Source: Bryobacterales bacterium (GTDB lineage Bacteria; Acidobacteriota; Terriglobia; Bryobacterales; UBA6623). Taken from it: a stretch of DNA of 64,000 nt. The position numbers and the translations under genes were made by a program. Positions 1 to 64,000 of the stretch are shown here, piece by piece; the stretch's first letter is position 1; the number at the start of each line of letters is the position of its first letter. The DNA is taken from contig CBDEST010000005.1 of assembly GCA_965242625.1 (NCBI GenBank), forward strand, positions 1,773,632 through 1,837,631, read 5' to 3'. Below the pieces are notes generated by a model. The model saw nothing but the letters and a program-made list of their open reading frames with translations. It was not told the DNA's origin and did not search any database.

Positions 1-288
1 CGACGCGTACCTGGCCCGCCCGCCACAGCCGGGGCTCGCCCGCTGCGGCGAGCGCCGGCGGTACAGGGGAAGGTGCCGCGCGAGCGTCATCTGGCCCACT
101 CCTAAAGGGCTGCCAGCAGCTCCGTGGACTCTGCGCACCGCTGCCCGAAGTTTTCCTTATGGCATGACACGGCCCCGATAGAGCGCTGACCGCAACGGAA
201 GTGACAGACCCGCAGACCGCCGGGCGGATCGGACATTCAAATTTCGCTCCGACACGAGAGGCGACAGTCTTGACAATCGCACATACGT

Positions 289-651
289 TTGGGACGATGC
301 CACACAGTGCCCATACTGAGACCCGAGCATGAGTATCATCGATCGTCGTTCGTGCCGTTAGCCGAGTGGGCGGCAACGCGGCTCGGCAATGCCGCTGAGT
401 GTTTGTGGCCCTACGGCTGGACGGACGATGATCGCTATTCCGGCTACGCCCTGATCCGGCCAGCTACCGGAGACAGCTACGGACTCAAGCTCCTCGCCCG
501 CGAGTTCGATCTGCCTGCCCCACTTCGGACGATGGCGGCAAAGCTCCCGGAGGTTGCGGAACACTCGGACCAGCCGCCGCTCAGACGGGCGGCCGTTCGC
601 CGTGCCGAAGCCCACGACCGCCGAGGGACGCTGGAGGGCGTGCCTCTATGA
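289..651 (+). CDS. hypothetical protein
   Basis: ORF 289-651; an internal ATG at 330 gives MSIIDRRSFVPLAEW.... Its stop overlaps the start of the next ORF (ATGA at 648-651), suggesting coupling. No recognisable motif. Confidence 0.25.
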   Translation: MGRCHTVPILRPEHEYHRSSFVPLAEWAATRLGNAAECLWPYGWTDDDRYSGYALIRPATGDSYGLKLLAREFDLPAPLRTMAAKLPEVAEHSDQPPLRRAAVRRAEAHDRRGTLEGVPL

Positions 652-1031
652 CGCCATTGCTACGGGCCCTGCTCAATCTCTATCTGCTCGCCATGATACC
701 CGTGATCGCCGGAGTAGTCGTCTGGCGATGGAAGCGCGGCTACCACCTGTGGGATATGCTCCCCGATGGAGTCGTGCTCGCATACCTCGCTCCCTTCGCC
801 GGTAAGCTCGCACTGGAGCGGAACAGTGGCACCGAGTTCAGTGCTTTGGACTGGTCCGGATTGGCGGCCGCTGCCTTAAGTGCTTTGGTGCTGGTACTGG
901 ACCGGACTAGCGCTCATCGAATGGCGCTCCGATTGTGGATCGGCGATGGCTTGCCATGGGCCGATGCGCTCGCCGTTGCGAAAGAGATTAACGCGAAGGC
1001 CAAGGCGGCCATCCGCAAGAAGAAATCGTGA
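648..1031 (+). CDS. small integral membrane protein, hypothetical
   Basis: 127-aa ORF with hydrophobic stretches (LLRALLNLYLLAMIPVIAGVVVW, VVLAYLAPFAG, LAAAALSALVLVL) and a basic tail (KAKAAIRKKKS). Its start overlaps the upstream stop. Confidence 0.4.
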   Translation: MTPLLRALLNLYLLAMIPVIAGVVVWRWKRGYHLWDMLPDGVVLAYLAPFAGKLALERNSGTEFSALDWSGLAAAALSALVLVLDRTSAHRMALRLWIGDGLPWADALAVAKEINAKAKAAIRKKKS

Positions 1032-1306
1032 GCGACAGCTGAGTAGGGAAGCGATCAATGCGGTCGGCACGATCACCAATGGCGCGATCACGGCCGTCAT
1101 TGCCGCCGCAGTTCCGATCTTGGCACTGATCTATATCTTGTACGCCCGCGAGAGGGATGCATCGAACAAGGGTTGGTAGCGAATCGACGATGAGATCGCT
1201 CGTATCCATACAGACATGGAAAGACTGCGATCTGGTATGGAGGGCCTGAATACCACCCTCCGGGTCGAGCAGTCCAGACGAAGGGGGAACGACGATGCCC
1301 AGTTAC

Positions 1307-1788
1307 GAGACAACATGACGCCGAGAGGCGGTCGAGACAGCCGCTGCGCGAAAAGACTATGTGAAACAAGGCCTTTGGGATGAGTTGGACATCCGGCGGA
1401 GTGCGACAGGCGGCCAGCGACCGTGTTAATGATTTCGGCGGCCGAGAGCTAGGATGGGGCCACCGAGGAGTGCAGTAGGGGATCGGTTCCGGGCAAGCGC
1501 GCAACTCCAGGCTACCGCGCCGGGTATGCGCAAACGGTGTCCGCGCGGGTGGCTTCGTGGCGGTCAGTCGGCTGGGATCACGATTCGCATAGGTAAGGCA
1601 TAGCGTTCGGCGAGGGCGCACTCGCCCGCGACCGAGGTCTTGGTGCCCCGAATCTGCCGCCAGCAGGCCGATCCGCCGCGACCGAACGATCCGATCAAGG
1701 CTGATCAGGGATTCCAATAGCATCCGCACTCGCGCTCAAGAGCCAAGAATCCTTATCATTCTCAACTGGCCAGAGGTCATGTCCTCTG
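1307..1788 (+). mobile_element. MITE-like non-autonomous element, copy A (482 bp)
   Basis: 13-bp terminal inverted repeats GAGACAACATGAC (1307-1319) and GTCATGTCCTCTG (1776-1788). A perfect 6-bp direct repeat AGTTAC flanks both ends (1301-1306 and 1789-1794). Homologous over its length to 10321-10773 (inverted) and 47982-48433. The only ORFs across it are high-GC read-through. Confidence 0.75.
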
Positions 1789-2185
1789 AGTTACAAGAGT
1801 CCGCGACTCTCGGGCCGTCCGGGACCGCCCGAACGAGCCCGAGGCGGCAAGCCAGCCCACCGCGAGGATCGCTTGACGCGACCTTCCGGCCGATTGGAAC
1901 ATTGGTCACTCCACCGCCCAGAGGAGCGCGGGGAGCTCGTAGTGCAGGGCGATCCTGTTAGGAACAGGTTGTGCTGGTGTACGCCCTCGGGCAAGGTCAC
2001 AACCGAATCTCCAGGCGCGCCCTCGTCGGCCACCCGTCTCGGAGCACCGGGGCGCGACCACCACGGCTTCGTGCGGGTCGTCAGGTACTTGGGCAGCAAC
2101 ATAGTCTGTATAATCGGTTAATTCCTGCGGGGCGAGAGACGGTGAGCATAGGCCATGGTAGATTCCGACGCGTCTGGAGCAATGC

Positions 2186-5161
2186 ATGATCGCCGGACCG
2201 CTCGGCAAAGTACTTGAAGCCACTGGGTACTTGGTGAACGGCCAAGCAGCTGCGCCCAGCGTAGGACTGGCCGACTCCGGTACGCATGCCCGCCTCCCTT
2301 CTTTCAAGCCCGATGCTTGGTGGCGAGGCAACATCGATGCAAACAGCGGGGGGACCGGCGGCCCCACCGTCTACTTCAAGTACGCACGTGAACCCCAAGA
2401 CCCCCACGTGGCCGACTGGCAGAGGGAAGTCTGGAACCAAGGGTCGTCACCGCTGCTGTGGGTGGTCTCTCCGGAGCGGACCGCACTGTACAACGGCTTC
2501 GGTGAACCCCGCCCGGCAGCAGAGGCCCATGCGAATCGGCTTGACACCTTTCAGCACGTTGAGCGGGACTTGGCGCGGCTCGACGCACGCGCTGGTCGCC
2601 TCGCAATGGAAACGGGCCACTTTTGGGCCCAAGAAAAACGTGTTGATCGGGAGGACAGGGTCGACAGTCGCTTGTTGCGGGACCTGCAGCTCCTCGAGAG
2701 CACATTGCTCAGTTTCAATCTTGAGCAAGGCCAAGCCCAGGCTCTGATCGGTCGATGCATATTCGCCCAGTACCTTATCGACCGCAAGATCGTGACCGGC
2801 GATCAGCTGAGCGGACTGTGCGGTCAGTCCACCCTGCCGGACGTGTTATCCGACCGAGCGACGACCGAACGCCTGTTCGCATGGCTGTCCGAGAAGTTCA
2901 ACGGCGACATGTTTCCCCCCGAGGCGGCGTCTCTACCTGACTCGCAGCATATTGAATTGGTAGCGAGGTTCCTGCGAGGGGAGGATCTAGAGTCCGGCCA
3001 GCTGCACTTCTTCCCGTATCGCTTCGACGTGATTCCGGTCGAACTCGTCAGCGCCATCTACGAGCAATTCGTGCATTCGGCCAGCGAGGGTGCAACCGGT
3101 GCGAAGCCGGCCCGTAGCCGAGGCGTGTTCTACACACCGCTAGCTGCCGTCTCGCTAGTGCTCGACGAGGTATGCGCTGGTCTGACCGGCGACGAAACAG
3201 TCCTGGACCTGTCCTGCGGGTCTGGTGTGTTCCTCATTGAGGCCTTGCGACGGCTGGTGCAGGCCAAGGCCCGCGGCGGCGCCTTGAGCCGCTCAGCGAT
3301 CCGGCAGGCCCTGTACAACCAAATCTACGGCGTCGACATCGAAGAAGCCGCCGTACGCGTCGCAGCGTTCAGCTTGTATCTGGCGGCCATGGAACTCGAT
3401 CCCCAGCCGCAACAGCTCGATGACATCCAGTTCGAACCACTGCGCGACAGGACGCTGCTCGTGGGCAATGCCCGGACCATTGAAAGCACACCCGCCGGAA
3501 AGAAGATCTTGACTCGCGGCGGGGAGTTGAAAAAGTTCGACATCATCGTGGGCAATCCGCCGTGGAGCTACCAAGGGAGGGCTGGAACGGCCGATCGTCG
3601 GGAGGCGATGGCAGGAAAGCCGCTCCAATCGCGCGGCCAGAGCCTTGATTTTGTGGCACGGGGCAGGGAATTCGCGCACGACCGAACTCGGTTCGGGATG
3701 GTGCTGAGCGCAACGCCGTTCTTCAGCCTCAGCAGCACCACCATGGAGGCCGTGTGGCAGACCGTCGAGGAGCTTGCACCAGTGACACTGGTTAATCTCT
3801 CCGACCTCTCGAAGTGGTTGTTCCCGCGGGCGAACATGCCGGCAATCGTCCTTCTCGCACGCCATCGCGACCGGCCCAAGCATCGCATGACGCTCGTCCA
3901 GGCTCACTGGTCGCCCGCCGGAGAGAGAAGCCGCACGATCGAACTCTCGCCAAACGACGTCGTCACGTTGCCGATCGCTAGTTGGAAGCGCTGTTCTGGA
4001 CTATTCAAAGCGGCATTCGTCGGGCGCAAGCCGGATCTGCTGCTCTTGGATCGCATGGTGGAGAGACATCAATCCTTGGGCGCACGACTCAAGGATCTGG
4101 GTACTCGACTGAGGGTCGGGCTGACGTTCGGTAATCGCAGCCGTGACGCCTCGTTTCTGAAGGGCCTGCCATTCGCCCGGAAAGATGACATTGGGCCGTT
4201 CTCAGTTTCAATCGACGAATTGCCTGCGTTCAGCGACGACGAAGCGGAGCGCCCGCGGGGCCGCGGCATCTACCGTGCGCCGCTGCTTCTCGTGAATGAG
4301 TTCTTACGGCAAGTGCCGCTTCCCAGGATCGTCGTGGCTGTCGCGGAGCGAGACGTTGCATACACGAGTGCCATCTTTGGTGCCTCTTTCGCTCATTCGC
4401 AGTCGGAGATCGCGTACCTCGTCGCCGGCATTCTTGGTTCAGCGATGGCATCGTGGTACCTGCTGATGGCTGGGTCGACGTTAGGTCTGTGGATGCAGAG
4501 ACTAAGGCCGAACGAGATCAATGAAATGCCCGTGCCCGCGCTCGAGCCAAGCGTCGCGTCAGACGCGGGCCAGCGCGTGATTCGACTTGTGCGCGACTTC
4601 CATCGACGGCCGCCCGGTTCTGATGGGTGGAAGGAACTTGATGAAGCCGCGTTCGATCTCTACGGGCTCGATGACGAGGACCGCATCGTCATTCGCGACG
4701 GCCTGTTGCGAGCCAGTTGGCAGTGGAAGGAAGGTCTGAGTCGATCCGTCGAGCCAGTCGGCGTGAACGAACTTCAGACCTATGCGCGAGCCTTCCTCAC
4801 TTCGATGGATGCCTGGTTCTCCGCAACGAACGACATGCGCATGCGCGCACAAATCTACGACCTACCAGCAGACGTATCGCACCGCGTCGTGCGGTTCGTA
4901 CTGGAGGAGCGCCAATATCCGTCCGTGGACGAGGTTGTCCGGCCCAATGGTTCGCTACAGGCCCTGCTAGGTGAGATCAGTGCGCGAACCCAGGTAAACG
5001 TCGAGAACGGGTTAGTCGGCAATCGAGCCCTGCGAGTTCATGCCCACGACGAAGTATCGATCATCAAGCCGGCGGCCCTCCGGCACTGGCTGGGGGTTTG
5101 CGGCTTGGAAGATGCAGGTGCGGTTGTCAGAGACAGCGTGCGCAACCCGGAGTCAGCTTGA
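2186..5161 (+). CDS. large gamma-class N6-adenine DNA methyltransferase (MmeI/PglX-like architecture, no obvious fused nuclease)
   Basis: 991-aa ORF. Motifs read in the translation: FYTP (motif X), VLDLSCGSGVFLIEALRRL (SAM-binding motif I), YGVDIEEAAVRVAAFSLYL and IIVGNPPWSY (catalytic NPPW). A helical region (FAQYLIDRKIV ... FNGDMFP) resembles the spacer domain of type IIG/IIL and BREX PglX enzymes. The ~450-aa C-terminal half could be a target-recognition region. Confidence 0.85.
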   Translation: MIAGPLGKVLEATGYLVNGQAAAPSVGLADSGTHARLPSFKPDAWWRGNIDANSGGTGGPTVYFKYAREPQDPHVADWQREVWNQGSSPLLWVVSPERTALYNGFGEPRPAAEAHANRLDTFQHVERDLARLDARAGRLAMETGHFWAQEKRVDREDRVDSRLLRDLQLLESTLLSFNLEQGQAQALIGRCIFAQYLIDRKIVTGDQLSGLCGQSTLPDVLSDRATTERLFAWLSEKFNGDMFPPEAASLPDSQHIELVARFLRGEDLESGQLHFFPYRFDVIPVELVSAIYEQFVHSASEGATGAKPARSRGVFYTPLAAVSLVLDEVCAGLTGDETVLDLSCGSGVFLIEALRRLVQAKARGGALSRSAIRQALYNQIYGVDIEEAAVRVAAFSLYLAAMELDPQPQQLDDIQFEPLRDRTLLVGNARTIESTPAGKKILTRGGELKKFDIIVGNPPWSYQGRAGTADRREAMAGKPLQSRGQSLDFVARGREFAHDRTRFGMVLSATPFFSLSSTTMEAVWQTVEELAPVTLVNLSDLSKWLFPRANMPAIVLLARHRDRPKHRMTLVQAHWSPAGERSRTIELSPNDVVTLPIASWKRCSGLFKAAFVGRKPDLLLLDRMVERHQSLGARLKDLGTRLRVGLTFGNRSRDASFLKGLPFARKDDIGPFSVSIDELPAFSDDEAERPRGRGIYRAPLLLVNEFLRQVPLPRIVVAVAERDVAYTSAIFGASFAHSQSEIAYLVAGILGSAMASWYLLMAGSTLGLWMQRLRPNEINEMPVPALEPSVASDAGQRVIRLVRDFHRRPPGSDGWKELDEAAFDLYGLDDEDRIVIRDGLLRASWQWKEGLSRSVEPVGVNELQTYARAFLTSMDAWFSATNDMRMRAQIYDLPADVSHRVVRFVLEERQYPSVDEVVRPNGSLQALLGEISARTQVNVENGLVGNRALRVHAHDEVSIIKPAALRHWLGVCGLEDAGAVVRDSVRNPESA

Positions 5162-5838
5162 TGTTCGATCAACCCTCGCGCTCAATCTTCATGGGACGGA
5201 CGTTCCTCAACATCCACAGAGCGCGATGCGACGCCATCCTGCAACTGCTCGACGAGGGGTGGAGACGAGTTTCGGAGTGTCCAGAGGTCAATCCAGCTGC
5301 GGGCGAGGTAGAGATCACGGAGCGCTTGCGAGACAGGTTGCGGAAGGTTCTGGCGGACGAAGTTGCGAGGTGGGGGAAGAGTATATGGGTGTTGCCAGGA
5401 ACGGAGTCGCGTTCGACGCCAAGTGCTCGGCGACCGGACGGGCTCACGGACATACCAATCGCGTTCACTGAGATCCGGGAGGAATACGACGAGCACGACC
5501 CGCACGCGATCATCGAGTGCAAGCGCATCGCAGGAGGTCGCAAGGATCTCTGTCGTCTGTATGTGGTAGAAGGCATCGACCGATTCAAGACGGGCAAGTA
5601 CGCGGGCAGCCATGTGGTCGGCTTCATGGCTGGGTACCTGCTCTCTGACGGCCCGCAGTGTGCGACGCACGGCGTCAACCGCTACTTGACTTGCAAGGGG
5701 CGCCAAGGGGAGCGCCTGCAATCTTGTACGATTCGCGACGAGCCTTGGGTGCGAAGCAGCGTTCATCGGCGTCTGAACGCGATGGTGCCGATCACGCTCC
5801 ATCACGCGTTCTTGAGTTTCTGTCTCACACCACCCTGA
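5161..5838 (+). CDS. PD-(D/E)XK-type nuclease-like protein, partner of the upstream methyltransferase
   Basis: ATG at 5161 overlaps the MTase TGA (5159-5161). The translation contains RPDGLTDIPIAF ... DPHAIIECKRIAG, which fits a D ... E-x-K restriction-endonuclease core. Confidence 0.6.
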   Translation: MFDQPSRSIFMGRTFLNIHRARCDAILQLLDEGWRRVSECPEVNPAAGEVEITERLRDRLRKVLADEVARWGKSIWVLPGTESRSTPSARRPDGLTDIPIAFTEIREEYDEHDPHAIIECKRIAGGRKDLCRLYVVEGIDRFKTGKYAGSHVVGFMAGYLLSDGPQCATHGVNRYLTCKGRQGERLQSCTIRDEPWVRSSVHRRLNAMVPITLHHAFLSFCLTPP

Positions 5839-6260
5839 CGCTGACTGGGACAACCGAGGCCAGCCAGTGGCAATCGACCGGTTTGCGGACGGCCGCCCAG
5901 CCCAGCGTCAATTCAGGATGTCGAGCAAGCGCGTAGGCGCACCTCCCGTCATCATCCGACGGACCTGCTCGGGTTGGTCGTTCTGGAACGGGAGGCGGAT
6001 CGTGGACGGCACGGTGTCGTTTTACGCGTCCGAGCAGGCAACGACAGGGAAGGTTTTAGATGGACGCAGGCAGTCCGGTAGCGGGGAGGTGCATCATCGT
6101 CGGCCGCCCGTCTCCCAGCACTGGAGTGCGACCACCACGGGTTCGTGCAGGTCGTCAGGTACTCTGGGGGCAACGAAGTCTGTCATAATTGGTTCGTTCC
6201 TGCGGGGTGAGAGACGGTGAGCATAGGCCATGGTAGATTCCGACGCGTCTGGAGCAATGC

Positions 6261-9200
6261 ATGATCGCCGGACCGCTCGGCAAAGTACTTGAAGCCACTG
6301 GGTACTTGGTGAACGGCCAAGGAGCTGCGCCCAGCGTTGGGCTGGCCGACTCCGGCACGCATGCCCGCCTTCATTCGTTTGAGCCCGATGCTTGGTGGCG
6401 AGGCAATATCGATGCAAACAGTGGGGGGACCGGCGGCCCCACCGTCTATTTCAAGTACGCACGTGAACCCCAAGACTCCCACGTGGCCGACTGGCAGAGG
6501 GAGGTCTGGAACCAAGGGTCGTCCCCGCTGCTGTGGGTGGTCTCTCCCGAGCGGACCGCACTGTACAACGGCTTCGGTGAACCACGACCGGCAGCAGAGG
6601 CCCAAGCGAATCGGCTTGACACCTTCCAGCACGTTGAGCGGGACTTGGCGCGGCTCGACGCACGCGCTGGTCGCCTCGCAATGGAAACGGGCCACTTTTG
6701 GTCCCAAGAAAAACGTGTCGATCGGAAGACTCGGGTGGACAGTCGCTTGTTGCGGGACCTGCAGCTCCTCGAGAGCACGTTGCTCAGATCCGATCTCGCC
6801 CGAGACCAAGCTCAGGCTCTGATCGGCCGATGCATATTCGCCCAGTACCTCGTCGACTGCAAGATCGTGACCAGTGATCAACTGAGTGGACTGTGCGGTC
6901 AGTCCACACTGCCGGACTTGTTATCCGACCGAGCGGGAACCGAGAGCCTGTTCGCATGGTTGTCCGAGAAGTTCAATGGCGACATGTTTCCCCCCGAGGC
7001 GACATCCGTACCTGACTCGCAGCATATTGAATTGGTAGCGAGTTTCCTGCGAGGGGAGGATCTAGAGACCGGCCAGCTGCACTTCTTCCCATATCGCTTC
7101 GACGTGATTCCGGTCGAACTCGTCAGTGCCATCTACGAGCAATTCGTGCATTCGGCCAGCGCGGATGCAACGGGTGCGAAGCCGGCCCGTAGCCGAGGTC
7201 TGTGCTACACGTCGCTAGCGGCTGTCTCGCTAGTGCTCGACGAGGTCTGCGATGGTTTGGCCGGCGACGAAACAGTCCTGGACCTGTCCTGCGGGTCTGG
7301 TGTGTTCCTCATCGAGGCCTTGCGACGGCTGGTGCAGGCCAAGGCCCGCGGCGGCGCCTTGAGCCGCTCAGCGATCCGGCAGGCCCTGTACAACCAAATC
7401 TACGGCGTCGACATCGAAGAAGCCGCCGTGCGCGTCGCAGCGTTCAGCTTGTATCTGGCGGCTATGGAACTCGATCCCCAGCCGCAACAGCTCGATGACA
7501 TCCAGTTCGAACCGTTGCGCGACAGGACGCTGCTCGTGGGCAGTGCCCGGAACGTTGAGAGAACATCCGCTGGACAGAGGGCCTTGACTCGCGGCGGGGA
7601 ATTGAAAAAGTTCGACATCATCGTGGGCAATCCGCCGTGGACCTACCGAGAGAGGGCTGGGACGGTGACCCGCCGGGACGCCATCCCGGGAAAGCCGCTG
7701 CAATCGCGGGGCCAAGGCCTTGCTTTTGTGGCACGGGGCAGGGAATTCGCGCACGACCGGACTCGGTTCGGGATGGTGCTGAGCGCAACGCCGTTCTTCA
7801 GCCTCAGCAGCACCACCATGGAGGCCGTGTGGCAGACCGTCGAGGAGCTTGCACCGGTGACACTGGTTAATCTCTCCGCCCTCTCGAAGTGGTTGATCCC
7901 GCGGGCGAACATGCCGGCAATCGTCCTTCTCGCACGCCATCGCGATCGGCCCAAGCATCGCATGACGCTCGTCCAGGCTCACTGGTCGCATGCCGGAGAG
8001 CGAAGCCGCACGATCGAACTCTCGCCAAACGACGTCGTCACGTTGCCGATCGCTAGTTGGAAGCGCTGTTCCGGACTATTCAAAGCGGCATTCGTCGGGC
8101 AAAAGCCGGATCTGCTGCTCTTGGACCAGCTCGTGGAGGATCATAAGCCCTTGGGGGTGCAACTCAAGAATCTGGGTACTCAACTGAGGGCCGGGTTGAC
8201 ATTCGGTAATCGCAGTCGGGACGCCACGTTTCTGAAGGGGTTGCCATTCGCCCGGAGAGACGCCACCGGGCCGTTCTCATTGGAGATCGACGAACTGCCT
8301 GCGTTCAGCGACGACCGAGCGGAGCGCCCCCGGAACCGCGGCATCTACCGTGCGCCGCTGCTTCTCGTGAATGAGTTTGTACGGCAAGTGCCGCTTCCCA
8401 GGATCGTCGTGGCTGTCGCGGAGCGAGACGTTGTATACACAAGTGCCATATTCGGTGCCTCTTTCGCTCGTTCGCAGTTGGAGATCGCGTACCTCGTCGC
8501 CGGCATTCTTGGTTCAGCGATGGCATCGTGGTACGTGCTGATGACTGGGTCTACGTTAGGACTGTGGATGCAGCGACTAAGGCCGAACGAGATCAATAGA
8601 ATTCCGGTGCCCCCGCTCGAACCGAGCGTCGAGTCAGGCGCGGGTCAGCGCGTGATGCGACTTGTTCGCGACTTCCATCGACAGCCGCCCGGTCCCGATG
8701 AGTGGAAGGCACTCGATGCAGCCGTGTTCGATCTCTACAGGCTGGATGACGAGGACCGCATGGTCGTTCGCGACGGCCTGTTGCGGGCCAGTTGGCAGTG
8801 GAAGGAAGGGCGGAGTAGATCCGTCGAACCAGTCGGTGTGAACGAGCTTCAGACCTATGCGCGAGCCTTCCTTACTTCGATGGACGTATGGTTCTCCGCA
8901 TTGAACCGGAGGCGCATGCGCGCAATAATTTACGACCTTCCAGAAGGTGCGACTCACCGTGTCGTTCGGTTCGTAGTGGAGGACCGGCCGGGTCCATCCG
9001 TGTGCGAGGTCAGCGAGGCCCAACGCCCGTTGCGGTCCGTGCTAGCGGAGATTAGCGCCCGAACGGAAGCAGATGTCGTGAATGCGTTAGTTGGAAAGAG
9101 AGAACTGCGCGTTCACTCCCACGACGAAGTGTCGCTCATCAAGCCAGCGGCCCTCCGGCATTGGCTGGGAGTTTGCGGCTTGGAGGATGCGGGCTTGGTA

Positions 9201-9428
9201 GTCAGAGACGGCGCGCGAGACATGGGGTCGACTTCATGTATGACCGCCCCTCGCAGCCACTCGTGGCGGGACGGAAGCACTTCGACATCGGCCCAGAACG
9301 ACATGCCTTCGTTCTCCAGCTACTCGATGACAGGTGGGTACGATCTTCCGAGGGTCGAGGGGTCAATCCAGGAGTGGGCGAAGCAGAGATCACGGAGTGC
9401 TTGCGAGACAGCACGCAAGAGGTCCTGA
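6261..9428 (+). CDS. N6-adenine DNA methyltransferase, tandem paralog of 2186-5161
   Basis: Same motifs as the first copy (LDLSCGSGVFL, IVGNPPWTY) and roughly 85-90% aa identity by eye. The homologous end is near 9235. The ancestral TGA is lost (TTCATG instead of TTGATG), so the ORF runs 64 extra codons out of frame over the nuclease gene to 9428. Confidence 0.8.
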   Translation: MIAGPLGKVLEATGYLVNGQGAAPSVGLADSGTHARLHSFEPDAWWRGNIDANSGGTGGPTVYFKYAREPQDSHVADWQREVWNQGSSPLLWVVSPERTALYNGFGEPRPAAEAQANRLDTFQHVERDLARLDARAGRLAMETGHFWSQEKRVDRKTRVDSRLLRDLQLLESTLLRSDLARDQAQALIGRCIFAQYLVDCKIVTSDQLSGLCGQSTLPDLLSDRAGTESLFAWLSEKFNGDMFPPEATSVPDSQHIELVASFLRGEDLETGQLHFFPYRFDVIPVELVSAIYEQFVHSASADATGAKPARSRGLCYTSLAAVSLVLDEVCDGLAGDETVLDLSCGSGVFLIEALRRLVQAKARGGALSRSAIRQALYNQIYGVDIEEAAVRVAAFSLYLAAMELDPQPQQLDDIQFEPLRDRTLLVGSARNVERTSAGQRALTRGGELKKFDIIVGNPPWTYRERAGTVTRRDAIPGKPLQSRGQGLAFVARGREFAHDRTRFGMVLSATPFFSLSSTTMEAVWQTVEELAPVTLVNLSALSKWLIPRANMPAIVLLARHRDRPKHRMTLVQAHWSHAGERSRTIELSPNDVVTLPIASWKRCSGLFKAAFVGQKPDLLLLDQLVEDHKPLGVQLKNLGTQLRAGLTFGNRSRDATFLKGLPFARRDATGPFSLEIDELPAFSDDRAERPRNRGIYRAPLLLVNEFVRQVPLPRIVVAVAERDVVYTSAIFGASFARSQLEIAYLVAGILGSAMASWYVLMTGSTLGLWMQRLRPNEINRIPVPPLEPSVESGAGQRVMRLVRDFHRQPPGPDEWKALDAAVFDLYRLDDEDRMVVRDGLLRASWQWKEGRSRSVEPVGVNELQTYARAFLTSMDVWFSALNRRRMRAIIYDLPEGATHRVVRFVVEDRPGPSVCEVSEAQRPLRSVLAEISARTEADVVNALVGKRELRVHSHDEVSLIKPAALRHWLGVCGLEDAGLVVRDGARDMGSTSCMTAPRSHSWRDGSTSTSAQNDMPSFSSYSMTGGYDLPRVEGSIQEWAKQRSRSACETARKRS

Positions 9429-9913
9429 AGGGACACTTCGCCAAGTGGCGGAAGAAAATATGGGTACTGCCGGGAACGCAGTCGCATTCGGCACCAAGTG
9501 CTCTGCGACCAGACGGGATAACGGATATACCAATCGCGTTCACCGATATCCGCGAGGAAGACGACGACCACGACCCGCACGCGATCACCGAGTGCAAGCG
9601 CATTGCAGGAAGTCGCAAGGATCTCTGTCGTCTGTATGTCGTCGAAGGCCTCCATCGCTTCAAGACGGGCAAGTACGCGGGCAGCCATGTGGTCGGCTTC
9701 ATGGCTGGGTACCTGCTCTCTGACGGCCCGCAGAGTGCGGCGCAGGGAATCAACGGCTACTTGACTGGCAAGGGGCGTCGCGAGGAGCACTTGCAATCTT
9801 GTACGATTCGCGATGAACCTTGGGCGCGAAGCAGCGTTCATGAGCGTCCGACGCTGAATGTGCCGATCACGCTCCATCACGGGTTCTTGAGTTTTCGGCT
9901 CGCACCATCCTGA
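9236..9913 (+). CDS. PD-(D/E)XK-type nuclease-like protein, paralog of 5161-5838
   Basis: MYDRPSQPLVAG... aligns with MFDQPSRSIFMG.... It conserves RPDGITDIPIAF ... DPHAITECKRIAG. Confidence 0.6.
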   Translation: MYDRPSQPLVAGRKHFDIGPERHAFVLQLLDDRWVRSSEGRGVNPGVGEAEITECLRDSTQEVLKGHFAKWRKKIWVLPGTQSHSAPSALRPDGITDIPIAFTDIREEDDDHDPHAITECKRIAGSRKDLCRLYVVEGLHRFKTGKYAGSHVVGFMAGYLLSDGPQSAAQGINGYLTGKGRREEHLQSCTIRDEPWARSSVHERPTLNVPITLHHGFLSFRLAPS

Positions 9914-10320
9914 CACTGACTGGGACAACCGAGGCCAGCCAGTGGCCATCGACCGGTTGGCGGACGGCCGCCCAGCGTCAATTCGGGATGTCGAGAAAGT
10001 GCATAGGCGCAGCTGCCGTCATCATCCGACGGACCTGCTCGGGTTGGTGGTTCTGGAACGGGGGCGGGTCGCGAGTCTCTTCGAACGAGAGACGAGCGTC
10101 CGTGTTGGCTGTCAAGGGTGACGAATTCAGGAGCAAGGGAATCCAGTGGGCTTGCGGCCCTCCCCATCGAGCCGGGCGGTCTGCCACAGGCGGTCGTTAC
10201 TGAGCACTCGGGAGAGGGTGGTGGGCAGCCGATGCTCGGGCCCGGCCGCTCCGGCCGCTATCGCGCGAGCTCAAGTCGGCGGCTGACACGCCGTATCTGG
10301 AATTCCGTCTCGCCTGCCAC

Positions 10321-10773
10321 CAGAGAACATGACCTCTGGCCAGTTAAGAATGTTAAGGAATTTCCAACTCTTGAGCCAGAGAGCGGAAGCTGTCGGAATC
10401 CTTGATCAGTCTCGATCGGATCGTTTCGATGGAGCGGAACGGCCTGCCTGCACGGGTTGGAAGCACCAAGATCCGGACCGTGCGTGAGCGCGCCCCCTCC
10501 GAACGCTACGCCTCACCGACGCAAATCGTGATCCCAGCTAGCTGTCCGCCACGAAACAGCCCCTTCGACGAAGGCTCGCGTAACCGGCGCGGTAGTCCGC
10601 CACTGCGCTCCTCGCTGGATCCGCGTTCGTCCGCTGCGGGGCCGAAATCATTATCACGGTCGCTGGCCGGCTACGGCTCTCCGGCGCGTGTCCAGCTCAC
10701 CCCAAAGGCCTTGTTTCACCTAGCCTTTTCGCGAAGCGACCGCCACGACCGACCGTCGGCGTCATGTCGTCTG
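10321..10773 (-). mobile_element. MITE-like element, copy B (453 bp, inverted relative to copy A)
   Basis: TIRs CAGAGAACATGAC (10321-10333) and GTCATGTCGTCTG (10761-10773). Flanked by a direct repeat GCCAC (10316-10320 and 10774-10778). Confidence 0.75.
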
Positions 10774-11147
10774 GCCACCGGAACTACTCGCAACGTGAGT
10801 TGGCAGCGGCGATAGGCGCTACCGAAGCCGCCGCCGCGCTGTCCCGGTTCCGTGCGCCGGTCTGAAGCGGTTGGGTAACGCCGGTGCCCCATCCCCAAGG
10901 CTCAGGGACTCAAGTGTCGGAGGTCGCACCTACGAGGCATCCACAAGGTTCTAGCTTTGCTCCGGACGGGATGTTCGCGTCCGCTCGGAATCCCTAACGG
11001 GGCATGCATAGAATCAAGAGGGGCGAGTCCTCGTCGTGCCGACACGCGTTTCGCGCCGTTGCGGACGCAACGGCAGCTGCGATAATCAATCGAGAGTCGT
11101 TTCAAGCGGTGTGTCATGCCAAACAGCGATGCCGCCGGATACCAGTC

Positions 11148-12359
11148 ATGCCTGACGAGCGTTTAGTCACTCGGGTCGTCTTGCGGGACTATAAGAGCAT
11201 CGCGGCGTGCGATGTCGCACTAGCACAGGTCACGTTCCTCGTGGGGCGGAACGGATCGGGCAAGACGAATTTCCTAAACGCCTTGCGCTTGGTGGCCGAC
11301 GGACTTCGCGGATCCTTGGAGCACGCTCTCAGCGAACAACTCGGCATCCTTGCGATTCTGAGGCGACTGGAGTCCGGGGCGATGGCTGACTCGTTTGGAA
11401 TTCGACTCGATTGCAGTATTCCTGACGCATCGATTCGGTACGCGTTCACGGTGGGAGCGAGCAAGGGAAACGGGGGGTTTGAGGTTCAACGAGAGGATTG
11501 CTACATTAGATCAAGAAATCCCGAGAAGGCGCAATTCTACTCCATCAGAGAAGGAGTCGTGTTCGATAGCAGTATTGATCATCCACCGGCCGCGGCTCCC
11601 GATAGACTGTATTTGCTTACTGCTTCTGGACGAGAAGAGTTTCGGCCAGCGTACGATGCGTTGTCAGGCATCAGCTTATTTGATATTGGTCCAGCAGCAG
11701 TGCGAGCGCCAGCGAGACTTGGTAATGACGATACCCACAAGGATGACAGCAATGTTGCGGGTGTTCTAGCTAGATTGGAAAGTCAATTTCCAGACATCAA
11801 ACACCGCATTGAAAAATACATGAGCGTGATCGTACCCGGACTCACTGGGGTCAACAGCGTTCCATTCAGAGATCTACGTTTCATTGAGTTTCATCAATCC
11901 TATCCCAGCGGAGCTATCCGTTTCTTGGCCCCCAGCATGTCGGATGGGACAATGCGGGCTCTAGCGATTCTAACGGCACTCTTTGAAAATGTGAGTAGAG
12001 ACGGTTTATCCCGGAACCTCGTAGGCATAGAGGAACCGTCGAATGCATTACATCCAGCCGCTTATGAGGCACTCATGGATGGCATCTATGACGCCTCGCA
12101 CCACACTCAGATCATCGCCACAAGCCACAGTCCAACTTTGCTGGACAGCGCATACATTCGCCCTGAGTCGATCCTCGCGGTGACCTCTGACCAAGGTAGG
12201 ACATATATCGGCCCCCTAGATGATGTCAAGCGATCCTATCTGGAGAGGAAACTCTTTTCTCTGGGTGAACTCCTGACAGGAGACCAGCTGTCTCCAAGCA
12301 CCAATGTCTTCGGTGCGGGTTCGGATCGAATCGACCTTTTCGATGACGAAGGGACTTGA
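11148..12359 (+). CDS. AAA_15/AAA_21-type (SMC/ABC-like) ATPase, orphan
   Basis: Likely start MPDERLV at 11148. Walker A is LVGRNGSGKTNFLNALRL. SDGTMRALAILTALF and LVGIEEPSNALHP (Walker B/D-loop) plus IATSHSPTLLDS are typical of defence-associated AAA_21 ATPases. GC is visibly lower than in the flanks. Confidence 0.75.
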   Translation: MPDERLVTRVVLRDYKSIAACDVALAQVTFLVGRNGSGKTNFLNALRLVADGLRGSLEHALSEQLGILAILRRLESGAMADSFGIRLDCSIPDASIRYAFTVGASKGNGGFEVQREDCYIRSRNPEKAQFYSIREGVVFDSSIDHPPAAAPDRLYLLTASGREEFRPAYDALSGISLFDIGPAAVRAPARLGNDDTHKDDSNVAGVLARLESQFPDIKHRIEKYMSVIVPGLTGVNSVPFRDLRFIEFHQSYPSGAIRFLAPSMSDGTMRALAILTALFENVSRDGLSRNLVGIEEPSNALHPAAYEALMDGIYDASHHTQIIATSHSPTLLDSAYIRPESILAVTSDQGRTYIGPLDDVKRSYLERKLFSLGELLTGDQLSPSTNVFGAGSDRIDLFDDEGT

Positions 12360-13439
12360 TCGATGTGCAGCCAGGGGGTGAACTTGAGCAGAGGACTGCG
12401 AGCAGTCAAGATCCGGTCCGGCAGGCAGTATTCGGACCAAGCACGCCCCACGCTGATCGCGGCGGATCTCTCCGTGTGGATCCGTAGGCAGATCGCGCGG
12501 CCCTCCCGCCTGCCGTGCCTACATGCGAGCCCAAGTTGGCATCGCCGCGAGCTGAACTTGGAACTCGAACCCCAAGGCTTCCGGATCAGCCAAGGATCTT
12601 CCCTTCTGAGCGGATACGTGCCGGGAGGGGCGGCTCTCGCCCACCAGCGGCCAGTTGAGTGCTACATCGCGGAATCACACGGCTGCGCACGGCTCTTCGA
12701 GAGTCGCGCTGAACAGATAGAGCCCTAGACTCGCTCGAGCAGCAGCTCTCGCGGTCAAGGCTCGCGAGGGGGCTGGCAAGCGGCGATCACCGGGTGCTTC
12801 GCGTCCGCGACCAGAGGTCGCCGACAGGTGCCCTCGTCAGCATGTCGCGACCGTGCGCGACCGGACGATGCCGGAGTCAAGATGAGGCGTCGCTTGAATA
12901 CTCTACCGCCGCCCGACTTCCCGAGCCGAGATTTCGTGAAGGACTGCTCCGACTCGCTGCTGCTGGCGGCACTTCGGCAATCGCATCGTCGTTCCTTGGA
13001 GTCGGCCGCGGACTTTGCCGAACAGGGAGTGACGAGGACTACCGCTTACCGACTCCGCATTGCGGGCATCGCAAGCAGTCCGGGAGGCGGACCCTGGGCG
13101 AGATGATCCGGGCTGCCACTCGAAGAATCCGCTGTCTTTCGCCGGACTCCGAAGACGCCGGAGCCGGGCATCCGCTTGCGAATGCATAGCTCGCCCAACC
13201 GTCGCTGAGAACCGGGCGATGCGGAGATTCCCTACCGAAGACGAGCAGTCGATCCCGACCTTGACCAGCATTCCCCCATTAGGTCCCGAGCACCGTCATG
13301 TTGAAGCGCGGAACCTGCACAGGCGTGGCGACTCGACGCCCCCGGTTGCGACCCCTTTCCGATTCTCCATAAGGCATCAGGCCGACGAGTCCACGCGCAT
13401 AGTGAGGTCTGCTGAGAGTTTCCAGAGCTGCACTTTGAA

Positions 13440-13961
13440 CTAACGGTCTCGCGGAACGGACCAACTCGATTCCCCGGCAGATCCTTCGGGCTTCGCGACA
13501 GGTACTGGAGTGGCCCCGTCCCCCTCGACCGGGATCTGCGGGCGACCCTGGCGCAGGAACGTGTCGATCGCGTCCACCTTCGTTTCGAGTCGATCGATAC
13601 GAGCATCCGTCCGGTCTATCCGGTCATGGGTCTGACGAAAGCCCTCGGTCATGGTGGACTCGATACGATCCATGCGGAGATCCTGCCGATCGAACCGTGC
13701 GTCGACACCGTCGAACCGTGCGTCGATCGTGTTGAACCGTGCGTCGATCTTGTCGAACTCCGCGTCGATTTCGTCGAACCGTGCGTCGAGCCTTGAGAGA
13801 GCGTAGTCGCAGACACCCCACACCGCGCTGAGCACCACCAGCGCACCGAAGAACACTGCCAGTACGCCTCTGGTATCGGCACTGATGTGCCAGCGCGACC
13901 TCTTCGCCTCGGACACTTCCCTCTGGCCTCCGCTCTCTTTATCATACTCGTTGTTCATCAT
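13440..13961 (-). CDS. membrane-anchored coiled-coil protein with heptad DARFDxx repeats, hypothetical
   Basis: 173-aa ORF with one TM helix (VLAVFFGALVVLSAVWGV). This is followed by DARFDEI DAEFDKI DARFNTI DARFDGV DARFDRQ DLRMDRI, encoded by six 21-bp tandem repeats (~13681-13800). Confidence 0.5.
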   Translation of the reverse strand: MMNNEYDKESGGQREVSEAKRSRWHISADTRGVLAVFFGALVVLSAVWGVCDYALSRLDARFDEIDAEFDKIDARFNTIDARFDGVDARFDRQDLRMDRIESTMTEGFRQTHDRIDRTDARIDRLETKVDAIDTFLRQGRPQIPVEGDGATPVPVAKPEGSAGESSWSVPRDR

Positions 13962-14350
13962 GATTCCACTTCCCTGTGGATTTCGTGGTCGCGCAGTCGA
14001 TGATGGTGCGCTCCATGTCCTCTGTCAAGACGCTCTGTAGACCGACACGAAACCAGCCAGTCGATCTCTTCTACGCATAGCGTATCAGATCCGTTTCCAA
14101 GCGTCAAGCGGGTTCGCCAAAAATTTCGTGCGTAGAGACGTTGCTTGATTGATGTCCGCTCTCCAGCCCAAACGGGACACCCACCGCGGACTGATCCGCT
14201 AGGCGGCAGGCCTCGGATCCACGGCGAGCCCTGTGGGCCGGACAGACTCCTGAACGCGGTTGTCCGGGGAGCAGCCGGCGGCGGGTAGGCATCCACCACT
14301 GCGTTCCCCGACCAAGGCATACTCGACCATTGGAAAGGGGCTTATATACA

Positions 14351-14466
14351 AAAGTATCCAAGCGCGGGACGTGTTAACTTGATTCCACGGTTTTGGGCGC
14401 GGTCCCCCTCGGGTCGCGCCCGGACAAGTTAACGCATGGCGCCCGGATTGCGGGCTTGGATACTTT
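14351..14466. repeat. 116-bp nested imperfect palindrome downstream of the 14739-16208 methyltransferase
   Basis: Three nested arm pairs: AAAGTATCCAAGC (14351-14363) with GCTTGGATACTTT (14454-14466); GTTAACTTG (14373-14381) with CAAGTTAAC (14425-14433); GGGCGCG (14395-14401) with CGCGCCC (14415-14421). Confidence 0.6.
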
Positions 14467-14738
14467 AGTATGTAATTCCCATTGGAAACTTGTGCCCAGT
14501 CCGTTGCGCGTTGGGTAGCCAGACGGTTGACCGCGATGGGCAGGATCGGTCTGCCCGCAGCTAACCGGAGTCCAGCGATCGTGGCCTCGGGCAAGCCATT
14601 TCCCGACCGGGCCAGGTTGCAAGGAGACCGCCTGCGGTACAACAGGGACTTTGATTCGTAGAGGGTCCATCCCCGCGAAACCGCGATGGCGTTCCATCCG
14701 ATCAGGCCGTGCTTGACAGCTCCCGCTCAGCCTCGTGC

Positions 14739-16208
14739 TCACTTATCGAAGTGCAATACGGATTGACCGCCGAGTTCCCGCAAGTCGTCCAGGCGGTGAA
14801 GATGACGTGCCAGAGAATCGATTGAGATTCTGCGCAGTATGTCAATCGTGACCGGCCGCTTGGTATCGGGAAACACCAAGGACCCCAGGAATCGCCGCGC
14901 GGCCTCCGAGCCGAGGAGGTCGATGACCAGTTCGGCCTCCTCTCGATGATCGAAGGGCAGGAAGTAGCACGTGTCGTCCACCATCACGGGACGTCCGCCC
15001 TGCGGGGAGACGAGCAGGAACTGTAACGAATCGTAGAACCCCGAGATGGCGACTTTCCATGGAGCGAACGAGTAGGGGCCGATGCCGAACATGGCGAATC
15101 GCGGCTGTCCCCGATAGACCGAGCTCGCCCTGCTGTCGAAATGCGATGCGTGGCAGATCAGGTACTCCCAGATCCGTGGAGCGGCTTCTCTGAACTTCGC
15201 GGTGTCTTCGCCGGTGCGTCGTTGCGTGACCAAGACGTGCTTGCGTGCCGCGGTGCGACCGTTCCCCACGTCTGAGGACTTCAAGAGCGGGTACACGAAG
15301 TCATCTTCGAGTTGCACCCACTCTCCGAGGCCGTTCGCATACGCGTCGCCCTGTCTGACGAATTCCATGACCTGCGTGGCGTCGTGCTTGATGCCTGACC
15401 TCCATCTGTACGGAGACGAACCGCCCCCCAGCGAAGAGTACTCGCGGTACGCATCCATGTCGGAGACCAGGGTGTTGTCCACGTAGCCGAACCTGCTTGA
15501 TCCCGACTTCAGGCTGAGCGTCTCGAAGACCTGGGCCGAGCGGTCTTCGGTCGCAACCCCTGTCACATAGAAGAGACAGGCGTCCGCCGAGACATCGAAT
15601 TCAGCCTTGGCGTCGAATCGAAACAGCCGGGCATCCCTGCGTCCGCACCCCTGCCGCCACAACGACCTCAGGACCCTCCGGGCCGTCATCGTCTTGCAGA
15701 GAACCGCAACGGCTCCCTCCTCGGGTAGCGCCTCCACCAGTCGCTCGATCATCCATTCGGCGATATCGAAATTGGACTTGCCGGTCCTTGCCTCCATCCC
15801 GCTGTAGCCGGCTGCGTTGGTCTTGACAGGCAGGTTGTCGGCGCGCAAGCGCCCCAGCTCCGAATTCGTCACCCACGGGGGATTTCCCAGCACCAAGACC
15901 TTGCGGAACTCGGGACGGCGCAGGCAGCGGTCCCAGTCGTGCTCGAAAAAGTCCTGTCGGTAGATTCTCGCTCCAGACGTCTCCAAGCGGTCCGACGCGG
16001 ATTTGACATGGGTTTCGTTCAGCTCGTAGCCCTCGTATGCGACATCGGCGCCCCATTGCTGGATGGCCGCCTCGAGGAACGATCCGCGGCCGGCGGTCGG
16101 CTCCACGACAAGGTCCGGCCGTGGGATGAGGTCGGAGAGCAGGGACACGACCCTCCGGGCGAGGCCCGGAGGGGTCTGGAAGTCTCCGAATACCTTCCGC
16201 TGCCTCAT
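14739..16208 (-). CDS. N6-adenine DNA methyltransferase (type II R-M-like)
   Basis: 489-aa ORF with VVEPTAGRGSFLEAA (motif I) and VLVLGNPPWV (NPPW motif IV). Its start overlaps the stop of the upstream gene (ATGA at 16205-16208). Confidence 0.85.
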   Translation of the reverse strand: MRQRKVFGDFQTPPGLARRVVSLLSDLIPRPDLVVEPTAGRGSFLEAAIQQWGADVAYEGYELNETHVKSASDRLETSGARIYRQDFFEHDWDRCLRRPEFRKVLVLGNPPWVTNSELGRLRADNLPVKTNAAGYSGMEARTGKSNFDIAEWMIERLVEALPEEGAVAVLCKTMTARRVLRSLWRQGCGRRDARLFRFDAKAEFDVSADACLFYVTGVATEDRSAQVFETLSLKSGSSRFGYVDNTLVSDMDAYREYSSLGGGSSPYRWRSGIKHDATQVMEFVRQGDAYANGLGEWVQLEDDFVYPLLKSSDVGNGRTAARKHVLVTQRRTGEDTAKFREAAPRIWEYLICHASHFDSRASSVYRGQPRFAMFGIGPYSFAPWKVAISGFYDSLQFLLVSPQGGRPVMVDDTCYFLPFDHREEAELVIDLLGSEAARRFLGSLVFPDTKRPVTIDILRRISIDSLARHLHRLDDLRELGGQSVLHFDK

Positions 16209-16885
16209 AGCGCGTCGATGCCCTCCACGATCCCTGCTTCAGTTATGGCACGCCGGTACTTGAGTCGCCATTGCAGTGCGTTGGAGATGGTCAGGTAGCC
16301 GAGCCGGGGAGGCTGCGCGAGAGCCTCTCTGGCGAGTGATGCGGCCGCGAGTTCCTCGACGGGGAGCAGGCGCTCGTGGAAGAAGGCCAGGATGTCGTCG
16401 ATGTTCGCGTCGCTGTCGATGAGGCCCAGCAGGCCTCGTGTCGTCTGGTAGTCAGCGGTACGGGACTTGTCAACGTAGACGGTGTGACGAATGTCCAGTC
16501 GGGAAGATTGCGAGTCGAGGTCGTCGTCCTTGTCGTAGACGAGGACGAGGAGGTGGTACCCAAGTCCGAAGATCTTCTGCCTTGCGGAACGGAACGGGCA
16601 TGACGACTGGGGCTGTCGCAGACTCGTGGCCTTCATGTCGACGTTCAATATGCATTCCACCGCGCGATGGGGATGCACGATACATTGCTGGTGGAGGCGA
16701 CGAATCCGAGAATCCGGCCGACTCGAAATTGACTTGCGAACGCTTTCTGGAAGAGTCTCTAGGACCTCCGCGCGAGGCAGCTTTCCGCGCTCCGCGTCGC
16801 CCGTGGATTCAGTCTGTCGTTGCTTCGGTGCTAGAGTCCTCGGACTCTTGATTGAAGGTTTCGAACGCGGCATACATGTCGGCAC
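16205..16885 (-). CDS. putative restriction endonuclease partner (fold not recognised)
   Basis: 226-aa ORF translationally coupled to the MTase. Acidic/lysine stretches (VLVYDKDDDLD, VYVDKSRT) might form a nuclease core, but I cannot assign a family. The true start may lie downstream, because the first 77 nt overlap ORF 16809-17147. Confidence 0.45.
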   Translation of the reverse strand: MPTCMPRSKPSIKSPRTLAPKQRQTESTGDAERGKLPRAEVLETLPESVRKSISSRPDSRIRRLHQQCIVHPHRAVECILNVDMKATSLRQPQSSCPFRSARQKIFGLGYHLLVLVYDKDDDLDSQSSRLDIRHTVYVDKSRTADYQTTRGLLGLIDSDANIDDILAFFHERLLPVEELAAASLAREALAQPPRLGYLTISNALQWRLKYRRAITEAGIVEGIDAL

Positions 16886-17147
16886 CGATCCGTTCTAGAT
16901 CACGAGCTTGAGCGTCTCGTGGATACCGGGGCGGGTTGGGGTCGTCGAATCCTGCCGGGCCCATGGTGACCGAGGCTAGGCATTCGAGGACTGCGTCCCA
17001 CAAGCCTTGATTGACTCTTCGATAATGAGCGCGCGGTGGTGGCCTCACGGTCTCGTACGTCCTCAGCATTTCCAGTGTACGCTTTCGCAACGACCCCAGT
17101 CCAGGGAGCCTTTCCCGCGAGCAATGAGCATCGGTGATGGAGGTCAA
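16809..17147 (-). CDS. hypothetical protein upstream of the R-M pair
   Basis: 112-aa ORF in the same orientation as the R-M genes. No motif recognised. Confidence 0.25.
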   Translation of the reverse strand: MTSITDAHCSRERLPGLGSLRKRTLEMLRTYETVRPPPRAHYRRVNQGLWDAVLECLASVTMGPAGFDDPNPPRYPRDAQARDLERIGADMYAAFETFNQESEDSSTEATTD

Positions 17148-17171
17148 GGGTGATTCTCCTGTAGGCCAAGA

Positions 17172-17780
17172 AAGCCCGTGGGTTCATGCGGGCGCCTGTG
17201 CAGCTAGCAGGGCACCTAATCGGCGGGCCTTGCGGCGTCGGTGGCGAGGGTGCCGTGCAGCGGGCTCCTGCGGGTGGCCTCGGCTGCTCCGCTGTTGAGC
17301 AAAGTCTACGCGAGGTGGTTCAGCTTGGAGCTGAAGACGCGCGGCAACGCTCGGCAGTTCGGCGCGGATATCGTCAATCGCGCGGACGAGGTCGTGATCT
17401 GCGGGCGGGTATCGGAGGTAGCGATGCGGGCGGTGGTCGAGCGGATGATGGAGCGGATGCGGTCGCCCCTGAACGCGACGAAGACCCGTTGGGTGCATGC
17501 GCGGGGGAAGCCGTTGGGGTTCCTCCGGCATATAGAGTCGGATGCAACTACGAGCCGCTGCCTGCACCGGAGGCAGTGAATCGGCTTGAACCGAGTCACG
17601 CTCGGCTGGGCAAACTCCTTCCGTCTGGGACAGGCGAGGCGGCCTATGCTGCCGTCGACGCGCATGCGGTCAACGGGATGCGCCAGCGGCTGCGTCAGAA
17701 GCACCAGGTGCAGTCCGGGAAACCCGTGCGTTTCTCGGGGGAGAGGTTGTGGATGGACTACGCGTGGCCGCTTGCAGGAT
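17172..17780 (+). pseudogene. group II intron reverse transcriptase/maturase relic (RT domains 4-7 and X, frameshifted)
   Basis: Frame 1 reads APLLSKVYARWFSLELKTRG ... IVNRADEVVICGR ... LNATKTRWVHARGKPLGFL, which matches SPLLSNIYL ... VRYADDFVI ... LNxEKTRIV ... GFDFLGF, with YADD decayed to RADE. Other frames read LGWANSFRLGQ (maturase X) and RQKHQVQSGKPVRFSGERLWMDY (intron-encoded protein C-terminus). There is no continuous ORF. Confidence 0.7.
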
Positions 17781-17785
17781 GCGGC

Positions 17786-18229
17786 TTAGGGGCGCCTTGC
17801 GACAGAGTCCGGAGTTGCCTCGGGATCCGGAGTCGGCGGAGGAGTCGACGGTGCGCCGGCATTGAGGGCCGCGCGTCTCCGCCGCTCGCAGGCGACATCG
17901 TGATCGACTTGCCAGCGGAGCCAGCGCTCGGCCGTGTCCCAGCCCGCCGCCTCCAGCCGAAGCGCAAGGTCCATGGTCACGGGTGCCTGGCCCTCGATGA
18001 CGGCGGACAGGTCCGCGCATTCGACGCCGAGGTCCGAGGCGGCCTTCGCGACGTCGAGCGACTTTCGCTCGAGGATGTCGCCGACGCTGAGACCGGGATG
18101 CGACGGGTTGCGGCGCAGCCACTCGACGCGCGCCTGAAGCACGTCCGGCGGGACCTCGCCGTCGATCGTGTACAGTTCCGGTGCTAGGCCTGGAGCGGCG
18201 TCGGCATGGGTGCGGGTGTGGGAATGCAT
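17786..18229 (-). CDS. higA: HigA-family HTH antitoxin
   Basis: 147-aa ORF. HPGLSVGDILERKSLDVAKAASDLGVECADLSAVIEGQAPVTMDLALRLEAAGW fits the HigA/XRE HTH pattern. It is a paralog of 28322-28744 and 36507-36929. Confidence 0.7.
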   Translation of the reverse strand: MHSHTRTHADAAPGLAPELYTIDGEVPPDVLQARVEWLRRNPSHPGLSVGDILERKSLDVAKAASDLGVECADLSAVIEGQAPVTMDLALRLEAAGWDTAERWLRWQVDHDVACERRRRAALNAGAPSTPPPTPDPEATPDSVARRP

Positions 18230-18245
18230 GGTGGCGTCCTTTCAA

Positions 18246-18567
18246 GCTCTTGTGGTAGTCGATCATTTCTACATCGTAAGACGATGGCCGCGCCGTTTTC
18301 GTCCTCCCCGAGCCGGAAGACGATGCGGTGGCTGCCCGAGACCGCGATGGCATAGGTGCCCTTGCGGTCACCCTTGAGTCGATGGATCTGGCAGCCGACG
18401 CTCTCCAGCGCGTCGAGAGGCGCTCCGCGACCCAGATGCTCCAGCAGCCGTTCGATCTTGCCCTCGATCTGGTCGGGGGATAGGCCGCGCTTGCCCTTGG
18501 CGAATCGCTTGGTGCGCCGACTGCCCCATGACTGGATGGCCGCGGCGCGATACGACCACGAGGGCAC
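18246..18567 (-). pseudogene. higB: HigB/RelE-like toxin, apparently frameshifted with its stop lost
   Basis: From GTG at 18567 it reads ...AIQSWGSRRTKRFAKG...CQIHRLKGDRKGTYAIAVSGSHRIVFRLGEDENG. The conserved end YDVEMIDYHKS is in another frame, implying a 1-nt indel near 18285. No in-frame stop follows. Confidence 0.55.
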
Positions 18568-18911
18568 ACGCGCACGCGCTCCCAGAGCGCCAGGCGTAGA
18601 TGGTAACGAGTTGAAGGACAGAGAGGTGATGCAGGGACTGGCGAAAGAGGGGAAGGTGCGCGCGTTCCTGGACGCGCGCATCCAACGAGCCAACCCCAAG
18701 CTCGAGGCCAAAGGCCGCAAGGAGGGATTCCGGAGCGCCTCGAGCAGGAGCGGGAATTGCTGCAAGCGCCGACCAAGCGACGGTGCGATGCAGCAACAGC
18801 TGACCGGCTGCTGGCATGTCGCCCGGAGCACGATCCTTGACGCGGGAGGAGAGGGCTGAAAGAGCCCCATACTCGCCCAGGCGCCATCTGATCGAAGGCA
18901 CATACGTGTAC

Positions 18912-20207
18912 TCAGTCAAATCCATGGCTTACACCCTTCAACTGAGAACGCACTTGGCCTTGGCCGACGGACTTTGTCAGAATCCGGTAATCGTGTTGTT
19001 CGTGTCGAATCCTTCCTGCGATAATGCTCGGACCAATACCTAGATTCTCCGCATCGATCTGAACAGACTCATCTGAAAGGGCGAAACGTGACATGCAGTT
19101 CTTCCACTGTTCGCTAGGAATCAGGGTGTTGAGTGCGAATTGATCGGCCTCATCTTCAATTGAACTGTGATCACTACCTTGGGTTGGATAGGATTCACTT
19201 TCCGTATCGAAATAATCACATAATCCTCCACCGAACAGGTGCAAGAATATATGGCCAATCTCGTGGAAAAGAACAAACCAGAAATTATCGAGTCGATCAT
19301 GTCGAAGCGTCAAGCCGATGACCGGTCGATTGGTGTCATACAGCATAGCCGCACCATCGAGATGTGACCCCGGCAAATGTTTTTCGATGACACATACGAT
19401 CCCTTTTTGAGCGAGCAGGTTGCATGCATCAAGTGGTCCACTGGGAGATTGCGTGAGGCTCACTAGCTCGGGAAGCCACGTATCGTTCACTTCGAATTCG
19501 GGGACAACGTTATGTGCATGACGTGCTTGAGCGAACTCCAAGACGCGGATTTGCCACGCCAACAGTGCGTACTCGTTCACTTCGGAGATCCGGCGTACTG
19601 TTCTGCGGTTGTAAACAGTTTGAAACTGGCGATGATTGACGCTGAAGAAGTATTCGCGAAGTTTCTTGAGCGGATTCTCGTGGGGTCGACTTTCAAACCA
19701 CTTCCGCCTGATCATCTCTTGATATGGGAACCGCCCCCAGACAATCTCATCAACCTCACCCCACACGTAGGTCGAGTCAATATGGCCTTCTGAAGTCTCC
19801 AAAATGCCATCTACATTGATTTCCACGATACGAGAGATTCTTAGCAACGTATCGAGACTCACTCCCATGTAGTTGCTTTCTTCGAAGCGTTGAATTTGTC
19901 TTGTTGTTGTATCGAGCCGCGAGGCAAGAGCGTCTTGGCTGATGCCAGACCAGATCCGTGCCTTCGCTAGAACTTTCGGTAATTCATCGATGGCAGACGA
20001 TTCTGGGAGCGGAATCTGACGCTGTCTGAGTTGTTGGTACTCAGACATTTCTCCCTCGATATCCGTGATTTGGCTCTTCAGCGCGTCAACTTGAATCGCT
20101 TGCAGCCAAGTCTGGTCAGTCTTGCGCGTGCAAGCGTCCGAGAGCGCAGCCTTCAGCCGTTGAAGTTGAACGCTGGAGACCTTGAATTGATCGTCGGAAT
20201 ATATCAC
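18912..20207 (-). CDS. XRE-type HTH plus ImmA/IrrE (M78) zinc-metallopeptidase domain protein
   Basis: Probable GTG start at 20207, preceded by GAGGGA. HTH region: ARIWSGISQDALASRLDTTTRQIQRFEESNYMGVSLDTLLRI. HEXXH motif: VLFHEIGHIFLH. Lower GC than the flanks. The 588-aa track ORF is extended upstream by open high-GC sequence. Confidence 0.8.
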   Translation of the reverse strand: MIYSDDQFKVSSVQLQRLKAALSDACTRKTDQTWLQAIQVDALKSQITDIEGEMSEYQQLRQRQIPLPESSAIDELPKVLAKARIWSGISQDALASRLDTTTRQIQRFEESNYMGVSLDTLLRISRIVEINVDGILETSEGHIDSTYVWGEVDEIVWGRFPYQEMIRRKWFESRPHENPLKKLREYFFSVNHRQFQTVYNRRTVRRISEVNEYALLAWQIRVLEFAQARHAHNVVPEFEVNDTWLPELVSLTQSPSGPLDACNLLAQKGIVCVIEKHLPGSHLDGAAMLYDTNRPVIGLTLRHDRLDNFWFVLFHEIGHIFLHLFGGGLCDYFDTESESYPTQGSDHSSIEDEADQFALNTLIPSEQWKNCMSRFALSDESVQIDAENLGIGPSIIAGRIRHEQHDYRILTKSVGQGQVRSQLKGVSHGFD

Positions 20208-20439
20208 GGTGTTTCCCTCGTCAGTAGCAATGAGTCTAGGTCGATGTTGATCGCGTATCGACTCTTGACATCGTCGAGACTCGCGGTATGGCTGCCCGGT
20301 GGCAAGACCTGCCAAGGGATGCCATCGATTGAGACTAGCTGTGGGATCACTCATTCGAGGATACACTCCCGATCCGGATTGTGTCAAGCGGCGTTGCTGC
20401 CGCTCTGCCGCCTTGGGATCGTGGGGCCGCGGATGTCCT

Positions 20440-20904
20440 GGCGTAGCGGCACGCGAAGGCCGGAGCGAAAGCGACCGAGCCGAGTGGCTGAACGCACGCC
20501 GGGGCTTGGAGTTGTCCTTTGAGCGCGGTCTGGGGCAGTCCGGCGGCGACCAGGGGCTCCGAGAGCGGAACCGCAAAATCTTCTCTTCGGTTCGCAGAGA
20601 GTTGTTGGCCCAAGCTGAAATGTCCGGTTCCGTCGGGGCCTGCGGCGTCGACCCTTGCGTTGTGGCCGAACCCGCCATCGAGGGGCTCCGTTGCTGAGGG
20701 AAATCGGAAGCACTGGGTGCTGTCTGGGAAATCCGTGCGCTTCCCGAATGGGGGGCTGTGGATGGACTACGGCTTCACACGCCTGAGTGTGCGGAAGCGT
20801 AGCTTCGCGTGAGCGAAGGCATGACCTCGAACGAGAGCCGCGTGCCGGCAGTCCGTACGCCCGGTTCGACGAGCGGGGAGCGGAAACGTAGTCAAGGTGG
20901 AGAC
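20440..20904 (+). repeat. group II intron relic R0 (5'-truncated, ORF-deleted), upstream of array gene 1
   Basis: Same unit as the spacers between array genes. It contains an intron-protein C-terminal remnant (GKSVRFPNGGLWMDYGF), a degenerate domain V at 20835-20867 (GAGCCGCGTGCCGGCAGTCCGTACGCCCGGTTC), and a domain VI-like segment ending GGTGGAGAC. Confidence 0.65.
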
Positions 20905-21142
20905 TGAGGTGCCGGCACAGGGTCGATAGCTGTCGGAAGCTGTCGGGGAACTGCTACCCCCTCCATCCTCGGTAAGCGAGCCTCTCGTTGGCTTCACCTC
21001 AGAAACCAGACGATCCGCGGGATCCGTCTCCCGTGCTGGCAGTACGCCAGCGCGCAGGCGCGCCACGGGGGTGCGATAATCACGGCGATCGTCGGCCAGC
21101 CGCCCGCGGCCGCTTGCGGAAGCGCGGCCCAGCGATGACTCC

Positions 21143-23410
21143 ATGCCGAGCACGGATCCCGGGCGGCGCGACGCCTTGCCAGTCGGCACGGTCCTGCGTG
21201 AGTTCACGATCCAAGCGGTGCTCGGGCACGGGGGCTTCGGGATCGTCTACCGGGCCGGGCACAACGAACTGGACCTGACGGTCGCGATCAAGGAATACCT
21301 GCCAGTCGAGCTGGCCGTGCGGGAAGGCACGGCCGTGCAGCCGCGGAGCGGGACGGAGCGCAAGGACTTTGAGGAGGGGCTGCGCCGGTTCCGGGACGAA
21401 GCACAAGCGCTGATCGATTTCGACAGCCATCCGAGCATCGTGTCGTGCCGGGAGTTCTTTCGGGCGCACGGGACGGCGTATCTGGTGATGGCGTACGAGG
21501 AGGGGCAGTCGCTGGCGGAAGTGCTGGCAAGCCGGGAAGCGGAGGGACGGCCGTTCGGGGCGGCGGACTTGCTGGGGGTGATGCAGCCGGTGCTGGAGGG
21601 GTTGGAGCGCGTCCACGCAGAGGGGGTGCTGCATCGGGATATCAAGCCGTCGAACATTTTGATCCGGCGACTGGACGGGCGGCCGGTGCTGATCGACTTC
21701 GGTGCGGCGAAGCAGGCCACGGCGAGATTCAGCAAGTCGCAGGCACCGTACACGGAAGGGTACGCGGCATTGGAGCAAGTGGCGGACGCAGGGAAGCTTG
21801 GTCCGTGGACGGACATGTACGGGGTGGGAGCGGTGATGTGGCGGATGGTGGCGGGCGGGAAGCGGCCGTGGGAGCCGCAGCATCCGGTGCGCGTGGAACA
21901 GCGCTCGCATGCGGTGGTAGGGGGAACGGAAGACCCGATGCCATCGGCGAGGGAGCTGGGCGAGGGTCGGTTTCCGACGCAGATGCTGGAGGTCATCGAC
22001 CGGTGCTTGCGGCTGCGTGAAGGGGAACGGATGCAAGGGTCGCGCGAGCTGCTGGAGGCTCTTCGCGAGGTGAGCGAGCTGCCACCGGTAGACGGCGCAG
22101 AGTCCGCTCGGCCGCTGGACGAGCGAACTGGATCCAAGCGACAGGAACCGGGATCGCATGCGGTGTCAACGGCTCAAGTGTCGCGAACAGGGTGGCGACG
22201 GGGTGGGTGGATTGCGCTGGCGAGTTCGATGGTCGGACTGGGGCTGGTGACTGCCACATGGTGGGGTTTCGATTCGGAGGAAACGGTACGGGATCAAGCC
22301 CCCGCTGGAGCCTCGGATGGCATTGGTGGCGAGATTGCGGTCCCGGAGCGAGGGGAGCCGGTGGATTCGGTTCCGAATCCCAACCAGCCGACAGAGAAAC
22401 CGGAGTCTCCGCCGGAAGCCGGCGGAAAGGGTCGGGATCTGGATCCGACGGGATCGGATCCAGAAGCTGAGAGCGGACGGGATGGCGAAGACAAACTTGA
22501 AGTGCGGCCGGAGGGGGCGCAGGACGGGTTCGTGGAGCCCTGGATCCGGGATTGGGATGCTTTGGGAGACATCCGAGATCCGGGATTCGCCGCGACGGCG
22601 CGGGCGTACATCGAACGGTACAAGGAGGTGCCTGAGGCGAGCGTGTGGGTAGCCAAGGCGCAAGGGCTGCTGGCCGAGCTGACGGAGTTGGCAGCAGCGA
22701 GTCCTACGCCACGCGAGGCAGGCGAGTCGTGGATGAATTCGTTAGGCATGGAGTTCGTCTGGATTCCGGTGGGGAACTTCCTGATGGGCTCACCGATGGA
22801 CGAAGCGGATCGTCTCACCGACGAGCGTCAGCATGGGGTTCGGATCAACCAGGGGTTTTGGATGAAGAAGCACGAGGTGACGCAGGGGGAGTGGGTGGCG
22901 GTGATGGGAACGAATCCATCGTATTCTTCCGATTGCGGTCCGAGGTGCCCAGTGGAACAAGTTTCTTGGGTCGACACGCAAGAGTTCACCCGGAGGTTAC
23001 ACTCGCGGGAATCCGGGAGCGGGTACGTGTACCGATTGCCAACAGAGGCGGAGTGGGAGTACGGGGCGCGGGCCGGGACAACCGGGGCGCGTTACGGGGA
23101 ATTGGACGCGATAGCGTGGCATCAGGGTAACAGCGGCGGCAGGACGCATCCGGTGGGCCAGAAGCAGGCAAACGCGTGGGGCTTGCACGACATGCTAGGA
23201 AACGTGTGGGAGTGGGTGGGAGATTGGTACGGCGTGTATCCGTCTGTTCCGGTAACGGATCCCAGAGGGCCCGAGGCGGGCTCGCGCCGGGTGGCTCGGG
23301 GCGGCGGCAGGTTCCTCAACGCGAATGGCGTTCGGTCGGCTTCTCGCTTCGGCAACTCGCCCGGCCGCCGCCACTTCTACATCGGCTTCCGCCTGGTCAG
23401 GACAGAGTGA
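21143..23410 (+). CDS. Ser/Thr protein kinase - TM - linker - FGE-sulfatase (CLec-fold) protein, array copy 1
   Basis: 755 aa. Kinase motifs: GHGGFGIVYRA, VAIKEY, HRDIKPSNILI, DFGAAK. TM helix: WIALASSMVGLGLVTATWW. FGE-sulfatase motifs: MEFVWIPVGNFLMGSP, EVTQGEWVAVMG, YRLPTEAEWEYGARAG, GNVWEWVGDWY, RGGG, IGFRLVRTE. Variable block at 23285-23383. Confidence 0.9.
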   Translation: MPSTDPGRRDALPVGTVLREFTIQAVLGHGGFGIVYRAGHNELDLTVAIKEYLPVELAVREGTAVQPRSGTERKDFEEGLRRFRDEAQALIDFDSHPSIVSCREFFRAHGTAYLVMAYEEGQSLAEVLASREAEGRPFGAADLLGVMQPVLEGLERVHAEGVLHRDIKPSNILIRRLDGRPVLIDFGAAKQATARFSKSQAPYTEGYAALEQVADAGKLGPWTDMYGVGAVMWRMVAGGKRPWEPQHPVRVEQRSHAVVGGTEDPMPSARELGEGRFPTQMLEVIDRCLRLREGERMQGSRELLEALREVSELPPVDGAESARPLDERTGSKRQEPGSHAVSTAQVSRTGWRRGGWIALASSMVGLGLVTATWWGFDSEETVRDQAPAGASDGIGGEIAVPERGEPVDSVPNPNQPTEKPESPPEAGGKGRDLDPTGSDPEAESGRDGEDKLEVRPEGAQDGFVEPWIRDWDALGDIRDPGFAATARAYIERYKEVPEASVWVAKAQGLLAELTELAAASPTPREAGESWMNSLGMEFVWIPVGNFLMGSPMDEADRLTDERQHGVRINQGFWMKKHEVTQGEWVAVMGTNPSYSSDCGPRCPVEQVSWVDTQEFTRRLHSRESGSGYVYRLPTEAEWEYGARAGTTGARYGELDAIAWHQGNSGGRTHPVGQKQANAWGLHDMLGNVWEWVGDWYGVYPSVPVTDPRGPEAGSRRVARGGGRFLNANGVRSASRFGNSPGRRHFYIGFRLVRTE

Positions 23411-23698
23411 CACTTGGTGCTATTACCCTTTCACCCTTGGGCGCGCAATGCGCGAGGAGTGCGTGCGTCGGCCAGCGAAGGTCGGAGCGAAAGCGACCGA
23501 GCCGAGCGGCAGAACGCATGCCAGGGCTTGGAGTTGTCCCTTGATTGCGGTCCGGGGCAGTCCAGCGGCGATCGGGGTCTCCGAGAGCGGAACCGCAAAA
23601 TCTTCCCTCCGGTACGCAGAGAGCTGTTGGACCAAGCTCAAGTGTCCGGTTCCGTCGGGGCCTGTGGCGTCGGCCCTTGCGTTGTGGCCGAACCCTCC

Positions 23699-25421
23699 CC
23701 TAGTTCCCGGATAAGAAATGTTTTGGACATGCTGAACACGCTTGTGTTGTAATGGTTTGCAGGGTTCCCCACGCCGCTCGTTTTTTCACCTCCGGGGTGA
23801 ATTTTCCGCGCCGGTCCGGAGCCCCGCTCACGATGCCTGCTGACAAAGCTCCCAAACTCTCTTACGGTATCTGCGACGGTCTGCTGACCGGCCTCGCCGG
23901 GCTGCCGGCGCTCGCCCGCTTGGCGCGGTCCCTCGGCCTGCCGTGGTTGCTGCAACAGTACGTCCAGATCAAGGTCCGGCAGCGCGGCTGCAGCGACGCC
24001 CAGAACCTGCTGAGCTTGATCTTCGGGCTCGCCACCGGCGGCGGGCACCTCAACACCGTCGACGCCCTGGCCGCGGACGAGGCCGCCTGCGAGGGCGCGG
24101 GGCTCGCGGGCGCCGTGCCCGACAGCCGCCGCCTCGGGGAGTACTTGACGCGCTTCAGCGCCAAGGCCCTGGACGGGTTGCAAGCCTGCGTGCGGGCGGT
24201 CAGCGCGCAAGTCGTGCCGCCGATCGCCGCCGCCTGCGGGAAGGAGCTGGGCTACGTGCCGGTGTTCATCGACGGCACGGGCATCGAGGTGCAGGGCAAG
24301 CAGTTCGAGGGCGCCGCGGTGGGCTACAACGGGGAGCGGCAGTACTGGCTGCATTCGGTGTTCGTGGGGCGGGCATGGGTCAGCGCGCGGCTGAACGAGG
24401 GCGGCACGGACGTGAAAGGGGACTTCGCCGAGCAACTGGCGGCGGACGTGGACCCGTTGGAGCTGGGGCCGGATCCGGTGTGGGCGCGTGCGGACGCGGC
24501 GTACTACTGCTGGGAGTTCGTGAAGGCCTGCACGGATCGCGGCTGGGACTACTCGGTGAGCGTGACGGACCGGAACAAGAAGGCGCCGGTGCTGCGGATC
24601 GTGGAAGCCAAGAAGTTCGCGGAAGCGGACTGGGAGCCGGTGGACGAGCGGGGCGTCGAGCGCGCGGTGACGGTCAAGTACCAGCCGAGCAAGTGGGAGG
24701 AGAAGCAAGTCTACGTGGTGATCCGGCGGGACCGGGACGGGGCGCAGGAGCTGCTGGAGCCGGTGTACACGGTGATCCTGGTCAGCCGGGACGACTTGCC
24801 GGCGGGCGAGCTGGTGCGGCGGCACCGGGCCAAGCAGGGCCAGGAGAACGCGTTCAAGGGCCCGCTGACGGAACTGGGGCTGCACCATCCGCCGTGCCAC
24901 TCGTACACGGCCAACCAAGCGTTCTACTGGTGCGGGCAGATCGCGCAGTTGCTGCTGCTGATGCTGCAATACCAGGTGCTGCCGGAGAAGGCGCGCCGGC
25001 ACGGGCTGGGGCCGCTGATCCGGGACTTCGTGCGCAGCGTGGGGCTGTTGCAGAAGCGCGGGCGGGGTCGGAAGCTGCTGTTCGGGACGTGCAACTGCCG
25101 CCTGGGCTGGCTGCTGCAGGCGGCGCAGATGGAACCGGGCTGAGGGGGCGGCGGCGGGAGCCGCCGCCACGGAACGACAGGGTAGCCCGGGCAGCTGACA
25201 GGGGAGTCGGCGGGGAGCGGTGCGCCTGCGTGGCAGGGCGGAGTGCGTGCATGGAGGCAACGAGGTCTCGAACAGCCTCCGAGACACCGGCAACCGAGTG
25301 CCGGAGACCATCCGGGGAGCCTCTCGCGCTCAGAAACTGGATCGTATACGGCCGGAGACCGGCTTGGTTAGAGCCAGATACCGGAAAATCCCGGATTGGC
25401 CAGAATTAAGCGGGGATTTGG
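23699..25421 (+). mobile_element. IS element, IS1380-family-like (1723 bp)
   Basis: It interrupts the conserved spacer. A 9-bp direct repeat GAACCCTCC flanks it (23690-23698 and 25422-25430). The ends CCTAGTTCCCGGATAAG... and ...CTTAAGCGGGGATTTGG are weakly inverted-repeat. It holds a single transposase ORF. Confidence 0.75.
23752..25143 (+). CDS. DDE transposase (IS1380/IS4-superfamily-like)
   Basis: 463-aa ORF; an alternative start MPADKAP is at 23833. N-terminal LTGLAGLPALARLARSLGL ... and C-terminal RRHRAKQGQENAFKGPLTELGLHHPPCHSYTANQAFYWCGQIAQLL fit the Y-R-E-K region of IS1380-type transposases as I recall it. Confidence 0.8.
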   Translation: MVCRVPHAARFFTSGVNFPRRSGAPLTMPADKAPKLSYGICDGLLTGLAGLPALARLARSLGLPWLLQQYVQIKVRQRGCSDAQNLLSLIFGLATGGGHLNTVDALAADEAACEGAGLAGAVPDSRRLGEYLTRFSAKALDGLQACVRAVSAQVVPPIAAACGKELGYVPVFIDGTGIEVQGKQFEGAAVGYNGERQYWLHSVFVGRAWVSARLNEGGTDVKGDFAEQLAADVDPLELGPDPVWARADAAYYCWEFVKACTDRGWDYSVSVTDRNKKAPVLRIVEAKKFAEADWEPVDERGVERAVTVKYQPSKWEEKQVYVVIRRDRDGAQELLEPVYTVILVSRDDLPAGELVRRHRAKQGQENAFKGPLTELGLHHPPCHSYTANQAFYWCGQIAQLLLLMLQYQVLPEKARRHGLGPLIRDFVRSVGLLQKRGRGRKLLFGTCNCRLGWLLQAAQMEPG

Positions 25422-25888
25422 GAACCCTCCATCGGGGCGGGCTCCCTTGCTAGGGAAAATCGGAAGCACTGGGTGCTGTCCGGGAAGCCCGCGCGCTTCG
25501 CGGGGGAGAGGCTGTGGATGGACTACGGCTTGGTACGCCTGAGGGAGCGGAAGCGTAGCTGCGCGTGAGCGAAGGTCGGATCTGGAACGAGAGCCGTGTG
25601 CGGGAAATCCCCACGCTCGGTTCAAAGAGCGGAGAACGGAAACGTAGTCAAGGTGGAGACTGAGGCACCGGCACAGGGGCGAGAGCTGTCGGAGAACTTC
25701 AACTCCCTCCATCGTCGACTAGAGTGCCTTGCTTTGGCTCCGCCTCAGAAACCCGGCGACTCCCGGGATCCGTCTCTCGCGCTGGCAGTACGCCAGCGCG
25801 GAGGCGAGCCGCTGGGGTGCGATAATCACGGCAATCGTCGGCCAGCCGCCCGCGGCCGCTAGCGGAAGCGCGGCCCAGCGATGACTCC

Positions 25889-27733
25889 ATGCCGAGCGCG
25901 GATCACGGGCGGCGCGACGCCTTGCCAGTCGGCACGGTCCTGCGGGAATTCACGATCCAAGCGGTGCTCGGACACGGGGGCTTCGGGATCGTCTACCGGG
26001 CCGGGCACAACGAACTGGAGCTGACGGTCGCGATCAAGGAATACCTGCCGGTGGAACTGGCCGTGCGGGAAGGCACGGCCGTGCAGCCGCGGAGCGGGAC
26101 GGAGCGCAAGGACTTCGAGGAAGGGCTGCGACGGTTCCGGGACGAAGCGCAAGCGCTGATCGATTTCGACAGCCATCCGAGCATCGTGTCGTGCCGGGAG
26201 TTCTTTCGGGCGCACGGGACGGCGTATCTGGTGATGGGGTACGAGGAGGGGCAGTCGCTGGCGGAACTGCTGGCAAGGCGCGAAGCGGAGGGACGGCCGT
26301 TCGCGGCGGCGGACTTGCTGGGGGTGATGCAGCCGCTGCTGGAGGGGTTGGAGCGTGTCCACGTAGCGGGGGTGCTGCATCGGGATATCAAGCCGTCGAA
26401 CATCCTGATCCGGCGGCGGGACGGGCGGCCGGTGCTGATCGACTTCGGAGCGGCGAAGCAGGCCACGGCGAGATTCAGCAAGTCGCAGGCGCCGTACACG
26501 GAGGGGTACGCGGCTTTGGAGCAAGTGGCGGACGTGGGGAAGCTGGGACCGTGGACGGACATGTACGGAGTGGGAGCGGTGATGTGGCGGATGGTGGCGG
26601 GCGGGAAGCGGCCGTGGGAGCCGCCGCATCCGGTCAGGGTGGAACAGCGCTCGCATGCGGCGTTAGGCGGAACGGAAGACCCGATGCCGTCGGCGAGGGA
26701 GTTGGGTAAGGGGCGGTTTCCGTCGCCGATGCTGGAGGTCATCGACCGGTGCTTGCGGTTGCGGGAGACGGAACGGATGCAAGGGTCGCGCGAGCTGCTG
26801 GAGGCTCTGCGCGAGGTGAGCGAGCTGCCACCGGCAGGGTCTTCAGGGGCCGCTCGGCCGCTGGCCGGGCGAACTGGAGGTAAGCGACAGGAACCGGGAT
26901 CGCATGCGGTGCCAGCACGGGCAGAGTCGCGCGCAGGGTGGCGACGGGGTGGATGGGTCGCGCTGGCGAGTTTGGTGGTCGGGCTGGGGTTAGTGGTTGC
27001 CACATGGTGGAGTTTCGGTTCTGAGGAAACGCAGCGCGAAGCAGGCGCGTCGGGGATGAATTCGCTAGGCATGGAGTTCGTCTGGATTCCGGCGGGAACC
27101 TTCCTGATGGGCTCGCCAGAGGATGAAGAGGGTCGTTTTCCCGACGAGCGTCAGCATGAGGTGCGGATCAGCGAGGGATTCTGGATAGGGAAGCACGAGG
27201 TGACGCAAGGGGAGTGGGTGGCGGTGATGGGAACGAATCCGTCGCATTTTTCCGATTGCGCTCCGCAGTGCCCCGTGGAGGAAGTGTCGTGGGACGATAC
27301 GCAGGAGTTCATACGGAGGTTGAACGGGTGGGTGTCGCGTCGTGCCTACATGTACCGGCTACCGACGGAGGCGGAGTGGGAATATGCGGCTCGGGCCGGG
27401 ACGACTGGAATCCGCCATGGGAAGTTGGACGAAATCGCGTGGCACAGAGACAATAGCGGCAATGGGACGCAGCCGGTTGGCCAGAAGCGGACTAACGCGT
27501 GGGGCTTGCACGACATGCTGGGAAACGTGTGGGAGTGGGTGGGAGACTGGTACGGCGAGTATCCGTCAGGTCCGGTGACGGATCCCGGAGGTCCCGAGTC
27601 GGGCTCGGGCCGGGTGCTTCGGGGCGGCGGCTGGAACCGCCTCGCGAGGTACGTTCGATCAGCTTCTCGCAGCAGCTCCTCGCCCGGCTACCGCAGCAGC
27701 TCCGTCGGCTTCCGCTTGGTCAGGACAGAGTGA
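25889..27733 (+). CDS. Ser/Thr kinase - TM - FGE-sulfatase protein, array copy 2 (short form lacking the acidic linker and helical segment)
   Basis: 614 aa with the same kinase and FGE motifs. The TM helix WVALASLVVGLGLVVATWW is followed almost directly by the FGE domain. Variable block at 27608-27706. Confidence 0.9.
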   Translation: MPSADHGRRDALPVGTVLREFTIQAVLGHGGFGIVYRAGHNELELTVAIKEYLPVELAVREGTAVQPRSGTERKDFEEGLRRFRDEAQALIDFDSHPSIVSCREFFRAHGTAYLVMGYEEGQSLAELLARREAEGRPFAAADLLGVMQPLLEGLERVHVAGVLHRDIKPSNILIRRRDGRPVLIDFGAAKQATARFSKSQAPYTEGYAALEQVADVGKLGPWTDMYGVGAVMWRMVAGGKRPWEPPHPVRVEQRSHAALGGTEDPMPSARELGKGRFPSPMLEVIDRCLRLRETERMQGSRELLEALREVSELPPAGSSGAARPLAGRTGGKRQEPGSHAVPARAESRAGWRRGGWVALASLVVGLGLVVATWWSFGSEETQREAGASGMNSLGMEFVWIPAGTFLMGSPEDEEGRFPDERQHEVRISEGFWIGKHEVTQGEWVAVMGTNPSHFSDCAPQCPVEEVSWDDTQEFIRRLNGWVSRRAYMYRLPTEAEWEYAARAGTTGIRHGKLDEIAWHRDNSGNGTQPVGQKRTNAWGLHDMLGNVWEWVGDWYGEYPSGPVTDPGGPESGSGRVLRGGGWNRLARYVRSASRSSSSPGYRSSSVGFRLVRTE

Positions 27734-27774
27734 CACTGGATGCTATTACCCTTTCACCCTCGGCTACGCACAGA

Positions 27775-28034
27775 GGGCGTCGGTCGGTCAGCGAAGGCCG
27801 GAGCCAGAGCGACCGAGCCGAGCGGCAGAACGCACGCCAGGGCCTAGACTGTCCCTAGATCGCGGGTCTGGGAAGTCCGGCGGCGATGGGGGTCTCCGAC
27901 GACGGCAGTTCGAGTCTTCTCTTCCAGTCGGTAGTCAATGGACTGCTGGAGCAACGCTGAAAGGTCCGGTTCGGTCGTGGCCTGCGGCGTCGGCCCTTCC
28001 GTTGCAGTTGAACCCTAATCGGGGGGCTCCGTAG
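27775..28034 (+). repeat. group II intron relic R2, 5' half only (3' half replaced by the higBA module)
   Basis: It aligns with the first ~260 nt of the standard relic. Homology ends at ...GGGGGGCTCCGTAGCCAAGG, where the higB reading frame opens. Confidence 0.5.
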
Positions 28035-28307
28035 CCAAGGAAAGTCGGAACTACCAAGAAATTCGCCAAGGGTGATCGCCGCCGCTTTCAGAGCCCGCTC
28101 GCAGACAAGATCGATGAGATACTGACGCTCTTGGAGTCCGGTGCCACCCCGGTGGAGTTGGAAGAGAATGGCTGTCAGATCCATCGACTGACCGGCGACC
28201 GCAAGGGTGCCTACGCCGTCGCGGTCTCGGCCCGCTACCGCATCGTCTTCCACTACGAGGACGGTAACGTCTATGATGTGGAAGCGGTCGACTACCGCAA
28301 GAGTTGA
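28035..28307 (+). pseudogene. higB: HigB/RelE-like toxin lacking its N-terminus and any start codon
   Basis: The open frame runs from the TAG at 28032-28034 to the TGA at 28305-28307: TKKFAKGDRRRFQSPLADKIDEILTLLESGATPVELEENGCQIHRLTGDRKGAYAVAVSARYRIVFHYEDGNVYDVEAVDYRKS. The HigB hallmarks LxGDRKG ... RIxF ... DYH/R are present. There is no ATG, GTG or TTG near the 5' end, and ~10-15 N-terminal residues present in the 18.5-kb copy are missing. Confidence 0.6.
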
Positions 28308-28321
28308 GAAAGGATGATCCA

Positions 28322-28744
28322 ATGGAACCGGACATCAACCGAGCGGATCCGCCGCCCGAGCTGTACGCCATCGACGGTGCCGTGCCGGCCGCAGTGCTCG
28401 AGGCGCACGTCGAGTGGCTGCGCCGCAACCCCATGCACCCCGGGCGGCTCATCGCCGGCACCTGCGAGCGCAAGTCTCTCAGCACGGCGGAGGCCGCTGC
28501 GCTGTTTGGCATCGCGTGCGCGGACTTGACCGAGGTGATCGAGGAACGGGCACCCGTCACGCCCGAACTCGCCCTGCGGATGGAAGCGGCAAGCTGGTTG
28601 AAGGCCGCTACTTGGATGCGTTCGCAGAGTGCCTACGATCTCGCGCAAGCGCGGAGGAGACTCGAGCGCACCGGGGCGATCCCTGCGGCGGCGGCCCCTG
28701 CACGGCAGCAAGCCAGCACCATGGAGTCCGCAGCCGCGCGCTGA
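28322..28744 (+). CDS. higA: HigA-family HTH antitoxin
   Basis: ATG at 28322 with AGGA 7 nt upstream. HPGRLIAGTCERKSLSTAEAAALFGIACADLTEVIEERAPVTPELALRMEAASW is the HTH region. It lies immediately after the higB remnant. Confidence 0.7.
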   Translation: MEPDINRADPPPELYAIDGAVPAAVLEAHVEWLRRNPMHPGRLIAGTCERKSLSTAEAAALFGIACADLTEVIEERAPVTPELALRMEAASWLKAATWMRSQSAYDLAQARRRLERTGAIPAAAAPARQQASTMESAAAR

Positions 28745-29140
28745 GCTAGCGATTCAGGCGCGACGGGGGCTGCATGGGCACCTGCGGAGAGCACACACGG
28801 CTTACCTCGCGGTGAGCCTGCCGGGCACGATCTCGTCGGAGGCCTTGGCATCCTCATCAAGGGCCGGACATGAGTGTCGCGGCAAGGATTCGCGTCCGCC
28901 ACAAGAGCACCTGCGCGGTATCCTGGCGGGCCTCAACTCGGAGATGACTCCCGGGCACCCATTGGCTGCGCGGCACGCTCGCCGCGCAGCTCGGCGGCGC
29001 ATGGACAGCGCCCCGTGGATCCAAGCCGCGGGCTAGCTGGAGCACTACGAAGAAGCTCACCGGCAGAGACCTGCGCGGCATTCCTGACCGCAACCGCCCA
29101 GACCGAGACTCCAATACACGCTCCAGCTCTATCGCGAGCT

Positions 29141-29599
29141 TCAGCGTTCGAGACGACCCAGCGATCGCGGCAAGCCCTTCTTCCGTTGGTCGCCCGCAGT
29201 TTCGTTCGCGGACATGGCGGAACCGGCAAAACCGCACCAAGCCACATAGCGTTTGCATGTGATCCATGCAACCGCTGGCAACAGCACGGCAGGAACCACC
29301 AAGTCCCCCGGCTGGCTACTCAAGATCTGCGTCTGCTGCAAAGACGCTAGCACCGCCATGAACACGAGATAAACAGTGACAGAGCGCAGGAGATCACGTT
29401 TGCTGAACGTTCTTGCGCTGTTGCGTAGTGGCGGGTTTCTGGCTAGGCCGATCTCGGCTAGCGCGACGAAGGCCACAGCCATGCAGAGCCAGAGGATCAC
29501 GTACTCGTAGCGACCCTCGGCGCTGAGTCCACACACACCAGCCAGAGCGACAGTGCCACCGCACCACGCGCACCGCTTTCCGATCCCGCTAGCACTCAC
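29141..29599 (-). CDS. integral membrane protein, hypothetical
   Basis: 152-aa ORF with ~4 hydrophobic helices (YEYVILWLCMAVAFVALAEIGL, VTVYLVFMAVLASL, LVVPAVLLPAVAWI). It overlaps the upstream gene by 11 nt and is duplicated at 37322-37780. Confidence 0.45.
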   Translation of the reverse strand: MSASGIGKRCAWCGGTVALAGVCGLSAEGRYEYVILWLCMAVAFVALAEIGLARNPPLRNSARTFSKRDLLRSVTVYLVFMAVLASLQQTQILSSQPGDLVVPAVLLPAVAWITCKRYVAWCGFAGSAMSANETAGDQRKKGLPRSLGRLER

Positions 29600-29948
29600 T
29601 GCTGCACACCGTCGTGTACGTGCATAGCGTCTCGTACGACACGCACACCAGCGAGCCTACCAAACAGGCTGGTATACCGACAATCTGACCAAAGGCCGGA
29701 ACGGCACTAAGCCAGACAGTGGATGTGGCAAGCCACAGGGCGCATCGAGTCGTCCCGTCTGCAATCTCGTCCCGGCACCTGACTTCACACCCAGAAGGCG
29801 CGTCCTCGACCGGCGCGTCCTCGCCTTGGGCTTGCGTCGGTACAACAAGCAGTGAGACGGGACAGACGAAAGCGAAACCGATCAAGCTGTGCCCGGTTAT
29901 CTCGCGCCTCCTGTGAGGCGAGGACGCCTTGCGGGGCAAGCGGTGCAT
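29589..29948 (-). CDS. small Cys-rich secreted or membrane protein, hypothetical
   Basis: 119-aa ORF with a signal-like segment (LIGFAFVCPVSLLVVPTQAQG), an acidic stretch, multiple Cys residues and a C-terminal hydrophobic segment. Duplicated at 37770-38129. Confidence 0.4.
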   Translation of the reverse strand: MHRLPRKASSPHRRREITGHSLIGFAFVCPVSLLVVPTQAQGEDAPVEDAPSGCEVRCRDEIADGTTRCALWLATSTVWLSAVPAFGQIVGIPACLVGSLVCVSYETLCTYTTVCSSEC

Positions 29949-30477
29949 CGTGCATTGCGATCAGCACCTAGATCATCGGTCCGCTCCGCGAACCGTTGAA
30001 GGTCCTCGTCGCTCAAGTTCGGATAGACGCTCATTGCGCCTTGTCGGACGATTGTCGAGAAAGATTCCGGATCGCAGCCGTTTGACGCGTAGGCTTCCTG
30101 GATGCCCTTGGAGAACTCCATCGCTTGCGGGAGATATTGGAGTAGCGCGGTCTCTCCAAGCGACACGCCATCGCGAGCATCATCCTCACTGGGGCTGTTG
30201 GCAATGTCCATGCGCCCGTGCAGCATCGCTGACAGTAGGAGCGAGTATCCGTTCCGGTCGGATCGGTACCGTTGGCTAGCAAGACGCGCATCACGGCATG
30301 GGTTCCCCTCGACATCGCTAAGTCCATAGGCGTGAGGTGCATGTCGTCCGTGTGATGCGGGTCAGCCCCGTGCGCAAGGAAGGCCCTGCCTATCCGCAAG
30401 GAATAATCAGTCCCCGTCTGTCCGCGCATGACGGCGTATTGAAGCGCCGTTCTCTTCCTGTGGTTCTCTGCATTCAC
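29897..30477 (-). pseudogene. ankyrin-repeat protein, apparently frameshifted
   Basis: From GTG at 30477 it reads NAENHRKRTALQYAVMRGQ ... LAHGADPHHTDDMHLTPMDLAMSRGTHAVMRVLLANGTDP, which are ANK repeats. The repeat then continues in another frame (DRNGYSLLLSAMLHGRMDIAN...). The same frame break is present in the copy at 38078-38658. Confidence 0.5.
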
Positions 30478-30599
30478 TGAAGCACCCTGGCGCTGGCAGT
30501 ACGCCAGCGCGGAGGCGCGCCACTGGGGTGCGATAATCACGGCAATCGTCGGCCAGCCGCCCGCGGCCGCTTGCGGAAGCGCGGCCCAGCGAGGACTCC

Positions 30600-32888
30600 A
30601 TGCCGAGCGCGGATCACGGGCGGCGCGACGCCTTGCCAATCGGCACGATCCTGCGGGAATTCGCGATCCAGGCGGTGATCGGACACGGGGGCTTCGGGAT
30701 CGTCTACCGGGCCGGGCACAACGAACTGGACCTGACAGTCGCGATCAAGGAATACCTGCCAGTTGAGATGGCCGTGCGAGAAGGCACGGCCGTGCAGCCG
30801 CGGAGCGGGACGGAGCGCAAGGACTTCGCGGAGGGGCTGCGACGGTTCCGGGACGAAGCCCAGGCACTGATCGATTTCGACAGCCATCCGAGCATCGTGT
30901 CGTGCCGGGAGTTCTTTCGGGCGCACGGCACGGCGTATCTGGTGATGGGGTACGAGGAGGGGCAGTCGCTGGCGGAAGTGCTGGCGAGCCGGGAAGCGGA
31001 GGGACGACCGTTCGCGGCGGGTGACTTGATGGGGGTTATGCAGCCGGTGCTGGAGGGGTTGGAGCGCGTCCACGCAGCGGGGGTGCTGCATCGGGATATC
31101 AAGCCGTCGAACATTTTGATCCGGCGGCGGGACGGGCGGCCGGTGCTGATCGACTTCGGTGCGGCGAAGCAGGCCACGGCGAGATTCAGCAAGTCGCAGG
31201 CGCCGTACACGGAGGGGTACGCGGCCTTGGAACAAGTGGCGGACGCGGGGAAGCTGGGGCCGTGGACCGACATGTACGGAGTGGGAGCGGTGATGTGGCG
31301 GATGGTGGCGGGCGGGAAGCGGCCGTGGGAGCCGCCGCATCCGGTGCGCGTGGAACAGCGCTCGCACGCGGTGGTAGGGGGAACGGAAGACCCGATGCCA
31401 TCGGCGAGGGACCTGGGCGAGGGACGGTTTCCGTCGCAGATGCTGGAGGTCATCGACCGGTGCTTGCGGCTGCGTGAAGGGGAACGGATGCAAGGGTCGC
31501 GCGAGCTGCTGGAGGCTCTGCGTGGGGTGGGTGAGTTACTTCCGGCTGGGGTTGCTGGGGTCGCTCGGCCGCTGGCCGAGCGAACTGGTGCCAATCGACA
31601 GGATGCGGGATCGCATGCGGTGCCAGTACGCCCAGAGCCGCGCAAAGGGTGGCGATGGGGTGGGTGGATCGCACTGGCGAGCTTGGTGGTCGGGCTGGGA
31701 TTGGTGCTGGCGACATGGTGGGGTTCCGATTCGGCAGAAACGATTCGCGGTCAAGGACCCGCTGAAGCCTCGGATGGCGTTGGAGACGAGATTGGAGTCC
31801 CGGAGCGAGGGGAAGCGGTGGATTCGGTGCCGAACTCCGACCAGCGTCCCGGCAATCGCGAGTCTCTAGCGGAAGTGAACGGGACAGCTCAAGATCTGGA
31901 TCCGATCTCGGTCGGATCTGGGCGCAAGGAAGAGATTGCCGAAGCCGAGAGCGGGCGGGATAGCGAAGACAACCTTGAAGTGAGCCCGGAGTCGTCGCAA
32001 GACAGCTTCGCGCAGCCTTGGATCCGGGATTGGGATGCATTGGGGGATATCCGAGATCCGGGATTCGCCGCGACAGCGCGGGCGTACGTCGAACAGTACA
32101 AGCAGGTGCCAGAGGCGAGGGTGTGGGTGGCGAAGGCGGAAGGGCTGCTGGCCGAGCTGACGGAGTTGGCAGCGGCGAGCACTATGCGGCGCGAGGCAGG
32201 CGAGGCGTGGACGAATTCGCTAGGCATGGAGTTCGTCTGGATTCCGGTGGGGAACTTCCTGATAGGCTCACCGATGGACGATGCGGATCGTTTTACCGAC
32301 GAGCGTCAGCACGAGGTGTGGATCAGCGAGGGGTATTGGATGAAGAGGCACGAAGTGACGCAAGGGGAGTGGGTGGCGGTGATGGGTGCGAACCCGTCGC
32401 GCTTCGCCATATGCGGTCCCCGGTGCCCAGTGGAGCAAGTGTCTTGGGAAGAAACGCAGGAGTTCATAGGGAGGTTGAACTCGCGGGAATCCGGGAGCAG
32501 ATACGTATACCGATTGCCGACAGAGGCGGAATGGGAGTACGGGGCGCGGGCCGGGACAACCGGGGCGCGTTACGGGGCATTGGACGCGATTGCGTGGTAC
32601 GGGAACAACAGCGGCCGCAGGACGCATCCGGTAGGACAGAAGCGGGCTAACGCGTGGGGCTTGCACGACATGCTAGGGAACGTGTGGGAGTGGACGGGAG
32701 ATTGGTACGGCGCGTATCCGTCGGGCTCGGTGACGGATCCAGATGGTCCCAAGGCAGGCTCGGCCCGGGTGGCTCGGGGCGGCGGCTGGAGCAACAACGC
32801 GAGGCGCGTTCGGTCGGCTAATCGCAACAGCTACTCGCCCGGCGACCGCAGTTACAGCATCGGCTTCCGCCTAGTCAGGACAGACTGA
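30600..32888 (+). CDS. Ser/Thr kinase - TM - linker - FGE-sulfatase protein, array copy 3
   Basis: 762 aa with all kinase and FGE motifs. Variable block at 32763-32861. It is the most Asn-rich of the copies (WSNNARRVRSANRNSYSPGDRSYSIGFR). Confidence 0.9.
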   Translation: MPSADHGRRDALPIGTILREFAIQAVIGHGGFGIVYRAGHNELDLTVAIKEYLPVEMAVREGTAVQPRSGTERKDFAEGLRRFRDEAQALIDFDSHPSIVSCREFFRAHGTAYLVMGYEEGQSLAEVLASREAEGRPFAAGDLMGVMQPVLEGLERVHAAGVLHRDIKPSNILIRRRDGRPVLIDFGAAKQATARFSKSQAPYTEGYAALEQVADAGKLGPWTDMYGVGAVMWRMVAGGKRPWEPPHPVRVEQRSHAVVGGTEDPMPSARDLGEGRFPSQMLEVIDRCLRLREGERMQGSRELLEALRGVGELLPAGVAGVARPLAERTGANRQDAGSHAVPVRPEPRKGWRWGGWIALASLVVGLGLVLATWWGSDSAETIRGQGPAEASDGVGDEIGVPERGEAVDSVPNSDQRPGNRESLAEVNGTAQDLDPISVGSGRKEEIAEAESGRDSEDNLEVSPESSQDSFAQPWIRDWDALGDIRDPGFAATARAYVEQYKQVPEARVWVAKAEGLLAELTELAAASTMRREAGEAWTNSLGMEFVWIPVGNFLIGSPMDDADRFTDERQHEVWISEGYWMKRHEVTQGEWVAVMGANPSRFAICGPRCPVEQVSWEETQEFIGRLNSRESGSRYVYRLPTEAEWEYGARAGTTGARYGALDAIAWYGNNSGRRTHPVGQKRANAWGLHDMLGNVWEWTGDWYGAYPSGSVTDPDGPKAGSARVARGGGWSNNARRVRSANRNSYSPGDRSYSIGFRLVRTD

Positions 32889-32929
32889 AACCGGGTTCTA
32901 TCACCCTTTCACCCTCGGCTGCGCACAGA

Positions 32930-33390
32930 GGGCGTCCGTCGGTCATCGAAGGCCGGAGCGAAAGCGACCGAGCCGAGCGGCAGAACGCACGGTCGGGTCT
33001 GGATCGTTCATTGAACGCGGATCCGGCCAGTCTGGCAGCGAGCGGAGTCTCCGAGAACGCTAGATTGAATCCGCTCTTCCCTGCGGTTGGCAATGGGCGG
33101 TTGGAGCAAGGCAGAAAGGCCCGGTTCGGTTGTGGTTTTTGGCGGCGGCCCTTCCGAGGTGGTCGAGCCCTCCATCGGAGGGCTCCCTTGCTGGGGAAAT
33201 TCGGAAGCGCTGGGTGCCGTCCGGGACGCCCGTGCGCTTCCTGGAGGATGGACTACGGCTTGGTACGCCTGAGTGAGCGGAAGCGTAGATTCGCGTGAGC
33301 GAAGGCATGATCTCGAACGAGAGCCGAGTGCGGGAAATCCGCACGCTCGGTTCGACGAGCGGAGAGCGGAACCGTAATCGAAGTGGAGAC
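32930..33390 (+). repeat. group II intron relic R3
   Basis: Standard spacer unit. Its domain V is the best-formed copy, at 33321-33353 (GAGCCGAGTGCGGGAAATCCGCACGCTCGGTTC). A domain VI-like segment follows. Confidence 0.65.
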
Positions 33391-33628
33391 TGAAGAACCG
33401 GCACGGGGGCGATAGCTGTCGGAAGCCATCGGCGTGCTGCTACTCCCTCCATCCTCGACGAGAGTCCCTCTCTGTGGCTCCGCTTCAGAAACCCGACGAT
33501 TCCCGGGATCCGTCTCCCGCGCTGGCAGTACGCCGGCGCGGAGGCGGGCCACTGGGGTGCGATAATCACGGCAATCGTCGGCCAGCCGCCCGCGGCCGCT
33601 TGCGGAAGCGCGGCCCAGCGATGACTCC

Positions 33629-35911
33629 ATGCCGAGCGCGGATCACGGGCGGCGCGACGCCTTGCCAGTCGGCACGGTCCTGCGCGAATTCACGATCCAA
33701 GCGGTGCTCGGACACGGGGGCTTCGGGATCGTCTACCGGGCCGGGCACAACGAACTGGAGCTGACGGTCGCGATCAAGGAATACCTGCCGGTGGAACTGG
33801 CCGTGCGGGAAGGCGCGGCCGTGCAGCCGCGGAGCGGTACGGAGCGCAAGGACTTCGCGGAGGGGCTGCGCCGGTTCCGGGACGAAGCGCAAGCGCTGAT
33901 CGATTTCGACAGCCATCCGAGCATCGTGTCGTGCCGGGAGTTCTTTCGGGCGCATGGCACGGCGTATCTGGTGATGGGGTACGAGGAGGGTCAGTCGCTG
34001 GCGGAAGTGCTGGCGAGCCGCGAAGCGGAGGGACGACCGTTCGGGGCGGCGGACTTGCTGGGGGTGATGCAGCCGGTGCTGGAGGGGTTGGAGCGCGTCC
34101 ACGCAGCGGGGGTGCTGCATCGAGACATCAAGCCGTCGAACATCCTGATCCGGCGGCGGGACGGGCGGCCGGTGCTGATCGACTTCGGAGCGGCGAAGCA
34201 GGCCACGGCGAGATTCAGCAAGTCGCAGGCGCCGTACACGGAGGGGTACGCGGCATTGGAACAAGTGGCGGAAGTGGGGAAGCTGGGACCGTGGACGGAC
34301 ATGTACGGGGTGGGAGCGGTGATGTGGCGGATGGTGGCAGGCGGGAAGCGGCCGTGGGAGCCGCCGCATCCGGTGCGCGTGGAACAGCGCTCGCATGCGG
34401 CGCTGGGGGGAACGGAAGACCCGATGCCGTCGGCGAGCGAGCTGGGCGAGGGTCGGTTTCCGTCGCAGATGTTGGAGGTCATCGACCGGTGCTTGCGCTT
34501 GCGGGAGACGGAACGGATGCAAGGGTCGCGCGAGCTGCTGGAGGCACTTGGTGAGGTGAGCGAGTCGCTTCCGGCGGGGTCTCTGGGGGCCGCTCGGCCG
34601 TCGGCCGAGCAAACTGGAGTCAAGCGACAGGAACCGGGATCGCATGTGGCGCCAGTAGGTGCAGAGCCGCGCTCAGGGTGGCGACGGGGTGGATGGATCG
34701 CGCTGGCGAGCTTGGTGGTAGGGTTGGCGCTGGCGACATGGTGGAATTCCGGTTCCGAGCAAACGGTACGCGATCAAGCACCCTCTGGAGCCTCGGATGG
34801 CGTTGGAGACGAGATTGGAGTCCCGGAGCGAGAGGAAGTAGCGGATTCGGTTCCGAGCCCCGACCAGCAGGCCGAGGATCGGGAGGCCCCGCCGGAAGCC
34901 AGCGGGACTGCTCAGGATCCAGATCCGATCTCGGTCGGATCTGGACGCAATGAAGAGGTTGCCGGAGCCGATAGCAGGCGAGATCGCGACGACATCCTTG
35001 AAGTGCGCCTGGAGGAGTCGCAAGACAGCCTCGTGCAGCCATGGATCCGGGACTGGGACGCCTTGGGAGACATCCGCGACCGGGGATTCGCCGCGACAGC
35101 GCAGGCGTACGTCGAACAGTACAGGCAGGTGCCAGGGGCGAGGGTGTGGGTGGCGAAGGCTGAGGGGCTGCTGGCCGAGCTGAGGGAGTTGGAAGCGGCG
35201 AGCACCATGCGGCGCGAGGCAGGCGAGGCATGGACGAATTCGCTAGGCATGGAGTTCGTCTGGATTCCGGCGGGGACCTTTCTGGTGGGCTCACCGATGC
35301 ACGAAGAGGGTCGTGTTTTCGGTGAGCGACAGCACGAGGTCCGGATCAGCGAGGGCTTTTGGATAGGGAAGTATGAGGTGACGCAAGGGGGGTGGGTAGC
35401 GGTGATGGGAACGAACCCATCGCGTTTCTCCAATTGCGGCCCGCGGTGCCCAGTGGAGCGAGTGTCGTGGGACGACACGCAGGAGTTCATACGGAGGTTG
35501 AAGTCGCGGGAATCCGGGAACGGGTACGTATACCGATTGCCGACCGAGGCGGAGTGGGAGTACACGGCGCGGGCGGGGACACCCGGGGCGCGCTACGGCG
35601 AGTTGGGCGCAATCGCTTGGTATTCGGCAAACAGCGGCGATAGGACGCATCCGGTAGGGCAGAAGCGGCCTAACGCGTGGGGCTTACACGACATGCTGGG
35701 AAACGTGTGGGAGTGGACGAAAGACTGGTACGGCGCGTATCCCTCCGGTACGGTGACGGATCCTGGGGGTCCCGAGTCGGGCGCAGGCCGGGTGTATCGG
35801 GGCGGCGGCTGGTACAACAGCGCGGGGTACGTTCGGTCGGCGGCTCGCGGCCTCCTCTCGCCCGGAGCCCGCGACAACATCATCGGCTTCCGCCTAGTCA
35901 GGACAGAGTGA
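33629..35911 (+). CDS. Ser/Thr kinase - TM - linker - FGE-sulfatase protein, array copy 4
   Basis: 760 aa with all motifs. Variable block at 35786-35884. Confidence 0.9.
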   Translation: MPSADHGRRDALPVGTVLREFTIQAVLGHGGFGIVYRAGHNELELTVAIKEYLPVELAVREGAAVQPRSGTERKDFAEGLRRFRDEAQALIDFDSHPSIVSCREFFRAHGTAYLVMGYEEGQSLAEVLASREAEGRPFGAADLLGVMQPVLEGLERVHAAGVLHRDIKPSNILIRRRDGRPVLIDFGAAKQATARFSKSQAPYTEGYAALEQVAEVGKLGPWTDMYGVGAVMWRMVAGGKRPWEPPHPVRVEQRSHAALGGTEDPMPSASELGEGRFPSQMLEVIDRCLRLRETERMQGSRELLEALGEVSESLPAGSLGAARPSAEQTGVKRQEPGSHVAPVGAEPRSGWRRGGWIALASLVVGLALATWWNSGSEQTVRDQAPSGASDGVGDEIGVPEREEVADSVPSPDQQAEDREAPPEASGTAQDPDPISVGSGRNEEVAGADSRRDRDDILEVRLEESQDSLVQPWIRDWDALGDIRDRGFAATAQAYVEQYRQVPGARVWVAKAEGLLAELRELEAASTMRREAGEAWTNSLGMEFVWIPAGTFLVGSPMHEEGRVFGERQHEVRISEGFWIGKYEVTQGGWVAVMGTNPSRFSNCGPRCPVERVSWDDTQEFIRRLKSRESGNGYVYRLPTEAEWEYTARAGTPGARYGELGAIAWYSANSGDRTHPVGQKRPNAWGLHDMLGNVWEWTKDWYGAYPSGTVTDPGGPESGAGRVYRGGGWYNSAGYVRSAARGLLSPGARDNIIGFRLVRTE

Positions 35912-35959
35912 GACTGGGCGCTATTATCCTTTCACACTCGGGTGCGTGAGGCGCGAGGA

Positions 35960-36219
35960 GTGCGTGCGTCGGCTCGCGAAGGCTGGAGCGAAAGCGACCG
36001 AGCCGTGTGGCACAACGCACGCCTGGGCATAGACTGTCCCTAGATCGCGGGTCCGGATAGTCCGGCGGCGATGGGAGTCTCCGAGGACGGCAGTTCGAAT
36101 CTTCTCTTCCCTCCGGTAGGCAGAGGGCTGTTGGAGCAATGCTGAAAGGTCCGGTTCGGTCGTGGCCTGCGGCGTCGGCTCCTCCGTTGCAGTTGAACCC
36201 TAATCGGGGGGCTCCGTAG
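35960..36219 (+). repeat. group II intron relic R4, 5' half only
   Basis: Same truncation point as R2, and followed by the second higBA module. Confidence 0.5.
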
Positions 36220-36492
36220 CCAAGGAAAGTCGGAACTACCAAGAAATTCGCCAAGGGTGATCGCCGCCGCTTTCAGAGCCCGCTCGCTGACAAGATCAAT
36301 GAGATACTGACGCTCTTGGAGTCCGGTGCCACCCCGGTGGAGTTGGAAGAGAATGGCTGTCAGATCCATCGACTGACCGGCGACCGCAAGGGTGCCTACG
36401 CCATCGCGGTCTCGGCCCGCTACCGCATCGTCTTCCACTACGAGGACGGTGACGTCTATGATGTGGAAGTGATCGACTACCACAAGAGTTGA
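36220..36492 (+). pseudogene. higB: HigB/RelE-like toxin fragment (second copy)
   Basis: The frame opens after the TAG at 36217-36219 and ends ...YDVEVIDYHKS with TGA at 36490-36492. Near-identical to 28035-28307. No start codon. Confidence 0.6.
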
Positions 36493-36506
36493 GAAAGGAT
36501 GATCCA

Positions 36507-36929
36507 ATGGAACCGGATATCAACCGAGCGGATCCGCCGCCCGAGCTGTACGCCATCGACGGTGCCGTGCCGGCCGCAGTGCTCGAGGCGAAGGTCGAGT
36601 GGCTGCGCCGCAACCCCATGCACCCCGGGCGGCTCATCGCCGGCACCTGCGAGCGCAAGTCTCTCAGCACGGCGGAGGCAGCCGCGCTGTTGGGCATCGC
36701 GTGCGCGGACCTGACCGAGGTGATCGAGCAACGGGCACCCGTCACGCCCGAACTCGCCCTGCGGATGGAAGCGGCAGGCTGGTTGAAGGCCGCTACTTGG
36801 ATGCGGTCGCAGAGTGCCTACGATCTCGCGCAAGCGCGGAGGAGACTCGAGCGCACCGGGGCGATCCCTGCGGCGGCGGCCCCTGCACGGCAGCAAGCCA
36901 GCACCATGGAGTCCGCGGCCGCGCGCTGA
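36507..36929 (+). CDS. higA: HigA-family HTH antitoxin (second copy)
   Basis: Near-identical to 28322-28744. Confidence 0.7.
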   Translation: MEPDINRADPPPELYAIDGAVPAAVLEAKVEWLRRNPMHPGRLIAGTCERKSLSTAEAAALLGIACADLTEVIEQRAPVTPELALRMEAAGWLKAATWMRSQSAYDLAQARRRLERTGAIPAAAAPARQQASTMESAAAR

Positions 36930-37321
36930 GCTAGCGATTCAGGCGCGAGGGCTGCATAGGCACCTGCGGAGAGCACACACGGCTTACCTCGCGGTGAGCC
37001 TGCCGGGCACGATCTCGTCGGAGGCCTTGGCATCCTCATCAAGGGCCGGACATGAGTGTCGCGGCAAGGATTCGCGTCCGCCACAAGAGCACCTGCGCGG
37101 TATCCTGGCGGGCCTCAACTCGGAGATGACTCCCGGGCACCCATTGGCTGCGCGGCACGCTCGCCGCGCAGCTCGGCGGCGCATGGACATCGCCCCGTGG
37201 ATCCAAGCCGCGGGCTAGCTGGAGCACTACGAAGAAGCTCACCGGCAGAGACCTGCGCGGCATTCCTGACCGCAACCGCCCAGACCGGACCCCGAAACAC
37301 GCTCCAGCTCTATCGCGAGCT

Positions 37322-37780
37322 TCAGCGCTCGAGACGACCCAGCGATCGTGGCGATCCCTTCTTCTGTTGCTCGCCCGCAGTTTCGTTCGCGGACATGGCG
37401 GAACCGGCAAAACCGCACCAAGCCACATAGCGTTTGCATGTGATCCATGCAACCGCTGGCAACAGCACGGCAGGAACCACCAAGTCCTCCGGCTGGCTAC
37501 TCAAGATCTGCGTCTGCTGCAAAGACGCTAGCACCGCCATGAACACGAGATAAACAGTGACAGAGCGCAGGAGATCACGTTTGCTGAATGTTCTTGCGCT
37601 GTTGCGTAGTGGTGGGTTTCTGGCTAGGCCGATCTCGGCTAGCGCGACGAAGGCCACAGCCATGCAGAGCCAGAGGATCACGTACTCGTAGCGACCCGCG
37701 GCTCCGAGTCCACACACACCAGCCAGAGCGACAGTGGCACCGCACCACGCGCACCGCGTTCCGATCCCGCTAGGACTCAC
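37322..37780 (-). CDS. integral membrane protein, hypothetical (copy of 29141-29599)
   Basis: 152 aa, near-identical paralog. Confidence 0.45.
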   Translation of the reverse strand: MSPSGIGTRCAWCGATVALAGVCGLGAAGRYEYVILWLCMAVAFVALAEIGLARNPPLRNSARTFSKRDLLRSVTVYLVFMAVLASLQQTQILSSQPEDLVVPAVLLPAVAWITCKRYVAWCGFAGSAMSANETAGEQQKKGSPRSLGRLER

Positions 37781-38129
37781 TGCTGCACACCGCCGTATAC
37801 GTGTATAGCGTCTCGTACGACACGCACACGAGGGAGCCTACCAAACAGGCTGGTATACCGACAATCTGACCAAAGGCCGGAACGGCATTAGGCCAGACAG
37901 TGCATGTGGCAAGCCACAGGGCGCATCGAGTCGTCCCGTCTGCAATCTCGTCCCGGCACCTGACTTCACACTCAGAAGGCTCGTCCTCGACCGGCTCGTC
38001 CTCGCCTTGGGCTTGCGTCGGTACAACAAGCAGTGAGACGAGACAGACGAATGCGAAACCGATCAAGCTGTGCCTGGTCATTTCGCGCCTCCTGTGAGGC
38101 GAGGACGCCTTGCGGGGCAAGCGGTGCAA
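37770..38129 (-). CDS. small Cys-rich secreted or membrane protein (copy of 29589-29948)
   Basis: 119 aa, near-identical paralog. Confidence 0.4.
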   Translation of the reverse strand: MHRLPRKASSPHRRREMTRHSLIGFAFVCLVSLLVVPTQAQGEDEPVEDEPSECEVRCRDEIADGTTRCALWLATCTVWPNAVPAFGQIVGIPACLVGSLVCVSYETLYTYTAVCSSES

Positions 38130-38658
38130 CGTGCATTGCGATCAGCAACTGGATCATCGGCCCGCTCCACGAACCGTTGCATGTCCTCGTCGCTCAAGTT
38201 CGGATCGACTTTCGTTGCGACTGGTCGGACAATTGTCGAGAGAGATTCCGGGTCGCCGCCGTTTAACGAGTAGCCTTCCCGGATGCCCTTGGAGAACTCC
38301 ATTGCTTGCGGGAGACATGGCAGTAGCGCGGTCTCTCCAAGCGACACGCCATCGCGAGCATCATACTGGCTAAGACTGTCGGCAACGTCGATGCACCCGT
38401 GCAGCATCGCTGACAGTTGTGGCGAGTTTCCGTTCCGGTCGGATCGGCACCGTTGGCTAGCAAGACGCGCATCACGGCGTGGGTTCCCCTCGACATCGCT
38501 AAGTCCATAAGCGTGAGGTTCATGTCGTCCGTGTGATGCGGGTCAGCACCGTGCCCAAGCAAGGCCCTGACTATCCGCAAGGAGCAATCAGTCCCCGTCT
38601 GTCCGCGCATGACGGCGTAATGAGGCGCAGTTCTCTTCCTGTGGCTCTCTGCATTCAC
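38078..38658 (-). pseudogene. ankyrin-repeat protein, same frameshift as 29897-30477
   Basis: GTG start at 38658. ANK repeats lie in two frames (131-aa and 109-aa track ORFs). Confidence 0.5.
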
Positions 38659-40390
38659 TGAAGCACACTGGCGCTGGCAGTACGCCAGCGCGGAGGCGCA
38701 CCACCGGGGTGCGATAATCGCGGCAATCGTCGGCCAGCCGCCCGCGGCCGCTTGCGGAAGCGCGGCCCAGCGAGGACTCCATGCCGAGCGCGGATCACGG
38801 GCGGCGCGATGCCTTGCCAGTCGGCACGGTCCTGCGGGAATTCACGATCCAAGCGGTGCTCGGGCACGGGGGCTTCGGGATCGTCTACCGGGCCGGGCAC
38901 AACGAACTGGAGCTGACGGTCGCGATCAAGGAATACCTGCCGGTGGAACTGGCCGTGCGGGAAGGCGCGACGGTGCAGCCGCGGAGCGGGACGGAGCGCA
39001 AGGACTTCGCGGAGGGGCTGCGACGGTTCCGGGACGAAGCGCAAGCGCTGATCGATTTCGACAGCCATCCGAGCATCGTGTCGTGCCGGGAGTTCTTTCG
39101 GGCGCACGGGACGGCGTATCTGGTGATGGGGTACGAGGAGGGGCAGTCGCTGGCGGAAGTGCTGGCAAGGCGCGAAGCGGAGGGACGACCGTTTGAGGCG
39201 GCGGACTTGCTGGGGGTGATGCAGCCTGTGCTGGAGGGGTTGGAGCGCGTCCACGCGGCGGGGGTGCTGCATCGAGATATCAAGCCTTCGAACATCCTGA
39301 TCCGGCGGCGGGACGGGCGGCCGGTGCTGATCGACTTCGGAGCGGCGAAGCAGGCAGCGGCGAGGTTCAGCAAGTCGCAGGCACCGTACACGGAGGGGTA
39401 CGCGGCCTTGGAACAAGTGGCGGACGCGGGGAAGCTGGGACCGTGGACGGACATGTACGGAGTGGGAGCGGTGATGTGGCGGATGGTGGCGGGCGGGAAG
39501 CGGCCGTGGGAGCCGCCGCATCCGGTGCGCGTGGAACAGCGCTCGCATGCGGCGCTGGGTGGAACGGAAGATCCGATGCCGTCGGCGAGGGAGCTGGGCA
39601 AGGGTCGGTTTCCGACGCCGATGCTGGAGGTCATTGACCGGTGCTTGCGGCTGCGGGAAGGGGAACGGATGCAAGGCTCGCGCGAGCTGCTGGAGGCTCT
39701 TGGTGAGGTGAGCGAGCCGCGTCCGGTGGGATTTCCGGGGGCCGCTCGGCCGCTGGCCGAGCGAACTGGCGCGAAGCGACAGGAACGGGGGCCGCGTGCA
39801 ACGCCAGTACGCGCAGAGCCGCGCACAGGGTGGCGACGGGGTGGGTGGATCGCGCTGGCGAGCTTGGTGGTCGGGTTGGGGCTGGTGGTTGCCACATGGT
39901 GGAGTTCCGGCTCCGAGGAAACGGTTCGCGATCAAGTGCCCGCCGGCGCCTCGGATGGCGTAGGAGACGAGATCGCGGTATTGGAGCGAGAGGAATCGGT
40001 GGATTCGGTTCCGAGCCCCGACCAACCGACCGAGGATCGGGAGTCCCCGCTGGAAGCCGGCGGGAGCGCTCAGGACCCAGATCCGATCTCGGTTGGATCT
40101 GGCCGCAATGAAGAGGATGCCGAAGCCGAGAGCGGGCGGGATAGCGACGACAGCCTCAAGGTGGGGCCGGAGGGGTCGCAAGACAGTTTGGCGCAGCCCT
40201 GGATTCGGGATTGGGACGCATTGGGGGACATCCGCGATCCGGGATTCGCCACGACAGCGCAGGCGTACATCGAAAAGTACAAGGAGGTGCCTGAGGCGAG
40301 CGTGTGGGTAGCCAAGGCGGAAGGGCTGCTGGCCGAGCTGGCGGAGTTGGAAGCGGCGAGTCCAACGCGGCGCGAGGCAGGCGAGTCGTG

Positions 40391-42174
40391 AGTTCATTCC
40401 AATCCGAAAATGAGCCTGAACGAGGGCCGAGGGAAGGGATGCGGGAACGGAGTGATTATAGACCCACGGGAGGGTCTGCTGCAAGCCCAGTGCCACCGCC
40501 TTATGCTAGGAAGGCAGCCGAAGCGGACGCGCGGCTCTGCCGAGGGGCAACCGCGCTAGGAATAGGTTGCGCTGGTGACCGATGGTCCCCCGGGGCGGTT
40601 CCGGTTGGAGCCGCCCCGGTCATGGTCGTCGGCACGGGGCCCTTCCATCGGGGCCAGCTCATGCCTAAGGAAAACCTCGGGGGGTTCGGGGGGCAGAGCC
40701 ACCCGTCAGATAACAAGGCTGCGCCCGCAGGGCGCAGACCGATGACCCCGCTGGAGCGCACCGCGGCACGGCCCGTGCGGAAAGACTCGATTCCAACGTG
40801 AGATGAGCCTGAACGAGGCCGCGCTCAGGCCGCCTCCCGCAGTTCCGCGAAGAGCGCCTCGCGCGCCTCTTGCAGAGCGCGCGCCGCTGCGTGGTCCGTC
40901 TGCGCGTGCGCCTCCCGGTCCAACTCCGCGAAGCTCACCTCCGGCCGCAAGTAGCGCGCCGCCTCCGGCAGCGCCTTGAGCCGCTCGTACGGCGTGCGGA
41001 TGTCGGCTGGCCGGTAGACCTTGCGCTGCTTCCCCTTGGCATCCGTCTCCACGCGCGGGTACAGGCACGGCCGGTGGTAGTTCAGGTACGGGTCCAGCAC
41101 CTCGCGGTGGAACCGGTCCAGGCGCTCCGCGTGGCGTCCCGGGATGTGCCCGTACCCGAATTGCTTGCGGATCACGCTGCCGTTCTTGCTCTCCGCCAGG
41201 GCGTTGTCGTTGCTGCGCCGCGGGCGCGACTTGGTGAACTCCTCCACGCGCAGCTTCTCCAGCAGCGCGGCCACTTGGTAGTTCACGTACTCGGACCCGT
41301 TGTCGGAGTGAAACCCATGCACGACAAAGGGGAACGACTCCAGCAGCCGCTCCAGCACCGGCACCAGGTAGCGCTCGGAAATGCGCTCCACGCACCCCGT
41401 GAACTGGTACTGGGTGACCGTGTCGACCGCGTTGATGTGATACACCCCCTTGACCTTGTCGAGGTCGCCCTGATGCACCGAGTCCACCCGCACCCAGCCC
41501 GGGCGGCCCTCCGGGCGCGGCTTGCGCCGCTCGCCGATCGGCACCGTCGCGGGGCGCGTGCCGTCCAGGTTGCCGAGCACGCGCACGTAGGCCGTGGAGT
41601 GCCGCAAATTGTACAGGTGGCCGTGGGAGATCCCCGCCAGCCGCTCGTAGCGCTCGTCGCCGAAGACCTCGAAAGCCCGGCGCAGCAAGGCCATCGTGGC
41701 CGGGCCGGACAGCGTGCCGTGCAGCGCGTCCGTCTCGGCCAGCAGCAGGATGTCGTCCCGCGTGTAACGCCGCGGGAACGGCCGCGCCGCCCCCGTGCGC
41801 CCGTCCGCCACGCCCCCGTTCTCGATGTACGCCGCGATCAGCCGCGCCACCTGCGCCCGCGACAGCCCCGTCGTCCGCTGCAAGTACGTCCGCAGCAAGC
41901 CCCGCTCCGCGCGCTTGTTCAGCTTCCAGTACGAGAACCGCCGCATCGTGCGCTCCACGTGCGCGTACGCCTCCGTACGCGACGGAGCCAGCGCCGCCTC
42001 CGGCGGCGTCGCCTCCAGGAACTGACGCACGTCCGCCAAGGTCCGGTGCGTCGCCAGATCGATTTGCAAGATCACCCTCCGATGATCCGCGCATCCCCAC
42101 CGGAGCCTCGTTCAGGCTCATCTCTCGTTGGAATCAACCCCCTCGTTCAGGCTCATCTCTCGTTGGAGAAGACT
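40391..42174 (-). mobile_element. IS element with an rve-type DDE transposase (ISNCY/IS1202-group-like, tentative), 1784 bp
   Basis: A 5-bp direct repeat TCGTG flanks it (40386-40390 and 42175-42179). The imperfect ~34-bp TIRs AGTTCATTCCAATCCGAAAATGAGCCTGAACGAGG and the reverse complement of CCTCGTTCAGGCTCATCTCTCGTTGGAGAAGACT share the core ATGAGCCTGAACGAGG. A second, inner copy of the end sequence sits at each side (40783-40817 and 42107-42135). Confidence 0.8.
40825..42075 (-). CDS. DDE integrase/transposase (rve core)
   Basis: 416-aa ORF with an N-terminal HTH-like region. The catalytic-core signatures read ...VDSVHQGD...HINAVD..., FHSDNGSEYVN and RPRRSNDNALAESKNGSVIRK. Confidence 0.85.
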   Translation of the reverse strand: MILQIDLATHRTLADVRQFLEATPPEAALAPSRTEAYAHVERTMRRFSYWKLNKRAERGLLRTYLQRTTGLSRAQVARLIAAYIENGGVADGRTGAARPFPRRYTRDDILLLAETDALHGTLSGPATMALLRRAFEVFGDERYERLAGISHGHLYNLRHSTAYVRVLGNLDGTRPATVPIGERRKPRPEGRPGWVRVDSVHQGDLDKVKGVYHINAVDTVTQYQFTGCVERISERYLVPVLERLLESFPFVVHGFHSDNGSEYVNYQVAALLEKLRVEEFTKSRPRRSNDNALAESKNGSVIRKQFGYGHIPGRHAERLDRFHREVLDPYLNYHRPCLYPRVETDAKGKQRKVYRPADIRTPYERLKALPEAARYLRPEVSFAELDREAHAQTDHAAARALQEAREALFAELREAA

Positions 42175-42904
42175 TCGTGGATGAATTCGTTGGGCATGGA
42201 GTTTGTCTGGATTCCTGCGGGGAAATTCCTGATGGGCTCACCGGCGAACGAAGAGGGTCGTTATCCCGACGAGAGTCAGCACGAGGTGCGGATCAGCGAG
42301 GGGTATTGGATGAAGAAGCACGAGGTGACGCAGGGCGAGTGGGTGGCGGTGACGGGTGCGAACCCGTCGCGTTTCTCCAAATGCGGTCCGCTGTGCCCAG
42401 TGGAGGGAGTGTCCTGGGTCGATACGCAGGAGTTCATACGGAGGTTGAACTCGCGGGAATCCGGGAGGGGGTACGTGTACCGATTGCCGACAGAGGCGGA
42501 GTGGGAGTACGGGGCGCGGGCGGGGACGCCCGGGGCGCACTACGGAAAGTTGGACGGTATCGCGTGGTATCGGGCAAACAGGGGCAGGAGGACCCATCGG
42601 GTAGGGCAGAAGCGGCCTAACGCGTGGGGCTTGTATGACATGCTGGGAAACGTGTGGGAGTGGACGGGGGACTGGTACGGCGAGTATCCGTCTGGTTCGG
42701 CGACGGATCCCGGGGGGCCCGAGTCGGGCTCGTACCGGGTGAATCGGGGTGGCGGCTGGAGCGACGACGCGGGGAACGTTCGGTCGGCTATTCGCTTCAG
42801 CGCCCAGCCCGATGCCCTCGGCAGCAGCCTCGGCTTCCGCTTGGTCAGGACAGAGTGATACTTGGTGCTACTGCCCTTTCACCCCTGGGTGCGTAAGGTG
42901 CGAA

Positions 42905-43379
42905 GAGTGCGTGCGTCGGCTCGCGAAGGCCGGAGCGAAAGCGAACGAGCCGTGCGGCAAAACGCACGCCTGGGCTTGGAGTTGTTCTTTGAGCGCGGTC
43001 TGGGGTAATCGGGCGGCGGCCGGCGGCTCCGAGGACGGCAGTTCGAATCTTCTCTCCCCTTCGGGACGCAATGGGCGGTTGGAGCAAAGCTGAAATGTCC
43101 GGTTGAGTCTGGGCCTGCGGCGTCGGCCATTCTGTCGCGGTCGAACCCTCCATCGAGGGGCTCCCTTGCTGAGGAAAATCGGAAGCATTGGGTGCTGTCC
43201 GGTAAGCCCGTGCGCTTCCCGGGGGAGAGGCTGGGGAGGGACTACGGCTTCGCATACCTGAGTGTCTGGAAGGGTAGCTTCGCGTTACCGACGGTCGGAT
43301 CTTGAACGAGAGCCGAATGCGGGAAATCCGTACGCTCGGTTCGAAGAGTGGAGAGCGGAAACGTAGTCAAGGTAGAGAC
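42905..43379 (+). repeat. group II intron relic R5
   Basis: Standard spacer unit. Domain V at 43310-43342 (GAGCCGAATGCGGGAAATCCGTACGCTCGGTTC). Confidence 0.65.
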
Positions 43380-43607
43380 CAATGAGCCGGCACAGAGGAG
43401 AAAGCCGTTGGTGAACGGCTACTCCCTCAATCGTCGACAAGCACGCCTCTCGTTGGCTCCGCCTCAGAAACCCGATGATCTGTGGGATCCGTCTCCCGCG
43501 CTGGCAGTACGCCGGCGCGGAGGCGGGCCACTGGGGTGCGATAATCACGGCAATCGTCGGCCAGCCGCCCGCGGCCGCTTGCGGAAGCGCGGCCCAGCGA
43601 TGACTCC

Positions 43608-44684
43608 ATGCCGAGCGCGGATCACGGGCGGCGCGACGCCTTGCCAGTCGGCACGGTCCTGCGCGAATTCACGATCCAAGCGGTGCTCGGACACGGGGGC
43701 TTCGGGATCGTCTACCGGGCCGGGCACAACGAACTGGACCTGACGGTCGCGATCAAGGAATACCTGCCGGTGGAATTGGCCGTGCGGGAAGGCGCGACCG
43801 TGCAGCCGCGGAGCGGGACGGAGCGCAAGGACTTCGAGGAGGGGCTACGACGGTTTCGAGACGAAGCGCAAGCGCTGATCGATTTCGACAGCCATCCGAG
43901 CATCGTGTCGTGCCGGGAGTTCTTTCGGGCGCACGGGACGGCGTATCTGGTGATGGGGTACGAGGAGGGGCAGTCGCTGGCGGAAGTGCTGGCAAGGCGC
44001 GAAGCGGAGGGACGACCGTTTGAGGCGGCGGACTTGCTGGGGGTGATGCAGCCTGTGCTGGAGGGGTTGGAGCGCGTCCATGCAGCGGGGGTGCTGCATC
44101 GGGACATCAAGCCGACGAACATCCTGATCCGGCGGCGGGACGGGCGGCCGGTGCTGATCGATTTCGGAGCGGCGAAGCAGGCCACGGCGAGGTTCAGCAA
44201 GTCGCAGGCGCCGTACACGGAAGGGTACGCGGCTTTGGAACAAGTGGCGGATGCGGGGAAGCTGGGACCGTGGACGGACATGTACGGAGTGGGAGCGGTG
44301 ATGTGGCGGATGGTGGCGGGCGGGAAGCGGCCGTGGGAGCCGCCGCATCCGGTGCGCGTGGAACAGCGTTCACACGCGGCACTGGGGGGAACGGAAGACC
44401 CGATGCCGTCGGCGAGGGAGCTGGGCGCGGGTCGCTTTCCGTCGCAGATGCTGGAGGTCATCGACCGGTGCTTGCGGCTGCGGGAGACGGAACGGATGCA
44501 AGGGTCGCGCGACCTGCTGAAGGCGTTGCGCACGGTAACTGATCGGTCTCGCCTTGGGTCCCGTATCGTAGGCCACAATGACAGAATCAGCGCGATCCGC
44601 TCCAACCCACCAACAGTGACTCTGAGCGCGACGAGCAGCCAACGTCGACGTTACGCGCAAGCTCATCAGCCTCACCGATGCTAG
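43608..44684 (+). pseudogene. Ser/Thr kinase, array copy 6, 3'-truncated (kinase domain only)
   Basis: Homology to the other copies ends near 44525 (...MQGSRDLLKALR). The remaining 50 codons are unrelated sequence leading into the low-GC island. There is no TM helix, FGE domain or variable block. Confidence 0.75.
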
Positions 44685-44849
44685 CCTTCGCAGAAACAGC
44701 CTCTGACAGCCATCCCGCCCTTACGCCGGTGCCGGCATAATCCCTCCGTACTTCCGCGTTCGTGAAAGTTACTCAAGACTGCTAGCAAGAATGCTGATTC
44801 TTCGATGAAAGAAACTTTGATCTTAAATCGCCAACGAAACAGAACCACC

Positions 44850-47321
44850 TTACGACGCCGCTGCCTTAGGCACAGCGATGCTCAAATACTCTCGTTTCAA
44901 GTCATCACGCAACTGAACAAGGTCCTTCTCGCGGGGAAACTTTCGAGTGCCCTCCTCTAATGTTGATACGAGTGTTCGCAAATAGCGTCCCTTATCCTGT
45001 CCACTCATTCCTCTTCTGGACCATGCCAGACCTTGGCTTCCTAGAACGTGGTAAGGGTAACTGCTAAAACGATCAGGCTTACCGATCAGATCTTCCAGTA
45101 TACTTGTGGCTTCTTTCACCAACTTTGGTGCATCCTTGCTCTGAGGGTGCTGGATAGCCCTTCGTAACAGCAAATACGCCCATTCATTCTGAACCATTGG
45201 GTCACCGTCTGCAATCGCTTTAGCTTGGCCTAGGAACTGCTCTGCTGAATCCAAATCCCCCTCTTCGACCTCGACACTACCCCTCTGCAACCAGTAGTGA
45301 TAATCCCAACTCAGTAAAGACTCTAAAGACGAATACAGATTCCTAGCGACATCTAGGCCAACTACACGTAAGAGATAGTCGTGACTCAACAAGACCTGAA
45401 GCATCTTCTTAGGACGGTCAGACCGTGACATGTCTTGTCTAACCTTCGTCGCAGCTAGGTGTGCAAGTCCCTCGATAACTCCCTTGAGTTGACCCGCGTC
45501 TTGCAACTGATCGTGAATTATCTCGGCGATCATTCTGTGACGGGCCCAAATCACTCCGTTTGCACCGAGTTTCAATACCTTCCGATTCACTAGTTGATCA
45601 GTTGCGTTCAGGATTTCATTCGACACGCTGCCAGATGCGATGAGTAATTCGTCTCTCTTGATGCCAAATCGGAACGAATGTGCCACTGCAACGAATGCGT
45701 AGATCATTGCAGAAATGGTACCCAACTCACCCAGTTCATCGATGACTTTCTCGTCGAATCGACGGCCAGAAGTTGCTTGTATCATCGCAACAAGAAGCTG
45801 TCTTCCAGCTTGTTCTTGAAAATTCTTGCGCTGCTGGGCACGTGGCAAACCCTTCATAGATCCAAGCCGATTGTACTTGTCCAAGAGATCAATTAACCCA
45901 TCGATATCGTTATTAGTTAAGTGAGGCATGGGAATCTCATCGATTGCGATGTTGTGGAGCATGGACCTGTTCACGACCTTATCGACCTTACTTGAGCGAA
46001 CTGCGATAATGATTACCCTCGATTTGTCATTGCCGATCAATTCAGAAACCAGATGAGATAGTGTTGCTCCATACATGTCAGCATCATCAATCGCAAGTAC
46101 TTGAGGGCTGTATTCGCGATTCATTTCTCGATGGATATTTCGCTGCGAAATCATGTGGTCTCTGTCGACCCAAGCAACAGCAGACCCCTGTCCTTGAAGA
46201 CGAAGGCATACCCTCATGAGGGAAGTGCTCTTGCCAGATCCTGCAGTCCCAGTCACGACAATTAATCGTCCCCTTGAAGCTTCGATGCTACGTTGGATAT
46301 TTGTCCAAACCTCCTGATCGATACTTCGTTGTACAGCTCGTCCTGATTGTAAATCAGCCCAGATGGGTTCTTGACCCAGTAAGAACTCGCTCGCTTCGAG
46401 TGGGTTTGTGGCTAGATCTGCTACCAATGGAAGCCGCTTGGAGTGTTCGGCGGTCGACTGAGCAAGGACGCTCAGACCAATGTGAGCTTCCTTCTGTACT
46501 TGTTTGAGTACACGGCCCACAAACTGTTCCGCTGTCATTGGAATCCATTCGATGTTCAGATCCGCTAGCAATGCTTTTCTTGCCATGACCAATTTTGGTG
46601 TGACCAGATAAGATCTAGGGCGTAGTTCACGCAATTCTCTACCTCCGTGAACACGACGATACTCAATGTGTTGCCATAGTGGTGGTTCGTCTAGGCGGGT
46701 GCCAATAATTATTACCGGACGACTCACTAAGTCCGCAGCAAAATCCTGATAATACGGGTCAGGATGAGCAAATCGGTCCGCGTATTGTGTAAGGGAGAAT
46801 GTCACATCGTGGGGCAAATCCTCCAATGTTCCGTTGAGATGAATTACCTTCAGTAGAGATTCGCTGAGTTTTTTTGTAGAAGACATTGGGTGCTTTGCGG
46901 AAACTGCGGCAAGCGGCCGAGGTAAATCAAAGGCTGAATTTGCGGCATCGGCCATGTTGTCTATATTTAGAGTATAGCACCGATACCAAGGCAATGAAAA
47001 CACCTGTCGATACCAATCTGGTAATGTACTTGAACTTATCGTGAGCATGTCTCGTAGAAGAGATTCTGCCTGACGTGGATGTCGTCTCAGCGCATGGTCA
47101 TACAGATCTTGCAATGGAGAACCGTCGAATTCGTCATTTGGGAAGCAAAGCCTCCAAAGTGCATGCTGAAGATCTTCGTAGGATGGCAGTCTGTGGTTCG
47201 TGGCAGTCGCTGCTTCCAATGAAAAGCCGGCTCCGGTGAAGAGCACGGGCAGTCCGCTTTGAAACTGAGTTTTGAGGTGTGGAATGAAAGTGTTATCCAG
47301 CTTTTCGTCAATGATACTCAT
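44850..47321 (-). CDS. SIR2-like (SIR2_2) - P-loop STAND NTPase - TPR-like repeat protein (Avs/SIR2-STAND-like defence candidate)
   Basis: 823-aa ORF in a low-GC island. N-terminal SIR2_2 hallmarks: PVLFTGAGFS, YTLNIDN, IHLNGT, VIIIGTRLDEPPLW. Walker A is IVVTGTAGSGKSTSL and Walker B is VLAIDDADMY. The C-terminal ~300 aa are helical and repeat-like. Confidence 0.8.
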   Translation of the reverse strand: MSIIDEKLDNTFIPHLKTQFQSGLPVLFTGAGFSLEAATATNHRLPSYEDLQHALWRLCFPNDEFDGSPLQDLYDHALRRHPRQAESLLRDMLTISSSTLPDWYRQVFSLPWYRCYTLNIDNMADAANSAFDLPRPLAAVSAKHPMSSTKKLSESLLKVIHLNGTLEDLPHDVTFSLTQYADRFAHPDPYYQDFAADLVSRPVIIIGTRLDEPPLWQHIEYRRVHGGRELRELRPRSYLVTPKLVMARKALLADLNIEWIPMTAEQFVGRVLKQVQKEAHIGLSVLAQSTAEHSKRLPLVADLATNPLEASEFLLGQEPIWADLQSGRAVQRSIDQEVWTNIQRSIEASRGRLIVVTGTAGSGKSTSLMRVCLRLQGQGSAVAWVDRDHMISQRNIHREMNREYSPQVLAIDDADMYGATLSHLVSELIGNDKSRVIIIAVRSSKVDKVVNRSMLHNIAIDEIPMPHLTNNDIDGLIDLLDKYNRLGSMKGLPRAQQRKNFQEQAGRQLLVAMIQATSGRRFDEKVIDELGELGTISAMIYAFVAVAHSFRFGIKRDELLIASGSVSNEILNATDQLVNRKVLKLGANGVIWARHRMIAEIIHDQLQDAGQLKGVIEGLAHLAATKVRQDMSRSDRPKKMLQVLLSHDYLLRVVGLDVARNLYSSLESLLSWDYHYWLQRGSVEVEEGDLDSAEQFLGQAKAIADGDPMVQNEWAYLLLRRAIQHPQSKDAPKLVKEATSILEDLIGKPDRFSSYPYHVLGSQGLAWSRRGMSGQDKGRYLRTLVSTLEEGTRKFPREKDLVQLRDDLKREYLSIAVPKAAAS

Positions 47322-47333
47322 TGTCTGCTCCAG

Positions 47334-47621
47334 TCAGCTGCCTGCGGGTCGCTCCAGTATGTACGAGTTGTGGCATCTCCACCGGGGTGTCCCACTGTAC
47401 CTTGCCTGAATCGGGAGACTGCTGTCAACGAGACCACTTGCTCGAAGCCGGTACTGCGCTCGGGCGTCTGCATTCATATCCAGTTGCTGGCTCAGGTGAA
47501 TTGCCGTCGAGTGCCGGATTCTAGGAACAACGTCATCGCGGTCGCCACAGGGGGTTCTGCTGGATCCACGATCAAGTTCTTGACGCCCTCCGACGAACCC
47601 CGTGCTCTCGTCCTCAATCAC
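47334..47621 (-). CDS. possible small ORF upstream of the SIR2-STAND gene
   Basis: 95-aa ORF ending 13 nt before the SIR2 gene start, in the same orientation. No motif recognised. Confidence 0.2.
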   Translation of the reverse strand: MIEDESTGFVGGRQELDRGSSRTPCGDRDDVVPRIRHSTAIHLSQQLDMNADARAQYRLRASGLVDSSLPIQARYSGTPRWRCHNSYILERPAGS

Positions 47622-47841
47622 GACCCCTGGGCACGGTGCAGGCCGAGCCCTCGAACCTACCCTGCACGATCATCTGCCTGCCATCGCTGACCGAGTTGAA
47701 TCGTTGCGACGGCAAGTTGATGAACCCAAGGCACCTGCCGGTCATTATACACGCACTGTCACGGGATCCGCAATGCCAGACTAGTTCAACGAGATATGAG
47801 CATCCGTCTTGGAGGTCACGGGCGGTTTTCATGTATGCCAA
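47614..47841 (-). CDS. possible small ORF upstream of 47334-47621
   Basis: 75-aa ORF overlapping the next ORF by 8 nt, in the same orientation. No motif recognised. Confidence 0.2.
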   Translation of the reverse strand: MAYMKTARDLQDGCSYLVELVWHCGSRDSACIMTGRCLGFINLPSQRFNSVSDGRQMIVQGRFEGSACTVPRGRD

Positions 47842-47845
47842 TCAA

Positions 47846-48960
47846 GTCCGTGCGTTCATGTGGGTGCCTTTGCAACTAGCCGGGTACCTAACCGGCGGGA
47901 CTTGCGGCGTCGGTGGCGAAGGGGTCGCATAGCGGGACGCTGCAAGTGGCCTCGCTTGCTCCGCTGCCGGGCAATGTCTACCAGACGACATGACGCCTAC
48001 GGTCGATCGCGACGGTCGCTTCGCGAAAAGACCAAGTGAAACAAGGCCTTTGGGGTGAGCTGGACGCTCGCCGGAGAGTCGTAGCCGGCCAGCGCCCGTG
48101 ATAATGATTTCGGCCCCACAGCGGCCGGATGCGGACCCAGCGAGGAGCGCAGTGGCGGACTACCGTGCCGGTTGCGCGAGTCTTTGTCGAAGGGACTCTT
48201 TCGCGGTGGACAGCTAGCTGGGATCACGATTTGCATCGGTAAGGCGTAGCGTTCGGCGAGGGCGCACTGGCGCACGATCCCGATCTCGGGGCTCCCGACC
48301 CGCGCAAGCAGTCCGATCTGCCCCAAAGAAGCGATCCGATCGAGGCTGATCAAGGAGTCCCACAGCTTCCGCAACCGGGATCATGAACTGGAAATCCTTA
48401 TCATTCTCAACTGGCCAGAGGTCGTGTTGTCTGGTCTACATGCACTTTGCGTGGAAGACGCTGGGCCGCGCTTGGCAGGTCGGCGCAGTAATCGTCCATT
48501 ACCCGGACGGCCCCGTGATCTGCGGGCGGGTCCCGGAGGCACCAAAGCGGTCGGCGGTCGAGCGGCTGATGGAGCGGCTGCCGTTGCCGCCGGACGCGAC
48601 GAAGACTCGTTCCATGCGCGCGGGGGAGGAGCCGTTGGAGTTCCTCCCACAACGGGCCACGCAACTACATCCCAGTACGGGCAAAGCGTACGTAGGCACG
48701 CGCCCGCGCCTCAAGATCGATCCGTGATCGGAAGCGCGGGACGGACTGCTGCCTGCGACGGAGGTAGTGGAAGGCCCCAACCGAGCCATGCTCGGCTGGG
48801 CGAACTAGTTCTGCCTAGGATGGGCGAGCCCGTCCCACGCGGCCGTCGACGCGCTCGGGCTCAAGCGGCTGCGCCAGTGGCTGGGGAGGTGGCCCGAGGC
48901 GGAGTCCGGGAAATCCGCACGCCCGGTTCGACGAGCGGAGAGGGGAAACGTAGTCAAGGT
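47846..48960 (+). pseudogene. long group II intron relic (RT domains 4-7, X, degenerate domain V/VI) carrying a MITE insertion
   Basis: 47846-47981 aligns with 17172-17300. After the MITE, 48434-48730 reads IVHYPDGPVICGR ... PPDATKTRSMRAGEEPLEFL, with YADD decayed to YPDG. LGWAN*F shows a stop inside the maturase motif. A degenerate domain V lies at ~48897-48929, followed by a domain VI-like segment and then the standard leader of array copy 7. Confidence 0.65.
47982..48433 (+). mobile_element. MITE-like element, copy C (452 bp), inserted into the RT relic
   Basis: TIRs CAGACGACATGAC (47982-47994) and GTCGTGTTGTCTG (48421-48433). A 6-bp direct repeat GTCTAC flanks it (47976-47981 and 48434-48439). 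The uninterrupted homolog of the target is at ~17300. Confidence 0.75.
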
Positions 48961-49082
48961 AGAGACCGAGGCACCTGCACAGGGGCGAGAGCTGTCGGCG
49001 CGCTGCTACTCTCTCCATCCACGACAAGTGCGCCTCTCGTTGGCTCTACCTCAGAAACCCGATGATCCGCGGGATCCGTCCC

Positions 49083-49194
49083 CCGCGCTGGCAACACGCC
49101 AGCGCGGAGGCGCGCCACTGGGGTGCGATAATCACGGCAATCGTCGGCCAGCCGCCCGCGGCCGCTTGCGGAAGCGCGGCCCAGCGAGGACTCC
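49083..49194 (+). promoter_or_regulatory. conserved leader of the array genes (example upstream of copy 7): GC hairpin plus GATAAT box
   Basis: A 10-bp-stem hairpin, CCGCGCTGGC-AACAC-GCCAGCGCGG (~49083-49107), is followed by GATAAT at 49127-49132, 63 nt before the ATG. The same ~130 nt precede all 11 array genes, including the two whose upstream spacer was replaced by the ankyrin module. Confidence 0.35.
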
Positions 49195-51480
49195 ATGCCG
49201 AGCGCGGATCACGGGCGACGCGACGCCTTGCCAGTCGGCACGGTCCTGCGGGAATTCACGATCCAAGGGGTGATCGGGCACGGGGGCTTCGGGATCGTCT
49301 ACCGGGCTGGGCACAACGAACTGGACCTGACGGTCGCGATCAAGGAATACCTGCCGGTGGAACTGGCCGTGCGGGAAGGCGCGACCGTGCAGCCGCGGAG
49401 CGGGACGGAGCGCAAGGACTTCGAGGAGGGGCTGCGCCGGTTCCGGGACGAAGCGCAAGCGCTGATCGATTTCGACAGCCATCCGAGCGTCGTGTCGTGC
49501 CGGGAGTTCTTTCGGGCGCACGGGACGGCGTATCTGGTGATGGGGTACGAGGAGGGGCAGTCGCTGGCGGAAGTGCTGGCGAGCCGGGAGGCGGAGGGAC
49601 GGCCGTTCGCGGCGGCGGACTTGCTGGGGGTGATGGAGCCGGTACTGGAGGGGTTGGAGCGTGTCCATGCAGCGGGGGTGCTGCATCGGGATATCAAGCC
49701 GTCGAACATCCTGATCCGGCGGCGGGACGGGCGGCCGGTGCTGATCGACTTCGGGGCGGCGAAGCAGGCCACGGCGAGATTCAGCAAGTCGCAGGCGCCG
49801 TACACGGAGGGGTACGCGGCCTTGGAACAAGTGGCGGACGCGGGGAAGTTGGGACCGTGGACGGACATGTACGGGGTGGGAGCGGTGATGTGGCGGATGG
49901 TGGCGGGCGGGAAGCGGCCGTGGGGGCCGCCGCATCCGGTGCGCGTGGAACAGCGCTCGCATGCGGTGGTAGGCGGGACGGAAGACCCGATGCCGTCGGC
50001 GAGGGAGTTGGGGAAGGGTCGGTTTCCGTCGCAGATGCTGGAGGTCATTGACCGGTGCTTGCGGTTACGGGAGACGGAACGGATGCAAGGTACGCACGAG
50101 CTGCTGAGGGCCCTTCGTGGGGTGGGCGAGTTGCTTCCGGCAGGGTCCGCAGAGATCGTGCGGCCGCTGGAGGAGCGAACTGGAGTCAAGCGGCAGGATG
50201 CGGGATCGCATGCGACGCCAGTACGCGCAGAGCCGCGAACAGGGTGGCGCCGCGGTGGGTGGATCGCGCTGGCGAGCTTGGTGGTCGGGCTGGGGTTGGT
50301 GCTGGCGACATGGTGGGGTTCGGGATCGGAGGAAACCGTACGCGATCAAGCACCTGCTGGAGCCTTGGATGAACTTGGTGTCGAGAGTGGAGACCCGGAG
50401 CGAGTGGAGGAGGATTCGGTTCCGAGTCCCAACCAGCCCGCCAAGAACCGGTCGTCCCCGCCGGAAGCTGGCGGGACCGCTCAGGATCCAGATCCGATCT
50501 CGGTCGGATCTGGACGCACTGAAGAGGCTGCCCAAGCCGAGAGCGGGCGGGATGGCGAAGACAACCTTGAAGTGAGCCCGGAGCCGTCGCAAGACAGCTT
50601 CGTACAGCCTTGGATCCGGGATTGGGATGCCATGGGAGACATCCGAGATCCGGGATTCGCCGCGACAGCGCGGGCGTACATCGAACGGTACAAGGAGATC
50701 GATGAGGCGAGCGTGTGGGTTACGAAGGCGGAGGGGCTACTGGCCGAGTTGAGGGAGTTGGAATTGGTGACAGCAACGAAGCGCGAGGCAGGCGAGACGT
50801 GGACGAATTCGTTGGGGATGGAGTTCGTCTGGATTCCGGCGGGGAGCTTCCAGATGGGCTCCCCGGCGGAGGAAGTGGGTCGTTGGCCCGACGAGCAACA
50901 GCACGAGGTCCGGATCAGCGAGGGCTTTTGGATAGGGAAGAATGAGGTGACGCAAGGGGAGTGGGTAGCGGTGATGGGAACGAACCCGTCGGCGTTCTCA
51001 GATTGCGGCATGCGTTGCCCGGTCGAGAGTGTGTCGTGGGACGACACGCAGGAGTTCATACGGAGGTTGAAGTCGCGGGAATGGGGGAACGGGTACGTAT
51101 ACCGATTGCCGACCGAGGCGGAGTGGGAGTGCGCGGCTAGGGCGGGGACACCCGGGGCGCGCTACGGCGAGTTGGGCGCAATCGCGTGGTATTCGGCAAA
51201 CAGCGGCGATAGGACGCATCCGGTCGGGCAGAAGCGGCCTAACGCGTGGGGCTTGCACGACATGCTGGGAAACGTCTGGGAGTGGACGGGAGACTGGTAC
51301 GGCGCGTATCCGTTCGGTTCGGTGGCGGATCCAAGAGGTCCCGAGTCGGGCTCGGGCCGGGTGGATCGGGGCGGCGGCTGGAACAACGGCGCGGGGAGCG
51401 TTCGGTCGGCGCATCGCTACAGCTACTCGCCCGGCTTCCGCTACCTCGGCATCGGCTTCCGCTTGGTCAGGACAGAGTGA
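49195..51480 (+). CDS. Ser/Thr kinase - TM - linker - FGE-sulfatase protein, array copy 7
   Basis: 761 aa with all motifs. Variable block at 51355-51453. Confidence 0.9.
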   Translation: MPSADHGRRDALPVGTVLREFTIQGVIGHGGFGIVYRAGHNELDLTVAIKEYLPVELAVREGATVQPRSGTERKDFEEGLRRFRDEAQALIDFDSHPSVVSCREFFRAHGTAYLVMGYEEGQSLAEVLASREAEGRPFAAADLLGVMEPVLEGLERVHAAGVLHRDIKPSNILIRRRDGRPVLIDFGAAKQATARFSKSQAPYTEGYAALEQVADAGKLGPWTDMYGVGAVMWRMVAGGKRPWGPPHPVRVEQRSHAVVGGTEDPMPSARELGKGRFPSQMLEVIDRCLRLRETERMQGTHELLRALRGVGELLPAGSAEIVRPLEERTGVKRQDAGSHATPVRAEPRTGWRRGGWIALASLVVGLGLVLATWWGSGSEETVRDQAPAGALDELGVESGDPERVEEDSVPSPNQPAKNRSSPPEAGGTAQDPDPISVGSGRTEEAAQAESGRDGEDNLEVSPEPSQDSFVQPWIRDWDAMGDIRDPGFAATARAYIERYKEIDEASVWVTKAEGLLAELRELELVTATKREAGETWTNSLGMEFVWIPAGSFQMGSPAEEVGRWPDEQQHEVRISEGFWIGKNEVTQGEWVAVMGTNPSAFSDCGMRCPVESVSWDDTQEFIRRLKSREWGNGYVYRLPTEAEWECAARAGTPGARYGELGAIAWYSANSGDRTHPVGQKRPNAWGLHDMLGNVWEWTGDWYGAYPFGSVADPRGPESGSGRVDRGGGWNNGAGSVRSAHRYSYSPGFRYLGIGFRLVRTE

Positions 51481-51526
51481 CACTGGGCGCTATTACCCTT
51501 TCACCCTCGGACGCGCGAAGTGCAAA

Positions 51527-51994
51527 GGGGCGTGCGTCAGCCAGCGAAGGCCGGAGCGAAAGCGACTGAGCCGAGCGGCAGAACGCACGCCGGGGCTTGG
51601 GGTTGTCCTTTGAGCGCGGTCTGGGGCAGTCCGGCGGCGATCGGGGTCTCCGAGAGCGGAACCGCAAATCTTCTCCTCGGTACGCAGAGAGTTGTTGGAC
51701 CAAGCTGAAATGTCCGGTTCCGTCGGGGCCTGCGGCGTCGGCCCTTGCGTTGTGGCCGCACCCTCCATCGGGGGGCTCCCTTGCTGAGGAAAATCGGAAG
51801 CACAAGGTGCAGAGCGGGAAGCCCGTGGGCTTCCCGGGGGAGAGGCTGGGGCTGGACTACGGCTTCGCATACCGGAGTGTCTGGAAGGGTAGCTTCGCGT
51901 TACCGACGGTCGGATCTTGAACGAGAGCCGAATGCGGGAAATCCGCACGCTCGGTTCGACGAGCGGGGAGGGGAAACGTAATCAAGGTGGAGAC
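51527..51994 (+). repeat. group II intron relic R7
   Basis: Contains RT domain 0-4 remnants and the intron-protein C-terminal remnant NRKHKVQSGKPVGFPGERLGLDYGF. Domain V at 51925-51957 (GAGCCGAATGCGGGAAATCCGCACGCTCGGTTC). The domain VI-like segment runs to ...GGTGGAGAC. Confidence 0.65.
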
Positions 51995-52222
51995 TGAAGA
52001 ACCGGCACGGGGGCGATAGCTGTCGGCGCACTGCTACTCCCTGCATCCTCGACAAGCGCGCCTCTCTTTGGCTTCACCTCAGAAACCCGCTGATCCGCGG
52101 GATCCGTCTCTCGCGCTGGCAGTACGCCAGCGCGGAGGTGCGCCGCTGGGGTGCGATAATCACGGCAATCGTCGGCCAGCCGCCAGCGGCCGCTTGCGGA
52201 AGCGCGGCCCAGCGATGACTCC

Positions 52223-54160
52223 ATGCCGAGCGCGGATCACGGGCGGCGCGACGCCTTGCCAGTCGGCACCGTCCTGCGCGAATTCACGATCCAGGCGGTG
52301 CTCGGACACGGGGGCTTCGGGATTGTCTACCGGGCCGGGCACAACGAACTGGACCTGACGGTCGCGATCAAGGAATACCTGCCGGTGGAATTGGCCGTGC
52401 GGGAAGGCGCGACCGTGCAGCCGCGGAGCGGGACGGAGCGCAAGGACTTCGCGGAAGGGCTGCGCCGGTTCCGGGACGAAGCGCAAGCGCTGATCGATTT
52501 CGACAGCCATCCGAGCATCGTGTCGTGCCGGGAGTTCTTTCGGGCGCACGGGACGGCGTATCTGGTGATGGGGTACGAGGAGGGGCAGTCGCTGGCGGAA
52601 GTGCTGGCGAGCCGGGAAGCGGAGGGTCGCCCGTTCGCGGCGGCGGACTTGCTGGGGGTGATGCAACCCGTGCTGGAGGGGTTGGAGCGCGTCCACGCAG
52701 AGGGGGTGCTGCATCGGGATATCAAGCCGTCGAACATTTTGATCCGGCGACTGGACGGGCGGCCGGTGCTGATCGACTTCGGTGCGGCGAAGCAGGCCAC
52801 GGCGAGATTCAGCAAGTCGCAGGCGCCGTACACGGAAGGGTACGCGGCATTGGAGCAAGTGGCGGACGCGGGGAAGCTGGGGCCGTGGACGGACATGTAC
52901 GGGGTGGGAGCGGTGATGTGGCGGATGGTGGCGGGCGGGAAGCGGCCGTGGGAGCCGCCGCATCCGGTGCGCGTGGAACAGCGCTCGCATGCGGTGGTAG
53001 GGGGAACGGAAGATCCGATGCCGTCGGCGAGGGAGTTGGGCAAGGGAAGGTTTCCGTCGCAGATGCTGGAGGTCATTGACCGGTGCTTGCGGCTGCGTGA
53101 AGGGGAACGGATGCAAGGGTCGCGCGAGCTGCTGGAGGCTCTGCGCGAGGTGAGCGAGCCACTTCCGGCAGGGTCTTCAGAGGCTGCTCGGCCGCTGGCC
53201 GAGCGAACTGGTGCCAAGCGACAGGAACCGGGATCGCATGTGGTGCCAATGGGTGCAGAGCCGCGAATGGATGGGTGGATCTCGCAGCCGTGGATCCGGG
53301 ATTGGGATGCCGTGGGAGACATCCGGGATCCGGGATTCGCCGCGACAGCGCGGGCGTACGTCGAACAGTACAAGCAAGTGGCAGAGGCGAGGGTGTGGGT
53401 GGCGAAGGCTGAGGGGCTGCTGGCCGAGCTGAGGGAGTTAGAAGCGGCGAGGGCTACGCAGCGCGAGGCAGGCGAGGCGTGGACGAATTCGTTAGGCATG
53501 GAGTTCGTCTGGATTCCGGAGGGGACCTTTCTGATGGGCTCACCGATGCACGAAGTGGGTCGATTTCTTAACGAGCGACAGCACGAGGTCCGGATCAGCG
53601 AGGGCTTTTGGATAGGGAAGTATGAGGTGACGCAAGGGGAGTGGGTAGCGGTGATGGGAACAACCCCGTCGGCGTTCTCAGATTGCGGAATGCGTTGCCC
53701 GGTCGAGAGTGTTTCGTGGGACGACACGCAGGAGTTTATTTGGAAGTTGAACTCGCGGGAATCCGGGAACGGGTACGTAAACCGATTGCCGACCGAGGCG
53801 GAGTGGGAGTACGCGGCGCGGGCGGGGACACCCGGGGCACGCTACGGCGAGTTGGGCGCGATCGCGTGGTATTTGGCAAACAGCGGCAGCAGGACGCATC
53901 CGGTAGGGCAGAAGCGGCCTAACGCGTGGGGCTTGCACGACATGCTGGGAAACGTCTGGGAGTGGACGGGAGACTGGTACGGTGAGTATCCGTCTGGTCC
54001 GGTCGCAGACCCCAAAGGTCCCGAGTCGGGCGCGGCCCGGGTGGGTCGGGGCGGCAGCTGGGACCGCAACGCGAGGCTCGTTCGGTCGGCGGTTCGCGAC
54101 TACAACTCGCCCGGCGACCGCGGCAACTACTTCGGCTTCCGCCTGGTTAGGACAGAGTGA
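52223..54160 (+). CDS. Ser/Thr kinase - FGE-sulfatase protein, array copy 8 (no TM helix, no acidic linker)
   Basis: 645 aa. The kinase is joined via ...AEPRMDGWISQPWIRDWD... directly to the helical segment and the FGE domain. Variable block at 54035-54133. Confidence 0.9.
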   Translation: MPSADHGRRDALPVGTVLREFTIQAVLGHGGFGIVYRAGHNELDLTVAIKEYLPVELAVREGATVQPRSGTERKDFAEGLRRFRDEAQALIDFDSHPSIVSCREFFRAHGTAYLVMGYEEGQSLAEVLASREAEGRPFAAADLLGVMQPVLEGLERVHAEGVLHRDIKPSNILIRRLDGRPVLIDFGAAKQATARFSKSQAPYTEGYAALEQVADAGKLGPWTDMYGVGAVMWRMVAGGKRPWEPPHPVRVEQRSHAVVGGTEDPMPSARELGKGRFPSQMLEVIDRCLRLREGERMQGSRELLEALREVSEPLPAGSSEAARPLAERTGAKRQEPGSHVVPMGAEPRMDGWISQPWIRDWDAVGDIRDPGFAATARAYVEQYKQVAEARVWVAKAEGLLAELRELEAARATQREAGEAWTNSLGMEFVWIPEGTFLMGSPMHEVGRFLNERQHEVRISEGFWIGKYEVTQGEWVAVMGTTPSAFSDCGMRCPVESVSWDDTQEFIWKLNSRESGNGYVNRLPTEAEWEYAARAGTPGARYGELGAIAWYLANSGSRTHPVGQKRPNAWGLHDMLGNVWEWTGDWYGEYPSGPVADPKGPESGAARVGRGGSWDRNARLVRSAVRDYNSPGDRGNYFGFRLVRTE

Positions 54161-54206
54161 CACTGGGTGCTATTACCCGTTCACCCTCGGACGCGCGAAG
54201 CGCAAG

Positions 54207-54676
54207 GGGGCGTGCGTGAGCAAGCGAAGGCCGGAGCGAAAGCGACCGAGCCGAGCTGCGGAACGCACGCCTTGGCATGGACTGCCCGTTGATCGCGGAT
54301 CCGGGCAGTGCGGCGGCGGTCGGAGTCTCCGAGAATGCCAGATTGAATCTTCTCTTCCCTGCGGTAGGCGAAGGGCGGTTTGAGCAAAGCTGAAATGTCC
54401 GGTGCGGTCGTGGACTGCGGCTTCGGCTCTTCCGTTGCGGTCGAACCCTCCATCGGGGCTCCCTTCCTAGGGAAAAATCGGAAGCACAGGGTGCAGTCTG
54501 GGAAACCCGTGCGCTTTCCGGAGGAAAGGCTGTGCATGGACTACGGCTTGGTGCGCCAGAGTGTGGAAGCGCGGCTTTGCGTGAGTGAAGGCATGATCTT
54601 CAAGGAGAGCCGAATGCGGGAAATCCGCACGCTCGGTTCCGCGAGCGGGGAGCGGAAACGCAATCGAGGTGGAGAC
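54207..54676 (+). repeat. group II intron relic R8
   Basis: Standard unit. Domain V at 54607-54639. Confidence 0.65.
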
Positions 54677-54904
54677 TGAGGCACGGGCACGGGGGCGAGA
54701 GCTGTCGGAGAACCGCCACCCCCTCCATCCTTGACAAGCGCGCCTCTCTTTGGCTTCACCTCAGAAACCCGATGATCCGCGGGATCTGTCTCCCGCGCTG
54801 GCAGTACGCCAGCGCGAAGGCGCACCGCTGGGGTGCGATAATCACGGCAATTGTCGGCCAGCCGCCCGCGGCCGCTTGCGGAAGCGCGGCCCAGCGATGA
54901 CTCC

Positions 54905-56887
54905 ATGCCGAGCGCGGATTACGGGCGGCGCGACGCCTTGCCAGTCGGCACGGTCCTGCGGGAATTCACGATCCAAGCGGTGATCGGCCACGGGGGCTTC
55001 GGGATCGTCTACCGGGCCGGGCACAACGAACTGGAGCTGACGGTCGCGATCAAGGAATACCTGCCGGTGGAACTGGCCGTGCGCGAAGGCACGGCCGTGC
55101 AGCCGCGGAGCGGAACGGAGCGCAAGGACTTTGAGGAGGGGCTGCGCCGGTTCCGGGACGAAGCGCAAGCGCTGATCGATTTCGACAGCCATCCGAGCAT
55201 CGTGTCGTGCCGGGAGTTCTTTCGGGCGCACGGGACGGCGTATCTGGTGATGGGGTACGAGGAGGGGCAGTCGCTGGCGGAAGTGCTGGCGAGCCGGGAA
55301 GCGGAGGGTCGACCGTTCGCGGCGGCGGACTTGCTGGGGGTGATGCAGCCGGTGCTGGAGGGGTTGGAGCGCGTCCATGCAGCAGGCGTGCTGCATCGGG
55401 ATATTAAGCCGTCGAACATCCTGATCCGGCGGCGGGACGGGCGGCCGGTGCTGATTGACTTCGGAGCGGCGAAGCAGGCCACGGCCAGGTTCAGCAAGTC
55501 GCAGGCGCCGTACACGGAAGGGTACGCGGCATTGGAGCAAGTGGCGGACGCGGGGAAGCTGGGGCCGTGGACCGACATGTACGGAGTGGGAGCGGTGATG
55601 TGGCGGATGGTGGCGGGCGGGAAGCGGCCGTGGGAGCCGCCGCATCCGGTGCGCGTGGAACAGCGCTCGCATGCTGTGGTGGGCGGAACGGAAGACCCGA
55701 TGCCGTCGGCGAGGGAGCTGGGCGAGGGGAGGTTTCCGTCGCAGATGCTGGAGGTCATTGACCGATGCTTGCGATTGCGGGAAGGGGAGCGGATGCAAGG
55801 CTCGCGCGAGCTGCTGGACGCGCTTCGTGGGGTGGGCGAGCTGCCATTGGCAGGATCCACAGTAGACGCTCGGCCGTCGGCCGAGCGAACTGGTGCCAAT
55901 CGACGGGAAGCTGGGGCGCATGTGGTGCCAGTGGGTGCAGAGCCGCGAATGGATGGGTGGATCGCGCAGCCGTGGATCCGGGATTGGGACGCTCTGGGTG
56001 ACATCCGGGGTCCAGGGTTTGCCAATACGGCGCAGGCGTACATCGAACAGTACAAGCAGGTGCGTGAAGCGAGCGTGTGGGTAGCCAAGGCGGAAGGGCT
56101 ATTGGCCAAGCTGAAGGAGGTGGAAGTGGCGGGCCCTAAGCAGCGCGAGGCTGGCGAGTCGTGGATCAATTCGCTAGGCATGGAGTTCGTATGGATTCCG
56201 GCGGGGAACTTCCTGATGGGCTCACCGAAGAACGAAGAAGGTCGTGAACACCATGAGCGTCAGCACGAGGTTCGGATCAGCGAGGGCTTCTGGATAGGGA
56301 AGTACGAGGTAACGCAGGGCGAGTGGGAGGCGGTGATGGGAACGAACCCGTCTCATTTTTCCAATCGCGGCCTGCGGTGCCCGGTGGAGAGTGTGTCTTG
56401 GGACGACCTGCAGGCGTTCATACGGAGGTTGAACGAGCGCGAATCAGGGTGGGGAGTGTACCGCTTGCCGAAGTTCATACGGAGGTTGAACGGGAGTGGG
56501 CATGTTTACCGATTGCCAACGGAGGCGGAGTGGGAATACGCGGCACGGGCCGGGTCGTCCGGAATCCGCCACGGGGAGTTGGACGAAATCGCGTGGTACT
56601 CGGACAACAGCGACGATGCGACTCATCCAGTCGGCCACAAGCTGGCGAACGCGTGGGGCTTGCACGACATGCTGGGAAACATCTGGGAGTGGACGGGAGA
56701 TCGGTACGGTGAGTATCCGTTTGGTTCGGTAAGGGATCCCCGAGGTCCACGACTGGGCTCGTACCGGGTGGTTCGGGGCGGCAGCCGGGGCAGCCTCGCT
56801 AGGCACGTTCGGTCGGCGTTTCGCGACGGCAACTCGCCCGGCAACCGCAGCAGCTACATCGGCTTCCGCTTGGTCAGGACAGAGTGA
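54905..56887 (+). CDS. Ser/Thr kinase - FGE-sulfatase protein, array copy 9 (no TM helix; internal 57-bp duplication in the FGE domain)
   Basis: The homologous start MPSADYGRRD is at 54905; the track ORF opens at 54851. It has the same TM-less junction as copy 8. Tandem duplication FIRRLNERESGWGVYRLPK / FIRRLNGSGHVYRLP at 56417-56524. Variable block at 56762-56860. Confidence 0.85.
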   Translation: MPSADYGRRDALPVGTVLREFTIQAVIGHGGFGIVYRAGHNELELTVAIKEYLPVELAVREGTAVQPRSGTERKDFEEGLRRFRDEAQALIDFDSHPSIVSCREFFRAHGTAYLVMGYEEGQSLAEVLASREAEGRPFAAADLLGVMQPVLEGLERVHAAGVLHRDIKPSNILIRRRDGRPVLIDFGAAKQATARFSKSQAPYTEGYAALEQVADAGKLGPWTDMYGVGAVMWRMVAGGKRPWEPPHPVRVEQRSHAVVGGTEDPMPSARELGEGRFPSQMLEVIDRCLRLREGERMQGSRELLDALRGVGELPLAGSTVDARPSAERTGANRREAGAHVVPVGAEPRMDGWIAQPWIRDWDALGDIRGPGFANTAQAYIEQYKQVREASVWVAKAEGLLAKLKEVEVAGPKQREAGESWINSLGMEFVWIPAGNFLMGSPKNEEGREHHERQHEVRISEGFWIGKYEVTQGEWEAVMGTNPSHFSNRGLRCPVESVSWDDLQAFIRRLNERESGWGVYRLPKFIRRLNGSGHVYRLPTEAEWEYAARAGSSGIRHGELDEIAWYSDNSDDATHPVGHKLANAWGLHDMLGNIWEWTGDRYGEYPFGSVRDPRGPRLGSYRVVRGGSRGSLARHVRSAFRDGNSPGNRSSYIGFRLVRTE

Positions 56888-56934
56888 CGCTTTGCGCCAT
56901 CGCCATCTAACCCTCGGGTGAGCGAAGCGCGAGG

Positions 56935-57407
56935 ACGGGGAGCGTCGGCTAGCGAGGGCCGGAGGGAAAGCGACCGAGCCGAGCGGCAGAACGCAGGCCC
57001 GGGCTTGGAGTGTCGATTGATCTCGGATGCGGGCGATCCGGCGGTGGTCGGAGTCTCCGAGAACGGGACCTCGAATGTTGTCTTCCCTTCGGGACGCAAT
57101 GAGCGCTGGGATCAAAGCTGAAATGTCCGGTTCCGTCGGGGCCTGCGGCGTCGGCCCTTGCGTTGTGGCCGCACCCTCCATCGGGGGGCTCCCTTGCTGA
57201 GGAAAATCGGAAGCACAAGGTGCAGAGCGGGAAGCCCGTGGGCTTCCCGGAGGAGAGGCTATGGATGGACTACGGCTTCGCATACCTGAGTGTCTGGAAG
57301 GGTAGCTTCACGTTACCGACGGTCGGATCTGGAACGAGAGCCGAATATGGGAAATCCCCACGCTCGGTTCGACGAGCGGGGAGCGGAAACGTAATCAGGG
57401 TGGAGAC
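56935..57407 (+). repeat. group II intron relic R9
   Basis: Standard unit. Domain V at 57338-57370 (GAGCCGAATATGGGAAATCCCCACGCTCGGTTC), with upper-stem mismatches. Confidence 0.6.
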
Positions 57408-57635
57408 TGAGGTGCCGGCACAGGGGCGAGAGCTGGCGGAGAACCGTTACTCCCTCCATCGTCGACAAGAGCGCCTCTCTGTGGCACCACCTCAGAAACC
57501 CGATGATCCGCGGGATCCGTCTCCCGCGCTGGCATTACGCCAGCGCGGAGGTGCTCCGCTGGGGTGCGATAATCACGGCAATCGTCGGCCAGCCGCCAGC
57601 GGCCGCTTGCGGAAGCGCGGCCCAGCGATGACTCG

Positions 57636-59654
57636 ATGCCGAGCGCGGATCACGGGCGGCGCGACGCCTTGCCAGTCGGCACGGTCCTGCGTGAGTTCAC
57701 GATCCAAGCGGTGCTCGGACACGGGGGCTTCGGGATCGTCTACCGGGCCGGGCACGACGAACTGGACCTGACGGTCGCGATCAAGGAATACCTGCCGGTG
57801 GAGCTGGCCGTGCGGGAAGGCACGACCGTGCAGCCGCGGAGCGGGACGGAGCGCAAGGACTTCGAGGAGGGGCTGCGACGGTTCCGGGACGAAGCGCAAG
57901 CGCTGATCGATTTCGACAGCCATCCGAGCATCGTGTCGTGCCGGGAGTTCTTTCGGGCGCACGGGACGGCGTATCTGGTGATGGGGTACGAGGAGGGGCA
58001 GTCGCTGGCGGAAGTGCTGGCGAGCCGGGAAGCGGAGGGACGACCGTTCGCGGCGGCGGACTTGCTGGAGGTGATGCGGCCGGTGCTGGAGGGGTTGGAG
58101 CGCGTCCACGCAGCGGGGGTACTGCATCGGGATATCAAGCCGTCGAACATCCTGATCCGGCGGCGGGACGGGCGGCCGGTGCTGATCGACTTCGGAGCGG
58201 CGAAGCAGGCCACGGCGAGGTTCAGCAAGTCGCAGGCGCCGTACACGGAGGGGTACGCGGCATTGGAACAAGTGGCGGACGCGGGGAAACTGGGACCGTG
58301 GACGGACATGTACGGGGTGGGAGCGGTGATGTGGCGGATGGTGGCGGGCGGGAATCCGCCGTGGGAGCCGCCGCATCCGGTGAGGGTGGAACAGCGCTCG
58401 CATGCGGCACTCGGAGGAACGGAAGATCCGATGCCGTCGGCGAGGGAGTTGGGCGAGGGTCGGTTTCCGTCGCAGATGCTGGAGGTCATCGACCGGTGCT
58501 TGCGGTTGCGGGAAGGGGAGCGGATGCAAGGCTCGCGCGAGTTGCTGGAGGCTCTTCGTGAGGTGAGCGAGTCGCTTCCGGCGGGGTCTCTGGAGGCCGC
58601 TCGGCCGTCGGCCGAGCAAACTGGAGTCAAGCGACAGGAACCGGGGTCGCATGTGGCGCCAGTAGGTGCAGAGCCGCGCACAGGGTGGCGACGGGGTGGA
58701 TGGATCGCGCTGGCGAACGTGGTGGTCGGACTGGGGCTGGTGACTGCCACATGGTGGGGTTCGCAGGACGGTTTCGTGCAGCCTTGGGTCCGGGATTGGG
58801 ATGCCTTGGATGACATCAATGCCCCTGACTTTGACCTGACGGCCCAGGCGTACATCGAACGGTACAAACAGGTGCCTGGGGCCAGCGTGTGGGTAGCCCA
58901 AGCGGAGGGGCTGTTGTCCAAGCTGAGAGACTTGGACGCGGCGAGAGCAATGCAGCGCGAGGCAGGCGAGGCGTGGGTGGATTCATTAGGCATGGAGTTC
59001 GTCTGGATTCCAGCGGGGAACTTCCTGATGGGTTCTCCGGAGGACGAAGAGGGTCGTTTCCCCAATGAGCGTCAACACGAGGTGCGGATCAGCGAGGGGT
59101 TCTGGATTGGGAAGTACGAGGTGACCCAAGGGGAGTGGGAGGCGGTGATGGGAACGAACCCGTCGCATTTTTCCGATTGCGGTCCGCGGTGCCCAGTAGA
59201 GGAAGTGTCTTGGGTCGATACGCAGGAGTTCATACGGAGGGTGAACTCGCGGCAATCCGGGAGGGGGTACTTCTATCGATTGCCGACAGAGGCGGAGTGG
59301 GAGTACGGGGCGCGGGCGGGGACGCCCGGGGCGCACTACGGCGAGTTGGACATGATCGCGTGGTATTCGGCGAACAGCGGCAGGAGGACGCATCCGGTAG
59401 GGCAGAAGCGGCCTAACGCGTGGGGCTTGCATGACATGCTGGGAAACGTGTGGGAGTGGACGGGAGACTGGTACGGCGCGTATCCGTCTGGTGCGGTGAC
59501 GGATCCCGGAGGTTCCGAGTCGGGCTCGCTCCGGGTGGATCGGGGCGGCGGCTGGGGCGGCTACGCGGGAAGCGTTCGGTCGGCTAGTCGCCGCCACCGC
59601 TCGCCCGGCTTCCGTGGCGGCTTCATCGGCTTCCGCTTGGTCATGACAGAGTGA
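57636..59654 (+). CDS. Ser/Thr kinase - TM - FGE-sulfatase protein, array copy 10 (TM present, acidic linker deleted)
   Basis: 672 aa. ...LVTATWWGSQDGFVQPWVRDWD... marks the deletion junction. Variable block at 59529-59627. Confidence 0.9.
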   Translation: MPSADHGRRDALPVGTVLREFTIQAVLGHGGFGIVYRAGHDELDLTVAIKEYLPVELAVREGTTVQPRSGTERKDFEEGLRRFRDEAQALIDFDSHPSIVSCREFFRAHGTAYLVMGYEEGQSLAEVLASREAEGRPFAAADLLEVMRPVLEGLERVHAAGVLHRDIKPSNILIRRRDGRPVLIDFGAAKQATARFSKSQAPYTEGYAALEQVADAGKLGPWTDMYGVGAVMWRMVAGGNPPWEPPHPVRVEQRSHAALGGTEDPMPSARELGEGRFPSQMLEVIDRCLRLREGERMQGSRELLEALREVSESLPAGSLEAARPSAEQTGVKRQEPGSHVAPVGAEPRTGWRRGGWIALANVVVGLGLVTATWWGSQDGFVQPWVRDWDALDDINAPDFDLTAQAYIERYKQVPGASVWVAQAEGLLSKLRDLDAARAMQREAGEAWVDSLGMEFVWIPAGNFLMGSPEDEEGRFPNERQHEVRISEGFWIGKYEVTQGEWEAVMGTNPSHFSDCGPRCPVEEVSWVDTQEFIRRVNSRQSGRGYFYRLPTEAEWEYGARAGTPGAHYGELDMIAWYSANSGRRTHPVGQKRPNAWGLHDMLGNVWEWTGDWYGAYPSGAVTDPGGSESGSLRVDRGGGWGGYAGSVRSASRRHRSPGFRGGFIGFRLVMTE

Positions 59655-59702
59655 CACCGGGTGCTATTCCCCTTTCACCCTCGGACGCACGAACTGCGAG
59701 GA

Positions 59703-60061
59703 GGACGTGCGTCGGCCAACGAAGGCCGAATCTTCTCTTCCCTTCGGTAGCCAATGGGCGGGTGGAGCGACGCTGCAATGTACGGTTGGGTCGGGGCCTG
59801 CGGCGTCGGCCATTCCGTTGCGGTCGAACCCTCCCTCGGGGTCTCCGTTGCTGAGGGAAATCGGAAGCTCTGGGTGCTGTCCGGGAAGCCCGTGCGCTTC
59901 CCAGGGGAGAGGCTGTGGATGGACTTCGGCTCGGCACGCCTGAGTGAGCGGAAGCGTAGCTTCGCGTGAGCGAAGGTCGGATCTGGAACGAGAGCCGCGT
60001 GCGGGAAATCCGCACGCTCGGTTTGAAGTGTGGAGAGCGGAAACGAAGTCAAGGTGGAGAC
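59703..60061 (+). repeat. group II intron relic R10 (with an internal ~110-bp deletion)
   Basis: Standard unit missing the segment after GAAGGCCG. Domain V at 59992-60024, ending GGTTT instead of GGTTC. Confidence 0.6.
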
Positions 60062-60286
60062 CGAGGGGCCGGCACAGGGGAGAAAGCCGTTGGTGAACGG
60101 CTACTCCCTCAATCCTCGATAACGCCTCTCTTGGGCTCCATCTCAGAAACCAGATGATCCGCGGGATCCGTCGGCCGCGCTGGCAGTACGCCAGCGCGGA
60201 GGCGCGCCAGTGGGGTGCGATAATCACGGCAATCGTCGGCCAGCCGCCCGCGGCCGCTTGCGGAAGCGCGGCCCAGCGATGACTCC

Positions 60287-61416
60287 ATGCCGAGCACGGA
60301 TCACGGGCGGCGCGACGCCTTGCCAGTCGGCACGGTCCTGCGGGAATTCACGATCCAAGCGGTGCTCGGGCACGGGGGCTTCGGGATCGTCTACCGGGCC
60401 GGGCACAACGAACTGGAGCTGACGGTCGCGATCAAGGAATACCTGCCGGTGGAACTGGCCGTGCGGGAAGGCACGACCGTGCAGCCGCGGAGCGGGACGG
60501 AGCGCAAGGACTTCGCGGAGGGGCTGCGACGGTTCCGGGACGAAGCGCAAGCGCTGATCGATTTCGACAGCCATCCGAGCATCGTGTCGTGCCGGGAGTT
60601 CTTTCGGGCGCACGGGACGGCGTATCTGGTGATGGGGTACGAGGAGGGGCAGTCGGTTCCGATTCCGAGGGAACGGTACGCGATCAAGCACCTGCAGGAG
60701 CCTCCGATGGCGTTGGAGACGAGAGTGCGGTTCCTGAGCGAGGGGATCGAGGCATGGAGTTTGCCTGGATTCCGGCGGGGGACTTCCTGATGGGCTCCCC
60801 GGAGGACGAAGAGGTTCAATATAACGATGAGCGTCCGCACGAGGTGTGGATCAGCAAGGGATTTTGGATAGGGAAGTACGAGGTGACGCAAGGGGAGTGG
60901 GAAGCGGTGATGCGAACGAATCCGGCGCATTCTTCCTGTCGCGGCCCGCGGTGCCCAGTGGCGGGAGTGTCTTGGGTCGATACGCAGGAGTTCATACGGA
61001 GGGTGAACGTGCGGGAATCCGGGAGCGGGTACGTGTACCGGTTACCGACCGAGGCGGAGTGGGAATACGCGGCACGGGCCGGGATGTCCGGAACCCGCTA
61101 CGGAGAGTTGGACGAAATCGCGTGATACAGGGGCAACAGCGGCTGGAGGAAGCATCCAGTCGGACAGAAGCGGGCAAACGCGTGGGGCTTGCACGACATG
61201 CTGGGAAACGTGTGGGAGTGGACGGGAGACCGGTACGGCGCGTATCCGTCTGGTCCGGCGACGGATCCCGGAGGGTCCGAGTCGGGCCTGGCCCGGGTGC
61301 TTCGGGGCGGCGGCTGGAATAGTCACGCGAGGGTCGTTCGGTCGGCGACTCGCCTCAACCTCTCGCCCGGCACCCGCAGCCTCATCATCGGCTTCCGCTT
61401 GGTCAGGACAAAGTGA
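60287..61416 (+). pseudogene. Ser/Thr kinase - FGE-sulfatase gene, array copy 11, degraded
   Basis: The kinase reads for 123 codons. A large deletion then joins it out of frame to the linker/FGE part (frame of ORF 60589-61125). TGG is changed to TGA at 61123-61125, where the other copies have IAW. The 3' end is still colinear (ORF 61189-61416), with a variable block at 61291-61389. Confidence 0.8.
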
Positions 61417-62280
61417 CACTTGGTGCTATTACCCTTTCACCCTCGGACGCGCGAAGCACGAGGAGGGCGTGCATTGGCTAGCGAAGGCCGGACCGAAAGC
61501 GACCGAGCCGAGTGGCAGCCCAGGCGACAGCACAGGTCCGAGCAGCGAGCCTTGACTAGCGAGGTGTTGGAAGACCCGCACAATCCCCCAAGCCAGAAAC
61601 CACGCTGGACGCCAACCCGGGCCAGATGTCCTCGATACGGGAGATTCTCGGAGCGGCTAGAATCAAGTGAAAACTCGGGACTTCGGTGGGAGGCGCGTTG
61701 AGAAGTTGCTATACTGCGTAGTGCCGATGAAGGAACGCGCAAAGCGGCCGCCCCGTGTCGAAAACTTTCTATAGCCAAACCTTTGGCTGTCAGACAAGCG
61801 TCCGTGACAGCGCGACGGTACAATTGCCTCGCAGAACTCGAGGCCACGAAGAGGTAGCTTCGTCAGAGGAGGGTGGAATGCTGCTCTACGACACACGCAG
61901 TACTCGCGATCACGCCGAACAGAAGGCCTCCTCTCGCCGAACCCCAGCTAGGCATCGCACGTCGGTCACGATTGCCGCGGTCGTCGGTCTTGTGGTCCAG
62001 CCCTGCGGAGAGGACATCTTCAGATTCTCCATACAAGTTGGCCTCGTCAGTTCGGGTCGCCACACCTCGATGTCGTCGAGCGTGCTCCATTTGATTCAAA
62101 CCGGGCGACCGCATCTTGTCGGCTTGCGCATTGAAACCGCCCAGATACTGGATGTTCCGCATGCCGCGCGCGACTGTCCGCACATCACGTATCTGAGCGT
62201 TGGAATTATCGTTGGCCGCAATAGATTCTGTACCGACTGCGTTGTGGCACGGAAACTCACAGAATGAGGAGGTATCAGGC

Positions 62281-64000
62281 ATGAAGATCGAAGGCATCGA
62301 AATCAAAAATTTCCGTGGAATCAAGCGAGCTAGAGCGACACAGCTCGGCGACCTAGTAGTGTTGGTGGGGCCTAACGGTTCGGGGAAATCGTGTATCCTA
62401 GACGCTATACGACTGATCAAGTCGGTGTATGGCGGCTATCAAGCTAACGAATGGGATCTATGGATGGGAGAGTTCCAAATAGGCAAGACGACGAAGCAGT
62501 GGGAATTCAAGCAGTTACTGCGCGATGTTAATGAGCCCGCTGAACTCAAATTGGAAGTGCGACTCTCAGAGAGAGAAGTTGAATATCTGCGCGAGAAGCA
62601 ATTTGACTTGATGGAAGAACAAGCATTCTTGGCACTGTATCCGGGGCAAGATGTTTCGAGATGGCATCGTATCAAACGGGAGGGCCAACTACTGGATGCT
62701 GATACAAGAACGGCCATTGAGAACGCAAGAGTACGATTCCAAGAGCAACTCAATAGTGAATTAAGCCAGTTTTCTCACACGGCTCACGTAAGAATTCATC
62801 AGACAGGGCAACTTAAGTTAAGTCAATGCTTGACTTTAACTGCCGTGTGGCGGACATTTCAACTTGGCCGAGTTGGAGTGATCGACTACCATGGATCGCA
62901 CAGAAACTATGCGCGAGAGGCTATCGGTGGGATCAATTTGAATCTACAGAGCCAAGAAGAACAGCAAAGACAGCATGCATTATACAATTATAGTAACAAA
63001 TATACAAACATCAAGACGGAGATGGCAACAGAGTATGTTCAGGAGACGCTTCGAAAAAAGAGCGGTCAGCGGCAGAGGCAGCAAGGACAGACATTGGAGG
63101 AGACCCTAAGGGTATTGTTTAAGACATTTTTCCCGGGCAAGGAGTTTACCGGAGCGCAGGCTGATCCCGACGGTAGTCTTAAGTTTCCAGTTAATATCGG
63201 AAGCATAGAACATGACATAAACGAATTATCCTCAGGGGAGAAGGAGATCCTATATGGATACCTCAGATTACGTAGATCAGCACCTAGCGATTCAATAATC
63301 CTGCTTGATGAGCCAGAGCTCCATCTCAATCCAAAGCTCATACAGGGCCTCCCACAGTTCTATGAGCAATATTTGGTGCGAGCCTTAGGAAACCAAATGT
63401 TGCTGGTTACACATTCCGATGCACTATTGCGGGAAGCACTAACCGTGTCGAGAGCTACAGTGCTTCACATGCAGGAATCGAAGGAGGACAAGCATACGGA
63501 AAACCAATTGAGGCGAGTGGAAGAACATCAAGATGAAGAACATGTGGTGATGGAATTAGTCGGAGATATTGCGGGATATAGGCCTGGCGGTAAGGTGGTT
63601 ATATTCGAGGGAATCAACGCTGGATTCGATGTCAGGATGACGACAAGACTATTCCCCGAGTTTGATCGAACGATGAACTTCATTGCAGGAGGCGGCCGCG
63701 AGGGTGTGGAGCGACTCCATAAATGTTTGGAATCTCAAGACGGTGGAGTGGGAATTGAAATCTATTCAATCGTCGATAAAGACTGGCATGAAAAACGAGA
63801 AGGCAGGAACAGATTTAGCTGGGATGTATACCACATCGAAAACTATCTGCTTGACGCAACGTACATTCTTGATGTAGTTAGAGAAATCACACTGGAGAAT
63901 ATTCAATTAAATGAAGCAAGAGAAGTGGAAGAGATATTGCGCGAACTCGCCCAAAGTCAAATCGACGAACTGGTGCGCATTCAAATCCAATCGAGCGTGA
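62281..64000 (+). CDS. SMC/ABC-like AAA ATPase with a C-terminal DUF4435/Toprim-like region (OLD-family-like), 3'-partial
   Basis: ATG at 62281 is preceded by GAGGAGG. Walker A is LVGPNGSGKSCILDAIRL, the signature-like motif is LSSGEKEILYGYLRL, and Walker B is IILLDEPELHLNP. The tail reads VVIFEGINAGFD ... IYSIVDKDW ... WDVYHIENYLLD, typical of DUF4435. GC is low. The frame is open to the window end and is not in the ORF track because it is incomplete. Confidence 0.75.
   Translation, partial: MKIEGIEIKNFRGIKRARATQLGDLVVLVGPNGSGKSCILDAIRLIKSVYGGYQANEWDLWMGEFQIGKTTKQWEFKQLLRDVNEPAELKLEVRLSEREVEYLREKQFDLMEEQAFLALYPGQDVSRWHRIKREGQLLDADTRTAIENARVRFQEQLNSELSQFSHTAHVRIHQTGQLKLSQCLTLTAVWRTFQLGRVGVIDYHGSHRNYAREAIGGINLNLQSQEEQQRQHALYNYSNKYTNIKTEMATEYVQETLRKKSGQRQRQQGQTLEETLRVLFKTFFPGKEFTGAQADPDGSLKFPVNIGSIEHDINELSSGEKEILYGYLRLRRSAPSDSIILLDEPELHLNPKLIQGLPQFYEQYLVRALGNQMLLVTHSDALLREALTVSRATVLHMQESKEDKHTENQLRRVEEHQDEEHVVMELVGDIAGYRPGGKVVIFEGINAGFDVRMTTRLFPEFDRTMNFIAGGGREGVERLHKCLESQDGGVGIEIYSIVDKDWHEKREGRNRFSWDVYHIENYLLDATYILDVVREITLENIQLNEAREVEEILRELAQSQIDELVRIQIQSSV

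Follow-up and report, generated by a model that had tools for sequence, protein, structure and literature searches.

The DGR of Treponema denticola is an HRDC-containing system of 'Architecture C' with seven non-adjacent targets (Wu et al., 2018, PMC5758913). In Thiohalocapsa sp. PB-PSB1, 15 targets are distributed over nine loci with several template repeats (TRs), and some target loci without a reverse transcriptase (RT) or TR have been explained by trans action from another locus (Dore et al., 2024, PMC10907252). Cyanobacterial DGRs include remote variable proteins of the Ser/Thr-kinase-CLec type, and conserved 3' cis features have been proposed to recruit the remote targets (Vallota-Eastman et al., 2020, PMC7517822). 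Eight tandem targets in a cassette beside the RT have been reported for a Stenotrophomonas sp. DGR, for which the authors flagged a possible assembly error (PMC5758913).

The window analysed here, a 64-kb stretch that forms part of a 6,733,009-bp chromosome, contains ten variable blocks (VRs), each at the 3' end of a gene that joins a Ser/Thr kinase to an FGE-sulfatase domain of the C-type-lectin fold (Table 1). An nhmmer profile of the VR blocks recovered ten copies, all on the plus strand, and no eleventh copy on either strand of the 64 kb. Eight of the ten VRs lie within intact kinase-lectin ORFs, the exceptions being the split gene of c42 and the pseudogene of c61. The window can be read as an array of DGR targets served remotely, in trans, and as a large case of an already known arrangement, and we put the probability at about 0.75 that the ten blocks are VRs of one DGR family in tandemly duplicated kinases with the core elsewhere on the same 6.73-Mb chromosome. 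The proteins of c23, c32, and ORF 38781-40391 are exactly P0009, P0005, and P0098, all encoded on the 6,733,009-bp NCBI/ENA contig, and at least two further kinase-lectin paralogues occur on this chromosome, P0115 with the same VR scaffold at the protein level and the more divergent P0109. The kinase-lectin array sits inside a defence island; a defence ATPase gene begins in the right flank and runs off the window end, and the kinase-only paralogue is truncated at an inserted low-GC SIR2-STAND gene (44850-47321, minus strand).

Table 1. Features of the 64-kb window. Counts of changed A sites and of non-A mismatches refer to the 31 A sites and 77 non-A positions of the TR inferred from the VRs.
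Feature	Position	Strand	Gene or ORF	A sites changed	Non-A mismatches	Remarks
VR c23	23285..23392	+	21143-23410	23/31	4	108 nt; 3' end of kinase-lectin gene; nhmmer, alignment, Pfam Pkinase and FGE-sulfatase; protein P0009
VR c27	27608..27715	+	25889-27733	22/31	3	
VR c32	32763..32870	+	30600-32888	14/31	2	Protein P0005
VR c35	35786..35893	+	33629-35911	20/31	1	
VR c42	42733..42840	+	40870-42858		7	Lectin ORF; most drifted copy; matching kinase part is separate ORF 38781-40391
VR c51	51355..51462	+	49195-51480	19/31	0	
VR c54	54035..54142	+	52223-54160	18/31	0	
VR c56	56762..56869	+	54851-56887			
VR c59	59529..59636	+	57636-59654	25/31	3	Downstream dyad truncated
VR c61	61291..61398	+	60287-61416	19/31	2	Frameshifted, internally deleted pseudogene; residues 1-124 in one frame, 375-403 and 541-761 in another (tblastn)
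Group II intron domain V-VI relic, best of six	33319..33448	+				Rfam RF00029
Other five domain V-VI relics	25589-25708, 43308-43427, 51923-52042, 54605-54724, 59990-60109					
Kinase-only paralogue	43608..44684	+				358 aa; Pfam, tblastn
VR-side conserved 3' segment, example	51463..51510	+				Recurs after all ten VRs
Imperfect dyad, example	51529..51591	+				~63 nt; GGCGTGCGT...GGCCGGAGC-GAAA-GCGACCGAGCC...ACGCACGCC; ~70 nt after each VR
Dyad core copies	Starts 23475, 27791, 35976, 42923, 51544, 54224, 56952, 61481					
Dyad partial copy	20453					Upstream of first gene

In the alignment, only positions 1 and 2 of AAC-type codons vary in the VRs; these are randomised, and position 3 is constant throughout the block. 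Identity between copies is 94.4% at VR non-A positions and 30.7% at A positions, with 85.3% in the 150 nt upstream and 84.6% in the 48 nt downstream; the non-A positions are thus more uniform than both the flanks and the A sites, the pattern expected of repeated template-driven homogenisation. The bases found at TR-adenine sites (A 131, G 101, T 56, C 42) fit a mutagenesis of adenines in which some of them are retained. Neither c51 nor c54 departs from the inferred TR at any of its 77 non-A positions, and c51 looks recently rewritten for this reason. Some features of the copies count against the remote-DGR reading. Several copies have non-A substitutions, for example seven in c42 and four in c23, and the sole clear orthologous pair, c56 and the copy ending at position 9234 of the related metagenome contig L001, lacks diversification, with identity at 108/108 VR positions and 99.8% over the 400 nt upstream. 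The c56 copy is probably inactive; past its stop codon the segment departs from the consensus at 10/48 positions, and Arg replaces the conserved Trp of GGSW.

The original prediction gave an explicit TR sequence, of which 106/108 bases match the real TR of L083, a metagenome contig with the order bAvd-RT-TR. Near-identical TRs occur in L086 (order targets-HRDC-bAvd-RT-TR) and L087, and in all three relatives the TR lies ~15 nt past the RT stop. The variable VR columns coincide with the adenines of this TR: 31/33 L083 TR adenines fall on variable columns vs 9/95 non-adenines (Fisher p=2.5e-19). With the nearest available TRs, which are heterologous, adenines account for only 76-78% of TR-vs-VR mismatches, which counts against the remote-DGR reading; the figure is inflated by TR differences specific to each lineage and by the drift of older copies. 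The TR had also been expected to continue into sequence resembling the segment after the VR stop codon, which is not the case in L083, L084, L085, L086, and L087, where TR/VR homology stops at ...YTGGTCAG, 8 nt past the last CGC codon, and the TRs run on into unrelated sequence (CACGCGATGGCGCC...). A TR on the source chromosome would be expected to match AGTCGGGCTCGAACCGGGTGAATCGGGGCGGCAGCTGGAACAACAAC...ATCGGCTTCCGCYTGGTCAG.

The first 8 nt (YTGGTCAG) of the VR-side 3' segment are common to the relatives' TRs, which lack the ~40 nt that come next (GACAGAGTGA-CACTGGGYGCTATTACCCTTTCACCCTCGG). The segment is therefore specific to the VR side, which fits an IMH or target-recognition role and not a segment shared with the TR, and it may be considered a candidate for such an element. 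In another genome, a canonical DGR locus (L086) also has this segment after its VRs. It is less uniform than the invariant block described earlier, since each copy departs from the consensus at between 1 and 10 of its first 48 nt, and the first 24 nt are found with ≤3 mismatches after nine copies only. L003 and L086 also have the imperfect dyad that lies farther downstream of the VRs. It is a candidate hairpin or cruciform, with 92.5% of cells paired vs 22-42% with slid partners and compensatory change at 2 pairs only, and single-strand folding of the dyad was no better than that of shuffles.

The window contains neither a TR nor a DGR core, as the original prediction had stated. The VR-profile nhmmer search and a self-BLAST scan confirmed that there is no TR copy in the window, the latter detecting no repeat pairs with A-biased mismatches. 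The self-BLAST scan recovered true TR/VR pairs in the control loci L018, L038, and L051, and the VR profile detected the genuine TR of the unrelated locus L018 (E=3e-12), so a TR within the window would have been noticed. DGR RT, Avd, and HRDC were absent from the window in tblastn searches that used the corresponding proteins of the source genome (best E=0.09), and family HMMs for RT and Avd against all stop-to-stop window ORFs of ≥40 aa gave a best E of 2.8, in agreement with the claim that neither an Avd nor an intact RT is present. Of the flanking sequence in the window, neither the 21 kb to one side of the array nor the 2.6 kb to the other holds a core. The dead group II intron RTs that had been described are intron relics, but as ribozyme domains V-VI, with no RT sequence in the scanned spacers. 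Two Rfam RF00029 matches exceed the gathering score (46.8 and 40.1 bits) and four fall below it (28-37 bits), and a kinase gene begins ~180 nt after the end of each relic. A six-frame Pfam scan of spacers lying outside 1-21000, 38781-42142, and 35912-38780 yielded no RT-coding remnant, with no RVT domain at E≤0.1 in 23411-25888, 27734-30599, 32889-33628, and 47322-49194; spacer 35912-38780 is 94.5% identical to the scanned 27734-30599, and in the right-flank spacer 61417-64000 the Pfam scan covered the single long ORF starting at 62281.

Core genes are present elsewhere on the 6,733,009-bp contig, which upholds the proposal that the blocks are DGR VRs with their core outside the window. The DGR-type RT P0398 (334 aa) is intact with IGNLTSQ and YMDD motifs, the Avd proteins P0420 and P0435 match NCBIfam NF033474 at 97.8 and 97.0 bits (cut-off 80), and the HRDC protein P0417 is encoded on the same contig. 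Between the two fates first offered for the core, action in trans or loss, the intact RT, two Avds, and HRDC favour the former and disfavour the latter. Among the accessible cores, L088 comes closest to the source in RT and Avd, its Avd differing from P0420 at 1/117 residues, and it has no TR after its RT. The first core of the source may thus lack a TR, which would then have to come from a putative second core represented by Avd P0435; this protein shares a 90% cluster with Avds from L083 and L086, both TR-bearing cores. The source core comprises HRDC, bAvd, and RT genes, to which homology with the relatives would add a TR of ~127 nt directly downstream of the RT. The RT-Avd complex would copy the TR RNA, misincorporating opposite adenines, and the cDNA would replace the VR of any gene with the shared 3' homology (GGCTTCCGCYTGGTCAG) and the VR-specific downstream element, to which we assign this role by inference; one template could then rewrite many paralogous sensors in trans. 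We infer that the source genome has a TR of its own that matches the VRs, and that homing in the array is still current.

The array might instead be a frozen record of past diversification, in which no functional TR is left, the RT, Avd, and HRDC genes are orphaned or repurposed, and the VRs merely drift. The lack of a TR downstream of the L088 RT, a TR-peptide search that gave no TR-encoded mini-ORF from the 6,733,009-bp contig, the identity of c56 in two genomes, the 3-7 non-A substitutions in c42, c23, c27, and c59, and the two targets that are pseudogenes all point in this direction. However, full-length RT, HRDC, and both Avds with intact catalytic motifs are unexpected for a long-dead element, the clustering of P0435 with Avds of TR-bearing cores and the uniformity of VR non-A positions relative to the flanks, with two copies free of non-A mismatches, speak against it, and absence from a protein search says little because TR ORFs are often uncalled as genes (none called in L086 and an antisense ORF only in L087); we consider the frozen record unlikely. 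Variable codons could also arise with no retroelement involved, through ordinary diversifying selection and through gene conversion between paralogous kinases of the lectin-fold type, as tandem paralogues with segmental duplications (27734-30599 and 35912-38780) and evident recombination between copies might suggest. This explanation is barely credible, since the variable columns coincide with adenines of an independently recovered TR, third codon positions are fixed where first and second are randomised, and the base spectrum fits adenine mutagenesis.

A core just past the right window edge would mean that the window cuts through an ordinary DGR cassette, one whose many targets lie in tandem. 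The core could adjoin the right end because the window stops just 2.6 kb after the last VR (61416 to 64000), the L086 core lies directly after its targets, and a cassette of eight tandem targets is on record for Stenotrophomonas (PMC5758913). Against this, the right flank starts a defence ATPase gene, and the L088 core adjoins SMC and prephenate dehydratase genes with no adjacent target. The two related arrays that could be followed past their ends also lack an adjacent core. The closest relative's array (L001/L002) has none in ~7 kb upstream and 10 kb downstream, and L003 has none in the ~7 kb past its last VR on one side, where a DRT1 defence RT is found instead, its other end still lying inside the array. 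The 3,742,625-bp contig of L003 carries RT P0379, Avd P0412, and HRDC P0450; the architecture of an array without an adjacent core thus recurs on a second chromosome, and a core at the window edge appears quite improbable.

As a remote target array, the locus resembles the Treponema denticola DGR in its cellular core with an HRDC accessory gene and RT, in the use of one TR for many targets away from the RT, and in the VR within a C-terminal lectin-type domain. It differs in that the targets are Ser/Thr kinase fusions in a ten-copy tandem array, plus P0109 and P0115, and in having both Avd and HRDC, in the order HRDC-Avd-RT-TR in relatives. With PB-PSB1 it shares a target locus devoid of RT and TR that trans action would explain, targets in conflict or defence contexts, a protein-kinase domain among the targets, and loci reshaped by transposons and duplications, whereas here ten VRs of one scaffold form a single tandem array. 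Similarly, the Hanks-type kinase at the N terminus, the lectin-fold VR at the C terminus, and the remote variable proteins with many paralogues recall cyanobacterial DGRs, but the host lineage is another, the nearest named relatives here being Bryobacterales and Rhodothermales metagenome genomes, and the copies are tandem, not dispersed, in a defence island. The Stenotrophomonas sp. DGR also has a tandem array with many targets for one TR, but that array belongs to the cassette beside the RT, whereas the present one has no core in the 21 kb to one side or the 2.6 kb to the other. Adenine-specific mutagenesis, a lectin-fold gene with the VR at its 3' end, an Avd-RT core, and a VR-side 3' element that differs from the TR side are common to this locus and the prototype DGR of Bordetella phage BPP-1, in which target recognition is reportedly helped by a hairpin or cruciform located past the VR, a finding attributed to Guo and colleagues in 2011. 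BPP-1 has one adjacent target and a TR upstream of the RT, and its IMH and IMH* differ by few bases, whereas all TR/VR similarity here is lost 8 nt past the mutagenised block and the dyad, a candidate for such a role, lies ~70 nt downstream of the VR.

Intact core genes of a diversity-generating retroelement (DGR), encoding a reverse transcriptase (RT), Avd and an HRDC protein, are carried on the same 6,733,009-bp chromosome as the array, which favours the first of two outcomes foreseen by the original prediction, namely that the core acts in trans from elsewhere in the genome rather than having been lost. Window proteins are letter-for-letter identical to proteins of this one contig (c23 = P0009, c32 = P0005, and the ORF at 38781-40391, part of the split gene c42, = P0098), and two further paralogues of the array genes, P0115 and P0109, belong to the same genome. 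The RT, P0398 (334 aa), was found through a search with the RT of the metagenome contig L083 and then among cluster members, and it carries the motifs VPIGNLTSQYF and YVRYMDD, by which, on the pattern [I/L/V]GxxxSQ plus YxDD, it would be a DGR-clade RT. It scores 113.7 bits against the group II maturase model, far under the 300-bit cut-off, and clusters with P0247, a protein 83% identical to the RT of L083, which neighbours a bona fide template repeat (TR). The accessory proteins P0420, P0435 and P0417 were reached by exact look-ups that used Avd and HRDC sequences from relatives. P0420 (97.8 bits) and P0435 (97.0 bits) both exceed the cut-off of 80 for NCBIfam NF033474 ('DGR protein Avd'), P0420 differing by one residue from the Avd of L088, and P0435 being a second, distinct Avd that shares a 90% cluster with those of L083 and L086, two cores that have a TR; P0417 carries an HRDC domain. 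By analogy with L086 and L088, the Avd and HRDC genes would be adjacent to the RT gene in the source genome. L088 is the accessible core most like the first core of the source, and no TR follows its RT; unrelated sequence begins right after the RT stop, where the relatives have their TR, and the core is neighboured by genes for SMC and prephenate dehydratase, no target adjoining it. This was unexpected; L088 may represent a core without its own TR or the product of an assembly join, and in the source genome the core that has the TR may be the second one, that of Avd P0435.

Within the window, the reported absence of a TR, an Avd and an RT was upheld. Nine copies of the variable repeat (VR) served to build a profile, which, run over both strands, found ten VRs, all on the + strand, and no eleventh copy, while it does find the true TR of the unrelated locus L018 (E=3e-12). 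Similarly, a self-comparison for adenine-biased repeat pairs recovers the TR/VR pairs of loci L018, L038 and L051 and none in the window. The best match in tblastn with the RT, Avd and HRDC proteins of the source genome had E=0.09, and RT and Avd family HMMs (120 RTs, 18 Avds) reached no better than E=2.8 among all window ORFs of at least 40 aa. Six-frame Pfam scans detected no DGR core domain in the main spacers, which contain instead an IS-type DDE transposase, HigB/HigA, an ORF with ankyrin repeats and sequence without annotation; only 2.6 kb of the window lie beyond the last VR on the right.

Group II intron relics in the window had been described as dead RT sequences, and this description has to be revised, as they are remnants of ribozyme domains V-VI and no RT-coding remnant was found. 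Rfam RF00029 matches in six spacers, at 46.8 and 40.1 bits (gathering score 40) and in four more at 28-37 bits, with the catalytic helix GAGCCG...GAAA...CGGUUC intact and both domains V and VI present. In the spacers that hold relics or border on them, six-frame Pfam scans detected no RVT_1 or maturase domain, no Rfam family for D1-D4 matched at E<=1, and the spacers of ~740 nt are too short for an RT or maturase ORF. The sequence GTGCG occurs after the conserved post-stop segment in c35 and c42 and is mutated in most copies. The relics, which have no ORF, belong to an intergenic unit that recurs through the array and lie about 180 nt 5' of the kinase start codons (six sites, 25589-60109); they are also found in the closest relative (L001 6960-7089, L002 801-938) and not in L003, a second array, or in L086.

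The VR alignment consists of fixed bases broken by NNC codons and varies at codon positions 1 and 2 only, which is the classical DGR signature. Each VR occupies the last ~36 codons of a gene with an N-terminal protein-kinase and a C-terminal FGE-sulfatase (C-type-lectin fold) domain, the Pfam FGE-sulfatase match extending to the protein C terminus and the stop codon lying 18 nt 3' of the VR. Intact kinase-lectin ORFs accompany eight VRs, c42 is a split gene and c61 is a frameshifted and internally deleted pseudogene, and the kinase 5' region is present in eleven copies in the window. Two spacers (27734-30599 and 35912-38780) are 94.5% identical across 2.9 kb, so the array has also grown by larger segmental duplication.

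The template itself had been predicted explicitly by placing A at every variable base, and this 108-nt sequence was translated in the VR frame and searched against the protein database, a procedure that picks up short ORFs wrongly called on TRs. The best match, P0121, lies on the 2,469-bp contig L083 (order bAvd - RT - TR), whose TR agrees with the prediction at 106 of 108 positions. The homology continues beyond the predicted stretch for 11 nt on the 5' side (AGTCGGGCTCG) and for 8 nt on the 3' side (YTGGTCAG); the 127-nt TR expected in the source genome would read AGTCGGGCTCGAACCGGGTGAATCGGGGCGGCAGCTGGAACAACAACGCGAGGAACGTTCGGTCGGCGAATCGCAACAACAACTCGCCCGGCAACCGCAACAACAACATCGGCTTCCGCYTGGTCAG and would be followed by CACGCGATGG-like sequence. 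Near-identical TRs occur about 15 nt after the RT stop in L086 and L087, and L086 is a canonical locus with two targets followed by HRDC, bAvd, RT and TR. When the TRs of these relatives are compared with the window VRs, 31 of 33 TR adenines fall on variable VR columns against 9 of 95 other positions (p=2.5e-19), and the bases at TR-adenine sites are A (131), G (101), T (56) and C (42). Mismatches lie at adenines in 76-78% of cases, the TRs being non-cognate, and the others come from a few TR differences between lineages, from two synonymous polymorphisms and from substitutions private to single copies, mostly c42 and c23. Exact IUPAC scans of genome and metagenome contig collections with the VR/TR scaffold gave 0 matches, the TR family being absent or masked there. 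The two VRs of L086 (6848-7012 and 8778-8941) are identical to each other and depart from the TR of their locus at six non-adenine positions. Among these is the site where the TR has TCT GCC and the VRs have TCG GCG; there the VRs are closer to the inferred TR of the window than to their own.

Separation of the array from a core is also seen in related loci. The six-gene array L003, on a 3,742,625-bp contig, is flanked by a DRT1 defence RT and not by a DGR core, and the RT P0379, Avd P0412 and HRDC P0450 are encoded elsewhere on that contig. The 1139-aa RT beside L003 was considered as a DGR RT and rejected, being the DRT1 RT of the RT-nitrilase type, and a weak VR-profile match at L003:20392-20505, considered as a TR, is the degraded 3' end of another target without adenine enrichment. 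The L001/L002 array has a 5-kb segment in common with the window at 95% identity, and no DGR core was found within about 7-10 kb of it. Among 79 related loci in GTDB genomes, a DGR RT lies near the target in only three distant ones (L018, L041 and L051) and in none of the close kinase-lectin relatives. The DRT1 RT-nitrilase beside the L003 array (15604-19023, - strand, PADLOC E=3.7e-289) is accompanied by an AbiJ-like gene, and the L002 array is flanked by a Pycsar-like cyclase + PycTM pair (16542-17992).

The pattern of identity among the ten copies bears on whether the VRs are still rewritten by the core or persist as a frozen record. Mean pairwise identity is 94.4% at the non-adenine positions of the VR and 30.7% at its adenine positions, compared with 85.3% in the 150 nt upstream, 79.3% at 150-300 nt upstream and 84.6% in the 48 nt downstream. 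In c51 and c54, for example, 77/77 non-A positions are as in the inferred TR, with flanks 9-12/150 off consensus. Such uniform non-A sites amid diverged flanks fit repeated replacement from one template; the uniformity is the only indirect signal of ongoing diversification and does not prove present activity. The arrays of the window and its 95%-identical relative have recombined and consequently offer a single clean orthologous VR pair, c56 and L001:9234, which is identical throughout. This copy, undiversified between the two genomes, is also the sole one with a degenerate post-stop segment (10/48 mismatches) and has a Trp-to-Arg change in its GGSW motif, and it may be dead or recently exchanged.

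The post-stop segment had been expected to have a counterpart after the TR and to be invariant in the ten copies, and neither expectation held, since the TRs of relatives read CACGCGATGGCGCCGGAGGG... after GGTCAG, with nothing alike, and each copy departs from the consensus at 1-10 of 48 nt. The segment is a feature of the VR side, where it follows all ten VRs as well as the VRs of L086 and L003, and the L086 targets have N-terminal domains different from those of the window genes (ankyrin repeats in one) and the same post-stop segment. Its presence across differing targets makes it a reasonable candidate for an IMH or target-recognition element. In addition, a conserved 63-nt imperfect dyad with a GNRA-type centre lies about 70 nt after each VR, with 92.5% of cells paired compared with 22-42% in slid controls and compensatory change in only two pairs; in c59 the dyad is truncated. 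The single-strand folding energy of the VR-downstream region is no better than that of shuffles, and RNAalifold proposes long-range pairing there that is made of invariant bases and is thus not evaluable; the dyad is a candidate for a hairpin or cruciform, short of an established structure. Ahead of the first target gene stands a partial copy that has just the right arm and the centre, which indicates that the tandem-duplication unit starts inside the dyad and cuts through it.

The left flank of the array (1-20700) is a defence island, and further defence and mobile genes lie between and beyond the targets (table). A 415-nt inverted repeat (10360-10774 / 47981-48395, 86% complementary) links the SIR2-STAND region to the left flank. 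The ORF that runs off the window end resembles a fused PARIS-type (AriA-AriB) defence gene.

Coordinates of array features, neighbouring genes and the L088 core (window positions unless a scaffold is named)
Feature	Position	Strand	Remark
VR ends (near)	23392, 27715, 32870, 35893, 42840, 51462, 54142, 56869, 59636, 61398	+	profile search
Split gene c42	38781-40391 and 40870-42858		
Kinase-only stump	43608-44684		adjoins low-GC SIR2-STAND insertion
Partial dyad copy	20453-20482		right arm and centre only
Two paralogous ~1000-aa MmeI/Eco57I-like N6-methyltransferase genes	2186-5161, 6261-9428		
HEC-01A/AbiEii-like AAA_21 ATPase	11004-12359		
Type II methyltransferase + restriction enzyme pair	14739-16208 and 16205-16885	-	
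HTH + M78 peptidase gene	18912-20678	-	
IS-type DDE transposase (DDE_Tnp_1_4)	23752-25143	+	between first and second target genes
HigB-like toxin + HTH antitoxin	28056-28304 and 28322-28690	+	duplicate around 36240-36900
Ankyrin-repeat ORF	near 30412	-	in same duplicated 2.9-kb spacer as HigB-like pair
823-aa SIR2-like + novel STAND NTPase 5 protein	44850-47321	-	low-GC (0.52-0.55) insertion truncating kinase paralogue
Single ORF, AAA_21/AAA_15 ATPase + DUF4435	62281-64000	+	Pfam; low-GC (0.48) stretch; runs off window end
L088 HRDC-bAvd-RT core	10001-11629, ENA ERZ23496579 scaffold_1674		nearly identical to core of source genome

In its most far-reaching form, the trans arrangement would have one template rewriting at least a dozen kinase-lectin sensors of a defence island, with a division of labour between two cores, one of them TR-less and L088-like and dependent on the TR of the other, and with the 63-nt dyad as a portable 'address' that recruits duplicated genes. 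We regard this reading as unlikely (a probability of roughly 0.15); if true, one template serving that many sensors would be the largest single-scaffold target set that we found described. The array contributes hypervariable Ser/Thr-kinase sensors as a tandem repertoire of ten copies, set among restriction-modification, toxin-antitoxin and STAND/SIR2 genes. This is in keeping with the view that DGRs of cellular genomes diversify intracellular 'antigen sensors' in conflict systems, and the VR-side element and the dyad are concrete candidates for a cis signal by which remote targets are recruited. The array also illustrates that VRs by themselves are enough to recognise a target array and to predict its template, which databases can then confirm. 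Surveys that search only beside the RT miss remote targets, as has been stated explicitly (Roux et al. 2021, PMC8144416), and arrays like this one will therefore be under-counted. Among known systems, Treponema has seven non-adjacent DGR targets and a Stenotrophomonas cassette has eight tandem targets, and an HRDC-containing 'Architecture C' has been described (PMC5758913); trans activity at loci without RT and TR is known in Thiohalocapsa (PMC10907252), cyanobacteria have remote Ser/Thr-kinase-CLec variable proteins (PMC7517822), and a MAG survey found a maximum of six targets per genome (PMC11661182). That DGR targets can be remote and multiple is thus already established, and the present array is a large instance of this but not a new mechanism.

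Follow-up and report, generated by a model that had tools for sequence, protein, structure and literature searches.

A tandem array of kinase-FGE genes whose 3' blocks carry the adenine-specific footprint of a diversity-generating retroelement

In the 64-kb stretch of DNA analysed here (the window), ten paralogous kinase-FGE genes of one tandem array end in hypervariable 3' blocks that bear the footprint of a diversity-generating retroelement (DGR). This footprint is shown by the adenine pattern of the variation, by the match to real templates (TRs) of related contigs, by the position at which homology ends, by the protein fold and by the homogenisation of the block scaffold relative to its flanks. 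The reading that we favour, with a probability of roughly 0.88, is that the ten blocks are DGR variable regions (VRs), written from a TR of the type found in the related contigs L124 and L128 into remote receptor-kinase targets.

The array spans 41 kb of a window with 64% GC, non-cyanobacterial by composition and with metagenome contigs as its nearest relatives. Its genes, predicted to encode membrane receptor kinases, follow one order of parts, namely spacer, Hanks-type Ser/Thr kinase, TM helix, variable linker, FGE/CLec domain with the VR, and a conserved 3' element. The features are the following:

20447..61520, + strand: tandem array of 12 paralogous units (self-BLAST repeats of 78-98% identity; tblastn of g3)
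21143..23410, + strand: g1, intact, 755 aa; VR (TR-homologous span, as in all copies) 23279-23400, with scaffold changes, W->R among them
23455..23526, + strand: conserved element of ~70 nt, 55-125 nt 3' of the VR, with core GCGAAGGCCGGAGCGAAAGCGACCGAGCCGAGCGGC; can fold as a hairpin
23752..25143, + strand: IS1380-family transposase between g1 and g2 (NCBIfam NF033539, 8e-47, below cutoff)
25889..27733, + strand: g2, intact, 614 aa, short linker; VR 27602-27723
27771-27842, 32926-32997, 35956-36027 and 42903-42974, + strand: other copies of the hairpin element
30600..32888, + strand: g3, intact, 762 aa, product identical to database protein P0005; VR 32757-32878
33629..35911, + strand: g4, intact, 760 aa; VR 35780-35901
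38781..42858, + strand: g5, disrupted; VR 42727-42848
43608..44684, + strand: g6, truncated, kinase only, no VR; similarity stops at ~44537; adjoins the low-GC insert
44850..47321, - strand: SIR2-like + nSTAND5 NTPase gene, in a low-GC (0.52-0.55) insert interrupting the array
49195..51480, + strand: g7, intact, 761 aa; VR 51349-51470
51524-51595, 54204-54275, 56932-57003 and 61461-61532, + strand: further copies of the hairpin element
52223..54160, + strand: g8, intact, 645 aa; VR 54029-54150
54905..56887, + strand: g9, intact reading frame; VR 56756-56877, scaffold W->R
57636..59654, + strand: g10, intact, 672 aa; VR 59523-59644; downstream hairpin element deleted
60287..61416, + strand: g11, pseudogene; VR 61285-61406

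Where the first-pass annotation had counted ten diversified receptor kinases, ten VRs are indeed present, but only eight of the genes that bear them are intact. In g5, a GC-rich insert of 1.8 kb (~40400-42175) separates the kinase, TM and linker part (38781-40400) from the FGE 3' part (42175-42858), which lies in a different frame, while g11 has suffered an internal deletion and a frameshift that fuse kinase residues 1-124 out of frame to FGE residues 511-761. No Pfam match was obtained for the g5 insert or for several spacer ORFs. The array sits in a defence island, with restriction-modification, SIR2-STAND and other defence genes nearby.

An ungapped alignment was made of the ten gene ends over their final 210 bp, and the last ~120 bp proved gap-free in all paralogs. 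This alignment reproduced exactly the scaffold and both series of example codons described earlier, namely GCT CTT GCT TAT AAT GAT GGT GTT GAT CTT at block codon 4 and GGC TAC CGC TAC AAC AGC CTC CAC AGC GTC at block codon 15. When variability was computed column by column, as the first-pass annotation had proposed, 31 columns of its 99-bp block were found to hold at least three alleles, 29 of them at codon positions 1 and 2, and the changes are concentrated at these positions of 14 NNC/NNT codons. By contrast, such columns in the upstream 204 bp number 9, 5 and 14 at codon positions 1, 2 and 3, respectively, which is the usual third-position bias. The extent of the variable stretch had to be redrawn: the TR-homologous span measures 122 bp, and its mutagenised part 97 bp. 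With 14 free codons, each gene could take 15^14 ~3e16 forms, about the ~10^16 estimated before, or ~1e18 when three single-A codons are also counted.

The invariant columns of the block comprise 24 C, 20 G, 7 T and no A, whereas at the hypervariable columns A occurs more often than any other base (106/310). When the ten VRs were compared with the TR of L124, changes were found at 206 of the 330 A sites and at 53 of the 890 non-A sites (odds ratio 26, Fisher p ~1e-93); the corresponding figures for the L123 TR are 189/310 and 50/910. The TRs compared all come from other organisms, and ~20 of the non-A mismatches lie in three columns where these foreign TRs differ from the window consensus. The VRs therefore depart from these foreign TRs almost only at TR adenines, as DGR targets do, and all ten matches to the cassette stop at one base, after GGTCAG. 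Measured against a TR inferred from the window itself, each VR carries 1-7 non-A differences per 91 sites. The cleanest scaffold is that of g7, whose single non-A difference falls in a column split five to five between T and G among the ten VRs, and the most non-A changes of all copies occur in g5.

Outside the VR, the copies are less alike than the 90-95% identity previously reported for the rest of the gene: identity between paralogs is 70-92% over the 400 bp upstream of the VR (FGE domain) and ~88-93% in the kinase halves. At third codon positions, the entropy is 0.54 upstream but 0.20 within the VR. In conclusion, the VR scaffold is homogenised relative to its flanks.

The AAY template that had been predicted for these genes was then found in relatives of the array. 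Specifically, a TR was predicted from the window VRs and translated, and the resulting peptide, used as search query, retrieved P0121; this ORF was called over the TR of a cassette that also has bAvd and an RT with the motifs IGNLTSQ and YMDD. Related metagenome contigs carry bona fide DGR cassettes of the order HRDC-bAvd-RT-TR; L123, L124, L126 and L128 each have bAvd and an RT with IGNLTSQ/YMDD. In L123, L124 and L128, the TR adjoining the bAvd and RT genes reads AAC/AAT exactly at the 14 variable codons of the window and has a single A at each of the three codons that vary only at their first base; the L128 TR is identical at 119/122 positions to the TR inferred from the window VRs. These TR-like sequences were also considered as VR pseudogenes, but they follow the RT immediately and are in an all-A state, which contradicts this idea. 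The L126 contig holds a complete DGR with a kinase-FGE cis target, in which each of the 19 mismatches between TR and VR over the homologous span falls on an A, and among the relatives FGE domains that are 99% identical nevertheless have VRs differing at 15/34 residues. In a further relative, L129, an HRDC-Avd-RT cassette encodes an RT with 83% identity to that of L123; neither TR nor target was found for this cassette, which is thus of no use for refining the TR.

Wider searches returned more distant material. The VR scaffold pattern had 0 matches in GTDB representative genomes, and a protein-profile scan of GTDB genomes gave mostly unrelated kinases, the best full-length relative, from a Planctomycetia MAG, being 45% identical; a TR/VR scan and RT-motif screen of 85 loci found no DGR. 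A TR-like DNA pattern had no match in viral contigs, and in JGI metagenomes it recovered 37 TRs of genuine but unrelated DGRs; where they align with the predicted TR they are 72-83% identical to it, and they serve only as a sanity check.

These data bear directly on ordinary paralog divergence, in which the blocks would have arisen without a retroelement, from diversifying selection acting on residues that contact the ligand and perhaps also from gene conversion that kept the scaffold uniform. The paralogs are indeed old, their FGE domains being 8-30% divergent, and recombination between them is evident. Selection, however, does not account for the C/T third positions of the variable codons, for the absence of invariant A columns, for the one-for-one overlap of the variable columns with adenines in a real TR that relatives carry next to an RT, or for the single-base end of TR similarity in all copies, and we regard this explanation as extremely improbable.

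We hold an assembly artefact, in which the assembler would have strung population VR variants of a few genes, or of a single one, into a tandem array, to be just as hard to credit. Hypervariable repeats can confuse assemblers, and the source is apparently a single-contig genome, possibly metagenome-derived; yet the copies differ by 8-30% throughout, beyond the VR, the linker lengths, insertions (IS1380, SIR2-STAND) and spacers vary from copy to copy, and similar arrays occur on independent contigs from other samples.

The array proteins match Pfam Pkinase (2e-35) and FGE-sulfatase (1e-43), the latter spanning residues 537-753 of 755. The catalytic motifs GHGGFGIVY, VAIKEY, HRDIKPSN and IDFGAAK, invariant in 12 aligned members, place the kinases in the Hanks type, as judged from sequence. 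Among solved structures, the DGR variable protein TvpA (PDB 2Y3C, E 8e-34) is the closest to the C-terminal domain. The VR stops 10 nt short of the stop codon and so lies where other DGR targets have it, at the 3' end of an FGE/C-type-lectin gene. The earlier proposal that a DGR mutagenised adenines in the C-terminal part of an FGE/C-type-lectin fold is supported. The products are predicted to be single-pass membrane Hanks-type Ser/Thr kinases with a probably extracytoplasmic FGE/CLec domain, whose predicted ligand-binding face carries the VR; this arrangement suggests a role as sensors.

Downstream of the stop codons, the non-coding hairpin element, long, GC-rich and with a GAAA apex, follows 9/10 VRs, is absent after g10 and is nearly invariant in its nine copies. 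The same element lies 3' of the cis targets of the complete DGR in L124. Compensatory changes were seen in only 4/16 pairs, the core being too conserved for much covariation. Homing of the BPP-1 DGR needs a GRNA-loop hairpin, which in phage DGRs lies 4-34 bp from the VR (PMC3240598), and the ~55-125 nt of the window is farther. A conserved GAAA hairpin after the VRs would fit the BPP-1 element, and a role in homing may be supposed by analogy.

No TR, RT, Avd or HRDC genes or remnants were found in the 64-kb window, which has no RT ORF, no YxDD-bearing RT and no tblastn match to the HRDC, Avd and RT proteins of L124; the array is thus a set of trans (remote) targets. Likewise, no DGR RT or TR was found within 10 kb of the arrays on the five contigs L001-L005. 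The large RTs (1139 and 1272 aa) beside the L003 and L004 arrays were tried as diversifiers and rejected: they match PADLOC Drt1a (960-1131 bits), have no TR nearby and, as DRT1 (RT-nitrilase) proteins, are defence-island neighbours and not DGR RTs. No DRT1-type RT occurs in the window. A search with the cognate RT of the relatives' cassettes as query listed 120 relatives, down to 52% identity, and none on the 6,733,009-bp contig of the window; this negative covers called proteins of one contig and is weak evidence, and the same protein database does hold eight kinase-FGE proteins of that contig. We infer that this genome has, or until recently had, a cassette serving the array, its current activity being unproven.

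One comparison touches on activity. Relative to a 95%-identical strain (L001), the arrays are so heavily rearranged that only one 3' end is clearly orthologous. This pair, formed by g9 and the copy that ends at 9252 in L001, has VRs identical at 99/99 positions within flanks that are 99.8% identical. The L001 gene is a hybrid of the N-terminal part of g1 and the C-terminal part of g9, from which recombination between paralogs is evident.

It is conceivable, and we take it seriously without preferring it, that a DGR formerly wrote the VRs and that its cassette has since been lost, leaving frozen alleles that change only by ordinary mutation and paralog recombination. Such a fossil array would agree with the lack of a cassette in the window and of a close RT among the proteins recorded for the 6.73-Mb contig, with the unchanged g9 VR, with non-A scaffold damage in several VRs (W->R in g1 and g9; six changes in g5), with two VR-bearing pseudogenes and with a g10 devoid of the downstream element. 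In addition, the L129 cassette without TR or target indicates that such systems decay, and loss of diversifying components after variant selection has been proposed for cyanobacteria (PMC7517822). On the other hand, the scaffold, third positions included, is far more uniform than the flanks, which argues that homing went on long after the paralogs diverged; the near-invariance of the downstream element, the one non-A difference of g7 and the narrow scope of the RT negative point the same way.

Under DGR writing from a remote cassette, a TR of the L124/L128 type, with 14 AAY codons and three single-A codons, would be transcribed, and its RNA would be reverse-transcribed by the DGR RT with misincorporation opposite adenines, assisted by bAvd and, in cassettes of this type, also by the HRDC protein. 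The cDNA would replace the 97-bp mutagenised stretch of a target gene, with a 3' limit of integration inside ...GGCTTCCGCYTGGTCAG, where TR/VR homology ends, and the GC-rich GAAA-loop hairpin 3' of each stop codon would probably guide integration. The outcome would be eight intact receptor kinases of differing binding specificity and two decayed copies in a defence island.

More speculatively, and with rather long odds, the array may be a germline-like repertoire of at least 10 receptor-kinase 'antigen sensors', all served in trans by one remote, possibly mobile HRDC-Avd-RT-TR cassette and shuffled further by paralog recombination. If so, no larger target set would be known for a single TR, and the array would be a bacterial counterpart of a V-gene cluster, with kinase signalling coupled to it; no stated maximum of targets per DGR was found in the DGR literature searched. 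Should an active cassette still exist in the genome, a single template would supply eight or more intact receptor kinases, and each of these could sample ~1e16-1e18 binding-site variants. The array would then allow a compact test of the published hypothesis that immune or conflict sensors are diversified by cellular DGRs, with kinase signalling across the membrane as an assayable output. If the cassette is gone, the array is a clean example of DGR-written diversity fixed as a paralog family.

The mechanism is already established, and the array offers no new principle; it is of value for how large its target set is, for how the targets are arranged and for the conserved 3' element. Earlier papers describe targets of the kinase-CLec type, targets in remote positions and genomes holding 15 targets (PMC7517822, PMC10907252), so that the exceptional novelty claimed at first was overstated and the array is a large new example of a known DGR kind. 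The cyanobacterial kinase-CLec targets described in 2020, with 76 remote targets in 21 genomes, likewise have a Hanks kinase followed by CLec/FGE, with the VR at the very 3' end; a genome holds several paralogs, many of which lie far from the RT, and transposases nearby and an AAY-rich TR are further shared features (PMC7517822). They are, however, dispersed, whereas the window copies form one tight 12-unit tandem array in a defence island, and most cyanobacterial variable proteins are predicted cytosolic, while those of the window have a TM helix and a VR domain probably outside the cell (PMC7517822).

The clade-5 DGRs of Thiohalocapsa sp. PB-PSB1 (Dore et al. 2024, PMC10907252) share with the window many targets per genome (15 targets at 9 loci), incomplete loci with candidate trans targets, duplication and transposon-driven rearrangement, FGE-type CLec VRs, defence/conflict genes and one Pkinase target class. 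Only there has population diversification been demonstrated, with metagenomes, and its nine loci use four TR classes, as against one array in the window, where the ten VRs all belong to one TR class and no RT lies within 20-40 kb. Treponema denticola TvpA (2Y3C) has the same FGE-type CLec fold and C-terminal VR but is a lipoprotein without kinase and a single cis target. Finally, the Bordetella phage BPP-1 DGR (Mtd, Brt, Avd; Guo et al. 2011, PMC3240598) resembles the window in adenine-specific mutagenesis and perhaps also in TR/VR homology ending in an IMH-like 3' segment and in a GC-rich GRNA (GAAA) hairpin downstream of the VR; its target is a phage tail fibre in cis, whereas those of the window are remote cellular receptor kinases, with a putative hairpin that is longer and farther from the VR and, in the relatives, a cassette with an extra HRDC gene.

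Twelve paralogous units lie head-to-tail on the forward strand between about 20.4 and 61.5 kb of the window, as delimited by self-BLAST and by tblastn with the array gene g3. The product of a full unit is about 760 aa long and has four parts, namely a Hanks-type Ser/Thr kinase at the N-terminus (Pfam Pkinase, 2e-35), whose motifs GHGGFGIVY, VAIK, HRDIKPSN and DFG are invariant in 12 aligned members, a single hydrophobic helix (e.g. GWIALASLVVGLGLVLATWW) with R/K on its N side and D/E on its C side, an acidic linker whose length differs between copies, and a C-terminal FGE-sulfatase/C-type-lectin domain (1e-43). Among solved structures, the nearest to this last domain is that of TvpA, a DGR variable protein (2Y3C, 8e-34). 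Two database proteins from the 6,733,009-bp contig carrying the window, P0005 and P0009, are identical to g3 and g1, respectively.

The first-pass annotation had counted ten kinase-FGE genes with a 3' end; ten variable repeat (VR) ends are indeed present, but only eight genes are intact (g1, g2, g3, g4, g7, g8, g9 and g10), g5 being split by an insert and g11 having lost most of its kinase and acquired a frameshift. Of g6 the kinase alone remains, adjoining a low-GC insert with a SIR2-STAND gene. A segmental duplication runs from a VR end through a 2.9-kb spacer, whose small ORFs include one with ankyrin repeats, into the next kinase, which indicates that array growth involved blocks larger than a single unit.

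Window 27031-32209 and 35209-40390: 5.2-kb segmental duplication, 90.9% identical
Window 40400-42175: GC-rich (0.69) 1.8-kb insert in g5, long ORFs on both strands, no Pfam match

A gapless alignment of the ten 3' ends, taken over their last 210 bp, reproduced both the scaffold and the example codons previously described. Within the 99-bp block, 31 columns carry at least three alleles and 29 of them fall at codon position 1 or 2, so that the enrichment proposed by eye also emerges computationally; upstream, in the same domain, variation is biased to codon position 3, the ordinary pattern. The invariant columns of the block comprise 24 C, 20 G, 7 T and no A, while at the variable ones A is the most frequent base. 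At third codon positions the entropy is 0.20 inside the block against 0.54 upstream. Identity outside the block had been put at about 90-95%, an estimate that did not hold for the adjacent 400 bp of the FGE domain, where copies are 70-92% identical and thus far less uniform than the scaffold. Uniformity of this kind, third positions included, cannot be produced by selection at the protein level, whereas repeated overwriting by one template can produce it.

The only scaffold matches in the window were the ten VRs, and a scan of its 64 kb revealed no reverse transcriptase (RT); likewise, no DGR RT was found within 10 kb of the arrays in five related contigs. Gene callers often predict short ORFs across a template repeat (TR). 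A predicted TR, with A placed at every hypervariable column, was translated in the VR frame into a 47-residue peptide. The best match to the peptide in the protein database was P0121 (91% identical), located on the 2.5-kb contig L123 directly after a bAvd gene and an RT of 342 aa with IGNLTSQ and YMDD motifs. Through relatives of this RT, complete DGR loci were found: on contigs L124 and L128, FGE-domain targets are followed by an HRDC gene, bAvd, the RT and the TR. A more distant complete DGR locus, on L126, has a cis target that is itself a kinase-FGE protein, and all 19 mismatches between its TR and VR, counted over the span where the two are homologous, fall on adenines. A further cassette, with neither a TR seen after its RT nor an FGE-domain target seen nearby, looks like a DGR that is decaying or has been split.

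L129 9077-11005: HRDC-bAvd-RT cassette, RT sharing 83% identity with the L123 RT

The L124 TR, GGCTCGAACCGGGTGAATCGAGGCGGCAGCTGGAACAACAACGCGAGGAACGTTCGGTCTGCCAATCGCAACAACAACTCGCCCGGCAACCGCAACAACAACATCGGCTTCCGCCTGGTCAG, is the window scaffold in which each of the 14 variable codons reads AAC or AAT and each of the three codons varying at their first base alone has one A; the AAY-codon template foreseen in the first-pass annotation is present next to bAvd and RT genes in related contigs. Compared with this TR, the ten VRs are changed at 206 of 330 A sites and at 53 of 890 other sites (Fisher p ~1e-93), about 20 of the 53 sitting in three columns where the foreign TR departs from the window consensus. 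The L128 TR is identical to the window-inferred TR at 119 of 122 positions. Each VR has 13-25 of its 31 adenine sites changed, and all ten matches stop at the same base, after GGTCAG, beyond which VRs read GACAGAGTGA and TRs CACGCGATGG; a shared end of this sort would fit an IMH/IMH* junction. The two L124 cis targets, one an ankyrin-FGE protein of 1512 aa and the other an FGE protein of 508 aa, have the same VR sequence, which suggests a very recent duplication or conversion, and their scaffold is closer to that of the window (GGTCGGCG) than to their own TR (GGTCTGCC).

L124 6852-6981 and 8782-8911: two cis-target VRs, identical to each other

About 55-125 nt 3' of each VR lies a segment conserved above the surrounding coding sequence (core GCGAAGGCCGGAGCGAAAGCGACCGAGCCGAGCGGC), common to relatives with only 69% identical proteins and to the L124 cis targets, and deleted after g10. 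It can be folded as a long GC-rich hairpin with a GAAA apex (elsewhere GAGA, GACA or GATA), with a few compensatory changes in the outer stem. For homing, BPP-1 needs a hairpin 3' of the VR that is GC-rich and has a GRNA loop (PMC3240598); the predicted array hairpin resembles it in GC-richness and GRNA-type loop, but lies farther from the VR than phage DGR hairpins. The likeness is suggestive.

The array also bears traces of mobile elements and of recombination. Elements resembling group II intron domain V/VI occupy array spacers, each window copy ending 178-181 nt ahead of the start codon of a kinase gene; two exceed the gathering score (46.8 and 40.1 bits), the others scoring 28-37 bits. 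Neither an intron ORF nor upstream intron domains were seen with them, they were not detected in more distant relatives, and they are probably a remnant copied together with the array unit. A repeated segment some 455 bp long could represent a mobile-element end.

Window 25589-25708, 33319-33448, 43308-43427, 51923-52042, 54605-54724 and 59990-60109, forward strand: group II intron domain V/VI-like elements (Rfam RF00029)
L001 6960-7089 and L002 801-938: the same elements in related contigs (RF00029)
Window 10319-10774 (left flank) and 48435-47981 (inverted, beside the SIR2-STAND insert): ~455-bp segment, 86% identical
L002 3465-3918 and 20086-20542: two copies of the ~455-bp segment

Recombination between array members is shown by the first array gene of a 95%-identical relative (L001 7270-9252), a hybrid whose kinase half is orthologous to g1 but which matches g9 at 99-100% identity across its FGE half, VR and 3' flank.

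Current activity is the weak point of the DGR reading for this genome. Only at g9 does the 95%-identical relative have an orthologous 3' end, and the VR there is unchanged; moreover, several array copies are visibly decaying, as would be expected had the array recently been orphaned of its cassette. No cassette was found within the 64 kb, and among the 120 matches listed for relatives of the cognate RT, with identity down to 52%, none lies on the 6.73-Mb contig. Roughly equal weight falls on recent orphaning and on the VRs being served in trans by a cassette that lies outside the window, whether in the genome or plasmid-borne. In favour of recent activity are the homogenised scaffold, non-A differences from the inferred TR as few as 1-7 per 91 sites per VR (g7 has one, at a site that is T in five VRs and G in the other five), and the downstream element, intact in nine copies. 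A further point on that side is that, in relatives, proteins with 99% identical FGE domains (P0043 and P0057) have VRs differing at 15 of 34 residues.

The array sits in a defence island. To its left lie two paralogous type IIG-like methyltransferase/restriction genes, an HEC-01-type ATPase, a type II methyltransferase-endonuclease pair and a gene resembling PD-Lambda-2 B, while the SIR2-STAND gene lies inside it; in relatives, DRT1, Pycsar-like and AbiJ genes adjoin the arrays. The two type IIG-like genes belong to a tandem duplication, each unit encoding a ~1000-aa protein that resembles Eco57I/MmeI-type N6-methyltransferases. The large RTs directly adjoining kinase-FGE arrays in two independent related contigs were rejected as DGR RTs, being of the DRT1 type; a small ORF without family match lies beside them, upstream in L003 and downstream in L004. 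GC falls to 0.48 just past the array (window 62000-64000), and no tRNA gene was found in the whole window.

Window 2023-6002 and 6097-10071: 4-kb unit, tandem duplication, 88.6% identical
Window 61755-62267: MiaB-like (UPF0004) fragment
L003 8668-12486: RT-nitrilase defence gene, DRT1 type (PADLOC Drt1a, 1131 bits)
L004 15604-19023, reverse strand: RT-nitrilase defence gene, DRT1 type (PADLOC Drt1a, 960 bits)

Cellular DGRs have been proposed to diversify sensors of conflict systems (PMC10907252, PMC7159879), and the defence-island setting, which proves no function, fits this proposal. The array had been described as an unusually large multi-target repertoire, but kinase-CLec targets, remote targets and genomes with 15 targets are already known (PMC7517822, PMC10907252), as are the loss of diversifying components (PMC7517822) and the transposon-driven dispersal of DGR loci (PMC10907252). 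What is unusual is the arrangement: one tandem array of receptor-type kinases, found outside cyanobacteria and with no RT nearby, holds ten VRs that all belong to the same TR class.

Follow-up and report, generated by a model that had tools for sequence, protein, structure and literature searches.

A tandem array of eleven kinase-lectin gene copies with hypervariable C-termini, interpreted as remote targets of a diversity-generating retroelement

The window, which is the 64-kb stretch of DNA analyzed here, contains eleven co-oriented gene copies that are best explained as a family of Hanks-type Ser/Thr receptor kinases that expanded in tandem, with a C-terminal ligand-binding domain of the FGE-sulfatase/C-type-lectin (CLec) fold. 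In this explanation, to which we assign a probability of roughly 0.6 as a whole, the last 38 codons are a variable region (VR) written in trans by a diversity-generating retroelement (DGR), and the array would serve as a sensor repertoire.

All eleven copies lie head-to-tail on the plus strand, and every copy tested contained the Pfam domains Pkinase and FGE-sulfatase. The copy number agrees with the original prediction, as does the unit period, which had been given as about 2.6-3.0 kb: full copies repeat every 3.03 kb (a 2.29-kb gene plus a conserved spacer of about 0.74 kb) and short copies every 2.65-2.73 kb. Eight copies are intact; of the other three, c5 is interrupted by an IS, c6 is truncated, and c11 is degraded. 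A protein alignment exactly reproduced the four structural classes proposed earlier. The full form, consisting of kinase, TM helix, acidic linker, helical segment, and FGE/CLec domain, is represented by c1 (21143-23410, 755 aa, VR 23279-23392), c3 (30600-32888, 762 aa, TM codons at about 31659-31721, VR 32757-32870), c4 (33629-35911, 760 aa, VR 35780-35893), and c7 (49195-51480, 761 aa, VR 51349-51462). Copy c5 (38781-40391 and 42176-42858, VR 42727-42840), which had also been counted as a full form, belonged to this class before its IS insertion but is a pseudogene at present. In c2 (25889-27733, 614 aa, VR 27602-27715), the TM helix is present and the linker and the helical segment are missing, and in c10 (57636-59654, 672 aa, VR 59523-59636), which also has the TM helix, only the acidic linker is deleted. 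The TM-less class comprises c8 (52223-54160, 645 aa, VR 54029-54142) and c9 (54905-56887, 660 aa, VR 56756-56869, with an internal 45-nt duplication in the FGE domain), in which the kinase continues directly into the helical segment and the FGE/CLec domain at a common junction (...EPRMDGWIS/AQPWIRDWD...). The truncated c6 (43608-44684) retains the kinase domain to about residue 308, the remainder being replaced, and the terminal degraded c11 (60287-61416, VR 61285-61398) consists of a kinase N-terminus, an internal deletion, and a frameshifted FGE domain. The latter copy lies just beyond position 59654, at which the array had been taken to end. A database protein (P0001) encoded on a 6,733,009-bp contig is 100% identical to c3.

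The proposed TM prediction was carried out as a hydropathy analysis. The TM forms have a single hydrophobic segment at residues 354-374 with Kyte-Doolittle 19-residue means of 1.4-2.0 (c1 being weaker, at 1.37), with 3-5 K/R on its N-terminal side and acidic residues after it, in agreement with the positive-inside rule. No hydrophobic segment above 1.07 was found in c8 and c9, and by this measure both membrane-spanning and soluble versions exist, as had been claimed. All deletion junctions are in frame, and those of c10 and c2 show 3-nt microhomologies (TCG and ACG, respectively). As c8 and c9 share one junction, they go back to one deletion event that was followed by duplication. The AF2 model of c8 was poor overall but contained a confident three-helix segment at 356-409.

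A search of related genomes for this architecture, which had also been recommended, recovered similar arrays among defence genes with the same recurring module variants; the retrieved relatives are MAGs labelled Acidobacteriota or Rhodothermales, and none is labelled cyanobacteria. As other genomes have homologues and arrays with TM-less, helical-segment-less, short-linker, and doubled-module forms that differ in their junctions, the idea of clean in-frame deletions holds with respect to the reading frame, but the classes are recurrent architectural variants of the family and not one-off events. The same data bear on the question of whether the length classes are artefacts of assembly collapse or expansion. 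Tandem repeats carry this risk in general, and we found no specific support for it here: the copies diverge by 5-20% in sequence with a unique VR in each, the junctions are in frame, the source is a single 6.73-Mb contig, and analogous module variants exist in other assemblies. Moreover, the identical TM-less junction is found in an independent assembly, at the syntenic and about 95%-identical locus L081, which argues so clearly against an artefact that we consider its probability negligible.

The kinase motifs GxGxxG, VAIK, HRD, and DFG are invariant in all copies, and the kinase domain, strongly conserved with 94% nucleotide identity and a dN/dS of 0.15, is of a catalytically complete Hanks type. 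Among PDB structures, the best sequence match, recorded for c8, was Treponema TvpA (2Y3C, E = 2e-30), a DGR variable protein that ranked above true FGEs. The VR covers the final 114 nt (38 codons) of this ligand-binding domain, and the array contains ten distinct VRs. Thirty columns are hypervariable, of which 16 fall on the first, 13 on the second, and one on the third codon position; 29 of them are positions 1 or 2 of NNC codons. Third positions vary in 12 of the 38 VR codons as compared to 65 of 95 codons just upstream (Fisher p = 1.7e-4). Hypervariable columns have a pairwise identity of 0.29 and scaffold columns one of 0.935; in the flanking sequence, it is 0.83 upstream and 0.79 downstream. 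In the intact copies, the VR has a dN of 0.37 and a dS of 0.10 (ratio 3.7), whereas the adjacent upstream FGE sequence has a dN of 0.12 and a dS of 0.46, and this low synonymous divergence indicates that the VR was overwritten from a common template after the domains had diverged. The VR scaffold with A restored at the variable sites matches metagenomic template repeats beside DGR RTs, with up to 110/132. A hypervariable domain wired to a conserved kinase, as originally predicted, is thus well documented by the DGR signature of the VR together with the conservation of the kinase.

Hypervariability could in principle also arise without a retroelement, by diversifying selection and gene conversion among array members. 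Gene conversion is clearly at work, as seen from the kinase dS of 0.165 versus 0.46 in the FGE domain and from the mosaic identity to the 95%-related strain with locus L081, which indicates recombination and includes a c9 FGE half that is 99-100% identical to L081 gene 1. In addition, no DGR-type RT, Avd, or template repeat was found in the 64-kb window or in stretches of about 20 kb around six related loci. However, selection at the protein level would neither keep C at third positions while randomizing positions 1 and 2, nor lower synonymous change inside the VR, and selection plus conversion would not recreate the scaffold of genuine DGR template repeats. An origin without a retroelement is therefore already strongly disfavoured.

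As neither RT nor template repeat was found in the window or next to arrays of relatives, the copies should be either orphans or targets that a distant DGR diversifies in trans. Distances of more than 100 kb between RT and target are on record for non-phage DGRs (PMC5758913, PMC7517822), and we infer that a DGR at another site of the 6.7-Mb chromosome acts on the copies in trans, provided that it still exists; diversification of the VRs would then be ongoing. If the copies were instead fossil targets, with VRs written formerly and a retroelement now lost or inactive on the array, the repertoire would be frozen and would change only by duplication, recombination, and point mutation. Such a state would agree with the lack of RT and template repeat in the window and in the flanks of all related arrays examined, and also with the 3-6 non-adenine scaffold changes in each of the VRs of c1 (four, including loss of a conserved Trp), c5 (six), c9 (in which the conserved Trp is also lost), and c11, which suggest that rewriting has ceased in some copies. 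That templating can be lost in this family is shown by the singleton homologue L205, whose VR scaffold has clearly decayed. The c9 VR is unchanged between two strains, being identical to that of L081 gene 1; as this only clear orthologous VR pair is identical along with its whole 1.2-kb surroundings, it gives no direct evidence of recent diversification. Against a frozen repertoire stand the synonymous divergence of the VR far below that of the flanking FGE sequence in intact copies, the scaffold identity, which requires templated overwriting after paralog divergence, and the known remote targets, and we therefore regard it as rather doubtful.

According to the trans-diversification model, the DGR RT would copy an AAC-codon-rich template repeat with misincorporation at adenines, and the mutagenized cDNA would overwrite the VR, resulting in one common scaffold with about 15 differently randomized residues per copy on the binding face of the lectin fold. 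Unequal crossing-over and gene conversion most likely enlarged the array and continue to reshuffle it, homogenizing the kinase halves, and juxtamembrane in-frame deletions and duplications at short microhomologies most likely produced outward-facing sensors on long or short stalks as well as TM-less cytoplasmic sensors.

The array lies in an anti-phage defence island. The window contains a type II RM system, a HEC-01A-like ATPase, a PD-Lambda-2_B-like protein, SIR2-STAND, and HigBA, and DRT1, AbiJ, AbiTii, Pycsar, AbiEi, and an MmeI-type RM system are found in relatives. Defence genes surround each of the five array loci that were examined and also L203, a TM-less singleton, and SIR2-STAND, DRT1, and HigBA cassettes are inserted into the arrays themselves. 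This location among RM, toxin-antitoxin, STAND/SIR2, DRT1, Abi, and Pycsar genes suggests that the copies most likely form a repertoire of hypervariable sensors that would detect foreign molecules, from phages or competitors, and signal by phosphorylation. The diversified sensing repertoire of the original prediction is supported with respect to the DGR-type VR on a conserved kinase, and the sensing itself is what we infer. Alternatively, the copies could be ordinary environmental or developmental signalling kinases whose variable lectin domains tune which self ligands, environmental ligands, or kinase substrates are recognized, the site being incidental because arrays and defence islands both gather in recombination-prone regions. 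Tuning of regulatory pathways has been proposed in a cyanobacterial model (PMC7517822), and non-hypervariable single-copy homologues exist in housekeeping contexts, namely L205, which adjoins an ECF sigma factor, and L003, which has metabolic gene neighbours; the L205 neighbourhood implies that not every family member has a role in defence. With regard to phage-defence kinases (Stk2, PD-T4-6, MADS MAD6), the kinase domain matches the PD-T4-6 and mad6 profiles in the generic kinase core only and far below the NCBIfam cut-offs, which again favours ordinary signalling over defence. The consistent embedding in defence genes and the cassettes within arrays speak against this alternative, which we consider possible but unlikely.

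Earlier publications describe DGR targets of the kinase-CLec type, remote paralogs, and tandem series of up to eight targets, so that the kind of protein is known, and what is unusual is an array of this size that mixes membrane-anchored and soluble versions. The cyanobacterial precedent is real: DGR variable proteins of cyanobacteria have an N-terminal Ser/Thr kinase and a C-terminal CLec domain, with remote paralogs (Vallota-Eastman et al., 2020, PMC7517822). They share with our copies the order of Hanks kinase and FGE-type CLec domain with C-terminal VR, the presence of several paralogs per genome (theirs often far from the RT), and the occurrence of cytosolic and TM-containing forms. Unlike the cyanobacterial paralogs, the eleven units here stand in tandem in one orientation, separated by a conserved 0.74-kb spacer, within a defence island and with no RT or template repeat in cis. 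DGR-diversified sensors also occur in conflict systems (Doré et al., 2024, PMC10907252), where putative antigen sensors of Thiohalocapsa PB-PSB1 and further multicellular bacteria carry CLec VRs joined to conflict-system or signalling domains; one of these targets has a Pkinase domain. Like the array here, these loci have no RT or template repeat of their own and are reshaped by transposons; they are diversified in trans, as the array probably is, and the sensors are predicted in the cytoplasm and periplasm alike. However, they have one to few targets each, mostly in STAND NTPase or vWA-MoxR systems, whereas the present array consists of eleven tandem copies of one kinase architecture, with no NTPase or protease partner evident.

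TvpA of Treponema denticola (PDB 2Y3C; PMC5758913, PMC4891356) likewise has an FGE-type CLec fold with a C-terminal VR, and one DGR serves seven non-adjacent targets in this organism, but these are dispersed lipoproteins without a kinase and not tandem kinase fusions. A tandem array of this size had been called unfamiliar, and its eleven copies indeed exceed the largest tandem set of the 2018 survey, which comprises eight target genes of a Stenotrophomonas sp. DGR (Wu et al., 2018, PMC5758913). That set lies inside a DGR cassette with its own RT and template repeat and has only five unique VRs, and its authors suspected an assembly error, in contrast to the ten distinct VRs, the kinase fusions, and the absence of a cassette here. 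The TM forms resemble PknB/Stk1-type receptor kinases in being bitopic: a single TM helix connects the Hanks kinase in the cytoplasm to an extracytoplasmic sensor, which is a hypervariable CLec domain here and not PASTA or another type.

The array starts with a spacer copy of about 0.74 kb (20454-21142, plus strand; 80% identity over 698 nt to the c3-c4 spacer by blastn), and several spacers carry insertions. An IS1380-family element (23699-25421, plus strand; transposase 23752-25143, Pfam DDE_Tnp_1_4, NCBIfam IS1380) divides the c1-c2 spacer into halves at 23416-23698 and 25422-25888. A 2.4-kb insert in the c2-c3 spacer (28051-30489) contains a HigB fragment (28131-28307), HigA (28304-28744), and an ankyrin-repeat gene on the minus strand, and its duplicate is located in the c4-c5 spacer (36236-38670). 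The 1.78-kb IS-like element in c5 (40392-42175) has 17-bp terminal inverted repeats (ATGAGCCTGAACGAGGG), and a low-GC (0.52-0.55) cassette with a SIR2/novel STAND NTPase 5 gene (44850-47321, minus strand) has taken the place of the C-terminal half of c6 and of some spacer sequence. A conserved 3' flank follows every copy (after c7, for example, at 51481-51595, plus strand); it contains a short GC hairpin (+31..45) and, at +51..111, a near-invariant core of about 45 nt bounded by a 9-bp inverted repeat. In this flank, 84% of cells are paired, with no covariation, and it is conserved across four assemblies. Finally, the spacers contain relics of group II intron domains V-VI (Rfam RF00029, 28-47 bits), which are absent from the spacers of L080 and L082 but present in those of L081; in the array, they are found at 33319-33448 (plus strand) and at 25589-25708, 43308-43427, 51923-52042, 54605-54724, and 59990-60109.

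The array (21143-61416; GC of the window ~0.64) consists of one gene repeated 11 times in the same orientation, on the + strand, and blastn searches of the window with a single gene end or a single spacer recovered every unit. The repeat unit consists of a 2.29-kb gene and a ~0.74-kb spacer, the spacers being mutually ~80-86% identical. Full copies recur every 3.03 kb and shorter ones every 2.65-2.73 kb. The array opens with a spacer (20454-21142) and closes with c11 (60287-61416), a degraded copy that is frameshifted and has lost internal sequence. In each copy tested, Pfam found an N-terminal Pkinase and a C-terminal FGE-sulfatase domain. The 11 co-oriented copies of the original prediction were confirmed, but c5, listed there as a full form, is split by an IS-like element, and eight copies are intact (c1, c2, c3, c4, c7, c8, c9, and c10) while three are damaged (c5, c6, and c11). 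The element in c5 (40392-42175, 1.78 kb) has 17-bp terminal inverted repeats (ATGAGCCTGAACGAGGG), and its ORF of ~430-470 aa on the - strand had no Pfam or NCBIfam match. Of c6, the kinase alone remains; its C-terminal half and part of the spacer are replaced by a low-GC (0.52-0.55) cassette (44685-48894) with a SIR2 / novel-STAND-NTPase-5 gene on the - strand (44850-47321), apparently a defence gene that was acquired recently and inserted into the array.

The motifs GHGGFGIVY, VAIKEY, HRDIKPSN, and DFG are invariant across all copies in the protein alignment, and with the Gly-rich loop, VAIK Lys, HRD loop, and DFG all in place, the N-terminal domain is a Hanks-type Ser/Thr kinase (Pfam Pkinase, E = 1e-35; dN/dS 0.15). 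On the Kyte-Doolittle scale, the simple hydropathy scale on which all TM calls rest, one hydrophobic segment, GGWIALASLVVGLGLVLATWW at residues 354-374, was found in c1-c5, c7, and c10 (19-residue mean 1.4-2.0). It has three to five Lys/Arg on its N-terminal side and acidic residues behind, which agrees with a kinase inside the cytoplasm and a lectin domain outside it, i.e., a bitopic receptor kinase with a single TM helix in positive-inside orientation. The exceptions are c8 and c9; as the same scan found no hydrophobic segment above 1.07 in these two copies, the whole protein should be cytoplasmic, which would put the FGE domain into the compartment of the kinase, as had been proposed. An AlphaFold2 model of the TM-less c8 was too poor to add anything (mean pLDDT 57.6, from an alignment of closely related sequences only).

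The protein alignment exactly reproduced the four structural classes originally described, namely a full form, c2 without linker and helical segment, c10 without the linker, and c8/c9 without TM helix and linker. At the nucleotide level, all deletion junctions are in frame. The junction common to c8 and c9 points to one event that was duplicated afterwards, and in both c10 and c2 the lost block was flanked by 3-nt microhomologies. It had been considered that these classes might be produced by the assembly. As the copies are 5-20% divergent, and as a 660-aa gene of L081, a syntenic locus from an independent assembly with a ~95% identical flank, has the identical TM-less junction EPRMDGWIAQPWIRDWD, the classes are not assembly artefacts.

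A database search returned 1,664 homologues at E < 1e-30, and the variants were classified in 127 cluster representatives. A TM helix together with the helical segment was present in 61 of the 127 (51 with and 10 without a C-terminal GFR[LVI] motif), a TM helix without helical segment in 30 (26 with and 4 without the motif), and the helical segment without a TM helix in 16 (14 with and 2 without). Long forms accounted for 18 representatives, of which 17 have a doubled helical segment and the remaining one, P0010, has a doubled lectin domain; neither TM helix nor helical motif was found in two. In P0010, a 900-aa relative, the helical segment lies between the two lectin domains. Related loci from other assemblies also contain arrays, with at least six genes in L080, five in L082, eight in L081 plus L204, and at least three in L206. 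These arrays likewise mix variants, and the TM-less copy of L082 is independent, its junction being a different one. Outside the window, at least two more paralogs are encoded on the source chromosome (a 6,733,009-bp contig), the divergent TM-less form P0100 (660 aa) and the short TM form P0244 (606 aa). As the variants recur in homologues and arrays, the modular indels are a family trait that arises repeatedly and not a peculiarity of this array. The closest full-length match among species representatives (66% identity) came from a MAG labelled Bryobacterales; kinase-only matches came from MAGs labelled Rhodothermales.

In the variable region (VR) of a target of a diversity-generating retroelement (DGR), changes are confined to template adenines, i.e., to positions 1 and 2 of AAC-type codons, within an invariant scaffold. 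The VR of the array genes occupies the last 114 nt ahead of an invariant 18-nt tail (..TTGGTCAGGACAGAGTGA) that follows the last variable codon. Its 30 hypervariable columns fall on codon position 1 (16), position 2 (13), and position 3 (1), and hypervariable codons nearly always end in C. At the hypervariable columns, mean pairwise identity is essentially random (0.29); it is 0.935 at the 84 scaffold columns, compared with 0.83 upstream and 0.79 downstream of the VR. Third positions vary in 12 of the 38 VR codons versus 65 of the 95 codons in the 330 nt upstream (Fisher p = 1.7e-4). For the VR, dN was 0.37 and dS 0.10 (dN/dS 3.7), the corresponding values being dN/dS 0.26 and dS 0.46 for the adjacent FGE sequence and dN/dS 0.15 and dS 0.165 for the kinase. 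The substitutions are thus adenine-confined, as judged from VR-to-VR comparison only, and the randomised positions 1 and 2 of NNC codons, together with a dS five-fold below that of the flank, point to mutagenic retrohoming from a shared AAC-rich template. Protein-level selection and gene conversion were considered as origins of the VR, but neither would leave the NNC pattern together with the low dS.

The VR lies at the C-terminus of a C-type-lectin/FGE fold (FGE-sulfatase, E = 1e-41 to 1e-43 in Pfam), and the closest solved structure by sequence is the DGR variable protein TvpA of Treponema denticola (2Y3C, E = 2e-30), which ranked above true formylglycine-generating enzymes. Restoring A at the variable columns gave the inferred template repeat (TR) GGCTCGAACCGGGTGAATCGGGGCGGCGGCTGGAACAACAACGCGAGGAACGTTCGGTCGGCTAATCGCAACAACAACTCGCCCGGCAACCGCAACAACAACATCGGCTTCCGC. 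A first TR pattern had no match in metagenomes, and a scan with part of the inferred TR returned more than 120 sequences of the same scaffold, the closest matching at up to 110/132. Several of these adjoin canonical DGR reverse transcriptases (RTs), and the matches, like the similarity to TvpA, support the DGR reading of the VR. No cognate TR was found among the more than 120 metagenome TRs.

A complete DGR cassette has a DGR-clade RT near the target and a cognate TR in which all differences from the VRs are at adenines. The template is not among the ten VRs, as each of them lacks A at one or more variable columns. Blastn with the VR and the inferred TR returned the 10 VRs and no further VR-like sequence in the window, and a scan for AAC runs found none in the window beyond the VRs. 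No DGR RT was detected in the window by Pfam searches of large ORFs, a six-frame reading of the window end, or tblastn with four DGR RTs, and Avd was not found in the window either. The ~20-kb stretches around the related loci had no DGR RT, Avd, or TR, and blastn there returned VRs only. Among the best 120 matches to the RT of L180, a locus with a similar TR, none lay on the source contig or the contigs of the relatives, and no DGR was found beside orthologues of the divergent paralog P0100. RT genes do adjoin the kinase arrays of L080 (15604-19023, - strand) and L206 (8668-12486, + strand), but as these encode DRT1/UG5 RT-nitrilases (64% mutual identity) with no TR nearby, we rejected them as the missing DGR RT. 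The L080 gene lies between the last intact and a terminal degraded copy (~20310-20480), which indicates insertion into the array.

As no RT or TR is present in cis, the copies must be remote targets whose DGR lies elsewhere, or else orphans left by an element that was lost. Remote targets are documented for non-phage DGRs (PMC5758913, PMC7517822, PMC10907252). The low dS of the VRs argues for templating after the paralogs had diverged, and non-adenine scaffold changes, three to six each in c1, c5, c9, and c11, suggest that some copies have dropped out of templating. What loss of templating looks like is shown by L205, where a singleton homologue of 812 aa (10001-12439) stands in a housekeeping context next to an ECF sigma factor; its VR scaffold is clearly decayed, with about a dozen changes that include third positions, in contrast to the well-kept scaffolds of the arrays. 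The L081 orthologues were uninformative as a test of recent VR-only change, as the c9 segment shows hardly any difference over its full length, and the remaining pairs have mosaic or divergent sequence across the FGE domain as a whole.

Cis elements of DGR targets at the 3' end of the VR are an IMH and, downstream of it, a GC-rich hairpin or cruciform. The 3' flank of the genes contains a ~65-nt non-coding element (GGCGTGCGT...AGCGAAGGCCGGAGCGAAAGCGACCGAGCCGAGCGGC...ACGCACGCC) at +50 to +115 nt past each stop (e.g., 51530-51595). It was seen in the window and in L080, L081, L082, and L204, and is near-invariant in 20 copies from four assemblies despite diverged coding third positions. A short GC hairpin (+31..45) precedes a 9-bp inverted repeat (+51..111) that brackets the element. 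In this inverted repeat/hairpin region, 84% of the cells are paired with essentially no covariation, as the sequence is too conserved for covariation to support the hairpins. We regard the element as a candidate addressing element for retrohoming in trans.

By gene content, the window is a defence island. It contains two tandem paralogous N6-adenine methyltransferases of ~1,000 aa (Eco57I/MmeI-like, type IIG-like; 2186-5161 and 6261-9428, + strand, 1.1 kb apart), a HEC-01A-like AAA ATPase (11004-12359), a type II MTase/REase pair (14739-16885, - strand), and, directly upstream of c1 and syntenic in L081, a PD-Lambda-2_B-like HTH + M78 peptidase protein (18912-20678, - strand), besides HigBA and SIR2-STAND genes. 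Just past the array, in a 0.48-GC segment, an ORF that extends beyond the window end (62197-63999, + strand) encodes more than 600 aa, including a P-loop (GPNGSGKS), and is probably another acquired defence gene of the ATPase type. DRT1, AbiJ, AbiTii, Pycsar, and IS elements border the related arrays, and the TM-less singleton L203 adjoins Schlafen/AlbA, AbiEi, and MmeI-type genes. The kinase itself matched mad6 (1e-46) and PD-T4-6 (1e-41) in PADLOC. As these matches cover the generic kinase core only and are far below cut-offs (116 bits versus 460 for NCBIfam MAD6), and as no MADS or BREX partner genes were identified, we did not file the array kinase under PD-T4-6, MADS MAD6, or BREX PglW.

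Guilt by association and the analogy with the DGR 'antigen sensor' proposal (PMC10907252) suggest, as the most likely role, that the kinases are hypervariable sensors which detect foreign molecules both extracellularly and within the cell and couple this to phosphorylation. They may instead be regulatory kinases without a part in defence, as was suggested for cyanobacteria (PMC7517822). Going further in the direction of sensing, the array could be a working receptor repertoire, a tentative reading to which we give a chance of roughly one in four. Its first, germline layer would be the eleven paralogs with their differing stalk lengths, facing the periplasm or residing in the cytoplasm. A second layer would come from one remote DGR that hypermutates all copies in a somatic-like manner, with the near-invariant 3' flank element as the address tag by which this one retroelement could service them in trans, and kinase signalling would set off defence as the output. 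If true, the array would be a bacterial counterpart to a hypermutating, multigene antigen-receptor locus. With respect to the diversified sensing repertoire originally predicted, DGR-type hypervariable kinases in membrane and soluble versions were found, whereas active diversification and a sensing or defence function are what we infer.

DGR-diversified lectin fusions have been proposed as bacterial antigen sensors, and we know of none for which ligand or output is established. As stated originally, kinase-CLec (C-type-lectin) fusions are published DGR targets in cyanobacteria, where they occur as dispersed or remote paralogs with TM or cytosolic variants (PMC7517822); the array described here belongs to a non-cyanobacterial lineage. 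For Thiohalocapsa, trans-acting loci are published, and sensors are predicted in both compartments (PMC10907252). A 2018 survey of DGRs lists one kinase-containing architecture, and its largest remote target set has seven members (PMC5758913). Its largest tandem set has eight, in a Stenotrophomonas cassette of doubtful assembly (PMC5758913), in contrast to 11 tandem units with 10 distinct VRs and no cis cassette here. Different from the published systems are these numbers and the repetition of the pattern in several related genomes, as well as the systematic mixture of stalk/TM variants, the lack of a cis cassette, the defence-island setting, and the non-cyanobacterial lineage. The locus is a compact natural experiment, with ten distinct VRs on one conserved kinase chassis in TM and TM-less versions that recur in relatives. 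It could show whether one retroelement services many remote targets and by which addressing cis element, and whether sensing is inside or outside the cell, and it would extend kinase-CLec DGR targets beyond cyanobacteria and into defence islands. If the DGR is absent, the locus still documents a once-hypermutated module that was retained and reshuffled as a fixed repertoire.

The spacers carry further elements. Six of them match domains V-VI of group II introns (Rfam RF00029; 33319-33448, 59990-60109, 51923-52042, 43308-43427, 54605-54724, and 25589-25708, + strand) with 28-47 bits at a cut-off of 40; L081 has the match too, but the 390-bp spacers of L080 and L082 do not. A group II intron has domains I-IV in addition to V-VI and begins with GUGYG at its 5' end, and it usually encodes an RT. 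As no D1-D4 model match or intron ORF accompanies domains V-VI in the spacers, and no conserved GUGYG was found there at a plausible 5' end, the element is probably a 5'-truncated group II intron relic that was co-duplicated with the array unit. A complete ORF-less intron was rejected, as the apparent GTGCG start belongs to a flank element that lineages without domain V have as well, and a complete intron also found no support in the fold energy, which was no better than that of shuffled sequence. Simple scans of the spacers for promoter and terminator signals gave none above background. The c1-c2 spacer contains an IS1380 element. Two spacers (28051-30489 and 36236-38670) share a 2.4-kb insert with a HigB-like fragment, a HigA antitoxin, and an ankyrin-repeat gene on the - strand, which points to segmental duplication of a gene-plus-insert block; L081 also has this HigBA/ankyrin insert.

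Segment identity between L081 and the window array swings from 64% to 100%. In the array genes, dS is 0.165 for the kinase halves and 0.46 for the FGE halves, so the kinase halves are far more homogeneous. This mosaic identity and the homogeneity of the kinases indicate that the array is still being remodelled by unequal crossing-over and gene conversion. The first gene of L081 joins a c1-like N-terminus to the C-terminus of c9. The FGE domain of c9 itself has an in-frame internal duplication of 45 nt (FIRRLNERESGWGVYRLPK / FIRRLNGSGHVYRLP; 56300-56400), and its VR has lost a conserved Trp; the same c9 sequence is present in the first L081 gene.

Follow-up and report, generated by a model that had tools for sequence, protein, structure and literature searches.

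The island described here, a stretch of about 3.3 kb that is AT-rich and foreign in composition, interrupts a tandem array of kinase-FGE genes and contains only one supported gene (Table 1). We consider it likely to be a horizontally acquired single-gene immune module, encoding an Avs5-like STAND sensor that is predicted to abort infection by depleting NAD+. With the SIR2-STAND gene, a large defence island has gained a member that is well supported but rather commonplace. The window, i.e., the whole 64-kb stretch of DNA analysed, further contains three restriction-modification systems (two of type IIG, one of type II), HEC-01A, PD-Lambda-2_B, and a fused PARIS AriAB, and all four of its low-GC patches are defence genes.

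Table 1. Features of the island and its surroundings (positions in the window).
Feature	Position	Strand	Basis or remark
Truncated kinase copy 6	43608-44684	+	358-aa ORF, Ser/Thr kinase domain intact; self-BLAST, Pfam
Left non-coding part of island	44532-44849		Unique in window; between convergent stops of kinase ORF and SIR2-STAND gene
SIR2-nSTAND5-TPR gene (823 aa)	44850-47321	-	ATG start, GGAG 6 nt upstream; Pfam, PADLOC, NCBIfam scans
C-terminal TPR-like helical repeat domain, presumed sensor (aa 612-823)	44853-45488	-	AF2, weak TPR_14, conservation
Helical and winged-helix part of STAND module (aa 467-611)	45489-45923	-	AF2 secondary structure, invariant columns, Foldseek
P-loop nucleotide-binding domain of STAND module (aa 336-466)	45924-46316	-	Walker A GTAGSGKST (357-365), Walker B DDAD (412-415), sensor arginine R442
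SIR2 effector domain (aa 1-290)	46452-47321	-	GAGFS, T117-L-N119-I-D121, H161-L-N163-G164; profile vs PDB
Upstream non-coding part of island	47322-47792		Presumed promoter and 5' UTR; holds two small open frames
Right flank, outside island proper	47793-48917		~650-bp repeated element (47793-47980 and 48439-48917); self-BLAST, alignment
MITE-like insertion (454 bp)	47981-48434		Imperfect 14-bp terminal inverted repeats

Extent and Composition of the Island

Over its first 915 bp, kinase copy 6 shares 93-96% identity with every other copy of the array, and the likeness to its ten paralogs stops at 44525-44531, at about codon 306. When the region 42800-49300 was compared with the whole window by BLASTN, every alignment of copy 6 to other kinase copies ended at 44524-44531, in agreement with the abrupt stop near 44525 noted in the initial annotation, and 44532-47789 matched nothing elsewhere in the window. 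Paralogy places the right edge at ~47792/47793, so that the unique stretch spans 44532-47792 rather than the previously proposed 44525-47845. The GC content drops from 0.66-0.69 to 0.47-0.49 across 44750-47250 (500-bp windows). With a GC content of 0.481 against an average of 0.637 (sd 0.030) for 2,472-bp windows outside the island, the SIR2-STAND gene lies at a z-score of about -5.2 and is the stretch of lowest GC in all 64 kb; its GC3 is 0.465, compared with 0.71-0.80 for the kinases and methylases. The claimed compositional shift therefore holds in both GC and GC3, but the low-GC core is approximately confined to the gene and ~320 bp downstream of it (the left non-coding part, GC 0.54), the upstream non-coding part having a GC content of 0.59. 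The left non-coding part is conserved in a ~90%-identical relative (L001) except for one 36-bp indel. No terminator-like hairpin was found in the left part and no sigma-70-like promoter in the upstream part.

Kinase copy 6 retains its kinase domain (Pfam Pkinase, 8e-37, residues 22-298) and has no FGE-sulfatase match in Pfam; the full copy 7 has one at residues 543-759. The final ~52 codons and the stop codon of the copy 6 ORF are supplied by island DNA. As had been noticed, the TM, FGE, and VR-like parts of copy 6 are missing together with half a spacer, and the island occupies the place of this 3' 60% of the copy and of the first half of the spacer.

Domain Structure and Conservation of the SIR2-STAND Protein

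Pfam matched the protein to nSTAND_NTPase5 (1.1e-28, 100.4 bits, cut-off 34, residues 312-447), to SIR2_2 barely above the cut-off (2.3e-5, 25.0 against 24.5 bits, residues 145-260), and weakly to TPR_14, which bears out the SIR2, P-loop NTPase, and C-terminal repeat architecture first read from the opposite strand. Both nSTAND3 (16.6 bits, cut-off 27.2) and NACHT (16.0 bits, cut-off 26.7) remained below their thresholds. The AF2 model is confident (pLDDT 87.8, pTM 0.86) and shows ten helices in residues 612-816, mostly with pLDDT >85. The helical and winged-helix part, which includes the invariant R594-H595-R596, resembles NLR, ORC/Cdc6, and apoptosome ATPases in Foldseek searches.

All motifs named in the initial annotation (GAGFS, TLNID(N), HLNG, GTAGSGKST, and DDAD) are present and conserved across 50 homologs. 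The invariant or conserved residues include G30/G32 of GAGFS, N119/D121 of TLNID, and H161-x-N163-G164 in the SIR2 domain, as well as G358, K364, and S365 of Walker A, D412-D413-A-D415 of Walker B, and R442; N119/D121, N163-G164, K364/S365, D413/D415, and R442 are strictly invariant among them. Compared with L001, substitutions are distributed 37/22/152 over the three codon positions, and 141 codon changes are synonymous vs. 54 nonsynonymous, indicating that the gene is under purifying selection.

The Upstream Open Frames and the Right Flank

The initial annotation had considered the two small frames at 47334-47621(-) and 47614-47841(-), of 95 and 75 residues, as possible partners. A three-gene operon, in which they would encode partners of the SIR2-STAND protein or its regulators, would fit their common orientation with the gene and the fact that both are still open in L001. 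However, the frames bear no coding signature: nonsynonymous changes relative to L001 prevail over synonymous ones (19 vs. 7 and 18 vs. 3), and the substitutions fall evenly on all three codon positions (6/11/11 and 8/11/5). The frames start with GTG and TTG, match no family in Pfam, PADLOC, or NCBIfam, and are not called as genes in L001 or in another relative, L002. The upstream regions of a 78%-identical homolog are unrelated to those of the island gene, and no neighbour is conserved in 78 homologous loci from more than eight phyla. The operon is thus already largely refuted and highly improbable; we judge both frames to be spurious, and the SIR2-nSTAND5 gene is a single-gene unit.

A "long intron relic" suggested at the right edge could not be verified. 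Rfam gave nothing at E<=1 for 44300-49300 and no intron family at E<=5 for the corresponding MITE-free sequence of L001, and there is no conservation of the GTGCG at 47851. The flank instead consists of a repeated element and a MITE-like insertion. The insertion is bordered by a 4-bp target duplication, TCTA (47977-47980 and 48435-48438), is absent from L001, which aligns straight across the site, and has further copies in the window at 1304-1788 (+) and 10319-10774 (-). The only paralog of the ~650-bp element detected by self-BLAST of the window lies at 17118-17726, the upstream border of the array, with 74-79% identity.

Origin of the Arrangement

The hypervariable kinase-FGE genes form a tandem array in which the SIR2-STAND gene probably arrived, or into which it was recombined; copy 6 would thereby have lost everything past its kinase domain. 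Since L001 has the identical island junction, the junction is old, and the arrival would predate the split from this relative. The phrase "deleted on insertion" used previously describes the sequence reasonably well without establishing a mechanism: the island was searched for att-like repeats, integrase, transposase, tRNA, and mobility genes, and none were found. A closer, 95%-identical relative (L086) has a 5-copy array with neither a second border element nor a SIR2-STAND gene; no empty site or donor context was recovered.

Instead of a simple insertion with deletion, the gene could have stood in a variable region upstream of the array border element, and recombination between or within arrays could have fused it with a broken copy of the kinase gene; its low GC would then simply be a property of the family. 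The border element adjoining the island, whose single paralog marks the position where synteny with L086 begins (exactly at 17123), points to such an event, as do the lack of mobility functions, the array of L086, and the composition of the family, whose gene exceeds its flanks in AT content at 59 of 64 loci. Against it, the kinase copies do not group by the side of the island on which they lie, all being 93-96% identical, and neither an empty site nor a donor has come to light. We regard this origin as possible but less probable. It concerns only the origin and is compatible with the proposed immune function.

Distribution of the Family and Its Proposed Function

The family comprises 1,127 clusters at 50% identity (E<=1e-30), and more than 100 homologs of ~820 residues share the SIR2_2 and nSTAND5 architecture at 47-93% identity. 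Its distribution is patchy, with hardly any members in sequenced phages, plasmids, or IMG/VR contigs. In a crude survey, which yields no formal defence-association score, integrases, transposases, and type IIG restriction-modification genes are frequent among the nearest neighbours, and many homologs adjoin ordinary metabolic genes. The literature searched contains no experiments on any member of the SIR2-nSTAND5 family.

Conservation of the presumed C-terminal sensor equals that of the enzymatic domains (mean pairwise identity 0.54, compared with 0.53 for SIR2 and 0.48 for the NBD), which is unexpected for an arms race with variable phage proteins. This uniform conservation across phyla, together with the metabolic neighbours, might suggest a housekeeping or regulatory sirtuin-STAND protein outside phage defence, e.g., a metabolic NAD-dependent deacylase under nucleotide control. 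However, we find such a role very unlikely given the patchy distribution, the foreign composition, the position within a defence island, the absence from the array of the 95%-identical relative, and the grouping of the SIR2 domain with the defence NADases KomC, Avs5, ThsA, and DSR2 rather than with deacetylase sirtuins.

For an immune function, EfAvs5 and PaAvs5 provide the analogy. NAD+ depletion by EfAvs5 requires N141, Walker A/B, and the short C-terminal sensor (PMC11897194), and PaAvs5 hydrolyses NAD+ upon sensing a phage protein (PMC12931631). In an uninfected cell, the SIR2-STAND protein would accordingly be a nucleotide-bound, autoinhibited monomer. Binding of a phage-encoded or infection-induced protein to the C-terminal repeats might then let the NTPase module drive oligomerisation or filament formation, bringing the SIR2 domains together in an active configuration that would hydrolyse NAD+ and abort the infection.

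A defence STAND protein could also use its SIR2 domain otherwise, by ADP-ribosylating a target, by processing a nucleotide signal, or chiefly as a scaffold for oligomerisation, a role that may also apply to the SIR2-like domain of SAMD9. The canonical catalytic histidine position (KomC H146) is occupied by asparagine (N163) throughout the family, and the best global superposition of the AF2 model is with human SAMD9 (TMq 0.42), of which the effector is an AlbA_2 nuclease rather than SIR2 (PMC12680541). Nevertheless, NADase activity is proven for EfAvs5, which has the same HxNG (PMC11897194), none of the NAD-binding residues G30/G32, N119, and D121 varies, and Pfam found no other effector domain in the 823 residues. 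NAD+ hydrolysis is therefore the predicted activity, and a non-hydrolytic SIR2 domain appears unlikely.

Comparison with Known Systems

Among solved structures, EfAvs5 matches the full-length protein best (Foldseek, 3.8e-26), followed by the AVAST5 filament and SAMD9 (both 4e-15). A SIR2 profile search against the PDB gave the SIR2 subunit of the KomBC complex (9v0g, 4e-12), EfAvs5 (9e-12), and KomC (4e-9), and more weakly AVAST5 (9nah, 5e-7) and ThsA (8e-5). Avs5, or AVAST type 5 (EfAvs5, PDB 9JAP; AVAST5 filament, 9NC9/9NAH), has the same domain order, with SIR2 at the N-terminus, the STAND NTPase in the centre, and an exceptionally short helical sensor at the C-terminus, and is likewise a single-gene system. 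Profile similarity is weak but colinear, for SIR2 as well as for the STAND and C-terminal region. The two proteins have the TxN(I/Y)D and HxNG motifs and the sensor arginine in common: N119 aligns with N141 of EfAvs5, N163 with EfAvs5 N180, and R442 with the "TTR" arginine (PMC11897194); both carry the unusual asparagine where KomC has its catalytic histidine. The initial annotation as a SIR2-effector STAND/Avs-like sensor was thus apt as a structural and colinear kinship with an NAD+-depleting system, but the protein is not Avs5 proper, because it belongs to another STAND clade (nSTAND_NTPase5 instead of the nSTAND3 of Avs5; PMC12931631) and because the curated Avs5 models fail (PADLOC, E 0.038; NCBIfam, 18 bits, cut-off 1000). 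The protein is ~15% identical in sequence to EfAvs5, and Acidobacteriota, Chloroflexota, Actinomycetota, and Nitrospira, rather than Proteobacteria, are the main hosts of the family.

ThsA of Thoeris, DSR2, and KomC have a homologous SIR2 domain (DSR2 by fold) with NAD+ depletion as the expected output, but differ in their activation modules. Activation of ThsA involves SLOG and a cyclic ADPR signal, DSR2 senses through HEAT repeats and has no NTPase, and KomC works with KomB, whereas here SIR2 and a STAND NTPase are fused in one protein. SAMD9/SAMD9L and the bacterial Avs9 share the core order of SIR2-like, P-loop STAND, and TPR parts and superpose best on the model overall (TMq 0.42-0.43), and kinship between Avs5 and SAMD9 structures has already been reported (PMC12680541); the island protein lacks their AlbA_2 nuclease, SAM, and OB-fold and is shorter (823 vs. 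about 1,100-1,600 residues). It is a full-length member of the uncharacterised Pfam PF25199 nSTAND_NTPase5/NCBI "SIR2 family protein" cluster, and some relatives carry an additional N-terminal DUF7226 that is absent here; it shows no substantive difference from this cluster and is distinguished only by its location in the kinase-FGE array.

An AT-Rich Island Interrupts Kinase Copy 6

The tandem kinase-FGE array is interrupted in its sixth copy by a unique, AT-rich stretch (the island). We compared positions 42800-49300 with the whole window by BLASTN. Kinase copy 6 aligned with each other copy at 87-95% identity, and all alignments ended within 44524-44531, so that the abrupt end of homology near 44525 reported in the initial annotation was borne out for every paralog. 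The adjoining DNA (44532-47789) gave no match elsewhere in the window in this search, and array similarity picks up again midway through a spacer, at 48895. The kinase domain of copy 6 is preserved (Pkinase, residues 22-298), and the ORF continues for 52 further codons in island DNA; its stop (44684) converges on that of the SIR2-STAND gene (44850).

In 500-bp windows, the GC fraction drops from 0.66-0.69 to 0.47-0.49 across 44750-47250 and comes back via 0.57-0.61 by 48000. The SIR2-STAND gene (2,472 bp) has the lowest GC of the 64 kb (0.481), whereas equally long windows outside the island have a mean of 0.637 (sd 0.030), placing the gene at z of about -5.2. Its GC3 is 0.465; the kinases and methylases have values of 0.71-0.80, and the IS integrase reaches 0.94. 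From these GC and GC3 figures, the compositional shift is large and lies mainly at synonymous sites; the low GC noticed earlier thus held up on computation. The island accordingly shows the compositional deviation from the host that is a classical trait of genomic islands.

Features of the window and of the 823-residue SIR2-STAND protein (nucleotide positions in the window; aa, protein residues)
Feature	Position	Strand	Evidence or remark
MITE copy	1304-1788	+	
Type IIG restriction-methylase	2186-5161		PADLOC/Pfam 1.5e-42
Type IIG restriction-methylase	6261-9428		PADLOC/Pfam 2.2e-38
MITE copy	10319-10774	-	
HEC-01A ATPase	11004-12359		PADLOC/Pfam 4.6e-121
Type II methylase	14739-16208	-	PADLOC/Pfam 2.8e-135
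Type II restriction enzyme	16205-16885	-	PADLOC/Pfam 1.5e-57
Border element, paralog	17118-17726		
PD-Lambda-2_B (HTH + M78)	18912-20678	-	PADLOC/Pfam 2.9e-72
Intron domain V/VI match	20833-20962		Rfam, weaker
VR-like ends 1-5	23211-23410, 27534-27733, 32689-32888, 35712-35911, 42659-42858		
2.3-kb segment, between kinase copies 2/3	28184-30487		
Intron domain V/VI match	33319-33448		Rfam
2.3-kb segment, between kinase copies 4/5	36369-38668		
Copy 5, kinase part	38781-40391		
IS-type integrase	40825-42075	-	rve domain
Copy 5, FGE/VR end	~42170-42858		
SIR2-STAND gene	44850-47321	-	823 aa
Border element, right of island	47793-48917		
MITE-like element	47981-48434		454 bp
VR-like ends 6-10	51281-51480, 53961-54160, 56688-56887, 59455-59654, 61217-61416		
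Intron domain V/VI match	59990-60109		Rfam
Fused PARIS AriAB	62281 to beyond right window end		PADLOC/Pfam 7.6e-158
SIR2_2 (PF13289)	aa 145-260		Pfam 2.3e-5, 25.0 bits, cut-off 24.5
nSTAND_NTPase5 (PF25199)	aa 312-447		Pfam 1.1e-28, 100.4 bits, cut-off 34
TPR_14	aa 676-716		Pfam, weak
Rossmann-type SIR2 domain	~aa 1-290		AlphaFold2
P-loop domain	~aa 336-466		AlphaFold2
Helical/winged-helix region	~aa 467-611		AlphaFold2
TPR-like repeats	aa 612-816		AlphaFold2, ten helices

The Island Carries a Single Gene Under Purifying Selection

The SIR2-STAND gene, which starts with an ATG preceded by GGAG, is the sole credible ORF of the island. Two metagenome contigs (L001 and L002), effectively one sequence, encode a 93%-identical protein, and over the full length of the island their DNA is about 90% identical to that of the window. 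Substitutions between the gene and this relative number 37/22/152 at codon positions 1/2/3. Of the codon changes, 141 are synonymous and 54 nonsynonymous, and the gene is therefore under clear purifying selection. Two small co-oriented ORFs upstream had been proposed as partners. They begin with GTG/TTG, their substitutions by codon position (6/11/11 and 8/11/5) and their synonymous/nonsynonymous changes (7/19 and 3/18) are without a coding signature, they have no match in Pfam, PADLOC or NCBIfam, and they are not among the genes called in L001 or L002. The DNA upstream of a 78%-identical homolog is unrelated to that of the window. We clustered ORFs of at least 50 aa located up to 3.5 kb from the gene, at loci with a near-full-length match taken from 78 genome loci and five metagenome contigs. 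No conserved neighbour emerged, the largest cross-locus cluster comprising nine loci with no fixed position. On substitution pattern, missing family matches and missing conserved neighbours, we rejected the small ORFs as partners; the SIR2-STAND system is a single gene. Promoter and terminator scans returned counts not above those of shuffled sequence, and none in intergenic parts.

Domain Architecture and Conserved Residues

The SIR2 domain, P-loop STAND NTPase and C-terminal helical repeats that the initial annotation had assigned to the 823-residue protein were all recovered by Pfam, the repeats as a weak TPR_14 match together with the helices of an AlphaFold2 model. Both SIR2_2 and nSTAND_NTPase5 score above their gathering thresholds, their order and the overall protein length are those of the family that combines them, and homologs of about 820 aa cover 99-100% of the protein. 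The match to NACHT (16.0 bits) falls below the cut-off of 26.7. The AlphaFold2 model, built with a 50-sequence alignment, has a pLDDT of 87.8 and a pTM of 0.86.

In an alignment of 50 homologs with 47-93% identity, the invariant or nearly invariant residues comprise G30/G32, N119/D121 and H161-x-N163-G164 of the SIR2 domain, and G358...G363-K364-S365, D412-D413-A-D415 and R442 of the NTPase. N119, D121, N163 and G164 do not vary in any of the 50. These NTPase residues, like R594-H595-R596 in the helical/winged-helix part, are invariant or at least 90% conserved, and the C-terminal invariants are W677, Q679, G681, E684-V685-E686, H758, S762-Q763 and W767. The hallmarks of STAND NTPases in general, namely Walker A (GxxxxGK[ST]), Walker B (hhhhDD), the sensor arginine and a helical and winged-helix extension with a conserved His, are all present. 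Mean pairwise identity in the family is 0.54 for the C-terminal repeats, 0.53 for the SIR2 domain and 0.48 for the NBD. The core of the earlier reading, a low-GC island with a SIR2-STAND gene, stands.

Island Edges and the Border Element

To its right, the island adjoins a separate element of about 650 bp (the border element), whose only paralog is 74-79% identical. The element is non-coding, and each of its two window copies lies at a boundary, one at the right edge of the island and the other at the upstream array border. It has no Rfam match and no consistent reading frame. The right copy is split by a MITE-like element that is flanked by a TCTA target duplication and ends in imperfect 14-bp terminal inverted repeats (CCAGACGACATGAC...); further copies of the MITE occur in the window. 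This MITE copy inserted recently, since it is not in the approximately 90%-identical L001.

The right edge had also been described as abutting a long intron relic. In 44300-49300, Rfam gave no match at E<=1, and the MITE-free L001 showed none to any intron family at E<=5; the putative intron 5' end, GTGCG at 47851, is GTGGG in L001 and likewise in the border-element paralog. As Rfam searches of the window and L001, with gathering thresholds as well as in E-value mode, were negative at this position, we rejected a group II intron relic there. Att-like direct repeats, for which the initial annotation had suggested a search at the island edges, and inverted repeats amounted to chance-level matches of 12-18 nt, e.g., 18 nt at 83% identity. 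The island contains no integrase, transposase or other mobility gene, and the window contains no tRNA.

Relatives and Origin of the Arrangement

The kinase/island junction of the window recurs in L001 and L002, the sole difference being a 36-bp indel just inside the island. Because the junction is identical, the arrangement predates about 10% sequence divergence. A 277-kb contig (L086) comes from a closer relative than L001; it is 95% identical to window positions 17123-22187, with synteny starting exactly at its border element (3249-3852 in L086). Five full kinase copies and a single border element are present in L086, and a SIR2-STAND gene is absent. The L086 array differs in copy number and offers no exact empty site; as repeat arrays with 93-96% identity expand and contract easily, L086 shows presence/absence variation and no clean empty site. 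A degenerate 31-mer from the border element, used to look for an empty site or donor, matched 0 contigs in the JGI metagenomes. Illegitimate insertion accompanied by a deletion may have brought the gene here, or else a recombination event in which the border element took part. A fusion of two arrays was rejected on the kinase-domain identity matrix, which is without left/right grouping.

Defence Systems Around the Kinase Array

The whole window is one large defence island, encoding restriction-modification enzymes and other defence systems besides the kinase array. The two type IIG enzymes are paralogous and lie upstream of the array; the type II methylase and endonuclease ORFs overlap by 4 bp. 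Exactly four segments of the window have a GC fraction below 0.55: HEC-01A, PD-Lambda-2_B, SIR2-STAND and AriAB. Every AT-rich patch of the window thus coincides with a known or predicted defence gene.

The kinase-FGE genes match the PADLOC kinase models mad6 and PD-T4-6. Their last approximately 130 nt consist of hypervariable dinucleotides interspersed among conserved bases, followed by a conserved 3' end, a pattern that, judged from the sequence, is as would be expected of retroelement-diversified variable regions. There are ten such VR-like ends, those of the nine full copies and the one at 61217-61416; the window holds no A-rich template repeat or reverse transcriptase for them. In copy 5, an inserted IS-type integrase has split the kinase part from the FGE/VR end. 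A segment of about 2.3 kb with several small minus-strand ORFs occurs twice, once between kinase copies 2 and 3 and once between copies 4 and 5, and is 93-94% conserved in L086 (12788-15076). Rfam matches to group II intron domain V/VI sit just upstream of kinase genes in other spacers, and in the homologous spacer piece by the island (48895-49025) the domain is below detection.

The SIR2-nSTAND5 Family Across Genomes

A word-indexed search returned 702 proteins at E<=1e-3, and nearly all of the best 120 have 770-885 aa with SIR2_2 and nSTAND5. Where given, the source names among these 120 are 'SIR2 family protein', 'SIR2-like domain', 'Mrp family chromosome partitioning ATPase' and 'hypothetical protein'. 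With an exhaustive HMM search against 1.84 billion representatives, we obtained 1,127 clusters (50% identity) at E<=1e-30 and 4,169 at E<=1e-3. Some SIR2-nSTAND5 homologs of 1,000-1,100 aa (P0266, P0270 and P0350) bear an extra N-terminal DUF7226; an N-terminal extension without Pfam assignment is seen in P0286, P0296, P0330 and P0334. The hosts include Acidobacteriota, Chloroflexota, Nitrospira, Actinomycetota, Gemmatimonadota, Myxococcota, Bdellovibrionales and Verrucomicrobiota. The nearest species representative is a Bryobacterales MAG (60%), and the homolog of the cultured Nitrospira moscoviensis NSP M-1 (46% identity; NZ_CP011801.1, about 718-721 kb) provides a testable family member.

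In 59 of 64 loci the gene is AT-richer than the DNA on either side of it (median difference, -6.6 points). Among the 125 nearest ORFs from 34 loci, the commonest Pfam families are phage integrase, Eco57I, N6_Mtase and the DDE_Tnp_1 transposase (four each), Eco57I and N6_Mtase being type IIG-type methylase domains; resolvase and IS200 transposase families also occur, and the remainder are unrelated housekeeping genes. Sequenced plasmids, phages and IMG/VR contained no close relatives, only distant matches at about 21-27% identity. A literature search for 'nSTAND5' retrieved no papers. The family, known to Pfam and generically annotated, appears to be experimentally untested.

Structural Homologs

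Compared with the PDB, the family profile matches only SIR2 defence NADases: the SIR2 subunit of the KomBC complex, deposited as an NAD-dependent protein deacetylase (9v0g, E 4e-12), EfAvs5 (9JAP, 9e-12), KomC (9xvc, 4e-9), AVAST5 (9nah, 5e-7) and ThsA (6lhx, 8e-5). EfAvs5 shows a second colinear stretch through the NTPase and C-terminal region (profile 342-709 to chain 374-742). Foldseek likewise places EfAvs5 first, over the full length (3.8e-26), followed by human SAMD9 (3.7e-15, TMq 0.42) and the AVAST5 filament (3.8e-15), thereafter DSR2, KomC and ThsA, and then NLR, ORC and apoptosome ATPases.

At the residue level, YTLNID aligns with YTTNYD of EfAvs5, vvHLNG with cLHING (N180), and R442 with the arginine of 'TTR'. 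N119 corresponds to N141 of EfAvs5, a residue that defence requires (PMC11897194). Since the HLNG of the family aligns with the HING of EfAvs5, the canonical catalytic His of KomC (H146) corresponds to Asn in both. EfAvs5, with Asn at this position, is still an active NADase (PMC11897194).

Proposed Function

We could observe the architecture, motifs, selection, composition and context of the SIR2-STAND gene directly. The best-supported reading is that its product would act as an Avs5-like single-protein abortive-infection sensor. For activity, trigger and assembly, we infer from EfAvs5 and PaAvs5 that a trigger would bind the C-terminal repeats, nucleotide-dependent oligomerisation would follow, and the SIR2 domain would be switched on and deplete NAD+.

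Sequence conservation in the short C-terminal repeats equals that in the catalytic domains, which suggests that the repeats recognise a conserved cue and not a variable phage protein, for example a component present in nearly all phages or a host factor disturbed during infection. In this lineage the gene may also have been kept together with the decapitated copy 6, whose kinase domain is still intact, the two being selected as a pair. We regard it as rather unlikely that all of this holds jointly and that SIR2-nSTAND5 forms a separate, experimentally unexplored antiviral STAND branch, common in phyla of soil and sediment and missed by present defence-finder models, with repeats sensing a conserved cue and the present gene co-selected with the copy 6 kinase domain.

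This locus shows that tandem arrays of hypervariable kinase-FGE receptor genes can take up and retain foreign defence cargo. The family escapes both PADLOC 2023 and the NCBIfam Avs5 model, so that defence inventories probably undercount such systems in Acidobacteriota, Chloroflexota, Actinomycetota and Nitrospira genomes.

Comparison with Avs5 and SAMD9-Like Systems

Published descriptions of Avs5 give it a Sir2 domain, nSTAND3 and a short sensor (PMC12931631; PMC11897194). The present protein shares with it the N-terminal SIR2 effector with NAD-binding and catalytic residues, the short C-terminal helical sensor of the AlphaFold2 model and the single-gene organisation. It differs in its NTPase, which matches nSTAND_NTPase5 best and nSTAND3 with only 16.6 bits (cut-off 27.2). 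The curated models also fail to recognise it: NF041814 scores 18.1 bits against a cut-off of 1000, and PADLOC gave P-loop-level matches only and no curated Avs5 call (Avs5 E 0.038 on a 27-residue stretch). With its nSTAND5 NTPase clade, the protein is therefore not Avs5 by the curated definitions. A few homologs also show a weak nSTAND3 match, and nSTAND5 and nSTAND3 are thus neighbouring clades. Unlike SAMD9-like/Avs9 proteins, it has neither an N-terminal AlbA_2 nuclease nor another extra domain in the Pfam scan.

The result is a well-delimited SIR2-STAND sensor outside the Avs5 (nSTAND3) clade, with a confident model and mapped catalytic and switch residues. On sequence grounds, we classify it as a putative Avs5-like SIR2-STAND protein from the neighbouring NTPase clade. 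It extends a known theme without overturning the current understanding, adding one more copy to an already known kind of system.
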